From assembly GCA_963677495.2 (NCBI GenBank), contig CAXXOU010000001.1, positions 256,001-320,000 on the forward strand: a stretch of DNA of 64,000 nucleotides, read 5' to 3'. The stretch is from Candidatus Cloacimonadales bacterium (lineage in GTDB: Bacteria; Cloacimonadota; Cloacimonadia; Cloacimonadales; JAFGVF01). How positions within the stretch are numbered: the stretch's first letter is position 1; each line of letters starts with the position of its first letter. Positions 1-64,000 of the stretch are shown here, in pieces. The notes beneath the pieces were generated by a model. It had not been told where the DNA came from. It did no database searches and saw only the letters and a program-made list of their open reading frames with translations. A program made the translations under genes and the position numbers.

Positions 1-2
1 AG

Positions 3-470
3 ATGTCAGCAATCAAACAGTTTATGGAAGATATCCAGTGGCCTGCACTTGACTATCTTATAGTTGACTGCCCTCCCGGAACAGGTGATGAGCCACTCAG
101 CGTAGTTCAGTTACTTAAGAATGTTACAGGTTCAATTATTGTATCAACTCCTCAAGATGTTGCATTTTTAGATGCAAGAAAGACAATCAGATTCTCTCAA
201 AGCCTTGGTATTAATATATTAGGTTTAGTTGAGAACATGAAAGAGCTCATCTGCCCTCATTGTGGTAAAGCGATTAACGTATTCTCAGGAGAAGGTGCAG
301 CAAAAGCAATAATGGATTTCGAGATTGAACTTCTCGGTCAGATTCCTATTGAGATTGATATTCCAACATGTTCTGATAAAGGACGTCCGTTTATCTATGA
401 CATCGCAAAGAAGCCTGCGGGTGAAGCAATGCAGAAGATAGTTGAAAGAGTTATCGAAAAAACTAGCTAA
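3..470 (+). CDS. Mrp/NBP35 (ApbC) family Fe-S cluster carrier ATPase, C-terminal part (5' truncated by window edge)
   Basis: LDYLIVDCPPGTGD, STPQDVA, GLVENM and CPHC motifs. Confidence 0.9.
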   Translation: MSAIKQFMEDIQWPALDYLIVDCPPGTGDEPLSVVQLLKNVTGSIIVSTPQDVAFLDARKTIRFSQSLGINILGLVENMKELICPHCGKAINVFSGEGAAKAIMDFEIELLGQIPIEIDIPTCSDKGRPFIYDIAKKPAGEAMQKIVERVIEKTS

Positions 471-492
471 TTAAGTTAAGAGATAAAGGAAT

Positions 493-522
493 CAGGTTGC
501 TGGGAAACTGGCAACCTGTTTT
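493..522. terminator. Intrinsic terminator between convergent genes
   Basis: CAGGTTGC...GCAACCTG stem followed by TTTT. Confidence 0.7.
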
Positions 523-1038
523 CTATTTATCGTAAATTTCCCCCATCTTTAGAAGATGATAACTAAAATGTAGTGGAGATTTCTGTATCTCTTTATAGTT
601 AATGATGAAGCTAACCTTACCATCTTTGCGTACAAGGTTAATCATAACCCCTTGCTCAACGAACTTTTCGCTATTGCTAAGTGTTAATAGAGGAATCTCT
701 TGAGCTCTCTTAACTATTCCTGTGATATCCCCCCTAAAGTCTTTATCAATAATAACTGCATTCAGAGCATTCATCTCTTCGAGTAATGGGTTTTCTATTA
801 GTACAAGTTTCTTGTTATAGAACTTATCCTTCCTATATAGTTCTTCCAGGTCTTTGATAAAGTGTGGATTACCCAGGTAGCCTATTTTGAAGAATTCTGA
901 GTCATCCTGGGACTTATCCCAATCAATGAAATGAGTTAGTTTTTCTATTACTATTGATTTAACTGATGCTTCTCCGGCTTCACAGATCAGTAATGTCACA
1001 AGGGTTAGCAAAATAATTATTAAGATAGATCTTTTCAT
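523..1038 (-). CDS. YfiR/HmsC (DUF4154) family periplasmic protein
   Basis: Signal peptide; KLTHFIDW and PLLTLS...GVMINLV...VSFIIN...LLKMG pattern typical of YfiR. Confidence 0.8.
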   Translation of the reverse strand: MKRSILIIILLTLVTLLICEAGEASVKSIVIEKLTHFIDWDKSQDDSEFFKIGYLGNPHFIKDLEELYRKDKFYNKKLVLIENPLLEEMNALNAVIIDKDFRGDITGIVKRAQEIPLLTLSNSEKFVEQGVMINLVRKDGKVSFIINYKEIQKSPLHFSYHLLKMGEIYDK

Positions 1039-1039
1039 T

Positions 1040-3307
1040 CTATACCTTTATCATCACTTCAACACCAAAGTTAACAGGTTCTTTTATGAAGCCGACTTGA
1101 CGTGGATATTGACGCAAGTTTCCATCCTCCCAGTACTGAATAACGTATCTGATATTGTTAAAAGAGATTATGTTATCAATATTCAGTTTCATAGAGATGT
1201 TTAGTTTATCGTAAGGAATAGACCAGTTTATCGCCAAACCACTTGTAAAAGATGGTTTACCATATCCATACTCATCTAGATCATCCAGTAAAGAGTGCAT
1301 ACCGATTATTAGTTCCTGATCAGCAATCTCTTGATGGGCTTCTTCAAACATATCAAGAAGTTCCTGTTGCTGATAGTCAAATGCGAAACGTCCATTCACA
1401 TTTAGCCTTAGATTCTGACTAAGTTTAATGCAATCATAGAATTTGAACATATGCTTTGGTAGATTATTTATTCTATTTTCTCCATAATCATCAATATAGG
1501 CTTCACTTGCATCTTGTCCCGAGACATATGCTACCTGCTCCTTTTCTTCCTCCCAGTCCACCTGATGAACAAATGAGTAACTAAATCCAAAACTATGCAA
1601 ACCGGTATTGTATCTAGCATTTATCTCAACTCCAAATAGGTCCAACTGTCCGAGGACATCCGGTGATTCTTGTTCCTGATTCCAAGCCACTTGATCTATT
1701 TGATTATAATACAGATTACCTGAATAGCTGAACTTCTTTGATACCTTATTTCGATGTATCAACTCGAATCCACGAAGTATCTCATTTCTAGCATCATTAT
1801 CATTGTTGTAATCAGAAGAGTATAAATTCATAAAGGTTGGTAATCTAACTGATTCTTGGGCTGTAACTATGATAGAGCTTGAATCAGAAGTCTTTGCAGA
1901 AGCACTTATTCTATAACTGTATGCAGGGTCTGCATACTCATTCTTATCCATTCTTACTGAGGGTATAAGTCTGAAAATATCATTAATTTCATAATATGCT
2001 TCTCCAAAGAACGAGTATGTGAAACCATCTATTGTTTCATCAATCACAGTAGTTAGTGTTGGGTAATAGTTGTAAAAACCTGAATCCTCATTGTAAACAG
2101 CAAACCTGATGCCGGTTTGATATGACATTAAGAAATCATCTTCATCTTCTCCCCATGCTTGTTTATAGTACTCGTACATAAGCTCTGTACCAAAAGTAAA
2201 AACAAGCTTATCCTGTATATTCCACTTGAGAGTTGATCGAAGATTTACTTCATTCTCACTGAATGCATTCTTCTGCTGAGCAATGTGGTCAATAGATAGG
2301 GCTTCCCGCTGCCAAAGGGCAGTTTCTTGAATTGAACTACTGTCATAACCTAACTTGGTCTCAATATCAACTGACTGACCTAACTCCATTCTGTTAACAC
2401 CTTCAATACTGAAACTCTTGATTCTGAAACCTGCCCAAGCTGCTCCCTCTTCCTCAAGTGAAGATTGAGTTGTATGCGGATATGAAAAGGTTGTATATCT
2501 GCTCCATAAATCTAGATATTTACCAAAGCTCATCTCTATTTGAGCTTTATACTCTTTCTCATCTCTATAGCTGCTAAGATAGTTTGGAGCTAAGCTACCG
2601 GTATCCATATCACCCCAATCAGGAGACATGAACCCCCATCCATAACCATGAGCTCTATCAGTGTACCAATACTGAGTATTCTTATCTCCATTTGCCTTAG
2701 TTGAGCTAGCATAGAATGATGAAGATATAATGTCATCAAGACTTAACATTGCACTGGTTGTATTATAGTTATAAACAAAATTGCTTGTATGTGCAACTGC
2801 TACATGCTCATTCTTACCTGAAAGCGTTCTAATATCGATAACTCCTGCAATAGCTCCGGGACCATGTGTTACAGAGACAGGACCATGAATTACTCTTATT
2901 TCATGGATATCCCCTAAATCCTTATTCTGAAGTTCATGCAAAGGACCCCATTGATACTTAAGATTCAAGTTTTTCCCATTCACAAGTAGCAGATATGAGA
3001 TATTCTGGTCACTTAGTACACCTCTTAATCCCATCCTTGGTCCCATAAAATGTTCTACATAGGTGAAACCGGGAACATATACTTCCAAAATATCTAAAAC
3101 ATTGTTAACGGGAGCAGAGCTAATCTGATCTTTAGTAATTACAGTAATCGAAGATGGCTCGATTAACTCATCTATATCATAATATGTACTACTTAGGACA
3201 GGTATCTGGAGAAGTGATTCTAATGATAATTGCTTTAACTTTGCTGTGTTTGTTGCTGTAAGGAAAGCAATCTGAAAGAGTATAAGTATAAATACAAGGT
3301 ATTTCAT
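1040..3307 (-). CDS. TonB-dependent receptor-like outer membrane protein
   Basis: Signal peptide; LSLESLLQIPV N-terminus; plug motifs (SSITVIT, LLVNG, IRVIHGPVSVTHGPGAIAGVIDI); beta-barrel-like C-terminal region. Confidence 0.8.
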   Translation of the reverse strand: MKYLVFILILFQIAFLTATNTAKLKQLSLESLLQIPVLSSTYYDIDELIEPSSITVITKDQISSAPVNNVLDILEVYVPGFTYVEHFMGPRMGLRGVLSDQNISYLLLVNGKNLNLKYQWGPLHELQNKDLGDIHEIRVIHGPVSVTHGPGAIAGVIDIRTLSGKNEHVAVAHTSNFVYNYNTTSAMLSLDDIISSSFYASSTKANGDKNTQYWYTDRAHGYGWGFMSPDWGDMDTGSLAPNYLSSYRDEKEYKAQIEMSFGKYLDLWSRYTTFSYPHTTQSSLEEEGAAWAGFRIKSFSIEGVNRMELGQSVDIETKLGYDSSSIQETALWQREALSIDHIAQQKNAFSENEVNLRSTLKWNIQDKLVFTFGTELMYEYYKQAWGEDEDDFLMSYQTGIRFAVYNEDSGFYNYYPTLTTVIDETIDGFTYSFFGEAYYEINDIFRLIPSVRMDKNEYADPAYSYRISASAKTSDSSSIIVTAQESVRLPTFMNLYSSDYNNDNDARNEILRGFELIHRNKVSKKFSYSGNLYYNQIDQVAWNQEQESPDVLGQLDLFGVEINARYNTGLHSFGFSYSFVHQVDWEEEKEQVAYVSGQDASEAYIDDYGENRINNLPKHMFKFYDCIKLSQNLRLNVNGRFAFDYQQQELLDMFEEAHQEIADQELIIGMHSLLDDLDEYGYGKPSFTSGLAINWSIPYDKLNISMKLNIDNIISFNNIRYVIQYWEDGNLRQYPRQVGFIKEPVNFGVEVMIKV

Positions 3308-3747
3308 AGCTGCCTCTTAGGAGGTTCTTGATTGAGTAACAACCAGTATAAACCTATTGTTCTAGTAGCTTCCAAGAACTGCTTGAAATCTACCGGTTTC
3401 TGAATATAGCTATTAACTCCTAATTCGTAACATTCAACAAGATCATTTTCCTCCTTTGATGATGTTAATACTACTATAGGAATTGTTTTTGTTGTATCAT
3501 TACTCTTCAGTTCACGAAGAACTTCAATCCCACTAATCTTTGGTAAATTAAGATCCAGTAAAATAACTGTAGGATAAATGAGCTCTTGGGATTCAAATTG
3601 GCCTCTACCAAATAGATAGTCTAAAGCCTGCTCTCCATCATTTACAATTATCAACTCGTTCATGATGTTCTGCTTTCTAAATGCTCTTTTAGTTAACTCA
3701 ATGTCGTCTAGATTGTCTTCAACTAACAATATACTTTTTTTCATCAT
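3304..3747 (-). CDS. Single-domain response regulator (Rcp1-like)
   Basis: ILLVEDN, ILLDLNLPK, VVLTSS, NSYIQKPVDF. Confidence 0.9.
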   Translation of the reverse strand: MMKKSILLVEDNLDDIELTKRAFRKQNIMNELIIVNDGEQALDYLFGRGQFESQELIYPTVILLDLNLPKISGIEVLRELKSNDTTKTIPIVVLTSSKEENDLVECYELGVNSYIQKPVDFKQFLEATRTIGLYWLLLNQEPPKRQL

Positions 3748-5585
3748 TCCTCCTTAGGGAGCCAGATGTAGAATACTGCCCCCTTCCCCACTTCTGATTC
3801 AGCCCAAATTTTTCCATCATGCTTCTCAATAATTCTGCTTACTGTTGCTAAACCAATTCCTGTTCCTTTAAATTCTGTTTCATTATGTAATCTTTGGAAT
3901 GGAGTGAATAGCTTGTCATAGTACGCCATGTTGAATCCGGTACCATTATCTTTAACAAAGAAAACCTCCCTACCCATATGACTACTTCTCCCGATTGTTA
4001 CTGAAGGATTAGCTGATTTGGAAGAATATTTCCAAGCATTTGATATTAGATTTGTCAGCATGATTGTTAACTGCATTTCATCTCCATAAGCTATAATACT
4101 ATCTTGTATTATCACATTTACATTCCTGCTACGGGAAGTATCCTTCAATTCTCTGAGAATTGTTTTTGCTATCCTGGTTAAATCGACTCTCTTTTTAAAG
4201 ATTGATTGTCTTGATATACGGGAAAGATTGAGTATATCATCAATGAGTTGAGCCATCTTCATAGAGCCTTCACTTATCCTGTCTAAATAATGTAAGCCAT
4301 CATCATCAAGTAGATGTTTTTTATCCTCAATCAATGCTGAGACAAAACCATGAATCCCCCGTAGTGGTGCTCTTAAATCATGAGAGACTGAATAAGCAAA
4401 GGTCTCTAACTCATTATTTACCTCATTAAGTTCAGATGTCCTTTGCTCAATCTTAAGTTCCAACTCTTTGTTTAGTCTTACAACTGCTTCATCAGTCTTT
4501 CTTCTTTCAGTAATGTCTGAATATATGTACAACATCCCACCTTCAATAGGGCAACCAACTACTTCTACAATCCTCATATTCTCATCCTTAGATATAATAT
4601 GTACTTCGTGTGGTTGAGTTGGGCAATCGTTCTTCACAGAATATTCAAGGTTCTGTTTAAACTCAGATATTACTTTTTTCCGGTAGTCAATATCAGGATA
4701 AGCAAGTTTAAACCAATGAGCGGCATCCTCTATTTCATCAGCTTTCCAACCAAACAAACGAGAGAATTCAGGATTTACATATTCAACATTCATCGCTGAA
4801 TCAACTACAGCAAAAGCAAGTGGAGCGCTATCGATTATTGATTGTAAATGCTTCTTATTTTGTATTAAGCTTTGATGTAACTCATTTTGCTCATGCTCTT
4901 TTCTTGAAATAGTGTCTAACATGTTATTGATACTTGAGTACAAGTTAGCTATTTCATAATAAACTTTGTCACTTTTAATTGATTCATACTTACCACTTTC
5001 AGCTATTCCTGCTGCGTCATCAGCTAGCTTCTCAATTGGTAATGATATGGTTCGTTGCAAGAAAAGTGAGAGTAAATAAGCTACAATAATCAGAAGCCCA
5101 AGAATCAGAAAGTTAATATAGAACGTCTCAAACAGCTGTTTATTAAGCAATTCGACAGATGTTAGAATGACGACTGTTCCAATATGGCCTCTTTCAAATA
5201 TAATTGGTTGAGTAACCTGAATGAAATCGCTACTAATGGGGGAAGTATCAAACCGAAGACTATCTTTAGGTAGAATGAAATCCTTTTTTTTCCTCTCAGC
5301 AAAAAGACCACCATCTTCATCGAGTATTGCTACATACTTTATTCCAGGTACAGAATCAGTTGCTTCAAGAACATCAAGTATTCCATGTTTATCGTTGAAG
5401 TAAAGTGGAGATAAGCTGCTTTCACTAATAAGAATTGCTTGCATTTGTGTTTCATGTACAAGGTTATTTTTTATCCTACGGCGATCACGTACAAATAACA
5501 ACAGGGAGTTTACCACAAGAATAAACAAAGCTAGATACAGCATTACAGAAATCAATCGATTTCTTATAGTAGTCATTTTCTTCAT
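3744..5585 (-). CDS. Membrane sensor histidine kinase (periplasmic sensor, HAMP, PAS, HisKA, HATPase)
   Basis: Two TM helices; PAS region; YSVSHDLRAPLR H-box; NLISNAWKY, DNGTGF and GTGIGLA boxes. Confidence 0.92.
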   Translation of the reverse strand: MKKMTTIRNRLISVMLYLALFILVVNSLLLFVRDRRRIKNNLVHETQMQAILISESSLSPLYFNDKHGILDVLEATDSVPGIKYVAILDEDGGLFAERKKKDFILPKDSLRFDTSPISSDFIQVTQPIIFERGHIGTVVILTSVELLNKQLFETFYINFLILGLLIIVAYLLSLFLQRTISLPIEKLADDAAGIAESGKYESIKSDKVYYEIANLYSSINNMLDTISRKEHEQNELHQSLIQNKKHLQSIIDSAPLAFAVVDSAMNVEYVNPEFSRLFGWKADEIEDAAHWFKLAYPDIDYRKKVISEFKQNLEYSVKNDCPTQPHEVHIISKDENMRIVEVVGCPIEGGMLYIYSDITERRKTDEAVVRLNKELELKIEQRTSELNEVNNELETFAYSVSHDLRAPLRGIHGFVSALIEDKKHLLDDDGLHYLDRISEGSMKMAQLIDDILNLSRISRQSIFKKRVDLTRIAKTILRELKDTSRSRNVNVIIQDSIIAYGDEMQLTIMLTNLISNAWKYSSKSANPSVTIGRSSHMGREVFFVKDNGTGFNMAYYDKLFTPFQRLHNETEFKGTGIGLATVSRIIEKHDGKIWAESEVGKGAVFYIWLPKEE

Positions 5586-5722
5586 ACGTGTACTCCGCTT
5601 AGGTAAGCAGTTTCATTAATAATTAAATAAACAAAGAACCCCAGTTAGGCATAATTGAATTGGTTTATTTTACTCTGTCAAGCAGTATTAATGAAATAAA
5701 TGAAGTTTTTTTATTGCACAAT

Positions 5723-5751
5723 AAAAAAAGGGAACCTTCGGTTCCCTTTTT
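5723..5751 (-). terminator. Intrinsic terminator of rpsP-rplS operon
   Basis: A-tract-GGGAACCTTCGGTTCCC-T-tract perfect hairpin just after rplS stop. Confidence 0.9.
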
Positions 5752-5764
5752 AAAAAACATAAGA

Positions 5765-6115
5765 CTATTTGAAACGTCTTTTTTCTTTAACTTTAGCTCT
5801 TTTACCACGGGCTGTTCTAAGATAGTAAAGCTTAGCTCTACGTACACGACCGTAGCGAACTACTTCCATTTTATCAATAAGTGGTGAGTGCATTGGGAAT
5901 ATTCTTTCAACTCCAACACCATTAGAAACTTTTCTAACTGTGAAGCTTTTTGACATGCCTGCACCGCGAATCTGAATCACGATACCCTGGAAGATCTGGA
6001 TACGTTCTTTGCTTCCTTCCTTAATTTTGTAGTGTACTTTTACAGTATCACCAACGCCAAACTCAGGTAAGTCTGTACGCATCTGATCTTTGGTAACCAT
6101 TTGTAATAAATCCAT
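5765..6115 (-). CDS. rplS: 50S ribosomal protein L19
   Basis: [40 protein letters not shown]. Confidence 0.98.
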
Positions 6116-6125
6116 TGTTACTCCT

Positions 6126-6680
6126 TTATTCCTCGGAAGTCAGTCTATCTAAAATAATCGCAACTGCACTACGAACGGAAAGATGATTATACTCACCTCT
6201 ACCATAGATGGGTTTAAGTACCAAATCGGTCATTGACATAACCTCTTCGGCTAGTCCATTTCCTGTTCCAAACAAGAGTAGAACAGGTTGATTGAGTTCT
6301 CTGTTTCTGAACTCTTTGATAGCGATCTGGCCATCCATCTCTCTCGCTGTTGTTGCAACTACAAGAGGATAAACTCCTTCCTGATTTTTAATCTTCTCTT
6401 TCAAGCTTTGCACTGATGATGCATGGTCAACAATGCTGATTGCTTCAACTCTATCTGAATTATAGTTTTTAGCAATCTCTGAATGCCAGAACTCAGTGAT
6501 AGTATCTAATATCTGCTTCTGACCTTCATTGGGCGTCACAATATAATATCCATTCACGCCAAAGGTCAAGCATGACCTGGCAATATCATGGACATCAAGA
6601 TTTGTTATAGATGTTGTGACAACATCATTAAATTTATTATATACGGGATAGTGAACAAGTCCTAGATACAGTTTATTCAT
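6126..6680 (-). CDS. SPOUT-family RNA methyltransferase (DUF2168-like)
   Basis: [37 protein letters not shown]; position after trmD. Confidence 0.85.
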
Positions 6681-7350
6681 CTAACAAATCCTTTCTTCTT
6701 GCTGAAGTGATTTCAAGTGCTTTCTCGTTTCTCCACTCTTCAATCTTCTTGTGATTTCCGGAAAGCAATACATCAGGTACTTTTAAACCTTCAAACTCAA
6801 CCGGTCTTGTATAGTGAGGATAACCTAAAAGGCCATTCTCAAACGAATCACTATTAGCTGATTCAATATCTTTTAATACCCCCGGTTGTAATCTGGCACA
6901 TGCATCAATAAAGCACATAGCAGGTAACTCACCACCTGAGAGAACATAATCTCCTAAAGATATTTCATCTGTAACAAGCAGGTCACGTATTCTCTGATCA
7001 ATCTCTTTGTAATGACCACAAAGAATCATCACACTATCCTTTTGAGCATACTCTCTAACGATCTCTTGTGTTAAAGGTCTTCCCTGGGGAGTAAAATAAA
7101 TCAAATTACTGACCGGACGTTGCTGTTTAACAAACTCAACAGCTCGGTAAACCGGTTCAGGTTTTATCACCATACCCGCTTCTCCACCATAAGGATAATC
7201 ATCCACCTGTCTGCTTTTTACAAATGTAAAATCTCTAAAATCTGTTAGATATACTTCAAGTGCATCCTGTTTGATTGCTTTCGCAACTATACTAGCTTCG
7301 AGCAAAGAATGAAACATTGAAGGGAAAAGCGTTAATACTTCAAATCTCAT
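6673..7350 (-). CDS. trmD: tRNA (guanine37-N1)-methyltransferase
   Basis: VDDYPYGG, SLGDYVLSGGELPA, YPHYTRP, VPDVLLSGNH. Confidence 0.97.
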   Translation of the reverse strand: MRFEVLTLFPSMFHSLLEASIVAKAIKQDALEVYLTDFRDFTFVKSRQVDDYPYGGEAGMVIKPEPVYRAVEFVKQQRPVSNLIYFTPQGRPLTQEIVREYAQKDSVMILCGHYKEIDQRIRDLLVTDEISLGDYVLSGGELPAMCFIDACARLQPGVLKDIESANSDSFENGLLGYPHYTRPVEFEGLKVPDVLLSGNHKKIEEWRNEKALEITSARRKDLLDE

Positions 7351-7862
7351 AGTTCCAACAACTCTTCCACATTCTTAAGAAAGACTGTTCTTAGTTTGGA
7401 ATCCTTTCGCTCAACATATTGCTCAACATCAGGAATGATAACATCTCTTCCATCGTTAAGTACAACAATTAAGCGATCCTGAAAACCATCTTCCCATATC
7501 TCTTCCACTATTCCTATCTCTTCACCCTTAAAACTGACTTTGTACTCAGTTACCCGATGATATTCAGTATCACCCTCTGATTGATAATAAAACTCCTTCT
7601 CAATCATCACTCTGGGTTTCCTGAAATTCTCAAGCTCCTCGATAATACCATCTTCTACAAATCTTAAGTAAAACTTGTTCTGATGGAACTTAATCTTATC
7701 AAGGGTGACATAAAACACTCTATCACTGTTAAAGATCAAAAAAAACTTCTTGCTAGAAAACAAGGCAGGTCGGAATAATTCAGAAGGTCTGAAGGAGATA
7801 TAACCCGTGTTATTAAAAACTTTTCCCAACCTGCCAATCGGCAATAAATCTGAAAGCTGCAT
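7347..7862 (-). CDS. rimM: 16S rRNA processing protein RimM (divergent)
   Basis: IGRLGK N-terminus, PRC-barrel-like C-terminus, canonical position between KH protein and trmD. Confidence 0.8.
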   Translation of the reverse strand: MQLSDLLPIGRLGKVFNNTGYISFRPSELFRPALFSSKKFFLIFNSDRVFYVTLDKIKFHQNKFYLRFVEDGIIEELENFRKPRVMIEKEFYYQSEGDTEYHRVTEYKVSFKGEEIGIVEEIWEDGFQDRLIVVLNDGRDVIIPDVEQYVERKDSKLRTVFLKNVEELLEL

Positions 7863-8092
7863 TACTCGATTATCTCGAGTTCCGCCCTTTTTCCCTGCTT
7901 AGTACTAACAGCGTTTAATATTGTTCTGATAGAACTTGCAGTACGGCCTCGTTTTCCTATAATTTTACCAATATCACCCTTAGCTACACGGAGTTCAAAT
8001 AATATCTTTGTGTCTCCTGCAATCTCTGTGATACTTACTTCACTAGGATCATCTACCAGTGCCTTAACGACAAATTCAATGAGTTCCTTCAT
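7862..8092 (-). CDS. khpA: KH-domain RNA-binding protein
   Basis: LVDDPSEV, DIGKIIGKRGRTA; position after rpsP. Confidence 0.92.
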   Translation of the reverse strand: MKELIEFVVKALVDDPSEVSITEIAGDTKILFELRVAKGDIGKIIGKRGRTASSIRTILNAVSTKQGKRAELEIIE

Positions 8093-8113
8093 TTTAGACT
8101 CCTTGCTCGCTTA

Positions 8114-8407
8114 TTAATTCTCTTCAGAATTAGTTTTAGCCTGTGATAACTTTTCGTTATGCCATAACTCAAGTACACCTGCTCTTTTAAGCAAAGATTT
8201 TACAGTTCCGGTAGGCTGTGCGCCGTCTCTGAGCCATTTCAGTGCCACTTCTTGGTCAATCTGAAATTTGAAAGGCTCTGGCTTTGGATCATACCAACCC
8301 AAAGACTCGATATACTTACCGTCTCTTTTTACGCGTGCATCAACTGCTACAACACGATAAAACGGGGCATTACGGGCGCCCATTCTTCTCAGTCTGAGCT
8401 TTACCAT
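8114..8407 (-). CDS. rpsP: 30S ribosomal protein S16
   Basis: [10 protein letters not shown]...PFYRVV...[13 protein letters not shown]; start moved to ATG at 8407 after AGGAG RBS. Confidence 0.97.
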
Positions 8408-8630
8408 CTCTTCTCCTTTCTTTATTCCACTTAGTTTTTTATATATAAATATATAGAATGACATAAAAACTGGAACCCTGCTACAGCGTCAAGACTTTTT
8501 TGTAAACTGTCCTTTCTCAAAGATTTGGGACTTAAACTTGTACTTTTCTCTATATATAAAGTATTATTTGTGTTACCCGACTGTGATGGTTTATCATCAC
8601 TTTGCTATTGATATAATCCATCTACTAAAA

Positions 8631-8731
8631 CACAGTCACCCCACTGTTTTCCCACTGTGCACGCACTGTAAACCCAGTGAAACAGTGGGTTGGCAGTGCC
8701 TTCACAGTGCGTGCACAGTGCAGACACAGTG
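8631..8731. repeat. 11-bp-phased inverted array A (core CACTGT/ACAGTG)
   Basis: CACTGT-type cores at 8631, 8642, 8653, 8664, 8675; ACAGTG-type cores at 8682, 8693, 8704, 8715, 8726. Confidence 0.9.
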
Positions 8732-8781
8732 CGTCGGTGAACAGTGCAGTGAAAGGGAGTAATATGGGCAATAAATATAGC

Positions 8782-8948
8782 TAAGTTGTTGCAAAATGCT
8801 CTGTGTATGGCAATAGAAGCAGTCACCATTACGACCAACGGGAGTTCGGGGAATTGCGACTTCGAAGTATAATTACAATTCCCCAAGCTCGTAAACTCGC
8901 ACAGGTGACCGGAATTATCGTAAGTTATTGCAAATCACACTGTGTATG
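8782..8948. repeat. Palindromic REP-like element flanked by imperfect 28-bp direct repeats
   Basis: DRs at 8782-8809 and 8921-8948 (23/28 identical); inner GTCACC...GGTGAC ends; modules shared with 30541-30575 and 30664-30677. Confidence 0.65.
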
Positions 8949-8980
8949 TCTCCCTGAGAGGAATAAATGAACGATCTAAT

Positions 8981-9017
8981 AAAAAGGAGCACCTTAAGAT
9001 AGCTTAAAGTACTCCTT
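8981..9017 (-). terminator. Probable intrinsic terminator
   Basis: AAGGAG.AC.TTAAG...CTTAA.GT.CTCCTT stem with A-tract, downstream of the 9039-11240 gene. Confidence 0.65.
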
Positions 9018-9038
9018 GAGGAAATATAATGTTATATG

Positions 9039-11240
9039 CTATGGTTGATCACTAACCACAATCTTATAAAACATTCGATTTGCACTAGTCTGTCCGACAA
9101 TCTCACTCGTGTTTTGAGTAGTCATCAAGTATGTTTGCTCATTACAATCAAACTCTGGAGAATCAGATGCATAGATCTTATACCAGATACCATTGATCTC
9201 ATCATAGGTATTATTCTCGAAAGTACCAGTTGTTACTTCACTCCAGGCAAGCTGAAGATTGTTCCCTGACCGGTTCAAAGTAAACTGAGCAGGCAGATCA
9301 GGTGCAATATTATCAACTGAGTGACCAGATACAATATTTGATTGCCAGTAACCACTCATTCTGTGATGAATAACCTTGAAAGCTACATCATGTGTACCTG
9401 TTGAACTTGAATCTCTCAAAGTCGGTGCATTATAGATATACACATCGTTCATTAAAGCCGGAACAGCTGCTAAATAAGCCCAGTATTGACCATCAATCCT
9501 CCAGTAAACAGGCTCATTAGTTCTCTCTGCTTCACTAATAACCAGTTCAGGATTAGTATGAGATTGGAAATTGTTGTTTCTTGTCGATTCATCAAGACGC
9601 CAGACACTGTAAAAAGCATCAAACTCATATTGATTGTCTTCTAGACCACTACCCCACATTACTTGAACTAAGCGACCTTGATCGTAAGGGACATCATCGA
9701 CATGGATAATATTCGGTTTGGATTGGTTGTAGAAAGCATAACCAATATCAGCAATAGTCCCATCAAGATCATACATAGTTGGATCAGCAGCATCAATAAG
9801 AGGGGATTTTGTCGCATCCTCTATTGGGAAATTAGCCCAAGTTGGCAGATAATCTTCTCCGAAGAGGGGATCAGCATCAATACAGTTGTCTATGCTAATA
9901 ACTCCACCTTCACCTGCTCCCGGTAAATTTCCCAAGCCTTCAATAACGCTATTCAAAAGAGATGCGTCTAAGTGAGAATTAGAATAAAGCTCATAGAAAG
10001 CATCCTCACTGTTATATACAACGCTATTACTAAAAGTGAAACCTAACGGTGTGCTTGAAAATCCATATAATAAAAAATCTCTGCCATGATCATCACTATT
10101 ATTAGCAATAGTGACATAATCCATATCTAAATTGCAGTTACCATACATGTATGCAACTGCTGCATTCCAGGCATCATTACCCCAAAAAAGAGTATGGCTA
10201 ATATCAAGATCTGTATTATAAGCATAAATTGCTCCACCAGAGGTATAAGATGTATTATTTGTGAAGATACAGTCTTGTATTATTGCTCCTGAAACATAGA
10301 AGTATAAAGCTCCACCATTGTTACTGGCATAATTGTCATCAAAAACACAGTTCGTAAAGGTTACATCATTTGCTTCATAGGCATAAACAGCACCACCCAT
10401 CTCATTTGAGCCCATGTACATGCTTCCTGCTGAAAGATCATCGAAAAAACAATGATTAAAGACAACAGGATTATCATCTGTTCTTAATTCAATTCTACCT
10501 GTAGATCCGTAGTCTGGTGATCTACCAAATATAATTTGATTTTCTTCAGTTCCATTACAAATTAATGAGCCATTCACAATAAACTTTGCAGGCAGATCAA
10601 ACAGAACTGAGGCACCCTCTTCAATCGTGAGTGTTTCTCCATCAGGTACAACATGATCAATGTCTTCAATAATATGAGTTGAATTCGCACCCCAAGTTCC
10701 ATAGACTTCTTTATTATCTGCAGTAAGAACTACATCATCAAAATAGAGTCCATTTATATAGTTAGTATTACCATTAAAGAATAGTGCGATTCTTGTTGTC
10801 TCATACTGTAGATCACTATCTTGGATTACAAGGGAGTGATTTGAAGCCGCAATATCAGTAGAGGAAATCATCGTCCAAAGTGGACTCCAATTGACTCCAT
10901 CAGTTGATACAGCTATACCGAAGTTTACTTGAGCTTCAAAGTACATATCTAAAGAGAACTTGAAGCTAATTTCGAAATCAGCATAATGCGACAAATCCAT
11001 TTCAGGACTCATGAAGTACTGTGCTCCTTCAACTGCCGGTTGCCAATGTAGTTTTAGTTCGGGTGCTGTACCACCAGCATTATCTGTATTACTAAACTCC
11101 CAATTATGGTCTGAAATCGGACAATAACCGGACCAATCATTAGGCAATGCTGCCCCAGAGAAATCCTCATCAATTAATACTAGAGCTGATAAAACTACAA
11201 TTGAAAACAGACATAATAAAAGCATTAAAGCTTTTTTCAT
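9039..11240 (-). CDS. Secreted protein with right-handed beta-helix (GGA-rich) region and shared C-terminal domain
   Basis: Signal peptide ending VLSA; repeated FxxN...GGA(I/L/V)Y motifs; SPLIDAADP...ADIG motif. Confidence 0.8.
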   Translation of the reverse strand: MKKALMLLLCLFSIVVLSALVLIDEDFSGAALPNDWSGYCPISDHNWEFSNTDNAGGTAPELKLHWQPAVEGAQYFMSPEMDLSHYADFEISFKFSLDMYFEAQVNFGIAVSTDGVNWSPLWTMISSTDIAASNHSLVIQDSDLQYETTRIALFFNGNTNYINGLYFDDVVLTADNKEVYGTWGANSTHIIEDIDHVVPDGETLTIEEGASVLFDLPAKFIVNGSLICNGTEENQIIFGRSPDYGSTGRIELRTDDNPVVFNHCFFDDLSAGSMYMGSNEMGGAVYAYEANDVTFTNCVFDDNYASNNGGALYFYVSGAIIQDCIFTNNTSYTSGGAIYAYNTDLDISHTLFWGNDAWNAAVAYMYGNCNLDMDYVTIANNSDDHGRDFLLYGFSSTPLGFTFSNSVVYNSEDAFYELYSNSHLDASLLNSVIEGLGNLPGAGEGGVISIDNCIDADPLFGEDYLPTWANFPIEDATKSPLIDAADPTMYDLDGTIADIGYAFYNQSKPNIIHVDDVPYDQGRLVQVMWGSGLEDNQYEFDAFYSVWRLDESTRNNNFQSHTNPELVISEAERTNEPVYWRIDGQYWAYLAAVPALMNDVYIYNAPTLRDSSSTGTHDVAFKVIHHRMSGYWQSNIVSGHSVDNIAPDLPAQFTLNRSGNNLQLAWSEVTTGTFENNTYDEINGIWYKIYASDSPEFDCNEQTYLMTTQNTSEIVGQTSANRMFYKIVVSDQP

Positions 11241-11386
11241 TTCTTCCTCCTATATATAATACCTCTCCAATACATCGAACCAATGGAACAATACTTAGCC
11301 CTATCTAATTATATGTCAATGAATATTATCAGCAACAAATTGTTAAGACAAAGAAACATGCTTATCTGATTCCAGTGTCATTCCTT

Positions 11387-11469
11387 ACCACGGGTTGACC
11401 ACGCCCAAACCACGGGTTAACCACGGCTCTCGTGGTTTGGGCGTGGTTTACCCGTGGTTGTAGCGTGGT
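11387..11469. repeat. 11-bp-phased inverted array B (core ACCACG/CGTGGT)
   Basis: Exact ACCACG at 11387, 11398, 11409, 11420; exact CGTGGT at 11431, 11442, 11453, 11464. Confidence 0.95.
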
Positions 11470-11545
11470 AAAATACTTCGGATTTGACTCACAACGATTG
11501 TGTGGGGCAAGGATGAAAACTAGGGAATTGCGATTTTGGTTTTCA

Positions 11546-11590
11546 ATTAAAGAAGTCCGTTCTTCTTTCAGTCGGACAAACTCCTTTAAT
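11546..11590. repeat. Dispersed hairpin repeat, family H copy 1
   Basis: ATTAAAG-AAGTCCGTTCT...GTCGGACAAACTC-CTTTAAT; related to 28224-28276, 28404-28458, 30639-30694. Confidence 0.7.
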
Positions 11591-11655
11591 TGTTAAATGT
11601 TTTTGAAGCAGGACAAGACGTACCTACGCAGTTGGTGCACTCCATAAAAGGTAGA

Positions 11656-12399
11656 TTACTTATACTTTTTCAAATCGATCAAAGAAGATTTTATAACCGG
11701 ATCTTTAAATGCAATACTGTGTTGCTTCCAATCCGGCATAAATAACTCGATATATTGATAAAACTCTTTACTGTGGTTATGATGTTTGAAATGTGCGAGT
11801 TCGTGGATAATTATATATTCTATGCTCTTTAGAGGATAATGTAGGAGATATAGGGATAAAGTAATCTTATTTTTGAAAGGATAGCATGTCCCCCACTTTG
11901 ATTTATAGTCCTTAACTTGAACATATAAACCTTCAGGAACTAAATCAGGTATTCTCCTCTTAACATCTTTGTAAACATCAAAGATGTAGTGCTGATGTTC
12001 TTTAACAATATATTTCCATAAAACAATGTCACGATAAGCATCTAACATGGGATGATTTAAGTTGTTTACAGTAACTATAACTTTATTGTCTATGAGCTGT
12101 GCTTTATCAACATCCCCTTCTCTGATTTCGATTTCGTATCTCTTTCCTATTATCCAAATATATTTACCATGCTGTTTAGCAAGCCTTTTATCCCTATCAA
12201 TTCGACCTTCAATACCATCAAGCATCTTGCGGATTTTTGCATCATTTTGCTTAAGCACTTGTTGCACAAATTCGAGTGTCGATTTGTGGGGAATGCTTAT
12301 TCGAATCTCCCCTGACTTTTGGATTCTTAGATTGAGATTCTTAACCTTCTTACGAGTGATAGTAATAGGATAATCTTTATTATTATGTGTGAACTTCAT
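11656..12399 (-). CDS. YgjP/DUF45-like zinc metallo-hydrolase (M48-annotated family)
   Basis: KSKWGTC, YIIIHELAHFKHHNHSKEFY...PDWK. Confidence 0.9.
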   Translation of the reverse strand: MKFTHNNKDYPITITRKKVKNLNLRIQKSGEIRISIPHKSTLEFVQQVLKQNDAKIRKMLDGIEGRIDRDKRLAKQHGKYIWIIGKRYEIEIREGDVDKAQLIDNKVIVTVNNLNHPMLDAYRDIVLWKYIVKEHQHYIFDVYKDVKRRIPDLVPEGLYVQVKDYKSKWGTCYPFKNKITLSLYLLHYPLKSIEYIIIHELAHFKHHNHSKEFYQYIELFMPDWKQHSIAFKDPVIKSSLIDLKKYK

Positions 12400-12403
12400 A
12401 GTT

Positions 12404-12435
12404 AAAAAAATAAGCCGAACAACTGTCCGGCTTAT
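12404..12435 (-). terminator. Intrinsic terminator after rpsG
   Basis: ATAAGCCG...CGGCTTAT stem followed by a T-tract on the minus strand. Confidence 0.8.
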
Positions 12436-12452
12436 GTGAATATATTAGTGAT

Positions 12453-12923
12453 TTACCATCTAAGATGAGCAAATGCTTTGTTAGCATCAGCCATTTTATG
12501 AGTATCTTCACGTTTTTTGATAGTATTACCTTCTTTCTTGTAGCATGAGATAAGCTCAGCTGCAAGTTTTTGGTCCATTGACTTTTCAGAGCGGTTACGA
12601 GAGTAGCTGATAATCCAACGGAAAGCAATCGCTCTACCGTCTTTTTCAGAAACTTCCATAGGGATCTGATAGTTAGAACCACCAACACGACGAGAAACAA
12701 CTTTAACAAGAGGTCTAGCATTAGCAAGAGCTTGTTTGAACACTTCTAATGGATCTTCGCCTGTTTTTTCTCTAATAATATCTAAAGCACCATAAACGAT
12801 AGCTTCAGCTGTAGATTTTTTACCACTATACATAATACCGTTGATAAATTTAGAAAGAATTACATCATGATACTTAGGATCAGGGAGAATCTCTCTTTCC
12901 ATCGCTTTACGTCTTCTTGACAT
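12453..12923 (-). CDS. rpsG: 30S ribosomal protein S7
   Basis: PDPKY, GKKSTAE, SRRVGGSNYQIP, HKMADANKAFAH. Confidence 0.98.
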   Translation of the reverse strand: MSRRRKAMEREILPDPKYHDVILSKFINGIMYSGKKSTAEAIVYGALDIIREKTGEDPLEVFKQALANARPLVKVVSRRVGGSNYQIPMEVSEKDGRAIAFRWIISYSRNRSEKSMDQKLAAELISCYKKEGNTIKKREDTHKMADANKAFAHLRW

Positions 12924-12937
12924 CTAAATCTCCTTCC

Positions 12938-13312
12938 TTATTTCTTTGGACGCTTCGCACCATATTTGGAGCGAGAGTTCATTCTCTTGTCAACACCGGC
13001 ACAGTCAAGGGCGCCCCTAACAATGTGGTATCTAACACCCGGAAGGTCTTTTACACGACCACCACGAACGAGAACCATTGAATGCTCTTGTAAGTTATGG
13101 CCTTCACCAGGGATGTAAGCGGTTACTTCTATTCCATTCGACAAGCGAACACGGGCAACTTTTCTTAAAGCTGAGTTAGGTTTTTTAGGCGTAGTTGTAT
13201 AAACCCTAGTACATACACCACGTCTTTGAGGGCACTGCATAAGAGCTCTATTTTTCTTTTTCTTTATAACTCTTTTTCTGCCTTTTCTGACTAACTGATT
13301 AATTGTAGGCAC
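12938..13312 (-). CDS. rpsL: 30S ribosomal protein S12 (GTG start)
   Basis: [34 protein letters not shown]. Confidence 0.99.
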
Positions 13313-13322
13313 ATTTACTCCT

Positions 13323-16300
13323 TTATATAGTATCTAATAAATCATCGAGGGATTCCTCGTCCTCGACTTTGGTAAGTTCTTCTACCATTTGGCGAAGATT
13401 CATACCTTCTTCTACACCGGCTTTAATCTTACCGGTATAGTGCTTAGAACCGGTTCCCACAGGTATTCTATGACCAAGAATAATACTTTCTTTGAGTCCT
13501 TCAAGCTTATCCATTCTGCCTTCAATCGCAGCTTGGGAAAGCACCTTCGTTGTTTCTTGGAACGAAGCAGCAGATAGCCAACTATCTGTCAACAAAGAAG
13601 TTTTGGTTATACCTAAGAGGAGTGGTTCGAACGTGGCACCTTCGCCACCTCTTGTTTCAACTTCAGCATTTTCTTTCATTACAGCAGTCTTCTCTACAAC
13701 CTCACCTTCGAGGAAAAGAGTTTTGTTTGGATTAATGATTTTAACTTTCTTGAACATCTGGCGAATAATAACACCGATATGTTTATCATCAATCTTCACA
13801 CCCTGTTTTCTGTAGATTTCCTGAATCTCATTAAGGATAAGCGTTTGAGCAGCTTTAATACCCTTAACTCTAAGAACATCATGTGGATCAAGTGGTCCAT
13901 CAGAAAGAGCATCTCCACTCTCAACAATGTCACCTTGGTGAACAACGATACGTTTACCTGAAGGGATAACATACTTACGTCCAACAAGTGGCTGACCATC
14001 TTTAACTACATCATCATTACTATAGATTGATTCCTGGAAAGGCGGGATGTCAAACACATGACCTGATAAAGGTAATTTAGTGCTAACACTCTCACCATCT
14101 GTAACGATTATTTGCTGATCTACAGGAATATGATACTTATATTCCCTACCGGATTTAACAACTATATAGACATCCTGACCTTCTTCAGTCTTGTCACCGA
14201 AACGGATTTTACCATTTCTTTTTGAGATAATTGCATCATCCGGAACAACGAAAATCTTACGATTTCCATCTTCATCTACATTTCCGAGAATAACTTTACC
14301 ATCGATTGGCGAGAAAACACTACTGTTTGGAGTCACGAAAATATCACGACCTGTTTTCTTCAATCCACCAATTGTAATCTTACCATTAATCTCAGAAATA
14401 ACTGCTTTCTCTTTTGGCACACGTGCTTCAAAGAGATCCTGTACACGTGGTAGACCACCGGTAATATCGCGCTGTTTAACAGTAACACGAGATGTTTCAC
14501 CAAGCTTATGACCCTGGTAAATATAAGTACCATCTTCCACTTTAACGTTCAATCCGGTTGGAAGCGGAACAAGTGCTTCTGTACCATCTTCATCAACGAT
14601 TCTGAACTGTGGCTGAATCTTTCTATCTTTAGATTCAATGATAGTAATCTCTCTAAGTCCTGTTAGCTCATTAAACTCCTCTTTATATGTGAAGTCTTTA
14701 ACGAAGTTATCGTAATGGAGGATACCCTTAGCTGTACTAATAAGAGGATTATTATATGGATCCCAACTAAAGAGTTTAGTATCCTTTGCAATCTTCTGAT
14801 TGTCCTCTACATAAACTGTAGAAGCATATTCAACTTTATACTCTTCAAGAACATTTTCCGGATCATTTTCATCGATAAGCTGTATCTTACCAAGATGACT
14901 CACAGATATATGTTCACCTTCTTTGGTAGTTACTACGTTCATTCTATCAAACTTAGTAATACCATCGAAACCGGAACTAACTTCAGCTGTATCAATTTGA
15001 GTACTTGAAGCACCACCGATATGGAAGGTTCTAAGAGTAAGCTGAGTACCGGGTTCACCAATACTTTGAGCAGCGATAACACCAACCGGTTCACCGATTG
15101 TAACAGATTTTTGGGTTGCAAGGTTTCTGCCATAGCACTTAGCACAAACGCCTTTTTCACATTCGCAGGTTAATACAGATCGTACTTTCACAGAGATGAT
15201 ACCATGCTTTTCGATAATATGAGCCATATCATGGTCAATTTCTTGACCTGCAATAGCAATAATCTCATCAGTAACAGGATCATAAATGTCTTCAGCCGCG
15301 GTACGACCTTCGATCTTTTCAGCTAATGATTGGACAACTTCCTGCCCCTCTTTCAAAGCTACAATTTCAATACCATCGATTGTTCCACAATCTTCACTTG
15401 TGATAATTGAGTTCTGAGCAACGTCAACAAGACGTCTTGTCAGATAACCTGCATCGGCAGTTTTAAGAGCTGTATCCGCCAGACCTTTTCTAGCTCCGTG
15501 AGTGGAGATGAAATACTCAAGAACAGAGAGACCTTCTTTAAAGTTAGATTTAATTGGAGTTTCAATAACACCAATATCATCACTAGTACTTTTAGTAGGT
15601 TTATCCATCAGACCACGCATAGCACCAAGCTGCTTAATCTGGTCACGGCTTCCTCTTGCACCGGACTTATACATCATATAGATTGAGTTAAGTCCGTTTC
15701 TATCTTTTTCCAGGTCAGTCATAAGTTTTTCGGTAACTTCTTCAGTAGCTGATTTCCATTTATCAACTACACGCTGCATTCTCTCTTTCTCTGTAATAAT
15801 ACCTGAAAGATAGAGTTCCTGAATGCTCTTAACTTCAGCTTCTTTCTCAGAAAGAATCTCTCTCTTTGAATCTGGAACAACAATGTCTCCAAAACTGAAA
15901 GTCACACCGGCTCTTGTAGCATACTTGAAACCGGTTTCTTTTAAGCGATCTAGGAATTCGGCTGTTTCATACTGTCCAACAGAATGGAAACAAACCATAG
16001 CAAGCTCGTTAAGTCTACCTTTATTCAATACTTCATTCATGAATGGAACTTCATCAGGAAGGATAGTATTGAAGATAACTTTACCAACCGTAGTAATTAT
16101 ATATTTACCTTCTACTTTATATCTAATCCAAGTATGAAGATCAATGGTTCTTTCCATTGAAGCTTCACCTTTAACACTGCAAAACATCTCATCGTTATCA
16201 TACGCTGTTAAAACTTCATCAGCATCCTGGAATACAGGAAGTTTTGCATCTTCAGCTGGTTTTTCTCCTTCTTCTAATGTGAGGTAGTAAGAACCAAGAA

Positions 16301-17810
16301 CGATATCCTGGTTTGCCGCCATCGCAAGTTTACCATTTGATGGTAAGAGAAGGTTACGAGCAGATAACATGAGAACACGTGCTTCCATTCTAGCTTCCTC
16401 AGAAAGAGGAACATAGACAGCCATCTGGTCACCATCGAAGTCAGCATTATAAGGAATACAAACCATAGGGTGAAGCTGGATAGCTTTGTTCTCGGTAAGA
16501 ACAGGCATGAAGGCCTGGATACCAAGTCTATGAAGAGTAGGTGCACGGTTAAGAAGAACAGGATAATCCTGAACAACTTCTTCAAGAATCTTCCATATCT
16601 CAGGCTGATTCTTTTCAATCATCTTCTTAGCTGTTTTAGCTTTCTCAGCAGCACCAATCTTCTCAAGTCTTTCAATGATGAAAGGTTTGAACAGCTCTTT
16701 TGCCATCTCTTTTGGTAAACCACACTGGTAGATCTTAAGTTCTGGTCCAACAGTAATAACTGAACGACCGGAATAGTCCACACGTTTACCAAGAAGGTTT
16801 TGACGGAAACGTCCCTGCTTACCTTTAAGCTGGTCAGTGAGAGACTTAAGAGCTCTTGAACCTCTACCTTTAACAGGACGAGATTTCTTTGAGTTGTCTA
16901 TAAGTGCATCAACTGCTTCCTGAAGCATACGCTTTTCATTTCTAAGAATAACTTCTGGTGCTCTTATTTCTAAGAGCTGCTTAAGACGATTGTTTCTCGT
17001 AATAACACGTCTATATAGATCGTTAAAGTCAGCAGTAGCGAAACGACCACCATCTAGTGGAACTAATGGTCTAAGAGTTGGAGGCATGATAGGAAGAACT
17101 TCCAATACCATCCACTCAGGGTTGTTTCCTGAATTTCTGAAAGCTTCAACAATCTTAAGTTTTTTAATAAGTTTTTGTTTCTTAAGTGGTGATGTTTCCA
17201 TCAGGATAAGAGTTTTTAGGTTTTGGGACTCTTTCTCAAGATCAATTTCAGAAAGCATATGTCTAATAGCTTCACCACCGATCATAGCAACGAAAGTTTC
17301 TCCTAACTGATCTCTTTTTTCATAGTATTCATCTGTATCAACCAACTCATACTTTTCATAAGGAGAATCACCAGGTTCAATAACAACATATGATTCATAG
17401 TAAAGGATTCTTTCGAGTGTCTTTGTAGTGAGATCAAGTAATGTACCAATCTTACTAGGCGCACTGGAAACGAACCATATATGTGCTACAGGAACTGCTA
17501 ATTCAATATGACCCATTCTTGTTCTACGAACACGTGATGAAGTTACTTCTACACCACAACGGTCACATACTGTACCAGCAAATCTTTTTTTCTTATATTT
17601 ACCACATGAGCATTCAAAGTCTCTTTCAGGTCCGAAAATCCTTTCGCAGAAGAGACCATCTTTCTCTGGTTTTAATGTTCTATAATTAAGTGTGTCGGAT
17701 TTTGAGACTTCACCATATGACCATGAACGAATTGATTCCGGAGAAGCAATTTTAATTCTTACTGCATCGTAATTCTCAATCTTCTTTTCTCTTTTTATTT
17801 CTCTAATCAC
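13323..17810 (-). CDS. rpoC: RNA polymerase beta' subunit (GTG start)
   Basis: [47 protein letters not shown]. Confidence 0.99.
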
Positions 17811-17822
17811 TATTGCCTCCGA

Positions 17823-20800
17823 CTAACGATGGTCTTCTTTGATAAATTCAATATCAAAACCAAGTGACTGTAATTCACTTATTAACACGTTGAATGATTC
17901 AGGTACTCCAGGTGGTGGTGGATTCTTACCACTTGTGATAGCCTTAAATGCATTAGTTCTTCCATCTACATCGTCAGATTTGATTGTTAACATCTCTTCA
18001 AGTAAATGAGCAGCACCATAAGCTTCAAGAGCCCAAACTTCCATCTCACCAAGACGCTGACCACCATGTTGAGCTTTACCACCCAATGGTTGCTGTGTAA
18101 TAAGTGAGTAAGGTCCGGTTGATCTTGCATGCATCTTATCTGCTACAAGATGGTTAAGTTTCATCATATAGATAACACCTACAGTTACTCTTTCTTTGAA
18201 AGGTTCACCGGTTTTACCATCATAAAGAACTTGCTTACCATCAACTGGAAGTTTGGCATCTTTAAGTTCTTTACTGATGTCTTCCCATGTTGCACCATCA
18301 AAGATAGGAGTTTCAACTTCGAACCCTAAAGTTCTTGCTGCCATACCTAAATGAGTTTCCATGATCTGACCAATATTCATACGAGAAGGCACACCAAGTG
18401 GATTCAGTACGATATCTACCGGAGTTCCATCTTCCATGAATGGCATATCAGCAACAGGAGCAACGATAGAGATAACACCTTTGTTACCATGTCTACCGGC
18501 CATTTTGTCACCAACTTGGATTTTACGTTTCTTAGCGATATAAACTTTAACCATTTTGCGAACACCATATGGAAGTTCGTCACCATGTTTTAAGCGATCA
18601 CGCTCTTTCTTATATATGTTATCACTTTCATCTTTAGCATTCTTCACAGCAAGAATCACGTTTTGATAGATAGTAAGATTCTTCTCAGGATCTTCTACTA
18701 ACTCAAGATCTGTATTCAAACGTTTGAAATCAATACGCTTGATATCGTCTTTTGTAATCTTCTTATCTGGTGCGATGAAAGGTATTTTTGTCTTCTCATG
18801 TATAATGTTCTTTGAAACTTCACCAACAAGGTACTCGCTCAGACGTGCTTCTTTGTATTCAGCAATACGTTTACGTCTTAGTAACTGGTCAGCTTTAAGT
18901 CTTTTGATGGTTGATTTATTATCTTCCTCAAGATCATTATATTCTTCTGAACGGGAGAATACTTTAACATCAATAACATACCCTTCCATTCCTGGTTTAG
19001 CTTTTAATGAGCTGTTGGTAAAATCACCTGCTCTATCACCAAACAGTGCACGCATAAGATTCTCTTCCGGAGAAGGATCAATCTCTACGCTCTTAGGTGT
19101 AATCTTACCAACAATGATATCGCCGGCTTTAACCTGTGAACCAACTCTAATAATACCTGTTTTATCAAGATTTCTAAGCGACTGAACAGGAACGTTAGGG
19201 ATATCATAAGCAAGCTGTTCCTTACCGTTCTTAACGTTACGAACAAGAACTTCAAGCTCTTCAATATATATAGAAGTGAGAGAGTCACGTCTAGCAACAT
19301 TCTCACTAAGAATAATAGCATCCTCATAGTTGTATCCATACCAAGGCATGAATGCAACAAGCATGTTAGTTCCTAATGCTAAACGCTCATCTTCGATACA
19401 AGCACCATCTGTAAGTTGTTGACCCTCAACAACCTTTTGACCAACCTTAACGATTGGACGTTGGTTAATGCAAGTATCTTGATTAGAACGAAGGAACTTT
19501 TTGAGTCTGATACGTCTTAAATCATTAAATGACAGATAATTTGCTGATTTCTTGTCAGGCTCTATTTCTATGTATTCAGATGTTACACTAACAATAGTAC
19601 CGTCATAAGGAGCAAGAAGAACAGTACCAGAATTCTTAGCAACAATTCTCTCCATAGAAGTACCTACAACAGGTGCTTCCGGATTTAATAATGGTACAGC
19701 CTGGCGTTGCATGTTAGATCCCATGAGAGCACGGTTAGCATCATCATGATCAAGGAAAGGTACAAGTGCAGCTGAAACTGAAACCATCTGTTGTGGTGAA
19801 ACATCCATATATTGTACATCTGTTGGAGGTACTAATACGAACTCACCTTTTGTTCTAGCATAAATTACTTCATCAGTAATCTCATGCTTCTCATTCATTG
19901 TAACGTTTATCTGAGCTATAAGATAATTATCTTCTTGTGCTGGGTCTAAGAATTCTACTTCACCAGTTACTTTACCATTCTCTACTTTATAGTATGGAGT
20001 TTCTAAGAAACCTAAACTATTGATTCGTGAGAATATTGATGGTGAAGATAGCAAACCAATATTTGCACCTTCAGGTGTTTCAATTGGGCAAACACGTCCA
20101 TAATGTGAATAGTGAACGTCACGAACCTCAAAACCGGCTCTTTCTCTTGTCAGACCACCAGGTCCGAGAGCTGAGAATCTTCTCTTATGCGTTAATGCCG
20201 CAAGTGGATTAGCCTGTTCCATATACTGGGATAACTGACCGGTAAGGAAGAATGTGTTAATAACACTAATTAAAGCATTACTATTTACTAAATCATGAAC
20301 AGTTACTTCATCATTATTAGCAATAGCCATTCTCTCTCGAGCAATTCTAGCAACCATGTTCAGACCCATATTATACTGTTCCTGAAGTAATTCACCAATA
20401 GTTCTGATTCTTCTGTTTGATAAATGGTCAATATCATCAACTACATCTGAGTCATTATAAATATTGATAAGAGTGTTGAAAATACTCTTGAAATCATCAA
20501 CAGTGAGAGAATGGTTGTCTAATGGAGTATCCAGCTGTAAACGACTATTCATTTTATAACGACCTACAGCACCCAAGTTATATTTCTTCACATTGAAGAA
20601 CATCTGTTTGATAAATTCAGCAGCAACTTCTGCAGCAGGTTCTTCGCCCGGGCGAATTAGGTTATAAATTTTCTTAGCAGCTTCATCCTGTGTTGTTGTA
20701 GGATCTTTATCGATGGTAGATTCTAAAACTTTCTTAAGAATTTCATTAGGATTCTTAATAATAGTTATCTCTTTAAGTCCACCCTGAGCTAACTCTTTAA

Positions 20801-21605
20801 GCAACTCTGGTGTGAGCTTCTCTCCGCCTTTAACAACGATCTCATTATGAGCGTTTTTAATATCACTAAAGCTATAACAGTTAGTCGACTTGTTAAGTTT
20901 AACGGTTTCATACTCATAGAAAGTTTTACGCAAATCATCGTTCTCAGAAAGACCAATAGCTCTTAAAAGAACTGATACTGGTAACTTACGTCTTTTATCA
21001 ATATGCACATACATAACGTCATGGATATCAATATTCATTTCCATCCATGAGCCAACATATGGTATTACTTTGCATGAATAAAGCATTTTACCACTTGGAT
21101 GTTTCTCTTCTGAGAAGTAAACACCAGGTGATCTGTGAAGCTGTGAGATAATGATTCTCTCAGCACCGTTAATCATATATGTTCCCTGTTGAGTTACTAA
21201 CGGTAACTCTCCAAGGAATACTTCCTGTTCAATCGAATCTTTGATTTCACGCTTACCACCATCAGGATCTTCTTCATCAAAAATGTGTAACAACATCTTT
21301 GCTTTAATTGCAGCTTGGTAAGTAAGATTTCTTTCAATACATTCTTCGATTGTATATTTTTCCTTTAAGACATTGTAACTAATAAACTCAAGGCGATAAT
21401 TGCCTTTTGTGTCTTCAATAGGGAAAACATTGTTAAAAACAGCTTGCAAACCCTTTTCTTCCCTTTGTGAGGGAGGGACGTTCCTCTGAAGGAATTCCTC
21501 GAATGAATCAACCTGCATAGCCAAAAGATTCGGCACTTCCACTTTAGGAATATTTAATTGGTCAAATCTAGTTGCTATACGGGAATAACTTTTGATCTGT
21601 CTCAA
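17823..21605 (-). CDS. rpoB: RNA polymerase beta subunit (TTG start)
   Basis: SQLHRSPG, CPIETPEG, GDKMAGRHGNKG, GEMEVWALEAYG. Confidence 0.99.
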   Translation of the reverse strand: MRQIKSYSRIATRFDQLNIPKVEVPNLLAMQVDSFEEFLQRNVPPSQREEKGLQAVFNNVFPIEDTKGNYRLEFISYNVLKEKYTIEECIERNLTYQAAIKAKMLLHIFDEEDPDGGKREIKDSIEQEVFLGELPLVTQQGTYMINGAERIIISQLHRSPGVYFSEEKHPSGKMLYSCKVIPYVGSWMEMNIDIHDVMYVHIDKRRKLPVSVLLRAIGLSENDDLRKTFYEYETVKLNKSTNCYSFSDIKNAHNEIVVKGGEKLTPELLKELAQGGLKEITIIKNPNEILKKVLESTIDKDPTTTQDEAAKKIYNLIRPGEEPAAEVAAEFIKQMFFNVKKYNLGAVGRYKMNSRLQLDTPLDNHSLTVDDFKSIFNTLINIYNDSDVVDDIDHLSNRRIRTIGELLQEQYNMGLNMVARIARERMAIANNDEVTVHDLVNSNALISVINTFFLTGQLSQYMEQANPLAALTHKRRFSALGPGGLTRERAGFEVRDVHYSHYGRVCPIETPEGANIGLLSSPSIFSRINSLGFLETPYYKVENGKVTGEVEFLDPAQEDNYLIAQINVTMNEKHEITDEVIYARTKGEFVLVPPTDVQYMDVSPQQMVSVSAALVPFLDHDDANRALMGSNMQRQAVPLLNPEAPVVGTSMERIVAKNSGTVLLAPYDGTIVSVTSEYIEIEPDKKSANYLSFNDLRRIRLKKFLRSNQDTCINQRPIVKVGQKVVEGQQLTDGACIEDERLALGTNMLVAFMPWYGYNYEDAIILSENVARRDSLTSIYIEELEVLVRNVKNGKEQLAYDIPNVPVQSLRNLDKTGIIRVGSQVKAGDIIVGKITPKSVEIDPSPEENLMRALFGDRAGDFTNSSLKAKPGMEGYVIDVKVFSRSEEYNDLEEDNKSTIKRLKADQLLRRKRIAEYKEARLSEYLVGEVSKNIIHEKTKIPFIAPDKKITKDDIKRIDFKRLNTDLELVEDPEKNLTIYQNVILAVKNAKDESDNIYKKERDRLKHGDELPYGVRKMVKVYIAKKRKIQVGDKMAGRHGNKGVISIVAPVADMPFMEDGTPVDIVLNPLGVPSRMNIGQIMETHLGMAARTLGFEVETPIFDGATWEDISKELKDAKLPVDGKQVLYDGKTGEPFKERVTVGVIYMMKLNHLVADKMHARSTGPYSLITQQPLGGKAQHGGQRLGEMEVWALEAYGAAHLLEEMLTIKSDDVDGRTNAFKAITSGKNPPPPGVPESFNVLISELQSLGFDIEFIKEDHR

Positions 21606-21662
21606 AAGTCGCTCCTTTAAATTCTTTGAAATGTTAAGAGATAGAGGTTTTTAAATACAACT

Positions 21663-21690
21663 GGAAGTGGATGTTAAAGCATCCACTTCC
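21663..21690 (-). terminator. Hairpin (terminator/attenuator) between rplL and rpoB
   Basis: GGAAGTGGATG-TTAAAG-CATCCACTTCC 11-bp stem. Confidence 0.7.
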
Positions 21691-21708
21691 TTAAAGTTAT
21701 GACTTGAA

Positions 21709-22086
21709 CTATTTAATTTCGCAAGATGCGCCAGCATCGTCAAGTTTAGTCTTAACAGCTTCGGCTTCTTCTTTAGAAACTTTTTCTACAACTGGCTTTG
21801 GAGCAGCATCAACAAGAGCTTTTGCTTCTTTAAGACCAAGTTTAGTGATTTCACGAACTACTTTAATTACGTTGATCTTTTTCTCGCCTGGGCTTGTAAG
21901 AACTACATCAAATTCTGTTTTTTCTTCAGCAGCTTCAGCGCCAGCACCTGGCATTGCAGCAACAGCAGCTACAGGAGCAGCAGCACTTACACCAAATATT
22001 TCTTCGAGTTCACTTACTAACTCAGAAAGTTCAAGGACGGACATTTCTTTTATAATATCAATAATCTGTTGTTTCTTCTCAGACAT
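21709..22086 (-). CDS. rplL: 50S ribosomal protein L7/L12
   Basis: Ala-rich hinge, [20 protein letters not shown]. Confidence 0.98.
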
Positions 22087-22125
22087 GGTTCCTCCACATA
22101 TTATCTTTTTTTGTTTTAATTTTTT

Positions 22126-22656
22126 TTATTCAGCTTTTTGTTTAGCGATAGCGTCAACCGCATAGAAGAATTTCTTGATGATTCCGGCACATACTGTAGC
22201 CATTCCCTGGATTGGTCCGTTGAAACATCTCAGAACCTGACCGATTAACTCGTCGCGTGATGGCATCTTAGCTAACTGATTAAGTTGCTTTGGTTCAAAT
22301 ACGACTCCGTTTACATAACCGACCTTGAAAGCTGGGAACTCTTTATCACCCATTACATCTTTCTTAAACTTCGCTATGACTTTCGCAGGAGCAACTTCAT
22401 CGTTCTTTGAAACTGCAACTGCTGTTGAATCTTTGAGATATGAATCGAGCTCTGTTACACCAAGTTCGTTGAGAGCGATTTTGATAAGTGTGTTTTTCTG
22501 AACAAAATAATCAACTTGATCTTCTCTCATACGGTGCCTTAACTCATTCACCTCATCTATGTTTATTCCTTTGTAATCCACTAAAACTATCGCTTTAGCA
22601 TCTTTGATACGAGCCTTAATCTCTTTTACTGCGTCTATTTTATAGCTTTGTACCAT
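22126..22656 (-). CDS. rplJ: 50S ribosomal protein L10
   Basis: VDYKGI, KNTLIKIAL, LAKMPSRDEL; start at ATG 22656 after AGGAG. Confidence 0.95.
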   Translation of the reverse strand: MVQSYKIDAVKEIKARIKDAKAIVLVDYKGINIDEVNELRHRMREDQVDYFVQKNTLIKIALNELGVTELDSYLKDSTAVAVSKNDEVAPAKVIAKFKKDVMGDKEFPAFKVGYVNGVVFEPKQLNQLAKMPSRDELIGQVLRCFNGPIQGMATVCAGIIKKFFYAVDAIAKQKAE

Positions 22657-22666
22657 CTGGACTCTC

Positions 22667-23371
22667 CTAACTCTTTGCATCTATAGTTGCAGATGAAATG
22701 TTCAGCTTGATTCCAGGACTCATTGTAGCTGTTACAGTAATACTCTTAATGTAAACGCCTTTGAGTGCTGAAGGTTTGTCTTTTAGAACAGCAGCGATAA
22801 TAGTTTTGATATTACCATATAGCTTTTCTTGTTCGAAGCTGACTTTACCGGCAGGGATATGAAGGTTTGAGAACTTATCAACACGATAAGCTACCTTACC
22901 ACCTTTCGAATCCTGAACGGCTTTTGATACATCCATTGTAACTGTTCCAACTTTTGGATTTGGCATTAAACCACGAGGTCCAAGTACTCTACCTAAACGA
23001 CCAATCTTACCCATTAAGTTTGGAGTTGCAATTACTACGTCAAAATCTAACCAACCTGAGTTGATCTTCTCGATATATTCATCAAGTCCTACGTAGTTAG
23101 CTCCGGCAGCTTCAGCTTCTTCTGCTTTCGCACCTTCTGCGAAAACAAGTACTGTTACCTGTTTACCGGTTCCATGTGGTAAGATAAGGGAGTTACGGAT
23201 CTGTTGATCAGCCTTACGTGGGTCGACTCCAAGATTGAAATGAACTTCTACTGTCTCGTCAAATTTAGACGTGGGTAATGACTTGAGCAGTTCTACCGCT
23301 TCCGCGATATCGTATCTTTTCAATCTATCAACCTGTGCAAGGGCCTGGCGATATTTTTTACTTTTTTGCAT
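22667..23371 (-). CDS. rplA: 50S ribosomal protein L1
   Basis: [29 protein letters not shown]. Confidence 0.98.
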
Positions 23372-23402
23372 TCATACTCCTTCTAGAATATACTCCGCAG
23401 GT

Positions 23403-23828
23403 TTAGTCTTCGACTAAAACACCCATGCTGCGTGCAGTTCCTGCGACCATACTCATAGCAGATTCCATGGAATGACAATTCATATCTTTCATTTTCATCT
23501 CAGCTATCTTTCTGACAGATTCCTTTGATACTGTTCCAACTTTATTCTTGTTGGGTTCTCCGGAACCTTTTGCTAAACCAGCCTCTTTCTTAATCAAAAC
23601 TGCTGCAGGAGGAGTCTTAATTTCGAACGTAAATGACTTGTTTCTAGCGACAGAGATAACAACCGGAAATATCATTCCCGGGCTGTCTTTTGTTCGATCG
23701 TTGAACTGACGGCAAAATTCTGCTATATTAACACCAGCTTGACCAAGTGCAGGACCGACTGGAGGTGCAGGGGTCGCTGCTCCGGCAGGTAACTGGAGTT
23801 TTACGATTACGTTTTCATTCTTTGCCAT
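23403..23828 (-). CDS. rplK: 50S ribosomal protein L11
   Basis: [25 protein letters not shown]. Confidence 0.98.
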
Positions 23829-23849
23829 TATTCTACCTCATCTATTAAG

Positions 23850-24374
23850 TTATTTTTTAATTTCTACTTGATCGGCGCTTACTTCAACAGGTGTAATTCT
23901 ACCAAATACAGTTACATTTACTGTAAGGCGAACTCCATCACTGTCTAGTTTATCTACAACACCTTCAAAGTCCATAAACGGCCCGGCAATAATGTTTACA
24001 TGATCACCCGGCAGGATTTCGTGCATGGAGGAGCTACCTTGATCGCGGTTATCAATACCCAAAAGACGATCTACTTCGTCTTGTGGCAAGGCTATTGGAT
24101 TCTTTCCATAACCAAGTATATGAGTTACTCCGCTTACGTTCAAGATGTAAGTCTTAACTTCAGGTGTCAAATCTGCTTCGATAATTATATAGCTATTAAA
24201 TAGCTTCTTTTCGCGCTCTATTTTCTTCCCATCACGAATATGAAAAGTTTTCTGAGTTGGAACCAGTATCTGTCCTATCTTCCCTTCGATAGGGGTGTTG
24301 AGAATACCTTTAGCGATAGTCTCTTTTACACGGTTCTCATGGGAATAATAGGTGTGTACAACATACCATTTCAT
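23850..24374 (-). CDS. nusG: Transcription termination/antitermination factor NusG
   Basis: KWYVVHT NGN domain; KOW motif GPFMDFEG; VFGRITPVEV. Confidence 0.96.
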   Translation of the reverse strand: MKWYVVHTYYSHENRVKETIAKGILNTPIEGKIGQILVPTQKTFHIRDGKKIEREKKLFNSYIIIEADLTPEVKTYILNVSGVTHILGYGKNPIALPQDEVDRLLGIDNRDQGSSSMHEILPGDHVNIIAGPFMDFEGVVDKLDSDGVRLTVNVTVFGRITPVEVSADQVEIKK

Positions 24375-24394
24375 ATATTAGGTTCCTGTTTTGC

Positions 24395-24583
24395 TTAATA
24401 TCCGAAGATTACCTTATTGATTAAGAGCTTAAAAACTAAATCAACTGCAAAAAGGAAAGTAGCAGTAATAATAGACATTATTATCACAGCTGTTGTTCCC
24501 TCTACTAAATCAGCCTTTGTAGGCCAACTTACAGATTTCAATTCAGTCTTAACTTCTTTCAAAAACTTTACTAGTTTATTCAT
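24395..24583 (-). CDS. secE: Preprotein translocase subunit SecE
   Basis: FLKEVKTELKSVSWP plus single TM; position. Confidence 0.95.
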   Translation of the reverse strand: MNKLVKFLKEVKTELKSVSWPTKADLVEGTTAVIIMSIITATFLFAVDLVFKLLINKVIFGY

Positions 24584-24672
24584 ACAACACTCACATCCAA
24601 TAAATCTGTAATTATTATAAAGGCTAATAAGTCAGCGAAACTTTCGCTCCGCTGACTTCAAGCTTTTATATC

Positions 24673-24748
24673 TGGCAGGACAGGCAGGACTCGAACCCGC
24701 AACACCTGGTTTTGGAGACCAGTGCTCTACCAATTGAACTACTGTCCT
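24673..24748 (-). tRNA. tRNA-Trp (CCA)
   Basis: AGGACAG acceptor stem, CTGGT-CTCCAAA-ACCAG anticodon arm, GGTTCGAGTCC T-arm, encoded CCA. Confidence 0.96.
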
Positions 24749-24757
24749 GTATAACCA

Positions 24758-24907
24758 CTATTTATTTTGTTTATGGTTAGTATGCTTCCGACAAGTTGGG
24801 CAATATTTCTTTAAAGCCAATCTCTCCGGATGCTTTCTTTTGTTTTTTGTAGTAGTGTAATTTCTGTTCTTACACTCCTGACATTCGAGAATTATAATAT
24901 CTCTCAT
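24758..24907 (-). CDS. rpmG: 50S ribosomal protein L33 (Zn-ribbon form), not in ORF track
   Basis: Manual translation [49 protein letters not shown]. Confidence 0.96.
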
Positions 24908-24918
24908 TTATCTGCACC

Positions 24919-26103
24919 TTACTCGACGATTGTTCCGACAACTCCGGCACCGATAGTTCTTCCGCCTTCACGGATAGCATAACGAAGACCTTGCTCCATA
25001 GCGATAGGTGTGATAAGTTCACCAGTGATCTCTACGTTATCACCAGGCATAACCATCTCAATACCTTCAGGTAAGTGCAATGATCCGGTAACGTCTGTTG
25101 TTCTGAAATAGAACTGAGGACGATAGCCGTCGAAGAATGGTTTATGACGTCCACCTTCATCCTTAGTGAGGATATAAGTTTTGCCACTGAATTTTGTATG
25201 AGGTGTAACACTCTTTGGTTTAGCGAGAACCATACCGCGTTCGATATCTTCTTTACCCATACCACGAAGCAACATACCGATATTGTCACCGGCTTGAGCT
25301 GAATCCATGATTTTACGGAACATTTCAACACCTGTACAAGTAGTTTCAACTGTTTCGCGAATACCAATTCTAGCAACTTTGTCTTGCATTTTGATTACGC
25401 CACGCTCAACACGACCTGTAGCAACTGTACCACGGCCAGGAATTGAGAATACGTCTTCGACAGGCATAAGGAAAGGCTGATCGATTGCTCTTTCAGGTTC
25501 TGGAATATATGCATCAACTTGGTCGATAAGTTCCTGAATCTGTGCTTCGCCTTCTGGATCTCCGTTAAGAGCTTTAAGTGCTGAACCCATTACGATAGGA
25601 ATATCATCACCAGGGAAGTCGTATGTTGAAAGAAGATCTCTAACTTCCATCTCTACAAGTTCAAGAAGTTCTTCATCATCAACAAGGTCAACCTTGTTAA
25701 GGAATACAACCATAGCTGGAACACCAACCTGGCGAGCGAGCAAGATGTGCTCACGAGTCTGAGGCATAGGACCATCAGCTGCGCTTACGACAAGAATAGC
25801 TCCGTCCATCTGTGCAGCACCAGTGATCATGTTTTTAACATAGTCAGCGTGACCAGGACAGTCAACGTGTGCATAGTGACGAATTTCTGATTCGTATTCA
25901 ACGTGAGCAGTAGCAATAGTTATACCACGAGCTTTCTCTTCAGGTGCGTTATCAATTGAATCAAATGATCTGAACTCAGCGCCTTTTTTCTTACTGAGAT
26001 ACAAAGTCATTGCGGCTGTTAAAGTAGTTTTACCATGATCAACGTGACCAATGGTGCCTACATTAACATGGGGCTTGGTGCGTACAAATTTCTCTTTAGC
26101 CAT
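24919..26103 (-). CDS. tuf: Elongation factor Tu
   Basis: MAKEKF start after [27 protein letters not shown]. Confidence 0.99.
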
Positions 26104-26172
26104 TTCTCCTCCCAGAGGTAATGTAGTTGTATTTGTTTGTTGTTTTAATTTAATTTCTTCTATATATAACAA

Positions 26173-26248
26173 TGGAGCTCATGATCGGACTTGAACCGAC
26201 GACCTCGTCCTTACCAAGGAAGTGCTCTACCGACTGAGCTACATGAGC
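26173..26248 (-). tRNA. tRNA-Thr (GGT)
   Basis: GCTCATG acceptor stem, TTGGTAA anticodon loop, CCA end. Confidence 0.93.
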
Positions 26249-26263
26249 TTGTATATAAAAATT

Positions 26264-26340
26264 TGGAGCGGGAGACGGGATTCGAACCCGCGACCCTCAG
26301 CTTGGAAGGCTGATGCTCTAGCCAACTGAGCTACTCCCGC
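26264..26340 (-). tRNA. tRNA-Gly (TCC)
   Basis: GCGGGAG acceptor stem, TCAGC-CTTCCAA-GCTGA arm, CCA end. Confidence 0.96.
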
Positions 26341-26375
26341 AAACTTAACTGCGACTTTTTACATAAAATAAAAAA

Positions 26376-26461
26376 TGGTGGAGAGGGTAGGATTTGAACC
26401 TACGAAGGCGTCCGCCGACAGATTTACAGTCTGTTCCCTTTGACCACTCGGGAACCTCTCC
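26376..26461 (-). tRNA. tRNA-Tyr (GTA)
   Basis: GGAGAGG acceptor stem, ACAGA-CTGTAAA-TCTGT arm, long variable arm, CCA end. Confidence 0.96.
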
Positions 26462-26467
26462 ACTTTC

Positions 26468-26542
26468 TGGAGCCGAAGAAGGGAATCGAACCCCCAACCT
26501 AGTGATTACAAATCACTTGCTCTACCGTTGAGCTACTTCGGC
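26468..26542 (-). tRNA. tRNA-Thr (TGT)
   Basis: GCCGAAG acceptor stem, AGTGA-TTTGTAA-TCACT arm, CCA end. Confidence 0.96.
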
Positions 26543-27012
26543 TCGTCATGTTGCGTCATAAAACTTTTCGCTTTCTCTATGTCAAGATTTATTTACATCT
26601 TTTCTTTGCTCATCCACACACTATGCATACTTCAAATATCTTTTGCAATATCATCGCAAAAAATAAAACCACTTACATTATGTCAAATATTTTTTCTTAG
26701 CCTTTACTAAACCCTTTGTTAACTATATAATTACATCTTAGCTTTTATCTCTACACTGCCCCTTACTATGCATTTCTATCTACTTTTTTATGCTAGTTAT
26801 TTTGCCCTATTTTTTTTGCTTTTTTCTGTAGACTTTATAAATGTTTGCCCTATTCGTTCAGTCTTTGATTGCTCTTTTACCATTTTTTATGTTGTTTGAT
26901 TTCAGGTTTAATTCCTGATATAGTAGGCAGTATATTAGGATTTCGCATGTTTTATTATCATCTGCTCCCTTTTTGGGAAGATAATGTACCTTCATGAGAT
27001 GAGATTCTTATA

Positions 27013-27888
27013 CTATAATAGCACTTCCTCAGTTGGAATCGCTTCTAATCTGACCTCTTTATATGTCTTTTCTCCCTCCTCAAGGATGAACCTGGAGTTA
27101 TTAGGATAATAACCATCACTAGAAACATGAATCTCATATTCCCCTATTGGAAGACCAATTTTTTTAATGTGACTACCTGTATAAGTCTCTTCAAACTCTC
27201 CACAACTTATTTTTATCTGTGCATCAGCTGCGAAAACTCTAATCTCTAAACAGCTAGAAACAATATCTGGAAAGAAGTCTTTAGTATAAACTTGACCCTT
27301 TTTGATCTCAACAAATTCATTTATATCCTCATATCCTTGCAACTTTGCTTCTATTATAACATGCTGTGGAATGATTCGTATCTCATTTGCTTTTCTTTTT
27401 TCGATCAGTATACCGTTTATACGAATTTTGGTGAAAGGGTTAAATTTGAACTTGAGAATGGCATACTCATCATCTCCATAGGCAAAGAGTTTTCGCTTCA
27501 CCCCTTTTGGGTTCCCTGCAAGCTTAAAAAGAAATCCCTCTTTATTGTTAAAGGACTTAATCCCAAAATCGCTTAAGTTTAGCCTTAAATCATCATAACC
27601 AACAGCTCTAATTATAATTTCCTCTGTAGCTTCCGGTAATGCAAAGACAGACATATCTTCCGCTAACTTAGAATCGAGTTCTTTTCCATTCAGATTGAAA
27701 ACTTGAAGATTATCAAGGATGTACAGCTCTGACCAAAAAGCAATAATGGCTGTATCTCTATTAAAATGGTTCTTGTATTCAATGTAATTAACATTGCGTA
27801 CAGGTTCACCTTCCACACTCAATTGATTAGTTTTGCTCAAGAGTATTGCAAATAGTACCAAAGAAATAGTAAGTATCTTTTTTATCAT
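27013..27888 (-). CDS. Secreted hypothetical protein with PEGA-like domains
   Basis: Signal peptide; LPIGEYEIHVSSDGYYP and AKLQGYED PEGA-like repeats. Confidence 0.6.
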   Translation of the reverse strand: MIKKILTISLVLFAILLSKTNQLSVEGEPVRNVNYIEYKNHFNRDTAIIAFWSELYILDNLQVFNLNGKELDSKLAEDMSVFALPEATEEIIIRAVGYDDLRLNLSDFGIKSFNNKEGFLFKLAGNPKGVKRKLFAYGDDEYAILKFKFNPFTKIRINGILIEKRKANEIRIIPQHVIIEAKLQGYEDINEFVEIKKGQVYTKDFFPDIVSSCLEIRVFAADAQIKISCGEFEETYTGSHIKKIGLPIGEYEIHVSSDGYYPNNSRFILEEGEKTYKEVRLEAIPTEEVLL

Positions 27889-28094
27889 TGTTCTTCATTT
27901 CCTTCAAATCAATTTTGATAGACAAATTTCATGCTGTCAAGATTATAAATTCCATTTCTTACCATATTACATAATTTCAATATTTCATTTCTTCCTATTC
28001 TAATGCTTCAATTTTTTATCTCTTTTTTCTCGCAAGTTTATGCCTCCCTCCCTTTAGCATCTCTTTACAAGAACTTCCTTGCACCGTTAAAAAT

Positions 28095-28169
28095 GTTATG
28101 CACACGATGTGGATAACTTTAGGGTTTCATAGGGAGGGTCTAGGGAGGCTAAAGGGAGGGACAAGCGAG
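28095..28169. repeat. Dispersed inverted repeat, left copy: paired DnaA boxes plus 11-bp-phased AGGGAG array C
   Basis: 28095-28159 equals the reverse complement of 36388-36452 at 64/65; TTATGCACA 28096-28104, TGTGGATAA 28108-28116; AGGGAG at 28131, 28142, 28153 and AGCGAG at 28164. Confidence 0.92.
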
Positions 28170-28272
28170 ATTCAAGGTTTTTGAAGCAGGACGTACCAGA
28201 CTTGTAACAGAAACGTAAAGAATTAAGGGAGATTGCTAAAAGCGGAACACAAGTGAAGCAATAGCGGACTTC

Positions 28273-28349
28273 CTTACTTCTTTGAAGTGGGTAGATGCTT
28301 ACTTCTTTGAAGTGGGTAGATGCTTACTTCTTTGAGGTGGGTGAATGCT
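28273..28349. repeat. 25-bp tandem repeat x3 (CTTACTTCTTTGAAGTGGGTAGATG)
   Basis: Units at 28273, 28298 (identical) and 28323 (3 differences); no spacers. Confidence 0.92.
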
Positions 28350-28403
28350 CGGGTATGTGTTGGAATATTTAGAAAGACTTTATTGCATAATGACTTGCGA
28401 GAG

Positions 28404-28458
28404 TAAGATCTTTTTAGGAAGTTCGTTCTCCCGCTGGTCGTAACAAACTCCCTAAAAA
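28404..28458. repeat. Dispersed hairpin repeat, family H (upstream of radical SAM gene)
   Basis: TTTTTAGGAAGT.CGTTCTCCCG.TGGTCGT.ACAAACTCCCTAAAAA, near-identical direct copy at 30639-30694. Confidence 0.85.
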
Positions 28459-28561
28459 ATTGCTTTCTGCTTCGTCCCACATTAGAGTGGTGTAAGCTAA
28501 CAATACTTATTTCTTGCCTTAGAATGAGACTTAACTATAATTACCATCATAGAGGAGTATT

Positions 28562-30511
28562 ATGCGCTTAAGAGATTATATATTTGATGTAGCCCCACGA
28601 ATGATTCCTTACGAAAGGGCTAGAAAAGGTGGTAAGAGAACTGTTAATCCATTGACAATCACGTTTTCCGTTACTGCTGCATGCCGTAGTTTGTGTAAAA
28701 CATGTAATATTGGTAGAGTTTACATGGATAATCCTGATATTGCAAAGAACGACCTGACCTTAGAAGAGATAGAATCAGTATTCAAAACTTTAGGGCATAT
28801 CTACTTCTTTAATGTGTCAGGTGGGGAACCATTCATGAGAATGGATCTGCCGGAAATACTAAAGCTGGCATTTATCCATCTTAAACCAAAGCTTATTAGC
28901 ATTCCTACAAACTCCTTAGCTCCTAAATCAATCGAGAAAGCAACTCTTAAAATTCTTGAATACATGGATGAGTATCTCCCCTCTCATGTGCCTCTTTCTA
29001 TAAAGCCCTCTATTGATGGGGTTGGTGAAATGCATGACTATGTTCGTGGGATCAAAGGTAATTTCGTAAAACTTGAAGAGACTATTGATAGACTATTAGC
29101 TATTAGAGCTAAGAATCCACGCTTGCATGTTGACCTTGGAAGCGTGATTTCTAACTATAATCTTGAACATCTTGATGAGCTTGAGAAGTGGGTACATAAA
29201 CGTGGAATTGAATCCTATCGACATGAAATTGCAGAACAACGTGTAGAGTTCCATAATGTGGGAGACCCGATAACTCCATCACCGAGAGCATATAAACAAC
29301 TTACGCGTGAGTTTTCCAATAAGATTATCCAGAACATTAAGGGTAAAGCTCTACACACTAAAGTAACTGAATCAGTTAGACTTGCGTACTACGATGTTGC
29401 AAATGATATTCTGAAGCATAAGAAACAGGTGACACCATGTTATGGCGGTTTAGCCAATATTCACATGGATTATAATGGCGAGATCTGGCCATGTTGTATT
29501 CTGGGTGGCGAACAATCCATGGGCAATGTCCGGGATTGGGATTATGAAATCCAGGCTTTGATGGATTCACCTAGAGCAAAAACAGTGATTGAGTACATTG
29601 CTGAGGGCAATTGTGCTTGTCCTCTTGCCAGTCAATGGTTGAATAATGTGCTTCTCACTCCAAAGCATATGCTGAATGTGCTCTATATTTTGTTAGTTAA
29701 ATTCCCATTCAAGCTTATTGCTCCAGGACTTGGCAAACCAAAGGTCCGAAAAGAGGAAGCGATTATACTTGATAAAGCCGGGACTATTCCTACTCCTTCA
29801 GTTTATGATAAAGATGATTTGATTAAGTCTGATAAAGAATATACAGAAGTTGAGCCGATTACAAAAGAAAAAACTTTCCATGCTCAATCTGTTCGTGAAC
29901 TATCAGATAAATCTTATATACTTACAATCGATCGGCATGGAATTGAGTTTATTCCGGGACAGTTCTTTATCTTAGGATTACCGGAAGAGACAACCGGAAG
30001 AGAATATACAATCTACTCCTCGACGGAAGATAACAGATTAGAGTTCATGATAACAGAAGTTGAGAATGGGCAAGTGTCCTGTGCGTTACGAAAGCTTAAA
30101 CCGGGTGATGAGGTAAGGATAGAGGGTCCATTAGGGTATTTCAGAGTTGAGAATGACCCTAGCTTCAAAGGAAAGCATATCTTCGTTGCTACCGGTGCAG
30201 GGATTGCTCCTTTCCATTCATTTGTTGTTAGTAATCCTAACCTTGATTACCGACTAATTCATGGAGTTCGTAAACTTGATGATAGTTTCGACAAAGATGA
30301 TTATAGTAAAGATCGAATGGTTGTTTGCACATCTCGTGAGGAGTCAGGAGATTATCATGGCAGAGTAACGGATTACCTAAGAGATCTGGTAATTGATAAG
30401 AACGATCTCTTCTATATCTGTGGGAACACTGATATGTTATACGAAACATATGATATCCTAATATCAAAAGGGGTAACTCGTGAGTCGATTAGAGTAGAGG
30501 TGTTTTATTGA
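28562..30511 (+). CDS. Radical SAM/SPASM protein fused to a C-terminal ferredoxin-NADP reductase-like (FAD/NAD-binding) domain
   Basis: CRSLCKTC, SGGEPF, CYGG...WPCC...CAC; then REYTIYS, EGPLG, ATGAGIAPF, YICGN. Confidence 0.9.
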   Translation: MRLRDYIFDVAPRMIPYERARKGGKRTVNPLTITFSVTAACRSLCKTCNIGRVYMDNPDIAKNDLTLEEIESVFKTLGHIYFFNVSGGEPFMRMDLPEILKLAFIHLKPKLISIPTNSLAPKSIEKATLKILEYMDEYLPSHVPLSIKPSIDGVGEMHDYVRGIKGNFVKLEETIDRLLAIRAKNPRLHVDLGSVISNYNLEHLDELEKWVHKRGIESYRHEIAEQRVEFHNVGDPITPSPRAYKQLTREFSNKIIQNIKGKALHTKVTESVRLAYYDVANDILKHKKQVTPCYGGLANIHMDYNGEIWPCCILGGEQSMGNVRDWDYEIQALMDSPRAKTVIEYIAEGNCACPLASQWLNNVLLTPKHMLNVLYILLVKFPFKLIAPGLGKPKVRKEEAIILDKAGTIPTPSVYDKDDLIKSDKEYTEVEPITKEKTFHAQSVRELSDKSYILTIDRHGIEFIPGQFFILGLPEETTGREYTIYSSTEDNRLEFMITEVENGQVSCALRKLKPGDEVRIEGPLGYFRVENDPSFKGKHIFVATGAGIAPFHSFVVSNPNLDYRLIHGVRKLDDSFDKDDYSKDRMVVCTSREESGDYHGRVTDYLRDLVIDKNDLFYICGNTDMLYETYDILISKGVTRESIRVEVFY

Positions 30512-30638
30512 TGTAACCTGGTTGTCTCAATATCAGGAGAAGTCACCAGTGCGAGTTAACGGGCTTGGGGATTTGCGGAATTGGATCTAGTACATATTAC
30601 ACCTTTTAAAAGATAGCGCGCAAAAGTTTCTGCGACGA

Positions 30639-30694
30639 TAAGATTCTTTTTAGGAAGTCCGTTCTCCCGTTGGTCGTGACAAACTCCCTAAAAA
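30639..30694. repeat. Dispersed hairpin repeat, family H (downstream of radical SAM gene)
   Basis: Direct copy of 28404-28458. Confidence 0.85.
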
Positions 30695-30732
30695 GAGAGA
30701 TGAGACAGAGATAAACGCCCCGGAGAGACGTT

Positions 30733-31377
30733 TTACTTACAATACTCCTTAACCTTCTCAATAAAGAACTCTCTTATCTCATGGAGCTTTTCATCTGAAA
30801 TGTTTTCTGGTGCTAGAATCTGGCAATAAGCATTAGTTGTTCCTTCTGTTATTGAGGTTCTTACTGAATCAGTCATAGGAGAACCGAATGCTCCTTGTGA
30901 ATCTGAATAGACTATGCGTTCGTTAAAATTGATGACTTGATGATTAAGAGCAAGATACTCATCGTCCGGTTTACCAAGGCGAATCTCTATATCTCCCACA
31001 ATCTTGGAACTATCATATATACAAACCGGTAACTGATACTTCAAAGATATGAAATTTCCTAAATCAACAAGATTGTTCACACGATAAAACTCTTTATTCT
31101 TCAATGCTCTACGCAGTAATGCTTCAGAAGATGGTCTCCTCTTTGTTGGGTCCATCCCTAATGCATGAAACAGCTTACGTACATCTTTCACACCCGGGAT
31201 TTCAGTAACTGCTTTACCATCGTACTTCTCTCGAAACTCTTCCCCGCACTTTAACAACTCTGCGTGTATTGCCTCATTTTTGTATATCTTAATCCCGCTT
31301 ACATGAAAGACACACACCTTCAAAGGTAGGTTATCTTTAACCGGATATTCACTATCTTCAACATATCTGAAATCCAT
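30733..31377 (-). CDS. B3/B4 tRNA-binding domain protein (stand-alone PheT B3/4-like)
   Basis: GMDPTKRRPSSEALLRR, VNNLVDLGNFISL, DSQGAFGSPMTDSVRT; start reassigned to MDFRY after GAGGA. Confidence 0.88.
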   Translation of the reverse strand: MDFRYVEDSEYPVKDNLPLKVCVFHVSGIKIYKNEAIHAELLKCGEEFREKYDGKAVTEIPGVKDVRKLFHALGMDPTKRRPSSEALLRRALKNKEFYRVNNLVDLGNFISLKYQLPVCIYDSSKIVGDIEIRLGKPDDEYLALNHQVINFNERIVYSDSQGAFGSPMTDSVRTSITEGTTNAYCQILAPENISDEKLHEIREFFIEKVKEYCK

Positions 31378-31518
31378 AGTTTCCTCACAAATCTTAGTAA
31401 CAACATACTTATACATCACAGCTATATGTCCAGAAATATCTATACAAAACCATAAAAACATTGACATTTTCCAACTCAATGCTTAAATAGGTGAAAATAT
31501 CTCATAAGTGAGGTTCTG

Positions 31519-32844
31519 ATGTTAATAAGATTTTCCTGTAAGAATATCCTTTCGTTCTACGAAGAGATAGATTTCCGACTCTTTCCGGGAGCCCCGAGAA
31601 AGAATAAGGATCATATTATCAAAACTCCGGGAAAGAACCCTAATGTGCTTAAGGCATGTCTAATCTATGGTGCAAACGCGTCAGGAAAATCTAACCTGGT
31701 TAAAGCTATTGATATTGGCAAAAGGTTCATCATAAGCGGACCTAAGAATCCTGCTATGGTTGCTCTCCCCCGCTTCAAGATGAAGAAGGGAGCAAATGAA
31801 GAAGACAGTTCCTTCGAATTCACATTTTTCGCAGGTGGACGTGTATACCTTTATGGCTTCATTGCCGGAACAACAGAGATTAAACAGGAATGGTGTTATC
31901 AGCTGATTGCTCGTAAGCCTAAACCATTGTTTCAACGAATCACTGAGAATGGCAGAACCAAAGTTGCTTTAGCTTTAAACATGAATGAAGAGAAACAAGT
32001 ATCATTTAATCAAGCTTTCTTGGAAACAGCAACAGCACCCTCTAAACTTGTGCTAACTACTATCATGCATAGCTTTGCTCCCAACTACTCCCATATTACC
32101 GGATGGTTTGCTTACAAACTCAAGATTATCTATCCTAATACAAAGTATCTCAACATGTTTAACATCCTCACAGACGAGGAGTTCTATAACTTCGTTAACA
32201 AGATGCTTTCCAAACTCGATACAGGTATTTCAAATCTAACTAAACGTACACTTGACTTTGATGATAACAGGGTCAATATTCCTCCTAAGATGAAAGATGA
32301 CATCCGTCGAAACATACGAGAAAAGGGTGTTATCCTTGTAAGAGGTGTTACATCACAACGAGAGCTTTACGCTGTTTCAATGCGTAATGGTATAATCAAA
32401 GCAGATAAGCTTGTGTTCTCACACCAGATTCCGGGTGAAGAGTTCATTGATTTTGATATTGGTGAAGAATCTGATGGTACAAGCCGTCTTCTTGACCTGC
32501 TTCCAACTCTATATGATCTTAAGAATAATGATTCTGTTTACATAATCGATGAGATTGAGCGCAGCCTGCATACTGTCCTAATTCGTGGACTCTTTAGAGA
32601 ATATTTCAACTTCCATGGTACGAATAGAAGTCAGCTAATCGCAACAACACATGACACTAATCTACTTGATTTAACCCTCTTTAGGCGTGATGAGTTTTGG
32701 TTTATCAAGAAGAACTATTTCCATACATCTGAGTTATACTCAATGGAGGAGTTCAAAGAAAGATTTGATAAGCGTATAGCCAGAGACTATCTCAGCGGTA
32801 GATATGGTGCTATCCCAGTAATTGAGCTGTTCAACGAGGAGTAG
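31519..32844 (+). CDS. AAA_21 family ATPase (RloA/AbiLi-like)
   Basis: IYGANASGKSN Walker A; ESDGT; IIDEIERSLH Walker B; QLIATTHD; YLSGRYGAIP. Confidence 0.9.
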   Translation: MLIRFSCKNILSFYEEIDFRLFPGAPRKNKDHIIKTPGKNPNVLKACLIYGANASGKSNLVKAIDIGKRFIISGPKNPAMVALPRFKMKKGANEEDSSFEFTFFAGGRVYLYGFIAGTTEIKQEWCYQLIARKPKPLFQRITENGRTKVALALNMNEEKQVSFNQAFLETATAPSKLVLTTIMHSFAPNYSHITGWFAYKLKIIYPNTKYLNMFNILTDEEFYNFVNKMLSKLDTGISNLTKRTLDFDDNRVNIPPKMKDDIRRNIREKGVILVRGVTSQRELYAVSMRNGIIKADKLVFSHQIPGEEFIDFDIGEESDGTSRLLDLLPTLYDLKNNDSVYIIDEIERSLHTVLIRGLFREYFNFHGTNRSQLIATTHDTNLLDLTLFRRDEFWFIKKNYFHTSELYSMEEFKERFDKRIARDYLSGRYGAIPVIELFNEE

Positions 32845-32846
32845 GG

Positions 32847-33488
32847 ATGCCATTCACACAACTACGTGAGATAAAACCATTCACTCACCCAAAGAAGCGA
32901 ACAACTAAGAAGATTATCATCTCCACAGAGGGTAGTAAAACTGAACCTGCCTACTTCAAAGCACTTGCTTCTCTTGTAAAAGAGAATATTTCTTTTATCT
33001 TCCTCGAACGTAATATCGAAGGACATTCTGCCCCTAAGTACATTGTTGGTTTGATTGATGAATATATTGAGAAAGAAGTAGCTGAGTTCGGTTCTCGCAA
33101 AGCCTTTGAACGCTATAACGATGAGTATTGGGTTGTGATTGATCAAGACAGTTGGACTGACCTACCCCGAATTGCACGTGAATGCAAACGAAAGGGATAC
33201 AATCTTGCTATTAGTAACCCCTGTTTTGAGCTATGGATTCTAATGCACTATATCCCTGAGCATCGATTAGCAGAGCTAAGATTATTGGAAGTGTATAAAG
33301 ATGTGCAACACCTTATGAAACAGTTTATGGGTGGATATAGTAAGAGCAGGTTCAACTTCTCTAAGTTGTTACCCAAACTGCAACACGCACTTCAGATGGC
33401 TGAGATAATGGAGTTAGATAGACAAAGTAGCCTACCGGGACCGGGTGAAACTAAGGTTCATCATCTTGTGAGGAAACTTACTGTCTAA
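32847..33488 (+). CDS. RloB family (TOPRIM-like, AbiLii-like) protein
   Basis: EGSKTEPAYF, WVVIDQD, SNPCFELWILMH; directly follows the AAA_21 ATPase. Confidence 0.9.
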   Translation: MPFTQLREIKPFTHPKKRTTKKIIISTEGSKTEPAYFKALASLVKENISFIFLERNIEGHSAPKYIVGLIDEYIEKEVAEFGSRKAFERYNDEYWVVIDQDSWTDLPRIARECKRKGYNLAISNPCFELWILMHYIPEHRLAELRLLEVYKDVQHLMKQFMGGYSKSRFNFSKLLPKLQHALQMAEIMELDRQSSLPGPGETKVHHLVRKLTV

Positions 33489-34332
33489 ATTGTCCCTTTT
33501 GAAGTATCTTTGCATCAACATATTCTTTAGGTATTGACTCTTCGTTCAAAGCTCTCACAGGATTTATGTCAATCCCACCTCTTCTTGTATAGAAAGCTAT
33601 AACAATTAGCTCTTTTGGGGCAAGCAGATCATAAAGTCTTTTATAGATAGTCTCCACAATCTCCTCATGGAAATGGTTCTCATCCCGGAAGGATATTATA
33701 TATTTAAGCAAATCTTCATGTTTAAGCTTTCTATCAGCTTTATAACTTATCAATACATCCCCCCAATCAGGTTGGTTAGTAACTCTACAGTTGCTCTTCA
33801 GGAGAGTTGAATAAAGCGTTTCTTCTGTCTCTTCATGTTTCATGCAACTCAATAGCTCCGGAGTTTCACTATAAGTATCAACAGATTCTATAGCACCTGC
33901 TAAGTTATCTAAATTAACCGCAGCAAGTTCAAACAATGTAGCTGCTTCTGCATAGAAGAAATCTATCTCTACTTTGCATTCAAGCAGCTCCTCCAGATCA
34001 TTTTGTACAGTATGCGTCAGGTTCTTTCGAGCTGATTCCGGGCACTCGCCCATCTTTTCCATATTGAAAGAATTAAAGTATAGTTTAAGTGATTTGCTTT
34101 CAACAATGAACTCTGAGTTAGCAGGTACAACCAGTTTCCCAATAGCAGCTTGCGGAGCACCATTTATCAGCAGATAACTCACCTCGTATATATGCCAAAC
34201 ATCAAAGCCTTTAAATGGCAAGTTGGCATTATGTATATCAAGATGCTCTCTATTCAAACTTCGTGGAACTCTTTCCAATTGAGTCGGGTCATAGTTTCTG
34301 GGATAGGATGATGTTCTACCTAAAGCTTTCAT
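33478..34332 (-). CDS. queF: NADPH-dependent 7-cyano-7-deazaguanine reductase (bimodular type)
   Basis: VESKSLKLYFNS, LKSNCRVTNQPDWG, FHEE, YTRRGGIDINP. Confidence 0.96.
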   Translation of the reverse strand: MKALGRTSSYPRNYDPTQLERVPRSLNREHLDIHNANLPFKGFDVWHIYEVSYLLINGAPQAAIGKLVVPANSEFIVESKSLKLYFNSFNMEKMGECPESARKNLTHTVQNDLEELLECKVEIDFFYAEAATLFELAAVNLDNLAGAIESVDTYSETPELLSCMKHEETEETLYSTLLKSNCRVTNQPDWGDVLISYKADRKLKHEDLLKYIISFRDENHFHEEIVETIYKRLYDLLAPKELIVIAFYTRRGGIDINPVRALNEESIPKEYVDAKILQKGQFRQ

Positions 34333-36038
34333 TTCAACTCCACTGCCAGGTCTGCGTTATCTAAATCTAGCCAAGACCCATATTTTACTTTCATGTTTGC
34401 ATCTTTTGGGAGGTAAGTACGCTCCTCTTTTATTGTAAATGTTGTATGATTAAGGTTGGTTATTTCCAGCACAGCTTTCTCTTTAATCGCACCGGAGAAA
34501 GGGATTCTAATCAGACCGTTTTCAACTTTCCCTTCCACAATTCTACTTCTGATACGCATACCATTTCTGTTAAGAACAGTTACACGTAAATCATATTCGC
34601 TATCATCAGTGCTAATACTCAGAGTATCGAATCTCACAATCTCCTCATCGAAGTCAGCGGCCTTATACTCAATCCTAACCTTACATTCAGGATAAAGACT
34701 AAAGCAATTAAGTTCAGATTCATCCAAACAATATGAATGCTTTGGTAGCACAGTCTTTATGGTCATCTCAGGTAATGGATTGACGATATTCTCAAACGGT
34801 ATTTGAAACTGTTGAAGTTTAGCTCTATGGCTTTCTACAACAAACAGATAATCGTTCTCAATAAGCAAACGAGTCTTACCGTTTGGGAGGTATTTAAAGA
34901 TATACCCCGCAGAATTGGTTTTCCTTTCTGTATAATATGAGGATGGATAATCAAACCACTGGAAGTCTGTATTAATCAATGGCTTTTGCTTCTTATCCAT
35001 TATTCTAACAGACACAGTTTTCTCTAATACATCCTCTGCAACAGCGTTAAATGCCATCAGATGCTTATCAATAATCTTCAACAGCTGTTCTTCTCCCGGT
35101 CTGATAACTGAGTAACCCTCTTCAGTATTACCACCTGTCTCAATATCAAAGGCAAGTGTTCCGTGTTTCGCATATATATAATGACGCAGATAACCAATCA
35201 TTGTATTACGGCCAAGATGAAGCTCATAATTACCTTCAAGATAATCTTTAGGAAGCTTGTTTGTCAACACTGTACCAAGCTCTACAAAGTGATCATAATC
35301 CGGACTCTTCTCCTCACCGTCATTCCACGGGAAGTAGATTCTCTCTGAAAAGTTGCCGGTAGCAGAGCTATGATAATTCAAAGCATAGGTGAAATGCTCT
35401 CTTGCAAAGAAATCCTGCATAGCCAATACTTCCGACTCTGTTGCAGGAGCATGTCCCTTAAAATATATACTCTCAGGATGTGGCCTTGCAAAGTCAAACC
35501 AGTTAAAGTCAAAGTTCTTATTCAGGTCTACTCCATCCCTTAATACGTCCAGATATCCATCAAAGTTACTATCAGTCAGATTCTTCCTGCAAAGATAGAA
35601 ACCACCTGATGAGACCATATCATAGCCTTCCGGGTTCATAGAAGGTACAAACCAAAGCTCAAATCTATCAATTAACTCAGTTACTGAAGGATTTACTCCA
35701 TAGTAGCTTGTAACGTAGTCCAGAATAGATAAACAAATTTCAACTCCTATTACCTCTTCACCTTGTGATGATCCATGAATTAGAAGTGAAGGTCTGTTTG
35801 TAAGATTTCGGCTTACATGATTAGAAACACGAACAGCATAAATCGGTTTCAAAGAATATCCACTGTGACCTATGATTTCCCAACTTGCTAGTTCGGGATA
35901 ACCATTGCACACCTGCTTTATTTCCTCTACCATCTCAGGATATGTATGATATATATCCGGTAATGGATAGTAATTCCTCTGTGCAAACAGAAATGATGTT
36001 ATAAATATTAAAAGGAAGCTTAACTTCTTAAATCGCAT
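34329..36038 (-). CDS. Secreted M14 zinc carboxypeptidase-like protein
   Basis: Signal peptide; YHTYPEM, WFVPSMNPEG, GVDLNKNF, LNYHS; first Zn ligand appears substituted. Confidence 0.8.
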   Translation of the reverse strand: MRFKKLSFLLIFITSFLFAQRNYYPLPDIYHTYPEMVEEIKQVCNGYPELASWEIIGHSGYSLKPIYAVRVSNHVSRNLTNRPSLLIHGSSQGEEVIGVEICLSILDYVTSYYGVNPSVTELIDRFELWFVPSMNPEGYDMVSSGGFYLCRKNLTDSNFDGYLDVLRDGVDLNKNFDFNWFDFARPHPESIYFKGHAPATESEVLAMQDFFAREHFTYALNYHSSATGNFSERIYFPWNDGEEKSPDYDHFVELGTVLTNKLPKDYLEGNYELHLGRNTMIGYLRHYIYAKHGTLAFDIETGGNTEEGYSVIRPGEEQLLKIIDKHLMAFNAVAEDVLEKTVSVRIMDKKQKPLINTDFQWFDYPSSYYTERKTNSAGYIFKYLPNGKTRLLIENDYLFVVESHRAKLQQFQIPFENIVNPLPEMTIKTVLPKHSYCLDESELNCFSLYPECKVRIEYKAADFDEEIVRFDTLSISTDDSEYDLRVTVLNRNGMRIRSRIVEGKVENGLIRIPFSGAIKEKAVLEITNLNHTTFTIKEERTYLPKDANMKVKYGSWLDLDNADLAVELK

Positions 36039-36387
36039 CTATGAATCTGTAACCTCTTATCTTACTTTGTTATGGGATTGAGCTGGGATTACACTATTAG
36101 TCAAGCACTTTCTTGTAGCTGCACCCTTTATATCATGCGAACTAAGGTCGATTCGAGTGATCCGGACAGTGTCAAAGGATTTACTTATGCATATCATGGT
36201 CTAAGTCCATCATCCCGATCGAATGAGGTTACGAACGAGTAGAGGGAACTCTCCGATAACTTTAGTCTCCCAACAAAAAAGAGCCACTCCCAAGCTCTCA
36301 ATGATTACAGTGAAACTTACTTTGTTATTATCAACCTAGGTACTTCTCTTTATCTAATCTTTACAAAACGCTTGAATCACGCTAGTT

Positions 36388-36452
36388 CCTCCCTATAGCC
36401 TCCCTAGACCCTCCCTATGAAACCCTAAAGTTATCCACATCGTGTGCATAAC
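36388..36452. repeat. Dispersed inverted repeat, right copy (CTCCCT array plus paired DnaA boxes)
   Basis: Reverse complement of 28095-28159; TTATCCACA 36431-36439, TGTGCATAA 36443-36451. Confidence 0.92.
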
Positions 36453-36643
36453 TTATTTAAAGGTGCAATAAAACTCTTATAAAGACAAAGTAAAGGGACC
36501 TAGCAGACTCATAATTCACGTGATAGATAACTAAGATAGTTAAAACAACAGACATTGTGTAACAACATAGATTAATCTACATTCACGCATAATCTTATTG
36601 ACAGGTGGAGTGGTGAAATTTTCCCTACAATCAGAGGAAAAAT

Positions 36644-38443
36644 ATGAAACAGGAAAATATCAGAAACTTTTGTATTATAGCCCATATTGATCATGGGAAA
36701 TCGACCTTAGCAGATCGAATGTTAGAGGTCACAAATGTTATTGATAAGCATAAAATGGTCGCTCAGATTCTTGATGACATGGATCTTGAGCGTGAAAAAG
36801 GGATTACAATTAAATCCCATGCGATTAGGTTACCCTACACTTATAAGGGTGAAGACTATGTCTTGAACCTTATCGATACACCGGGACACGTTGACTTCTC
36901 ATATGAAGTGTCACGTAGTCTTGCATCATGTGAAGGTGCACTGCTTCTGGTTGATGCTGCCCAGGGAATTGAAGCTCAGACAATGAGTAACATGTATCTT
37001 GCGATGGAGAATGATCTGGAGATTATCCCTGTTGCGAATAAGATTGACCTGCCCAAAGCAGATATTGAAGGAACTATCCATGATATCGTAGAAGTACTTG
37101 GAACAGACCCGGATATTATTCAAAAAGTTAGTGGTAAAACCGGTGAGAATGTAGACCTTCTTTTAGAGTCAGTTATTGAACATATTCCGGCACCGAATGG
37201 AGATAAAGATAAACCTGCAAAAGCCCTTATATTCGACTCATACTTTGATAAGTATCGTGGTGTGATTATTCTGGTTAGATTAGTTGATGGAGCCTTATCT
37301 AAAGGGGATACTATCAAGTTAATGTCTAACGGTAAGGAGCACTCGATTGAAGAGATTGGTTATCTGGGCATTAAACAGGAGCCAACAAAGGGCCTTACAA
37401 CCGGTGAAGTTGGCTACATTATTGCCAATATCAAAGAGATTGGTGATGCACGTGTGGGTGATACAATTACACTCGCAAAAGACGGATGTACTGATATCCT
37501 TCCCGGGTTCCAGGAACCAAAGCCAATGGTTTATAGTGGTATCTTCCCGATAAATGGAGAGGACTATGCTGACCTTGTTGAAGCTATGGGTAAACTTAAG
37601 CTCAATGACGCATCGCTTGTTTATGAAAAAGAGAGTTCCTTAGCTCTTGGATATGGCTTCCGCTGCGGTTTCCTTGGTATGCTTCATCTTGAGATTGTGA
37701 AAGAGCGTTTCCTACGTGAATACAATCTCCCGATTATCGCTACTACACCGAGTGTTAAGTTCATAATCACAATGACTAACGGTGAAGAACGAGTAGTGTA
37801 TAATCCTGTGGATTTCCCTGACCCTGCTCATATCGACTTCATTCAAGAACCTATAATGAACACTGAGATTATTGTGCCTGCTGAGTATATTGGTAGTATT
37901 ATGAAACTTGCGCAGGACAGACGTGGTGTTCAGCGAGATATGCAGTATATCGATGAGAAGCGTGTTGCAATCCATTATGATCTTCCATTGATTGAGATTA
38001 TTTTTGACTTCTATGATAAACTTAAGACTGTCAGCCGAGGTTACGCTTCACTTGATTACAGCTTCAAAACCTACCAACGCTCAAAAGTTGCTAAGGTTGA
38101 TATCCTTGTGAACGGTGATAAAGTTGATGCACTTTCATTTATCTGCCATGAGGAGAAGGCTTATAGCTGGGGTAAAGCTATCACAACAACACTTTCCGAG
38201 GAGATTCCAAAGCATCTCTTCAAAGTTGCTATCCAAGCAGCTATTGGAGGTAAGATAGTTGCCCGTTCTACTGTAAACGCTATGCGTAAGGATGTTATAG
38301 CCAAGTGTTATGGTGGAGACATCTCCCGTAAGCGTAAGTTACTAGAAAAGCAGAAGAAAGGTAAAAAGAGAATGAAAGAGTTTGGCTCAGTATCAGTACC
38401 GCAGGAAGCCTTCCTCGCTGTGCTGAAAGCTAATAGAGAATAG
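36644..38443 (+). CDS. lepA: Translation elongation factor 4
   Basis: IRNFCIIAHIDHGKSTLADR, DTPGHVDF, GFRCGFLGMLH, KCYGGDISRKRKLLEKQK. Confidence 0.99.
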   Translation: MKQENIRNFCIIAHIDHGKSTLADRMLEVTNVIDKHKMVAQILDDMDLEREKGITIKSHAIRLPYTYKGEDYVLNLIDTPGHVDFSYEVSRSLASCEGALLLVDAAQGIEAQTMSNMYLAMENDLEIIPVANKIDLPKADIEGTIHDIVEVLGTDPDIIQKVSGKTGENVDLLLESVIEHIPAPNGDKDKPAKALIFDSYFDKYRGVIILVRLVDGALSKGDTIKLMSNGKEHSIEEIGYLGIKQEPTKGLTTGEVGYIIANIKEIGDARVGDTITLAKDGCTDILPGFQEPKPMVYSGIFPINGEDYADLVEAMGKLKLNDASLVYEKESSLALGYGFRCGFLGMLHLEIVKERFLREYNLPIIATTPSVKFIITMTNGEERVVYNPVDFPDPAHIDFIQEPIMNTEIIVPAEYIGSIMKLAQDRRGVQRDMQYIDEKRVAIHYDLPLIEIIFDFYDKLKTVSRGYASLDYSFKTYQRSKVAKVDILVNGDKVDALSFICHEEKAYSWGKAITTTLSEEIPKHLFKVAIQAAIGGKIVARSTVNAMRKDVIAKCYGGDISRKRKLLEKQKKGKKRMKEFGSVSVPQEAFLAVLKANRE

Positions 38444-38447
38444 ATTT

Positions 38448-38478
38448 AAAAGACGCGCTTAATTGTGCGTCTTTTTTT
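38448..38478 (+). terminator. Intrinsic terminator after lepA
   Basis: AAAAGACGC...GCGTCTTTTTTT. Confidence 0.85.
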
Positions 38479-38487
38479 ATGTGCGAA

Positions 38488-38514
38488 GCCCCCTGCGAGA
38501 GGATTGCAGGGGGC
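38488..38514 (-). terminator. GC-rich hairpin, probable terminator for the 38542-39750 gene
   Basis: GCCCCCTGC...GCAGGGGGC. Confidence 0.65.
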
Positions 38515-38541
38515 ATTTATTATTGGATATATGAAGAAGCT

Positions 38542-39750
38542 TTATAGTTTCAGGTAACCCATATTGGCGATAACATCAGTATCCTCTTCGAGTTCCTTTA
38601 CTGCTGTGTTGTCTTCGACTGAACCTTTATTGATTTTGAGCTTCATCTGGATTAGTCCGTAGAGTTCTTTACCAACAAGGATTTCACCATAGTTGTCGAT
38701 AGCAGTAATCTTCTCATTGAGAAGTTCAGCAGGGATACCATCATCGATAATCATCTCACCTTTGTTGAGGATGTGGTAAGTGTTTTCTGAAAACTTAAGT
38801 TCAGTTTCGGTGATGGTTCTTTCTCCATTGTTGATGATCAACTTACCATCATAAGTCATCACTTTTATGTTTGTTTCAGTGATAGGAATAAGTGCATCGA
38901 GTAGGTGTTTTGGGGCATAGATTGCTTTCGCACCGAGAATACGTTCGATACCTTTAGTCAGAGACTCAGCATCTACATCATGCTCAAAGATGATTGTTCC
39001 GGCTGAATACACTTTGTCAGCAGTACGGCGTTTGAGCTCAATGGCATCAAACACTGTATTACCTGCAATCAACTCACAGTTATCCGGGATAATTCTTGTA
39101 TCTCCCATAACATTACCGGCACTCTTCTTCTCAAAGACTTCCTGATACTTCTCTCTGAAGATTGCAAGTCCCATCACTTTAAGTGACTTAATCTTCTTAT
39201 CGAAGAGCTCTATATCGAAGTCGTTTATCATCTTGATTGTACCCATCACATCAATACTTGTGTCATCTTCAAGTGACTGTAACCATTCTTGAGTAACATT
39301 TTTGGTACCCTTCACAGTCTCTTTCTCAGGATTGAACTCTTGGAACATACCGATGTTCTTAATAACCTTAGCTTTAACCACACCCATAAGAACTGTTGGG
39401 CATTCGACGATTCCTACATTATAAATTCCGCCAACTTTCTCATTGAACAGTTCTTTAGTAACATCATCATGTATTCTTACTACACCAACTACCAATACCT
39501 TCAACGGTTGATCTTGACTTTCGAGGTAGATACGATTAATTTCAACGTTACCCATCTCGATTTTGTAATCTTCGTCGATCTCTTCCATCATACCAACATT
39601 GCTCATTGAGATTGTACCGATAAGCCCACGTTGTTTTTCAGAGTAGAGAACAACTCCGGCATTTGAGATGCTTTTAATGTTTGCTATCGCTTTTTCGTCA
39701 GCATATCTAAGGTCTACAGCACCAATATTCTTAATACTCTTTGGATTCAT
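38542..39750 (-). CDS. Conserved-looking cytoplasmic hypothetical protein with internal N(V/I)G-type repeats
   Basis: Long ORF, AGGAG RBS, 15 bp downstream of the ECF sigma gene. Confidence 0.75.
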   Translation of the reverse strand: MNPKSIKNIGAVDLRYADEKAIANIKSISNAGVVLYSEKQRGLIGTISMSNVGMMEEIDEDYKIEMGNVEINRIYLESQDQPLKVLVVGVVRIHDDVTKELFNEKVGGIYNVGIVECPTVLMGVVKAKVIKNIGMFQEFNPEKETVKGTKNVTQEWLQSLEDDTSIDVMGTIKMINDFDIELFDKKIKSLKVMGLAIFREKYQEVFEKKSAGNVMGDTRIIPDNCELIAGNTVFDAIELKRRTADKVYSAGTIIFEHDVDAESLTKGIERILGAKAIYAPKHLLDALIPITETNIKVMTYDGKLIINNGERTITETELKFSENTYHILNKGEMIIDDGIPAELLNEKITAIDNYGEILVGKELYGLIQMKLKINKGSVEDNTAVKELEEDTDVIANMGYLKL

Positions 39751-39764
39751 GATTTACTCCTTTG

Positions 39765-40229
39765 TTAATCTAAATCAGCCAAATTTCGGAGCTTCTTAAT
39801 CGCTCCACTAAGTTTCCAACGGACAGTTGACTTTGGCATATCAAGTGCCCTTGCAATCTCGCTCGAATTTCTTCCGAGCCAGTATTTCTGTTTAATTAGT
39901 AGCTGTTCCTCATCGCTGAGGTGAGAGATCATGGTTCTAATGAGCCATTTCTTTTCGAATTGAGGTTCAACTACCGGTTCATACACTTCTGCAAACGCTA
40001 CGAATACCCGTTCCCGTTTCTTATTGATAAGTAGGTTCTTGATTACTTTGAAAAGCCATGATCTGATTTGGGATGGCTTCAGTCTGGCTAAAAGGAGTTG
40101 GTTGTTGATGATTTTGAGATAGGTATCCTGAACGATATCATCAGCTAAGTCTCTATCTTTCGCAATAGAGAAGGCGAAGCCTTTAATCTGTTCATCGAAT
40201 TTCTCAATTATCATGTCAACTGTCTGCAT
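39765..40229 (-). CDS. ECF-type RNA polymerase sigma factor
   Basis: LADDIVQDTYLK and SWLFKVIKN (region 2); SEIARALDMPKSTVRWKL (region 4); start MQTVD after AAGGAG. Confidence 0.88.
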   Translation of the reverse strand: MQTVDMIIEKFDEQIKGFAFSIAKDRDLADDIVQDTYLKIINNQLLLARLKPSQIRSWLFKVIKNLLINKKRERVFVAFAEVYEPVVEPQFEKKWLIRTMISHLSDEEQLLIKQKYWLGRNSSEIARALDMPKSTVRWKLSGAIKKLRNLADLD

Positions 40230-40251
40230 TTTAACTCCTTTCATAAGCTAA

Positions 40252-40277
40252 GACGGATAAGTGATGCAAAGTGTTGG
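40252..40277 (-). promoter_or_regulatory. Putative ECF-sigma autoregulatory promoter
   Basis: Minus strand CCAAC-N17-CGTC directly upstream of the sigma gene. Confidence 0.6.
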
Positions 40278-40322
40278 TAGTTTTTTATAATAATCTGATT
40301 TAAAGAATTCTTTTAGATAAAA

Positions 40323-40354
40323 GAAAACTTCTTACCGGGTGGCAAGAAGTTTTC
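40323..40354 (-). terminator. Intrinsic terminator
   Basis: GAAAACTTCTT...AAGAAGTTTTC stem after the 40377 stop. Confidence 0.7.
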
Positions 40355-40376
40355 CTTGTGTGTTTGGCAAGTTTAT

Positions 40377-43300
40377 TTATCTCATTGTTCTCAAGGTTCT
40401 TTCCACATCTTGCCATTTTAATTTATTGCGAGTATTGTTTAAGCTTTGTAGATATTGTAATTGTCTTGAAGTGTAGTTCTTGACTACTGTTACTTCATAG
40501 AACATCTGAGGGCTAAACTCAGTAACTAACTGATGAGTGAACTCATTTGAAAAACAGAAGTTCAGGAAGAAGAAGTCTTGGTTATTCTCACTGTACTTAA
40601 CTAAATAGCCATCAGGAATCAATAACATACCATCAGTGTTTGAGTTAACTTCATCCCAAGTTAATTCCGCATCCATATTATTTATCTCCACTTGCATATT
40701 ACTAACCGGAGTAGGAGTAGAACCATATGGAGTACTGTCTTCCCAAGCAAGGAATGGATATCCTGTTCCATAGCAGTTCATTCTCCAAATATCGTCAGTT
40801 CCATTGTCTGATTCACCTTCGAAATCCCAGCCTGCGTTAAGATAGGTATCAATTGTTTGCATCCAAATTGTAGATCTACCTTGGCCAAAGGCAGTAGAGC
40901 TAACCTGCATAACATCAATATTCCAAAATGAATTGAGAACTTGAGTATTGTTCCCATCACTTAAATCTTCTTCACCAACCAAAGCACCGGAGCCTGTTAC
41001 ACCACTAGTTAAAGCTGAGGAGTAACTATTTTCAATGTAAGCCCCATTACTTTTTCCGATTAATCCTCCAGCAATAACACTATTGCTAACCTGGTTCTGG
41101 TTATAGCAGTTGAATAGAGTATCAGTAGTAGAGTATGCGATTAATCCACCTGCAGTGCTATTCGCTCCTGAAGCTGAAATGTCTCCCTTGTTTAAACAAT
41201 TGTTATATATACTACTTTCTGAAGAATGAGACAATCCTGCAGCACCTACCATTCCCATAATTGTCCCATAATTTGAGCAATTATTTAAGAGCGAGTTACT
41301 AACATAACGCACTATTCCTGCAGATCGAGACAATATTGCCCAATCATGATCTGCATTAATATGTATATTCCCTGAAAATGAACAATTTATAATCTCTGTG
41401 AACATGCAAGAAGACATTATCCCTGCAAGATTAGAAGCTCCGAAAATTGACACGCTACTTCGACAATCAATAACATTTGAATACATAGATACATTTATCA
41501 ACCCTGAGCATGAAGCAACATTAGTCATTACTCCGGAAGTGTAGCAATTACTTATAGTACTATTAGATGAGATCCCTATCAAACTGCCAAAATTCACACT
41601 ATCAGCAATATAAATGTTACTTAATCCAAGATTTTTGATCTCCGCATAATAAATATACCCGAATAATCCCCTTGATTCTGCCATACTTCCATTAGGTAAA
41701 TTGTACATATGAAGATTGTTAATGACATAGTTGTCACCATCATAAACTCCACTGAAACTGCTGTTATCTCGTCCAATTCTTGATAATTGATTAAACTCCG
41801 ATTGAGATGCATCGATATCTGCTGTTTGCAGGTATTCGCAGTCCCAGAAGTCCGCATGAGTACTAATCCACTTCAAAACATCATAGTTTGATACGAGATA
41901 TGGACTACCGGATGTTCCCATTCCACTTGGTGTTGTTGTGAACTGCCTTTGCTGGCCATAAGCTGTACCGTTGGAGTTGGTAGCATATGCTTTGTAATAG
42001 AAATCTGTCACCATTGGCAAACTGCTAATTGAAGAAATGAAGCTATCAGTACCAGTACCTTCGAAGGTAAAATTGTCATCAATTGTAGGATTTTCCTCAG
42101 TACTCCAACAAATACCCTTGGCTACTATTTCCGTTCCACCCCAATCTGTTATCTCCCCTCCCAACTCAGCTTCATGGGTTCCGAAACTAACGGGTTCATT
42201 TGATATAACTACGGGCAATTGCAAATCAACTGTTGTAAAAGACAGCTCATCACCATAGGAAGTACCTAAAGAGTTGGTTGCATAAGCTTTGTAATAGTAC
42301 GTAGTGTTGTGTGAGAGATCTGAAAGTATAGAAGTGAAAGAACCTGCTCCAGTACCGTCTGTAGTATGACTATCTGCGATAGTAGGATTGGGTACAGTAC
42401 TCCAGCAAACTCCATAAGCTGTAACTTCTGTTCCACCGTAATCAAGAATATCTCCACCTGTCTCTGCTCCATAATAATCAATATTAGAAACAACTGTTGT
42501 GGTTAGCGTTGCAAGCTCTAAATCTCGTGTTGTAAAGGAGAATTCCTCTCCAAAGCAAGTTCTGAGAGAGTTTGTAGCGTATGCTCGATAGTAGTATGTA
42601 GTGTTATAATTTAAATTAGAAAGGGTTGAAGCAAAAACACCACTCCCACTTCCATCAACTGTGAAGTCATCATCAAGAGTTGGATTAGGTGAACTGCTCC
42701 AGCATACACCGTAAGCTGAAACACTTGACACTCCTTCATCTAAAATCTCACCACCAGAAACAGCTCCATAGTAATCAATATCAATTACGGGTGCAGTTGT
42801 AAGTTCCATATAAATGATAGTTGCACCAGATGCAACCCAATCTTCATCGCTCATATTCCCTAATGTTCCATGATTAGATCCAACAGCATCAGAAGCTGTA
42901 TTCCCTGAACTTTCGTTGAATTGCCAATAACTCACCAAACCAAGTTCATCACCTTCTAAGGTAGTATTCATATAATCTGAAATCTCTTGCTCGGTTCTTA
43001 CAGTGTTCCACCAGCGAACTTCATCCATTTTACCTTCAAAAGCACGATTTAGCTGATTAGTGTTTTTATTACCTAAGTACAAATTGACAGTCGACGAAGA
43101 TAATCCACCGGGATATGTTGCGGAGGATACGAGGTTACCGTTTAAATAAACCTTGAAATCTGTGCCATCATAAGTCAAAGCAACATGTGTCCATGTATCA
43201 TAAGACAGTTCCGTACTGGGAAAGGCAAAGTCTTCATAGTTACCGTTAACTAATCCTGAAAAACACAATCTTGATGTTTGTGTGCTGATATAGAAAGCTA

Positions 43301-43520
43301 AGTCGTTCCTTCTATCAAATAAGCGAGGATAGCTCTCCCCATAATAATAATAAACCCATGTTTCAAAAGTAAAAGCATTTGATACATTCAAGCTCGAATC
43401 ATTACCGCAGTTGACATAATCATTTGCGCCATCAAAGTCAAGGCAGTTACCCGCAAAGTTATCAATGGCTGATAAAGTAAAGATTGAGATTAAAAGTAAA
43501 AATAGACACAATTGTTTCAT
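40377..43520 (-). CDS. Large secreted protein: LamG-like domain, three FN3-like repeats, GLUG/beta-helix region, shared C-terminal domain
   Basis: Signal peptide MKQLCLF...LSA; WTHVALTYDG, GKMDEVRWW; 3x G(V/I)CWS..NPT...AYATNS repeats; YLQTADIDAS, AGWDF. Confidence 0.82.
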   Translation of the reverse strand: MKQLCLFLLLISIFTLSAIDNFAGNCLDFDGANDYVNCGNDSSLNVSNAFTFETWVYYYYGESYPRLFDRRNDLAFYISTQTSRLCFSGLVNGNYEDFAFPSTELSYDTWTHVALTYDGTDFKVYLNGNLVSSATYPGGLSSSTVNLYLGNKNTNQLNRAFEGKMDEVRWWNTVRTEQEISDYMNTTLEGDELGLVSYWQFNESSGNTASDAVGSNHGTLGNMSDEDWVASGATIIYMELTTAPVIDIDYYGAVSGGEILDEGVSSVSAYGVCWSSSPNPTLDDDFTVDGSGSGVFASTLSNLNYNTTYYYRAYATNSLRTCFGEEFSFTTRDLELATLTTTVVSNIDYYGAETGGDILDYGGTEVTAYGVCWSTVPNPTIADSHTTDGTGAGSFTSILSDLSHNTTYYYKAYATNSLGTSYGDELSFTTVDLQLPVVISNEPVSFGTHEAELGGEITDWGGTEIVAKGICWSTEENPTIDDNFTFEGTGTDSFISSISSLPMVTDFYYKAYATNSNGTAYGQQRQFTTTPSGMGTSGSPYLVSNYDVLKWISTHADFWDCEYLQTADIDASQSEFNQLSRIGRDNSSFSGVYDGDNYVINNLHMYNLPNGSMAESRGLFGYIYYAEIKNLGLSNIYIADSVNFGSLIGISSNSTISNCYTSGVMTNVASCSGLINVSMYSNVIDCRSSVSIFGASNLAGIMSSCMFTEIINCSFSGNIHINADHDWAILSRSAGIVRYVSNSLLNNCSNYGTIMGMVGAAGLSHSSESSIYNNCLNKGDISASGANSTAGGLIAYSTTDTLFNCYNQNQVSNSVIAGGLIGKSNGAYIENSYSSALTSGVTGSGALVGEEDLSDGNNTQVLNSFWNIDVMQVSSTAFGQGRSTIWMQTIDTYLNAGWDFEGESDNGTDDIWRMNCYGTGYPFLAWEDSTPYGSTPTPVSNMQVEINNMDAELTWDEVNSNTDGMLLIPDGYLVKYSENNQDFFFLNFCFSNEFTHQLVTEFSPQMFYEVTVVKNYTSRQLQYLQSLNNTRNKLKWQDVERTLRTMR

Positions 43521-43799
43521 TTCCCCTCCATAAATTAATGATTTTTCTCTTTTGCCATGATAAATAGAAATCATTTGCTTTGGTTGTCAAGAAAAATATC
43601 TATTGCTAACTAACCTTCTTACAATAATATAGAAACAATCAGCTTATAGTGCATCATTGCATTGATTTCAATATCAAAAAGACATAGCATATTGGGAGCA
43701 CATTGTAAATATTGATTTAGTGATTGAAGTCTATAACTTCTTGACATCCATAAAGCCCTGACTTAAATTCAATCTGAAGGTATTAGTAAGGAGCAAGAT

Positions 43800-45623
43800 A
43801 TGGACCAAGCAAGCCTAAGCAGTTTTTCTATAAGATTCAAGCGATTTATTGCATTTGTGATAGATAGTTTACTATGGATTTTTATGTTTATCGTTTTATC
43901 ACCTATGTTACTAAGTAGAACCATACCCGGTTCGCAACTGTATCTTTATGTTCTAATTGTTGGCTTTTTAGTCCCGTTCCTCTATAGCACTCTTTTTAAT
44001 TTACTTTTCGGTGCAACAGTCGGGAAACTATGTTTGGGATTAAGAGTTATTTCTATCGGAGATTCTAAGAAACCAACAATCGCAATTGCAGCTTACAGAG
44101 CTATCCTCTCTATTGTTTCAACTTTTTCATTCGGGTTAGCTTTTATTTGGATTTTGATTGATAGCAGAAGTCAGGGGTTTACAGACAAGTTAGCCAAAAC
44201 CGTTGTACTTTCAAAGAAGGATATAGATAAAGCCATTCCTGAGCCATCTGATGTTGACAGAACCAAGTGGAACTTTGGTCGCATTATCCTTGCACTTTCA
44301 GCTACCTTCTTAGTTGTGCTAATATCTTTAATATTCTATAAGCCTACCTTGAACGAAGATGCAGTTACTGCCTTAATAGATTATTCATTAGAAGAGGATC
44401 CTGAACAGAATGGCTATTATGCTGTTTCTGCTTTCGGTATAGCTGAAAGTTTAGACCCTCATACTGCTGGATTGAAAAGAACAATTGAGACTAACTCTAA
44501 GATAATTTCAATACTTGAGGGAGATATAGATTATATTCAAGAACAGATGCTTTCCGGTAAACTTAATGCGGAAAGAGATTCTTTAGACTATAGATTCAAT
44601 GAATTAGTGCCTGATGATGGTGAGTCATACACAGATTTAGCATTAGAGAAATCAAATCTAATCAATGAGCTGATAAGTAAGTATGACTATCTACTCCCGC
44701 GTTATAAAAGTTTGGCTGATTATAAAGTGATTGAGAACAAAATACTCCCTGATATGCTTACACCGGTACCAATTTTAATGAATATTGTTAACTACCACAG
44801 ATTATTTTGTTATAACTTAACGCTTGAATATATACACGGTGATAAAGCAACAGCAGTTGAAAGCCTAAAGCTCAGTGAAGCTGTTTGCGTTAATCTCTTA
44901 GAGAAAGCAGATTATCTCATGCTCAAGCTTGCAGCTATGGTAATGATGGGGATTCACCAATCAGCATTAAACGACATTATGATTTATGAGGATCGGCTTA
45001 ATCCTGAGTTATACGAATATATCATCGGAATTGAGGATCTATCAACAGAAGCCATGAGCTTAAGAAAACCCCTGTATCAAGAGTATAATTATTCAGTAGC
45101 TTATGCTTTAAGAATGATAAACTCTGGGGAAGTCTTAAAAGATTGTCGCATAACAAAAGAGGAGATATTAGCAGCAAATCCTCCCCTGTTGAAAGGGAAC
45201 AGTTTTGTAAATAATGCTTATCAAAATGTTGCCTATATTGCTGATTTCTCAGAACTGACAACTTCTGAGATGAATGAACGATTTAATGTTTTAAAGCGAC
45301 CCTCAACTCCGTTCCTTGAATATCTTCATAACCCTATAGGTGTTATCATTGAGAAGGTTACCATAGCTCCTGTTTACACAGAATATGCACTTCAACTCCG
45401 AGACTTGCATGTTAGAAATCAACTTCTTAAAATGGGTGCTGTCATTAAATCAACCAGCACTCCTGAGGATAAAGTTGTCGAAGTGATAAAAGCTAACTCA
45501 GATAAGTATAATAACCCCTACAATGGCAAACCATTCTTCTGGTTTAAAGATTCCAAGGCAATTAAGTGCATTGGTCCGGATATGTTTAAGCACGATGGTC
45601 TTAAGGTGAAGTTGTTTAGGTAG
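43800..45623 (+). CDS. RDD family membrane protein with large C-terminal extracytoplasmic domain
   Basis: KRFIAFVID, GATVGKLCLGLRV, QGFTDKLAKTVV. Confidence 0.85.
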   Translation: MDQASLSSFSIRFKRFIAFVIDSLLWIFMFIVLSPMLLSRTIPGSQLYLYVLIVGFLVPFLYSTLFNLLFGATVGKLCLGLRVISIGDSKKPTIAIAAYRAILSIVSTFSFGLAFIWILIDSRSQGFTDKLAKTVVLSKKDIDKAIPEPSDVDRTKWNFGRIILALSATFLVVLISLIFYKPTLNEDAVTALIDYSLEEDPEQNGYYAVSAFGIAESLDPHTAGLKRTIETNSKIISILEGDIDYIQEQMLSGKLNAERDSLDYRFNELVPDDGESYTDLALEKSNLINELISKYDYLLPRYKSLADYKVIENKILPDMLTPVPILMNIVNYHRLFCYNLTLEYIHGDKATAVESLKLSEAVCVNLLEKADYLMLKLAAMVMMGIHQSALNDIMIYEDRLNPELYEYIIGIEDLSTEAMSLRKPLYQEYNYSVAYALRMINSGEVLKDCRITKEEILAANPPLLKGNSFVNNAYQNVAYIADFSELTTSEMNERFNVLKRPSTPFLEYLHNPIGVIIEKVTIAPVYTEYALQLRDLHVRNQLLKMGAVIKSTSTPEDKVVEVIKANSDKYNNPYNGKPFFWFKDSKAIKCIGPDMFKHDGLKVKLFR

Positions 45624-45631
45624 AATCAAGC

Positions 45632-45658
45632 AAAGGCAGAGCTTATCACTCTGCCTTT
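45632..45658. terminator. Bidirectional terminator
   Basis: AAAGGCAGAG...CTCTGCCTTT between convergent genes. Confidence 0.8.
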
Positions 45659-45673
45659 CAATATATCTTACGA

Positions 45674-46390
45674 CTATTCGTCGAATGCTTTATCAGTTGT
45701 CCACTCTTTCCAGACATTACCTACAAGGTCTGGTCCAGGTTTAAGAGTTGGTTTTCCCGGTTTCCAGCCTGATGGAGTGGCTTCTCCACCCTTTGATTCT
45801 CTTACGAGCTGGAATGCTTTGATTTGACGAAGAGATTCACCCACATTACGGCCTACCGGTGGGGTAAGCACTTCAAATCCTTGGATATTACCGTCCGGGT
45901 CAATAATGAAGCGTCCACGGGTTTCGATTCCTGCTTCATCATCATAGATACCATACATAGTACCGATTCTTCCGCCGCCGTCTGAGAGCATTGGATAAGG
46001 GATTCCGCCTTTGACCATTTTTGAAAGCTCATGGTCATTCCACATTTTGTGTACAAACATACTGTCAACGCTCATTGAGAGTACTTCAACTCCCAGATCC
46101 TGAAACTCAGGATACTTCTCAGCAACTGCTGAGACTTCTGTTGCTCAAACAAATGTGAAATCACCGGGATAGAAACAAAGTACTACCCATTTACCTAAAA
46201 AATCGGATAGCGTTACATTAGTAAAGCCACCTTTGTGATACGCCGGAGCTGTAAAATCCGGAGCTTTTTGTCCAACTCTGATCATCTTGACCTCCTGTTT
46301 AGCTGGTTCATTAATTGCAATTTCGACTTCCTGTTCCACAGGAATCTCGCTCTTAGGTCTGCTACAACCGGCTTTTAGTTCTTCTGCCAT
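45674..46390 (-). CDS. prxU: Selenocysteine-containing peroxiredoxin (PrxU type); joins two ORF-track fragments through in-frame TGA at 46145-46147
   Basis: [16 protein letters not shown] at the peroxidatic Cys position; reading frame continues; SECIS-like hairpin follows. Confidence 0.93.
46117..46134 (-). promoter_or_regulatory. Bacterial SECIS element
   Basis: UCUCAGC-AGUU-GCUGAGA hairpin starting 11 nt after the UGA, G in apical loop. Confidence 0.8.
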
Positions 46391-46530
46391 AATAGCCTCC
46401 TTTTATTGAATCAATGATCACTTTTGAAAACAGATATGTCAAATTAAAATATATGAAATTTGTACACCGATCACCCTTGATCGGTTAGTCTCTTTCATCT
46501 TCTTCGGTTTCATTGCTCTCTTACATAACG

Positions 46531-46632
46531 CGGAAATCTTTCGCGACTTATTCGGGATTATCATGGGAATTCCACGGGCAAAGCCCCGAGAGATTCCCGT
46601 GTAAGTCCCGGGAGATTCCCGCGTGAGTCCCA
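46531..46632. repeat. 11-bp-phased inverted array D (core CGGGA/TCCCG)
   Basis: CGGGA-type cores at 46531, 46542, 46553, 46564, 46575; TCCCG-type cores at 46584, 46595, 46606, 46617, 46628. Confidence 0.88.
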
Positions 46633-46840
46633 AGTATTATTAGGCAGTAATAAGTCTAAAATGATAGTAGGATATGTTAAAAGAGTGTATTTTTAGGTGT
46701 GAACATAAAAAATAGCAACTGATAAAGAGATTGATGATTTTATAGTTTCTCTGATCTTACACTTACTATAATTGTACATAATTCTTGACTACTCAAAGCA
46801 TTGCAGCGAATTGATTTGCTAACACAAAAACGGAGTTTAT

Positions 46841-47317
46841 ATGTATTTTTTAGTACTAATATTGTTGCTTGTTTCTTTCTTTGTGAACAAAAACAAAACT
46901 AAGAAAGCTCTCTTGAAAGCTTGGAAGTCTTTAGAGAATATACTTCCAAAATTCATAGGTGTAATCTGTCTAGTTGGCATTATGTTAGCAATTTTAGATC
47001 AGAAAATGATTTCAAGTTTAATTGGTGCTGAATCAGGTTTTTGGGGTATTCTAGTATCAAGTTTTATTGGTTCGATAACTCTAATTCCCGGATTTGTTGC
47101 TTTTCCAACAGCAAAAGCCTTGCTGGACAATGGGGCAGGTTATGTGCAAATTGGTGCATTCATCTCCTCTTTGATGATGGTTGGCATCATGACAATCCCT
47201 GTAGAGATTGAGTATTTTGGCAAGAAGGTAACACTTCTTAGGAATCTGCTTGCTTTTATCATGTCATTTGGAGTTGCTTTCACAATCGGTTTTGTAATGG
47301 AGGGAAAATGGTTTTAA
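46841..47317 (+). CDS. Predicted permease (DUF318-like half), subunit 1
   Basis: Multiple TM helices; GSITLIPGFVAFP, EIEYFGKK. Confidence 0.8.
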   Translation: MYFLVLILLLVSFFVNKNKTKKALLKAWKSLENILPKFIGVICLVGIMLAILDQKMISSLIGAESGFWGILVSSFIGSITLIPGFVAFPTAKALLDNGAGYVQIGAFISSLMMVGIMTIPVEIEYFGKKVTLLRNLLAFIMSFGVAFTIGFVMEGKWF

Positions 47318-47835
47318 AGAAATATCTGTTCCCGATAATTACAATCGTTGTCTTAGCTGTATTATACTTTGTTAATCAGGAGATTGGTAGAAGAGCATTA
47401 ACAATAACAACTAGTTCCATACTACAAATGGCAAGCATTATCCCGCCTGTATTCATTCTTCTAGGACTACTTGATGTCTGGGTTCCAAAAGAGGTAATGA
47501 TTAAGCTTATGGGAAATGAATCAGGAGTAAGAGGTGTGTTACTGGCTTTCACTCTTGGTTCTGCAGCAGCTGGACCTTTATACGGTGCTTTCCCAATAGC
47601 CGCACTTCTAATGCGTAAGGGAGCAAAATTTAGCAACGTACTAATCTTCATTGGTGCCTGGTCAACTACTAAGATTCCTATGTTCCTTTTCGAGCTTACT
47701 AATCTTGGAGCTAAATTTGCTGTTACAAGATTGATTGTAGATGTGATTGGGATAGTAATAATTGCACAGATTATAAGTAAGTCTTTGACTAAAAAGCATA
47801 TTGATGAGATATATAAGAAATCAGAAACTTTGTAG
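47308..47835 (+). CDS. Predicted permease (DUF318-like half), subunit 2
   Basis: LGLLDVWVP, GSAAAGPLYGAFP, GAWSTTKIPM. Confidence 0.8.
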   Translation: MVLKKYLFPIITIVVLAVLYFVNQEIGRRALTITTSSILQMASIIPPVFILLGLLDVWVPKEVMIKLMGNESGVRGVLLAFTLGSAAAGPLYGAFPIAALLMRKGAKFSNVLIFIGAWSTTKIPMFLFELTNLGAKFAVTRLIVDVIGIVIIAQIISKSLTKKHIDEIYKKSETL

Positions 47836-47853
47836 CATCTATAAGGAGAGCTC

Positions 47854-48282
47854 ATGAATTTAACTAACGAGATAATTGCATTTTTCAAAGATATCCAAAC
47901 AGTAAGCTTTGCTACTTCAGTAGATAACATACCACACGTAAGACCAATGACCATGATCTGGTTTGAGAACAGAATCCTCTTTGTAACAGGGGATAAAGCA
48001 GATAAAACAACTCAGCTTCTACAAAATCCAAAATTAGAAACCTGTCTTAGTCTTCAGAAAGATGAATATAGAGGCTATATCCGCCTAAACGGTCCAGTAC
48101 AGTTTGTTAAAGATAAAGATTTAAAGCATAGAGTATTCAACAGCATTGATTTTATCAAGGTTTACTTCGAATCACCAGACTCAGAATCTTTTATTCTTAT
48201 GGAGCTATTACCAAAACACTGCGAGTTGTTAAAACCCGGTGAAATGGATGGAGTTAAAGGTAAATGGGAACTATCCCTTTAG
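47854..48282 (+). CDS. Pyridoxamine 5'-phosphate oxidase-like FMN-binding protein
   Basis: FATSVDNIPHVRPM, KTTQLLQNPKLE. Confidence 0.85.
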   Translation: MNLTNEIIAFFKDIQTVSFATSVDNIPHVRPMTMIWFENRILFVTGDKADKTTQLLQNPKLETCLSLQKDEYRGYIRLNGPVQFVKDKDLKHRVFNSIDFIKVYFESPDSESFILMELLPKHCELLKPGEMDGVKGKWELSL

Positions 48283-51200
48283 CACTTCATTCATCTTATC
48301 TGCTACAACCTTTACTGCCGGCTCTTTCAAGATAGTATCATGAGTTGAGTCCACAAGTGTAATATCCAGCTTCTTGGTTATAGATGGCCAACCCAGAGTT
48401 GTATCATGAACTAAAGGCACATCCTGATGTATTGCAGAAAATAGAGTAATCTCACCTTTATACGGACGCATACGATATTTCACAATAGCATCAATATTTT
48501 TTAATCTCACTGCAGTACGATTAGCAAATAGTCCCTGATCTAAGAATTGGATATGATTACATACAAGCTTCTCGTACTCTTTCCTAGAAGTAAGTTTTGC
48601 TTTAACATAACGAATCATACCACCCGGGAACATCTTAACTAAGCAGCGAAGATTATACATGAAGAATTTAAATCCTATCAAACCTCTCGGTTTTTTAACC
48701 CAAGACTCAATCATAAAGAGGTTTGGGATAGTATATCCTTCTGCTTCAAGTAATCTTGCAATCTCATAAGCTACATTTCCACCGAAACACCAACCTCCAA
48801 GATAGAGAGTTTTTTCAGGACAGTGTTTCTTAATCAGTTCAACATAGTATTGGGCCATCTCTTCAACTGAAGTATGTGCTTTTGACTCATCGAAAAGTCC
48901 TAGAGCCTGTAATCCATAAATTGGCTGCTTTCTATCGAGATATCTAATGAGATTCACATACCCAAGCAGGTCTCCCGGAAGTGAATGTAACAGATAAATT
49001 GGGATTCTATCCTTTGATCCACGTTGTAGTTCTATCATTGAGAAACTACCAAATGTATTTCCTTTAGCTTCTTTTAAACTAACCTTTGTCGATAAATCTT
49101 CAATATCCTTATGATGGAACAAATCATTAATACTAATAAGCAAACCGGCTTTACCTATTTGGTTAATCACTTTCATACTCAGTATTGAGTTACCACCAAT
49201 TTCAAAGAAATTCTCATTAATACCAACTGAATCTATTCCCAAGACATCAGCAATAATGTTGCAGATTAGCTCTTGGTCTGGTGTATATGGCAATCTCTTT
49301 TCACTACTCTCAACAGCTTTAAAATCAGGTAATGGAAATCCTTTTCTATTGATCTTGCCTGTAGAAGTAATTGGAAAATCCTTCATATGCACAAAATAGT
49401 GTGGTATCATATATTGAGGAAGAAGATCCCCTAGTTCTTTATTCAATTGTGATGAACTTAAGCTTTTTCCAGACTCAGTAATGTAATATGCAACTAGTTT
49501 CATATCACCCGGATCATCAGATATTGGAAGTACTACTGAATCTCGGACGGATGCAAGTTTCCGCATATTAGCTTCTACCTCTTCAGGCTCAATCCTATGC
49601 CCTCGAATCTTTACCTGAAAGTCTTTTCGTCCGATAAACTCCAAAGATCCATCAGCCGTGAAGCGTACAATATCACCTGTTCTGTAGATACGATCCCTAG
49701 TATTATCAGGGAACTTGTGCTCCACGAAGACTTGCTTAGTTAGCTCTTCCTGACCGATATAACCATGAGCAACTTGTGCACCTCCAATAAACAGTTCTCC
49801 AGGTATTCCAGGAGGTAAAGGTTGCATGTTGTTATCCAAGACATAAACTTTCACATTAGGTAGAGGTTTACCAATAAGGAAATCACTTCCCAGATTAGAA
49901 GCAGCTTCTTGCCACGTAGCAATAATAGTAGTTTCAGTTGGGCCATAAGTGTTCAGAAGCATAACATCACTTTTCACATTCTTAGCCCATGTGTGATAGA
50001 TCTCTTTCGCAGCTTTTTCTCCACCGATAATAACAACTCTTACAGACTCTGGTAATGGAGCTTTTTCAAGTTCATGTACCATCTCATGCCAATATGCTGT
50101 AGGAAGATCAAGTATAGAGATTTCTTCCTCCTCAATGAATTGCATCGCATCAGTAAAAGAACTCACCATCTTCTCAGTTCTCAGCACAAGAGTTGCTCCG
50201 CAAAGAAGAGTTGGAAAGATTTCTTCAACTGAAAGATCAAAACTCAGGTTACCAAATTGGAGCATATTGTCTTTTTCTGTCATTCCGAGTTTTTCAATTA
50301 TTGAGTAGTTATGATTAATCAAGTTCTTATGTGATACACTAATACCTTTAGGAGTACCTGTAGAACCGGACGTAAAAATAACATAAGCGGGATCATTGGG
50401 ATGAAGTGGACGTGTTTTAAACTGAACCATTGCAGTTGGCTCTGTAGGATTGTTTTCATCATACTTTATTATCTTTCCATCATAAACTGATAGTAACGCC
50501 ATATACTTCTCTGCAGAAACAACTGTTTTCACATTAGCTAACTTCAACATGCTTTTTAGTCTGTCCTGAGGGAAGGTTGGATTTATAGGCAAATATGCAC
50601 AACCTGAGCTAATTACAGACATAATAGAAATAATTGTTTCCGGAGTTCTGTCTAAGCATATTCCGACAATATCACCTGTCTGTACACCTGTCTGCAGTAG
50701 TTTTAACTTAAAGCTGTTAACATGAATCTCCAAGTCTCTATAAGTATAACTTTCATCCTTAAATTTTAAAGCTATATTATAAGGATATTTCTTATAGGAT
50801 TCGTTGAGAAGTTCAACATAAGTACTCTTAAGTGGGTAATCTCGTTCAGTGCCTTGCCATTCTCTAAAAAGATTATATGACTCGGATCCGGTAATAATGC
50901 TAATATCCTTCACTCTTATCTCTGGGTCATCAAAAACTGCATCCATTATATTCTGAAAATGATGGCTCATTCTTTCAATAAGTGATTCATCGTATAAGCT
51001 GGTATCATATTCAAACCAGCATTCCATCTCATTCTGAAACTCTTCTGCATTAAAGACTAAATCCATCTTAGCAGTATTGTTTCCAATTTCCTTTAGTTTG
51101 AAAGATGTTTTATTCTTAGGAATCTCCGGCAGAGGATAGTTCTGATAAACCATCATAACTTGAAACAATGGATGTTTACTGCTTTGAGATTTGTAACCCA

Positions 51201-54063
51201 AGTCTTTTATCATTTGATCAAATGGGTAATCGCTATTGCAATAGTTACTTGTACAAGTCTCATTAAGTGTTGTTAGCATTTCAGAGAACTTATCATCACC
51301 TTTTAATCTTAATCTATGAGCAAGTAAGTTTGTGCTTAGACCAAAAATCTTTTCTTTATCAGTATGATTACGGTTAGCAAATGGAGATCCAACAACAATG
51401 TCATTCTGTTGAGTATATCTATGAAGAACAACATCAAGTATTGCCATCATTACTACAAATGAGCTGCACTCAAATCTATTACAAAACTCTTTAAGTTTCC
51501 GATACCTATCACCGGATACATGCCACCATTTACGCAAACCTCTATGCTTGTCCTCAACTGTGTAGCCCTGTTTCTTTGGAAGGTCAATATCCTCCGGGAA
51601 CGGAGTAAGCTGTTTACGCCAGTATTCGAGTTGATTACGATATTTCTCTTTAGGTACATTTTTACGTTCCCAAGTAGCATAGTCAATAGCCTGGAATTTA
51701 ACACTTTGAAGCATAGGCTCCAATTTTGACAGATAAGCACCATATACATCATAAAGTTCTGTCATAAACATACCCATAGACCAACCATCTGTAACGATAT
51801 GATGTATAGTTGCCAGAAGCACATGCTTCATTCTACCAAGTTTGACTAACTGGAAAGAGTATAGATTTCCCTGCTTCAAATCAAATCTGACTTTTCCCAT
51901 TCTTTTTATTAGCCTATTGAGTCTATACTCTTGCTCTTCAACAGGTTCATTGCTGATATCATTAACTGGTAAATCTACTGTGAAAACATCATTAATATAT
52001 TGCTTAACTTCAGCTTCATCTGAATCAAACCTTGTGTGCAGAGATTCATATCTTCCAACAAGATAATACAATGATTTTTGTAATGCATCAACATCTAGTT
52101 CACCATCAATATCTACTCTTAAAGGGATATTATAGTCAATACGTTTTGTATCCATTAACCAATAATGCCATAGACCCTGTTGACCAAAAGTTATTGGGTA
52201 TCCATCTTGATCTCTAGGGATTTTTTCAAGCAAAGTTCCGTTATTATTACTTTCAGATTCTTTTACCACTTCACTCAATTTAGCGATAGTAGTATGATGA
52301 AGTAAATCCTTAAGGCTTATTGCATAGTTAAATCTATTTTGCAATCTTGTCACAATCATACCGGCCTTTAAAGAATGACCTCCAAGCTCAAAGAAATCAT
52401 CGTTTCTTCCAATATGTTTAACTCGCAACACTTCCTTCCAAACTTCAGAGATATTCTCTTCTGTCCTACTCATATACTTTTCTTTCTGACCAACTGTCTC
52501 AATTTTTCCCCAGTCAGGATCAGGTAGAGCTTTTCTATCTATCTTCTGATTAAGTGTAAGCGGGAATTTATCCAAGTGCACATAATAATCTGGGACCATA
52601 TACTCAGGAAGCTTACTTCTCAAATACTTTTTCAATACTGAGTTTGATATATTAGGTAGTTCAGAGGTAAAATATGCAACAATATCTTTCTCACCTGACG
52701 GATTCTCTTTCAAAAGTGCAACGCATTGATTTATATCATTACGACTTGCTAATGTACTGTCGATCTCTCCCAATTCGATTCTGTAACCTCTAATCTTCAC
52801 CTGATTGTCTACTCGTCCCAAGCATTCATACAAACCATCCTCAGGACAAAGTTTTCCCAAATCACCTGTTTTATATATTCGCCCCTTTGGTAAACCGTAA
52901 TCAGAACCTTCTATAAAAGATTTTTCATTTAAATCAGGTCTTTTATAATATCCACGCCCTACGCATTCTCCACCTAAATATATCTCCCCTACTTCACCTG
53001 GTGGTACAAGTTTCTTATCCTCATCAAGAATGTACACAGTACAATTTGCAACAGGAAGACCAATTGGAGGGATAGTGTGTATAGTTTCTTCAGAACCAAT
53101 ATGGCAGGCTATTGAAATAATTGTACATTCAGCGGGGCCATAAACATTGAAAAGTTCAAAACCGAAATCCGGTTTTGGTTTAACATGAAGTTTATCTCCT
53201 CCTGCACAAATATGCTTAAGATCAGGACAGTCACCTTTATATGTCTCTACAAACATTTCGGCAACCGGAGTAGCCAAGAAACATGCTTCAATCTTATTCT
53301 CTTTCAACCAGTTTTGCAATCTGTTGAAATCAAGTTCAATCTCTGTTGGAAGAAAATATAAAGTATAACCCCCTGTTAAAGAACACCAAAATTCCCACAT
53401 AGATGCATCAAAGCTTATCTTTGCTGTTTGAGTTACACGAGTTCCGTAAGGTTTGTTAAATTCAGCACGATTCCAGAGCTCAAGGTTCACTAAGTTATGA
53501 TGTTCAATCTGAACACCTTTGGGTTTTCCTGTCGATCCGGAAGTAAATATCATATATACAAGATTATTAGGGCCTACATCAACTTTAGGATTATCTTCAG
53601 GGAAATCAGTGTTTTCTTTATCATCTGATAGGATGTAATCATCACATAACTTATCGATACTATGGACATTCAAGCTATTAGTCAAAACAAGAGGGGATTC
53701 TAAATCATCAAGAATACTTTGTATTCGGGATGGTGGCAATGTAGTCTCTATTGCAATAAAACAACCACCAGCTTTAAGTATTGCCAGCATACAAACGGTG
53801 AAATCAATACCTCTAGGTATATAAATAGCAACAGGATCTTCTAGATCCAATCCTTTTTTCAGTAAGCGATGAGCTATTTTATTAGCACGTTTATTAAGTT
53901 CACTATAAGTAATCGAATAGTTTGCTTCAACAAGTGCTGTTTGGTCAGGTATATTTTCAACGTTCTCTTCAAAGTATGAATGAATTGTCCTACTCAAATC
54001 AAAATCCCTACGAGTCTCGTTGATCTTGTGATAAAGGCTAAAGTCCATATTACTAATCCCCAT
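48271..54063 (-). CDS. Bimodular non-ribosomal peptide synthetase A-T-C-A-T-TE
   Basis: Two A domains (IFTSGSTG.PKG, YGP.E, Y.TGD, QVKIRG); PCPs GGHSL and GGNSI; C domain HHIVTDG; TE GGWCFGG. Confidence 0.96.
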   Translation of the reverse strand: MGISNMDFSLYHKINETRRDFDLSRTIHSYFEENVENIPDQTALVEANYSITYSELNKRANKIAHRLLKKGLDLEDPVAIYIPRGIDFTVCMLAILKAGGCFIAIETTLPPSRIQSILDDLESPLVLTNSLNVHSIDKLCDDYILSDDKENTDFPEDNPKVDVGPNNLVYMIFTSGSTGKPKGVQIEHHNLVNLELWNRAEFNKPYGTRVTQTAKISFDASMWEFWCSLTGGYTLYFLPTEIELDFNRLQNWLKENKIEACFLATPVAEMFVETYKGDCPDLKHICAGGDKLHVKPKPDFGFELFNVYGPAECTIISIACHIGSEETIHTIPPIGLPVANCTVYILDEDKKLVPPGEVGEIYLGGECVGRGYYKRPDLNEKSFIEGSDYGLPKGRIYKTGDLGKLCPEDGLYECLGRVDNQVKIRGYRIELGEIDSTLASRNDINQCVALLKENPSGEKDIVAYFTSELPNISNSVLKKYLRSKLPEYMVPDYYVHLDKFPLTLNQKIDRKALPDPDWGKIETVGQKEKYMSRTEENISEVWKEVLRVKHIGRNDDFFELGGHSLKAGMIVTRLQNRFNYAISLKDLLHHTTIAKLSEVVKESESNNNGTLLEKIPRDQDGYPITFGQQGLWHYWLMDTKRIDYNIPLRVDIDGELDVDALQKSLYYLVGRYESLHTRFDSDEAEVKQYINDVFTVDLPVNDISNEPVEEQEYRLNRLIKRMGKVRFDLKQGNLYSFQLVKLGRMKHVLLATIHHIVTDGWSMGMFMTELYDVYGAYLSKLEPMLQSVKFQAIDYATWERKNVPKEKYRNQLEYWRKQLTPFPEDIDLPKKQGYTVEDKHRGLRKWWHVSGDRYRKLKEFCNRFECSSFVVMMAILDVVLHRYTQQNDIVVGSPFANRNHTDKEKIFGLSTNLLAHRLRLKGDDKFSEMLTTLNETCTSNYCNSDYPFDQMIKDLGYKSQSSKHPLFQVMMVYQNYPLPEIPKNKTSFKLKEIGNNTAKMDLVFNAEEFQNEMECWFEYDTSLYDESLIERMSHHFQNIMDAVFDDPEIRVKDISIITGSESYNLFREWQGTERDYPLKSTYVELLNESYKKYPYNIALKFKDESYTYRDLEIHVNSFKLKLLQTGVQTGDIVGICLDRTPETIISIMSVISSGCAYLPINPTFPQDRLKSMLKLANVKTVVSAEKYMALLSVYDGKIIKYDENNPTEPTAMVQFKTRPLHPNDPAYVIFTSGSTGTPKGISVSHKNLINHNYSIIEKLGMTEKDNMLQFGNLSFDLSVEEIFPTLLCGATLVLRTEKMVSSFTDAMQFIEEEEISILDLPTAYWHEMVHELEKAPLPESVRVVIIGGEKAAKEIYHTWAKNVKSDVMLLNTYGPTETTIIATWQEAASNLGSDFLIGKPLPNVKVYVLDNNMQPLPPGIPGELFIGGAQVAHGYIGQEELTKQVFVEHKFPDNTRDRIYRTGDIVRFTADGSLEFIGRKDFQVKIRGHRIEPEEVEANMRKLASVRDSVVLPISDDPGDMKLVAYYITESGKSLSSSQLNKELGDLLPQYMIPHYFVHMKDFPITSTGKINRKGFPLPDFKAVESSEKRLPYTPDQELICNIIADVLGIDSVGINENFFEIGGNSILSMKVINQIGKAGLLISINDLFHHKDIEDLSTKVSLKEAKGNTFGSFSMIELQRGSKDRIPIYLLHSLPGDLLGYVNLIRYLDRKQPIYGLQALGLFDESKAHTSVEEMAQYYVELIKKHCPEKTLYLGGWCFGGNVAYEIARLLEAEGYTIPNLFMIESWVKKPRGLIGFKFFMYNLRCLVKMFPGGMIRYVKAKLTSRKEYEKLVCNHIQFLDQGLFANRTAVRLKNIDAIVKYRMRPYKGEITLFSAIHQDVPLVHDTTLGWPSITKKLDITLVDSTHDTILKEPAVKVVADKMNEVLKG

Positions 54064-54241
54064 AATTATGATAAATGATTGTTACATTCTTTATAAATAA
54101 TGGCAAGCTTTTTTTGAATTATTATATTTCAGTTCTTATATTTAATCTCAAACTAAGTTTTAAACTTTCTGAGTGTAGCCCTAAAGATACTGATATCAAT
54201 TAATTCTATACAAATATATTAGGACATGTACCTCTAAAAAG

Positions 54242-54269
54242 AAACAAGCCTATAAGAATAGGCTTGTTT
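54242..54269 (-). terminator. Intrinsic terminator between C25-like gene and NRPS
   Basis: AAACAAGCCTAT...ATAGGCTTGTTT perfect stem. Confidence 0.85.
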
Positions 54270-54288
54270 GAAGTTTAATTGTTTGTTC

Positions 54289-57200
54289 TTATTTACTAAT
54301 TATTGCGTTGCTCCTAGAAGAAGAAGATGCTACAACCTTGAAGAACTTACAACTATCTGAGTTAGTTGTATATGTATAAGTTGGTGATGTGACAGTGATA
54401 ATTGGTTGTCCCCAATCTGTTGCATATGGATCATCACTTGCATAGATTTTATATGAAGCAGCATTATCAACAGCATCCCAACTCAGAATAATTGTATTAC
54501 CTGATGAAACAGCAGTAACACTTACAGGTGTGTCTAATGCTGGTGTGTTTGTCACTGTTAGAGTAACAGGGATAACAACTGATCCATTATCGGGGTCATT
54601 AGAAGTTACAACAATATTCTTTGTGTAAACACCAAGGTCAAGATCTGTTGAATCAATACTGAACAGAACATTTTCAGGTGTACCAGGCTCTACAGTCCCA
54701 CTAGTAACTGTTGTAGTCAACCATTCCGGTATGCTGTTGTTTGATATTCTGATAGCAAGGTCATTAAGTCCGAAGGCAGTATAGTAACAGATTTGCAACC
54801 CATCAGTACCATCTGAGCTTTCAATTCCAATTGTGTAATCAGTATCGCTTCCTGTACTATCGTATTGGTAAACAATATCTCCATTAGGATAAAGAATTAC
54901 CTCAAACGTTTCATATCCACCTGATGAGTAGTAATGCCTTATGTTATCATACTGTACGATAAATCTATTATTAGCTGTATCATTATAATGATAGATTGTT
55001 CCTCCACCACCTGCACTTGCAGGACGTAAATCGTCCCAAAGAGGTGCAATAAAATTGTTTGGTGTTCTTGTATTAGGTATCTGATCATTTGAATAATCAT
55101 TAAGAGTAGTACTGAATGTAAGATAGCCATTAGAACATACATTGATACTGTTATATGTAGTACCGTAGAAATCGAACGAGAATGGTAGATTAACTGAAGT
55201 ACCTGCATCATCTCCTAGAGATAACGCTGTACCAACACCGGATATTTCAACCCAGTTGTAAGCAGGACCTCCTGCTTCACGACTGTCAATCCACTCATAA
55301 CCAAATGTATCAGGTCCTCCACTGTTTCTTCCTGTATCTTGGATTCCTAGTGAGTATGTAAGATTTCCAATACCTGTATTATTGATGGTAAGGTTAATAT
55401 CACTCTGATCATTAGGAAGAATACTAGTATCAACTTGTGTTTGTGCTATTGAGATATTAGGTAGTACACCCATACCGCTAACAGCTACTAAACTTACACC
55501 TCCGGCAGCATTATGATTAATAGAAATATCACCAACATATTGAGTAGTTGTTGTTGGAGTAAAAGCCACATTGAATGTTTCTGAACCCAAAGCTCCTACT
55601 GTAAAGTTGATTGTATTTCTTGTAGCTTGATATTTGTCACCTCTACCGGTATTTGTTACAGCAAATCCTAAAGGAGTTTGAATTGTACCTGTAAGTGCCA
55701 TTGTTCCATCATTAGAAATGTCAAACTGTAAGTTTTGAGTCCCACCCTGTACAACATCTCCAAAATCAAGGAGAGCAGGTGAAACAGAACAATCAGGATA
55801 TGGAGCAGTTAGTGGTGGGAAAGTGATATAATCAACCCATGCACAGTCTGATCCATTACTCTGAGAGCCATCTTTATAATAAGTCCAGTTGAATGTATGA
55901 GTACCCTGAGAAACAGAATATGTATGTAACTCCCAATCTGTAGAACCTGCCCATTGCTCTTGCAGGTTGCCATCAATATAGAAACGAAGGTAATCATAAT
56001 TAGCTTCAGAAGAAACTTTGCTATAGAAGCTAATATCTCCGGTTGTAGCTACTGTTTGAGTAGTCATTATCTGAGATGTTTGGCTATGTGAAATTGATCC
56101 GGATTGTATACAATATGTTCCTTCATAAGCGCCTAAAGGAGTGACATACCATTCTGCATCACCATCAAACTCCCAAGCCATGTTATTCAAGTTACCGGTC
56201 TCAAAATCTTCCATAATGATTCCTACACTTATACTGTAGTTTTCGCTAAAACTAACAGCAGGTGTTCCTGTGACATTTAGTTGCAAAAGAACCGCATGTC
56301 CAGCAGGTGTAGAGCTAGAAACTGTTACCTCAAACTCTGCAGTATATGATTCATTAAATGCCAGTGTGCCGATATTAATAGAGGTCTGGTTTAATGTTGC
56401 ATAAGCATCGGTTTCTGAAAGTGAAACTGATACATTACTAGCTGTTTCCATGCCCAGATTTACTATATCTACACTGAATGTTACGACATCACCAGCTTCA
56501 ATAAAAGGACTACCGGACTGGTTTACAGCAGTCTGATTTTGAGCAAGGACATTAGTTTCATAAACAAATTCAGGAGCTTCTGTAGTGATATATAACGCTG
56601 TATTATTACTAAGCTCAGCACATGAGGAAGGATAAGTATCATTAAATGTATACTCTAAACCAACGTGTTCGTCATGATTCTCAATACCAATTGTACAGTA
56701 TTCACCATGAACATTGTCAGTAGCATTATCTACATTGTTAAATGTCTGATATTGAAACTTGATTGGACAGTCATTTGTAGGAGTTGGATGATAAGTCTCA
56801 TCATAAATAATCACCTGGAAGGTTTCATCAATTCCTCTGTTATAGATTTCACAATTATCCCATTGAACAACATAATAATGTTCACTGCTGTTATAATAAG
56901 CGTATACACCACCACCGCTTGTTTCTAGATCATCCCAGAAAGGTGCAATCATTGGGCTTGGTCCAATTGGACCCGGGATTCTCCAGTTTCTAAATGTAAT
57001 CTGGTCAGTAACTCCACCACCAATCCAACCATTAGAACAAACTGTGATTTGGTTGTAAGACTCTCCGTACATCCTTAATGGGAATGGCATATTCACAACA
57101 ACTACTTCGTCTGAATTGTTACCAGTATCACTTATGTTTAAGCGATTTGCGCTTTGAGATACATCTACCCAGTTATACTCAGGAGCTAAACTGTATCGAG

Positions 57201-59868
57201 TGTCTCCCATATCATAAATATAATAGCCATAGCTGTCCGGGCCAAGTGGATCAACAGCAGAAGGTTGGCCGACTGTTACATTGAAAGGCATTACATGATT
57301 GAATACTAAAGAGTTTACTGCAACCGTTATCGGAGATACAGCTCCCGGTATGATTGTAGCATCTGCAGTAACCTGGAAAGTAACATCCGCAGTTCCATTG
57401 GCTGCAATTGCTCCAACGTTACTAAACTGCGTAGGGAATTGCAAGTTATCTTCAATAGATGAAATCGACATGTTCTGTCCGGCAAACGTATCATTACCAA
57501 TGTTTCTAAGTGTTACGGTAACGTCTGATGTTTGTCCCGGGAGAATCACGTCTGTGCCGGTTGTTTGGAAGACCCATGAATCAACAAGAATATTTGATGC
57601 TTCAACAGGAATTGAAAAAGTTCTTACAAAATCATCACCAATTGAATCTATATGTAATAAGAAATCTAATTCTTCCGGGAAGCATGCGTTTTCTAGTTGT
57701 ATGTAGAAGGCTGAACTGTTCGTTACAGTACTTCCAGATGTAATTGTCCCATATGACACTGAACTACCTACAGTGACATTGTCATTTAAAGCTTCGATTG
57801 TGCAGGTAGTCAAATCAAGATTAGCTGTACCGTTGTTTTGAAGTGATAGATATACTTGGGCATTATTACCCGGTTCCAAATGAGTGACAGTTGAAAGCCC
57901 TAGTCTCATTGAGATGTTTGATATATCTGCAGAGTATGTAGCATTGCCTAAAGCAAAACTACCAATATGGGGAGTGAAGCCTGGTTTAGTAACAGTTAAT
58001 GTAACAGAACCACTTACACCTTCAGTTATTGGCAAGTAGATTTCACCCATTGCATTTGTTAAACCTGTTGCAAAAACTTCATCATCACCTTTCAGTATTG
58101 TTACTCTCGCTCCTTCTAGGTCACCACTGGAAGAGCTTACATTTACAAGTATTTCGCCTGTTGTGGTTGAAACTATAGATGGATATGAAACTGTCATATC
58201 TTCAGGAGCACCTTTCCAAGCACGTAAACTTGGATCACCCATAAGATTACACATATGCATGAAGTTTGAAGCTGTTGCAGGCTGTGTTACACCATAGTTG
58301 GTCCAAAGATAGTTCTTACCGGTATTCAAAGCTTCTCCGATTGTCTCTACATCATCAACAAACAGACCTGATACAATACCACCATCAAGACAGTTATTAT
58401 AAGCTGTATGAGTTCCGGATGTGGACATACCGATTGCAGCAACACCACCCTTTGGTTGAGCTACTGAACCTGCTCTTAAGAACTCTTCTGTTCTTGCTGT
58501 GCTTGTATATGTTCCGGTATCACATGTTATAATGATACAGATTGGAGTCTTTGCAATATTATTAAGAGAAGATATATCTGAATTATAGAAACCACTCATA
58601 CCAATCCAACCACGATAATGAAAATACCCAACACCACTATTCAATGTTGAACTAACAGTTACACTTGATGGATCTGCACCATAAAGTTCAGTAAAGGTAA
58701 AATCGGAGCTGTAATCCTCCATAACGTCCTGCATGTATTCGTTTCCTGATATACATGAAATACCTGATGGATTAGTGTCACCAACCAAAAGAGTTGAATT
58801 CATCCACTGCTCAGCAGGGAATAATGCATCCTTTTCATAATTAATTATTTTGTTTACAATTACCGATAACTGAGCTTCTGATTCATAAGAAATTCTACCC
58901 ATGAACACATCTTCCAGTTCATCATCTCCACTTACAAGTGCATAGGGATGGTCTCCCGGTGCACTATAATAACTTATTGAATAGTATGGAAGCCCATATG
59001 TTCCACCTGTGTCACCTACCAGAACAAAGAAATCCGGTGGATTTGACCAAGTCTGATATGCGTTTTGAAGATAGTTACGAATAGATGTTGTAGTGCTACC
59101 TGCTTGACTTGTACTTGCGGTGTGAACTTCAAAACCTTGTTGATGTTTCCAATCTACTAAAGGCTTCAAATAAGTTGTATAGTTAAGCGAGTTATTATAA
59201 ACATAAAGAATACAAGGAGGATCATCGGTTCTACTTGTTCTTTGTGTGTAATTAAGAATATTTGTTGAATATACTTTTGTGAAGGCTGAAGAATGTGGTC
59301 TTTCAACTGTTAACTCATTTTCTCCACTCTCTCGAGTATTATATGTAAGATGAATTCTTCCTCTTTTTACTATATCCAGTTCTCCCGTATTTGAGTTAAA
59401 CCTAAAAGGATATACAGCGACAGGTACAACACGTACATCACGCCAAAGTGCTGCTGATGAGTGTTCGAAAGACTCTTCCGGATAGTATCCGCTCTGAGTA
59501 GAGAGTAACATCTCATCAGTCTCTTTTTCTTTGTATCTTTTGAGATTAATACCTTGTACTTGTTCTCTTTTAGATACTGTCATTTGTGCGTTGAATGTTC
59601 CTCTTGCAGGTAACTCAAGCATAGTTGAAAAGACTGGAACTTCAGGTAGTCCTACCTCACCGGTGAAGTTATCATTGTTGATTTTGATGCTTTGAACCCT
59701 AACACCATCTACGTTATCGTCTACAAGTTCGTATGCCGGTAATTCAAATTCAATCTCGACCCCTTGCGCATCGTCAGATATTACTCTAAACACATCTGAA
59801 TTGACAGCTGTCAACAAACCTGTTATTAAAAATAATAGAATTATAGCTATAACTCTTACATTATTCAT
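54289..59868 (-). CDS. Secreted gingipain-like (peptidase C25) multidomain protein
   Basis: Signal peptide; C25 propeptide (GLPEVP); WKHQQG, VLVGD, MGRIS, KIINYE, ITCDTG, NLMGDP; repeated GPDxxGY...IAPxWDDL domains. Confidence 0.88.
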   Translation of the reverse strand: MNNVRVIAIILLFLITGLLTAVNSDVFRVISDDAQGVEIEFELPAYELVDDNVDGVRVQSIKINNDNFTGEVGLPEVPVFSTMLELPARGTFNAQMTVSKREQVQGINLKRYKEKETDEMLLSTQSGYYPEESFEHSSAALWRDVRVVPVAVYPFRFNSNTGELDIVKRGRIHLTYNTRESGENELTVERPHSSAFTKVYSTNILNYTQRTSRTDDPPCILYVYNNSLNYTTYLKPLVDWKHQQGFEVHTASTSQAGSTTTSIRNYLQNAYQTWSNPPDFFVLVGDTGGTYGLPYYSISYYSAPGDHPYALVSGDDELEDVFMGRISYESEAQLSVIVNKIINYEKDALFPAEQWMNSTLLVGDTNPSGISCISGNEYMQDVMEDYSSDFTFTELYGADPSSVTVSSTLNSGVGYFHYRGWIGMSGFYNSDISSLNNIAKTPICIIITCDTGTYTSTARTEEFLRAGSVAQPKGGVAAIGMSTSGTHTAYNNCLDGGIVSGLFVDDVETIGEALNTGKNYLWTNYGVTQPATASNFMHMCNLMGDPSLRAWKGAPEDMTVSYPSIVSTTTGEILVNVSSSSGDLEGARVTILKGDDEVFATGLTNAMGEIYLPITEGVSGSVTLTVTKPGFTPHIGSFALGNATYSADISNISMRLGLSTVTHLEPGNNAQVYLSLQNNGTANLDLTTCTIEALNDNVTVGSSVSYGTITSGSTVTNSSAFYIQLENACFPEELDFLLHIDSIGDDFVRTFSIPVEASNILVDSWVFQTTGTDVILPGQTSDVTVTLRNIGNDTFAGQNMSISSIEDNLQFPTQFSNVGAIAANGTADVTFQVTADATIIPGAVSPITVAVNSLVFNHVMPFNVTVGQPSAVDPLGPDSYGYYIYDMGDTRYSLAPEYNWVDVSQSANRLNISDTGNNSDEVVVVNMPFPLRMYGESYNQITVCSNGWIGGGVTDQITFRNWRIPGPIGPSPMIAPFWDDLETSGGGVYAYYNSSEHYYVVQWDNCEIYNRGIDETFQVIIYDETYHPTPTNDCPIKFQYQTFNNVDNATDNVHGEYCTIGIENHDEHVGLEYTFNDTYPSSCAELSNNTALYITTEAPEFVYETNVLAQNQTAVNQSGSPFIEAGDVVTFSVDIVNLGMETASNVSVSLSETDAYATLNQTSINIGTLAFNESYTAEFEVTVSSSTPAGHAVLLQLNVTGTPAVSFSENYSISVGIIMEDFETGNLNNMAWEFDGDAEWYVTPLGAYEGTYCIQSGSISHSQTSQIMTTQTVATTGDISFYSKVSSEANYDYLRFYIDGNLQEQWAGSTDWELHTYSVSQGTHTFNWTYYKDGSQSNGSDCAWVDYITFPPLTAPYPDCSVSPALLDFGDVVQGGTQNLQFDISNDGTMALTGTIQTPLGFAVTNTGRGDKYQATRNTINFTVGALGSETFNVAFTPTTTTQYVGDISINHNAAGGVSLVAVSGMGVLPNISIAQTQVDTSILPNDQSDINLTINNTGIGNLTYSLGIQDTGRNSGGPDTFGYEWIDSREAGGPAYNWVEISGVGTALSLGDDAGTSVNLPFSFDFYGTTYNSINVCSNGYLTFSTTLNDYSNDQIPNTRTPNNFIAPLWDDLRPASAGGGGTIYHYNDTANNRFIVQYDNIRHYYSSGGYETFEVILYPNGDIVYQYDSTGSDTDYTIGIESSDGTDGLQICYYTAFGLNDLAIRISNNSIPEWLTTTVTSGTVEPGTPENVLFSIDSTDLDLGVYTKNIVVTSNDPDNGSVVIPVTLTVTNTPALDTPVSVTAVSSGNTIILSWDAVDNAASYKIYASDDPYATDWGQPIITVTSPTYTYTTNSDSCKFFKVVASSSSRSNAIISK

Positions 59869-60092
59869 TTATACCTCCATTTTTGATTACAAGTTGCTCA
59901 TCTTTGTTTATGCAATTTTTAAACCTTTGTTAGTTAACTTTTTAGAATGAGCAATATTTGCGTGTATTACACGATATTAGGTTAAATTGAGTGTCTACAA
60001 ATCTCTCATTTGAATCATAGAGCTCTATTAAATGTACAGATAGGATACAACTATATTGATTCTGTAAACACTGTTAACTATAAATACTCAAC

Positions 60093-61184
60093 CTACCATT
60101 CAATTTTGATTACATCAAAGATACTTTCCCCTATTGTCTGAAGAATCGGACCCTTAACAATTCTCTCCTCCCCCTTATGCTGAAACCTGAGAAAACTCTT
60201 ATGAAGTATAGTGTTACCACGTTTAACAAGGTTCATAGGATCGAATCCTGTGATAGTAACGTCATATAATTCTTCGCTTCTTTTATTTGTCTCAAAATCA
60301 TTAAACAATTGATCTGTTTCTATTGTATAAGCTAAAACTGCGTCACCTACTTTCTCTTTAAGATCATTTCCAAGTGATGGAATTATTGTGGAATCATCTA
60401 TATTCATTATTCCATGTATATAGTCGGATAAGAAACCTGAACGCACTTGATTTTTCCAATTCGGGCAGAACCTATCTGCTACTAGACAAAGCAACAATCC
60501 CTGATTGTACAAACTTAATCTTGTTTTCAAACAACATCGAACATCATGATAGCCCTCAATGAACTCATCAATCGGAACTGAAAAGGCATTAAGCATGTTC
60601 CAGACATTGTATTCAACATAAACAGCTGTTCCTTCAATTGATTCAATCCCTTTATCATAATCAATATTATCCCCAAACAAAGCTTTCCGCTCTTTTCTTA
60701 TACTGTAAAACTCCGTAACAAAATCACGAGCCTTATCCATATCTTCTACCACAACAGCTTTATAAAGTGCCTCACGTTCTAGTAATCTAAGCGATATACT
60801 CTGCTCAGTGATTTGATAGTTGATTCCCTTTATCTCATCAGCCCCTGAAAAGAAATCATTAGAGCTTTGAAAACAGTGGAACATCTCATGAACCATTAAA
60901 GACGCTATCTTCTCTGAACTTATTTTAGGGTTAAAAGTATTAATATTGCATATTGCGACTGGATTGTCATCAAGAATAATTGCAGTATTGCCCATAAATC
61001 TCTCATCAACATCTGCTTTAAAACAGTACCCTAAATCCTCAAAATCACCCTCAATTCCAGTGTTATCATTAATATAATAATGGTCTTCGTCATATAACGC
61101 GTACTTTGTTTGCTGAAATCCGGGCCAATAATCTTCACAATCTAATAACGCAATTAAATCACGAAGCTCTTTCATTCTTTGCAT
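60093..61184 (-). CDS. Hypothetical zinc metallopeptidase-like protein (HExxH...E)
   Basis: VHEMFHCFQ and ESIEGTAVYVE; start reassigned to ATG 61184 after GGAGG. Confidence 0.7.
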   Translation of the reverse strand: MQRMKELRDLIALLDCEDYWPGFQQTKYALYDEDHYYINDNTGIEGDFEDLGYCFKADVDERFMGNTAIILDDNPVAICNINTFNPKISSEKIASLMVHEMFHCFQSSNDFFSGADEIKGINYQITEQSISLRLLEREALYKAVVVEDMDKARDFVTEFYSIRKERKALFGDNIDYDKGIESIEGTAVYVEYNVWNMLNAFSVPIDEFIEGYHDVRCCLKTRLSLYNQGLLLCLVADRFCPNWKNQVRSGFLSDYIHGIMNIDDSTIIPSLGNDLKEKVGDAVLAYTIETDQLFNDFETNKRSEELYDVTITGFDPMNLVKRGNTILHKSFLRFQHKGEERIVKGPILQTIGESIFDVIKIEW

Positions 61185-61269
61185 AAAACCTCCACCGACA
61201 AAACTGTCACCAGAGTAATGTGACGGCAAGCATTTTGTTTCAATCTTTACACTATCCAAACGGACATCG

Positions 61270-61528
61270 TGAGCGAAGTGAATTTTTGTATTCAGCTTCG
61301 CTCAGAGTAACAATGTTAAGGGATTTGCATTTGCAATTCCGAGAACTCAACATGTCATCGTATATTGACACCAGAGTTAAAAAGAATAGTGTTAGTAAAA
61401 GGAAAATGGAAGGGATAAAGCTTGTTTTGTCATAGGAAAACACTGAAAGATTAGTCAATATTACAACAGACTTCCACTAAAGCTATCCGAGCGACCCGTT
61501 CAACTACGCTCAGGGTGACAAGGTTAAA
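61270..61528. repeat. Pair of REP-like hairpin repeats
   Basis: TTCAGCTTCGCTCAGAGTAACA (61291) and TTCAACTACGCTCAGGGTGACA (61499); TGAGCGAAG...CTTCGCTCA stem at 61270-61304. Confidence 0.6.
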
Positions 61529-61856
61529 GTTTTTTTTGCAATAGTGATTGTTCATATTTCAACAATCTCTTATTGCTCTATCATAATAATAAGTTCTAAA
61601 AGATGTTTCTCTACCCCTTTTCTCACCACTCTCTTATCTGTTTTCCCCAGTGATGCCCAAGAGACTCTTGGAAATAGAATCAGCATCTATGCCTTATTAT
61701 GATGGAGCAGTGAGAGTTTAAACATTGTTTGGTTTATCTTCACAAACTGATATTTATGGGCTTTTCTGTTCAAAAGTCTGGTAGAACCAGGTGCCATCCC
61801 TTGAATCACTTTTGGATTTCAGGCTTGTGTCCATTACTACTCTTATCCCCATCGCT

Positions 61857-61994
61857 TCTTTCAGCAGTAATTAGTGATATAAAACTGGTTTTATCCTGGG
61901 GATAGGTGGGTTAAATCTTGGTAATTAGGCCAAGAATAGGCCAAGTGTTTGCCAAGGGTTTACCAAGTGTCTACCAAGAATTACTGCTGAAAGA
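61857..61994. repeat. 11-bp-phased array E (core CCAAG/CTTGG) enclosed by perfect 16-bp inverted repeats
   Basis: Exact CCAAG at 61930, 61941, 61952, 61963, 61974; degenerate CTTGG arm at 61884, 61895, 61906, 61917; TCTTTCAGCAGTAATT 61857-61872 and AATTACTGCTGAAAGA 61979-61994. Confidence 0.9.
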
Positions 61995-62117
61995 TGAAGG
62001 GAAAAATAGTGAAGAAGAGGGAGCTGAAAAGGTTGCTTATGAAGAGTGGAATAGATATTAATTGACATAGTGTTAAATCTATGTAACTTTGAGCTACTTT
62101 AATGTTTAGGATTATAG

Positions 62118-62555
62118 ATGGAAATACAGATAAAACAGATGAGAGAAGAGCATCTGAAAGATATATTACCGATTGAAGCAGAGCTTTTTACTGAACCTTG
62201 GCAGACTGAATTCTTTAATTTTGAGATTAAGCAAGGAGACTCAATAGTTGCTTATAATGAAGGCAAGCTGGTTGGATATGTTTGCGGGTTTGCAGTATTA
62301 GATGAGTTTTCAATATCTAATGTTGGAGTATCAAAGAGAATTCAAAGACACGGAGTGGCGTATAAAATGCTGAAGCATCTGATTGATAAGAAGATTAGTG
62401 ATGGTACTATTGTTTTTTACTTAGAGGTAAGAGAATCTAATATCTCTGCTATTAATCTTTACAGGAAATTAGGTTTTGGGACAATAGGCAAAAGGCGAAA
62501 CTATTATAAGCATCCTCTTGAAGATGCGATAGTTATGAAGTATGAACATCAATAG
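62118..62555 (+). CDS. rimI: Ribosomal protein S18 alanine N-acetyltransferase
   Basis: EPW, ISNVGV, LEVRESNISAINLYRKLGF, RRNYY..EDAIVM. Confidence 0.93.
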   Translation: MEIQIKQMREEHLKDILPIEAELFTEPWQTEFFNFEIKQGDSIVAYNEGKLVGYVCGFAVLDEFSISNVGVSKRIQRHGVAYKMLKHLIDKKISDGTIVFYLEVRESNISAINLYRKLGFGTIGKRRNYYKHPLEDAIVMKYEHQ

Positions 62556-62570
62556 ATAAATCGAGACAAA

Positions 62571-64000
62571 ATGAAAAACTATGATTATTTAGTGATTGGA
62601 AGTGGGATAGCAGGTTTAATATTTGCTCTTGAGACTTCCCAATGGGGCAAAGTTGCTGTTGTAACTAAGAAAGAGATAACAGCCTGCAATACTGATTATG
62701 CACAAGGTGGGATAGCTGCAGTTCTAAGTGAACACGATACATTTGAAGAGCACATCAAGGACACTTATATTGCCGGAGCTAAGCTGGGCAAAAAAGGTGT
62801 GATGGAGCAAATTATCAAAGAAGGACCTGATGTAATTCAGTATTTATTGGATCTAGGCACAAAGTTCACTGTTGATAGTAATTCAAACCGCTCTTTAATG
62901 GAGAACTTACGTCTCACTAAGGAAGGTGGTCATTCACATCATAGAGTCGTTTACGGAGCAGATTCTACCGGTCACCTTATCATGGAAGCGTTAATAGACA
63001 ATTGCCGAAAAAATGAGAACATAGATATTTATGAGAATCACATGGCTGTGGATTTGATAACACAACATCACATACCCCAGTTAAATGAGTTCATTGCACG
63101 CATATCCTGCTGGGGAGCATATGTGATGGATTGTGAATCTAACAATATAGAACTCTTTAGAGCGAAGAAAACAATGCTTGCAACCGGGGGTGGATCACAA
63201 GTTTATTCTCATAACACAAATCCTGATATTGCAACAGGTGATGGGATTGCAATGGCAAGGTTAGCAGGAGCAAGACTTGCCAATATGGAGTTTGTTCAGT
63301 TCCACCCTACAGCATTTTATTCCCCGGAAGGGAAAACCTTCTTAATCAGTGAAGCTCTTCGTGGAGAAGGTGCAATTATTAAAGCAATAAATGGGGATGA
63401 GTTTATGACAGATTATCATCCACAAGGTTGTTTAGCACCACGTGATGTTGTATCACGTTCTATTGATGCTGAGATGACCAGGCGTAGCGATAAGCATGTC
63501 TATCTTGATGCAACCCATCTTGATGCTAATAAACTGAAAGAGCACTTCCCTTATATTGATAAGAAATGCAGGAAGTATGGAGTTGATTTTACAAAGCATC
63601 CTATACCTATTACACCTGCAGCACACTATTTTTGTGGAGGTATTCTTACAACAACTGACGGTCAAACAGACATAAGGAACTTATATGCAGCAGGTGAAGT
63701 TGCTTGTACCGGTTTACATGGTGCCAATAGGCTTGCCTCGAACTCATTACTGGAAGCTGCAGTGATTGCTTTTAATGCTGCTCATAGTCGAAAGATAAAA
63801 GAGGATGTCAGATTTCCTGAGATTCCGGAATGGAAAGACTTAGGTAGTTTCAATGAACCTGAGTGGGTCGTAATCTCACATAACAGAGAGATTATCGGCA
63901 GAATCATGCAGGGCTATGTTGGAATTCGACGAACCAGAAGACTTTTGAACTATGCACTTTCCAGACTTGAAAATATATATACAGAGATTAATAATTTCTA
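62571..64000 (+). CDS. nadB: L-aspartate oxidase (3' truncated by window edge; not in ORF track)
   Basis: Manual translation MKNYDYLVIGSGIAG...AQGGIAAV, EGGHS, EFVQFHPT, SEALRGEG, AAHYFCGG, GLHGANRLASNSLLE. Confidence 0.95.
   Translation, partial: MKNYDYLVIGSGIAGLIFALETSQWGKVAVVTKKEITACNTDYAQGGIAAVLSEHDTFEEHIKDTYIAGAKLGKKGVMEQIIKEGPDVIQYLLDLGTKFTVDSNSNRSLMENLRLTKEGGHSHHRVVYGADSTGHLIMEALIDNCRKNENIDIYENHMAVDLITQHHIPQLNEFIARISCWGAYVMDCESNNIELFRAKKTMLATGGGSQVYSHNTNPDIATGDGIAMARLAGARLANMEFVQFHPTAFYSPEGKTFLISEALRGEGAIIKAINGDEFMTDYHPQGCLAPRDVVSRSIDAEMTRRSDKHVYLDATHLDANKLKEHFPYIDKKCRKYGVDFTKHPIPITPAAHYFCGGILTTTDGQTDIRNLYAAGEVACTGLHGANRLASNSLLEAAVIAFNAAHSRKIKEDVRFPEIPEWKDLGSFNEPEWVVISHNREIIGRIMQGYVGIRRTRRLLNYALSRLENIYTEINNF

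Follow-up and report, generated by a model that had tools for sequence, protein, structure and literature searches.

Arrays in the window and their families

The window, i.e. the whole 64,000-bp stretch of DNA analysed here, corresponds to C1:256001-320000 of G000, a 3.41-Mb genome (37% GC, four contigs, 99% complete) whose proteins have their look-alikes in Cloacimonadota. An Rfam scan at gathering score found five tRNAs in it and no match to any other RNA family. Its genes include an AAA_21 ATPase and RloB-like pair (31519-33488), possibly a defence module, a 1930-aa NRPS-like gene and a 1859-aa peptidase C25 gene (48271-59868), and a 733-aa beta-helix gene (9039-11240) bracketed by arrays A and B, on both sides of which the blocks collinear with the congener G001 come to an end.

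Six arrays of short units repeated every 11 bp lie where a preliminary description of this DNA had placed them (Table 1). Array A carries CACTG at 8642, 8653 and 8664, CAGTG at 8675, and then a row from 8683 to 8727 in steps of 11. Array B consists of four CCACG units (11388-11421) and four CGTGG units (11431-11464). AGGGAG occurs in array C at 28131, 28142 and 28153, and in an opposite-strand copy at 36389, 36400 and 36411. Array D has CCCG units (46585-46618) and a degenerate CGGG arm, and array E has five CCAAG units (61930-61974) and a degenerate TGG arm. The pattern of four or five units followed by four or five reverse-complement units, ascribed earlier to four loci, is clean (4+4) in B and in no other array.

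Table 1. Repeat elements of the window, and related genes and insertion sequences elsewhere in G000
Feature	Position	Strand	Remarks
Family A array (CACTG arm, then CAGTG arm, 11-bp lattice)	8631..8732	+	One of about 65-67 copies
Conserved right part of family A	8733..8808	+	Closes with a 27-bp end motif (8782-8808) holding one worn unit
REP-type hairpin module (CAGTCACC...GGTGAC) and second copy of the 27-bp motif	8809..8947	+	Second motif at 8921-8947
Family B array (four CCACG, then four CGTGG)	11387..11469	+	One of about 40 copies
Family C element	28058..28200	-	Ends approximate; one of 36 copies
Second family C copy, opposite orientation	36350..36490	+	Ends approximate; box pair at 36431-36451
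Family D array (worn CGGGA arm, then TCCCG arm)	46531..46632	+	One of 23 copies
Family E element (GCAGTAATT to AATTACTGC)	61864..61987	-	124-bp span; worn TGG arm and five CCAAG; one of 39 copies
Gene paired with family A	C4:1447755	+	Array some 0.8 kb before the gene, separated from it by other repeats; distance 231 bp in G001
Gene paired with family B	C4:453917	-	Array 469 bp upstream
Gene paired with family C	C1:523005	-	Array 1.18 kb before the gene, with intervening REP repeats; distance 192 bp in G002
Gene paired with family D	C4:23771	+	Array 412 bp upstream
Genes paired with family E	C4:946602, C4:1498810	-, -	
IS3-type copies beside family E	C2:142625, C2:235206, C2:359505, C3:93495, C4:221018, C4:1237849		

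The window arrays are gene-less copies of five out of about 15 dispersed repeat families, which together amount to 292 copies across G000 (A 67, B 40, E 39, C 36, F 24, O 24, D 23, G/J 12, H 8, and rarer ones). Their cores, described at first as locus-specific, are family-specific, each locus of the window being one of 23 to 67 copies; the idea of locus-specific operators was rejected. Similarly, the arrays at 28131 and 36389 do not form a linked inverted pair: they are merely two of the 36 copies of family C, which has no inverted arm of units.

Scanning the 509 kb of intergenic DNA in G000 for a 5-mer present three times at period 11 yielded 232 loci, against 2, 1 and 0 in three dinucleotide shuffles; with four units, there were 142 loci against 0. 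Coding DNA contained nine loci by the same criterion, and other periods gave at most 10 (period 10, 7; period 12, 2), except for 7/14/21, which reflect a distinct class of heptamer repeats, and 22. The arrays are no assembly artefact: in contigs from four runs of one sample (X1), depth over array A was 849 compared with 8 to 13 in its flanks (about 65- to 100-fold), and its unique flanks match those contigs without differences. Array families also recur in three other genomes of the genus, as compared for family A.

Anatomy and genomic position of the elements

An element is 150 to 200 bp long. In most families, a short sharp inverted repeat stands on each side, fading outward, and the span between the two is fixed: 124 bp in 27 of 30 copies of E, 122 in 22 of 26 of C, 128 in 10 of 12 of J and 152 in 13 of 18 of O. 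Some span variants step by 11 bp (124/113/135 in E, 122/111 in C, 128/117 in J, 152/163 in O) and others do not. Across copies, cores are 96% conserved and linkers 83% (119 core and 178 linker columns, p = 2e-18; anchor columns were excluded, as were the 9 of 239 copies less than 70% identical to their consensus). The earlier proposal that selection acts on core and phase is supported by the higher conservation of cores than of linkers, by a largely constant span and by those length variants that step by 11 bp. The arrays were also said to have geometry but no sequence in common. The lack of a common sequence is too strong a statement within the genus, where by our own reading units written on one strand follow a loose frame, C-N-C and then the family word.

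Terminal inverted repeats, a trait of MITEs, are found in C, E, O, D and J as sharp inner repeats of 9 to 12 bp with fading outer parts; none is evident in family A. The C element at 28058..28200 combines such repeats with a back-to-back pair of TTATNCACA (28096-28116) and the AGGGAG array (28131-28169), and this pair is present in the elements of families C, O and G/J at large. In family A, 63 of 64 copies have at least one 27-bp end motif; there are one to four of these, with REP modules of the RAYT type between them. The module at 8809..8947 is of the type that flanks a Y1 gene at C3:76613. At 8782-8947 and in other family A copies, the result is a CRISPR-like layout in which 27-bp motifs alternate with differing REP modules of 110 to 125 bp in varying order. 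True RAYT-REP pairs exist separately in G000, with 14 Y1 genes that have REPs of their own, and these REPs pile up behind family A. Elements also join into composites (F-B, B-J, E-N, D-E). A further, unnamed repeat with a GAGTCTCTTGGGGCTC centre and D-like ends joins F and B in composite chains, at C1:10849 and at least seven other sites. A one-ended polarity, as in rolling-circle transposition, is inconsistent among families: common flanks run to the right in A and E and to the left in O and J.

The elements fold as hairpins (z -2.7, -5.0 and -5.5 relative to shuffles), and the question arises whether they act as structured RNA or single-stranded DNA, bound in this folded form by the 150-aa protein described below. 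Eleven bp is also the pitch of the A-form, most families have terminal inverted repeats, and the outer arms of family C covary within copies (0.55 vs 0.48, p = 0.0005). However, no covariation was detected in E, O, D and J (p 0.15 to 0.76), the units of C and E are mostly unpaired, the tRNAs are the only Rfam matches of the window, and copies are found in both orientations relative to genes, so that we consider this scenario improbable. Among the roles first suggested for the arrays, register-shifting cruciforms find little support: in several families just one of the arms is strong, and covariation of the outer arms is seen in one of five families. The other two, a protein platform and a non-autonomous element, appear to be combined.

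As to position, 116 of 290 elements are in divergent, 131 in co-directional and 43 in convergent gaps; a position upstream of a gene start, reported for all window arrays, therefore does not always hold genome-wide. Elements occupy 87 of 185 divergent, 111 of 421 co-directional and 31 of 99 convergent gaps. We compared synteny with 400 kb of the 3.1-Mb genome G001 (median protein identity 82%). Within the 318 kb of collinear blocks, G000 has no element, against 28.5 expected from genome density, an overestimate given that the blocks are gene-dense and that chaining breaks at indels above 150 bp. All 16 arrays of G001 fall within 15 gaps between blocks, 13 of which jump elsewhere or invert, and the matching block ends in G000 often carry another family. 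In 30 gene gaps conserved between the two genomes, neither has an element; no empty site was found in the 400 kb of G001, all elements being at synteny breaks, and by eye no target-site duplication was seen at the element ends inspected.

The preference for divergent gaps could reflect ordinary regulons, each paralog of the 150-aa family being a transcription factor whose operators control neighbouring genes, and an array upstream of the paralog's own gene would suit autoregulation. Yet copies are alike over 150 to 200 bp, beyond mere binding sites, the 30 conserved gaps are devoid of elements, and equivalent block ends bear different families in G000 and G001. We regard such regulons as very improbable.

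Two insertion sequences are found close to the elements. All six copies of an IS3-type element begin within about 45 bp of the CCAAG-side end of a family E array, in the same orientation, which suggests target selection by E or by a protein bound to it, and resembles the placement of IS1397 in REPs. The left ends of elements with IstA and IstB genes, which we take to be of the IS21 family, often lie inside arrays A or C or REP modules (17 sites in G000, e.g. C4:1307270, C3:198909 and C1:468378).

Pairing of array families with a family of 150-aa proteins

When the genes adjoining elements were clustered, a family of about 150-aa proteins emerged, with 22 paralogs in G000. It is found in 80 of 121 genomes of the phylum, at 1 to 30 copies each, and forms 366 clusters at 50% identity. 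Residues K2, G14, R33, Y72, L109 and L136 are near-invariant, and the median pI is 9.1. Searches of Pfam, PHROG and PDB sequences gave no match at cut-off; no HUH motif, His pair or acidic triad is conserved, and no resolvase-type match was obtained by Pfam, PDB sequence or fold search. DUF6266 (PF19781), considered as a candidate identity of the family, was rejected, as the genome has no match to its profile at E<=1. The AlphaFold model consists of three short beta-strands and five helices (pLDDT 96), and fold searches with models against viral and PDB libraries gave no match at E<=0.001. A wide VIA fold search, made with the first model only, gave no chain at Z>=5; its best match, which bears on a possible ribbon-helix-helix fold, was to the TraM N-domain (Z 4.0, rmsd 2.4, 49 residues). 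Among 128 proteins, there were three sub-threshold Pfam matches to the HMG-box (E 0.006 to 0.02) in circularly permuted order, residues 38-71 matching profile positions 17-52, 87-108 matching 4-25 and 82-114 matching 2-34; segment searches added just 2 weak matches in 55 and did not strengthen the signal. The homodimer prediction scored 0.03, and our search for longer fused forms found none, which is weak evidence.

In a tree of 67 family genes from 12 genomes, a period-11 array (score of at least 13 within 1.3 kb) by our count precedes 35 genes and follows 3. In a second set, where 800 bp were considered on each side, 12 of 20 genes had an array upstream, the one at -764 being doubtful, and 0 of 20 had one downstream. 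The background is 2.0 to 2.6% of 400-bp windows in G013 and G014. A less sensitive tool, which gave one pair in its positive control, detected 11-spaced pairs upstream of 4 of 26 further loci and downstream of 0 of 25. Most of the roughly 15 families also occur upstream of a 150-aa gene of their own. Each family of the window has at least one paired 'master' gene outside it (Table 1), and the rare families K (two copies), N and J also stand upstream of paralogs. No gene of G000, a genome 99% complete, is paired with family F (24 copies).

Array family tends to follow protein clade. For 15 of 22 genus-level genes, which we labelled ourselves by their nearest array, the label agrees with that of the closest protein relative (over 100,000 permutations, mean 0.87 and maximum 10), a congruence that linked inheritance of array and gene can produce without binding. 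The set leaves out array-less genes and five genes whose arrays fit no named family well, four congruent groups contain within-genome duplicates, and the F labels in G002 are based on the core word and not on BLAST. Across genomes, clades match for A (proteins 91% identical), E (94%), P (63%) and C (61%), and flanking genes mostly differ; the H/Q/G clade is a mismatch, with proteins 60 to 69% identical and different arrays. The pairing rule recurs with unrelated cores in G013, G014, G025 and G026. Random sampling of 200 kb in G014, which belongs to another family of bacteria, gave nine gene-less arrays of three families, each also present upstream of a paralog. G013, likewise of another bacterial family, served for a prospective test: two array families known at first from gene-less copies were predicted to accompany paralogs, and turned up 331 bp and 165 bp upstream of previously unexamined ones; a single match of this type is not improbable by itself, with about 40 copies per family and large gaps favoured by both partners. 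A related protein in G025 has the same TACGGTA array. The two O masters share an 822-bp block, 97% identical, from the left end of the array to 5 bp past the stop codon; judging from this block, array, promoter and gene were duplicated recently as one unit. In gene pairs of G013 and G002, the common block likewise starts at the array.

Array-less genes are numerous: in one clade of nine members, 8 are array-less, and so are the 4 genes sampled in G027 and those sampled in G004, G005 and G006. G004, with a single, array-less 150-aa gene, has almost no arrays within 100 kb of DNA. Heptamer arrays (44 intergenic loci at period 7 in G000) constitute a class of their own, and are often close to 150-aa genes of the array-less clade.

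Could the genes be mere neighbours? Y1 (RAYT) transposases, or else recombination, might have spread the arrays as REP- or MITE-like hairpins, with the 150-aa genes simply occupying the same repeat-rich gaps and being inherited with the adjacent array. The 14 Y1_Tnp matches in the genome are in keeping with this, as are the RAYT-type REP modules among the one to four 27-bp motifs closing family A, the hairpins and the composites. Moreover, within G000 there is no upstream enrichment, since control genes with large upstream gaps have arrays in 301 of 621 cases, versus 12 of 22 for family genes. However, Y1 genes are flanked by their own REPs, and an array lies within 1.5 kb of no more than 4 of the 14, so that they are not supported as the cognate partner of the arrays. 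Linkage alone also leaves unexplained the one-sided position, the separate family for each clade, its persistence as flanking genes change, and the same rule with unrelated cores in G013, G014, G025 and G026. Hitchhiking of this kind is in our opinion unlikely.

Another candidate reader is DnaA, as TTATNCACA is the DnaA box consensus, and in oriC consensus boxes anchor rows of low-affinity DnaA sites. The elements would then be oriC-like platforms serving as titration sites. In agreement with this, 130 of the 322 TTATNCACA boxes are in or near elements (C 68, O 47, G/J 11), and the units of B resemble the box. However, no perfect box was counted in A, B, D and F, the cores of G013 and G014 are unlike it, and the genome encodes a single DnaA_C protein, yet cores differ and follow the 150-aa paralogs. 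We consider the DnaA scenario highly improbable. A RAYT fused to DnaA_C was also considered and discarded, the DnaA_C domain being found in DnaA itself only.

Possible function and comparison with known systems

The explanation we favour, and hold to be somewhat probable, is that the window arrays are gene-less copies of the cis component of a two-part system. Each repeat family has as its partner a clade of small basic 150-aa proteins, which likely bind the core word of that family once per helical turn. The gene of such a protein carries upstream the array that is also dispersed as gene-less copies, and the cognate paralog would read the family word on one face of the helix, with one subunit per turn. 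It is probable within this scheme that binding is direct and cooperative, on a single face of double-stranded DNA, and that core and protein diverged in step, making paralogs specific for different arrays. The many array-less paralogs, the lack of a gene for family F in G000 and the equal frequency of arrays upstream of control genes in this genome speak against the scheme. The platform of the preliminary description would accordingly be modified in one respect: the cores are specific to families, and track paralogs of one protein family.

How such arrays spread is a more tentative matter. The bound array might be a handle by which gene-less arrays are copied to new intergenic sites, in the fashion of REP/REPIN. 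As neither an HUH motif nor an acidic triad is conserved in the 150-aa protein, the copying chemistry would come from another enzyme, either host recombination or one of the 14 Y1 HUH proteins. The dispersed copies would in turn be substrates for recombination, marking the junctions of synteny blocks.

Several known systems have some of these properties. Bacterial MITEs such as Correia, RUP and ERIC are short, non-coding, multi-copy and bounded by inverted repeats, as are the present elements; unlike them, our elements have fading ends, an internal lattice and a partner gene that is not a transposase, and no target-site duplication was seen. Iterons, parC/ParR and the low-affinity DnaA arrays of E. 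coli oriC are phased repeats beside the gene of a binding protein, with two opposed arms, present once per replicon. Phased repeats by the gene of a (here putative) binding protein and opposed arms are found here too, but in about 15 parallel families dispersed over the chromosome, and with a protein that has no Rep, ParR or DnaA match.

The likeness to REP/REPIN/BIME systems with RAYT (Y1 HUH) transposases (PMC3116915, PMC2817692 and PMC3733652) lies in the many gene-less intergenic copies, here hairpin-forming, in the one or two cognate small genes with the repeat, in fuzzy ends and in composite mosaics. The differences are that the cognate protein is not of the Y1/HUH type, that the array is on one side of the gene only (35/67 upstream vs 3/67 downstream), and that the element is a 150- to 200-bp lattice of 11-bp units, whereas a REP is a palindrome of 20 to 40 bp. 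According to PMC6188088, TnpA of IS1535 binds cooperatively over four 9-bp helically phased motifs, and IS607-family ends have, like the arrays, element-specific short direct motifs in helical phase. In contrast to IS607, we found no serine recombinase domain, no second end past the gene, and hundreds of gene-less copies. In having a cognate gene and many gene-less copies, the system resembles REP-RAYT; its phased motifs resemble those of IS607 ends or iterons.

A literature search, with subscription journals outside its coverage, found no description of the arrays or of the 150-aa protein, and the pairing of array families with protein clades is new here. Taken further, it is conceivable, though doubtful, that a new class of selfish or genome-organising system is involved, in which DNA binders of a new fold (possibly permuted HMG-like), present phylum-wide, are orthogonal readers, each with its own 11-bp lattice code, that spread arrays to dozens of sites as platforms directing rearrangement and IS landing. 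If true, aligned pairs of protein and core would represent a natural recognition code, and the natural sets of paralogs and core words could serve to derive such a code for DNA binders that are small and cooperative. The repeats, so far unexplained as a class, would become a testable protein-DNA system with named cognate pairs, and a likely function would be at hand for the 150-aa family, hypothetical proteins of no recognised fold that number 366 clusters at 50% identity and up to 30 copies in a genome. As markers of synteny junctions, the arrays would also bear on why gene order is so scrambled in Cloacimonadota.

Finally, a promoter-like motif recurs upstream of the 150-aa genes (e.g. L046, L058, L163, L170 and L176): two TTT(G/T)TCAC-like words are spaced 19 to 20 bp apart, and the motif continues with TATA-n-GAGG.
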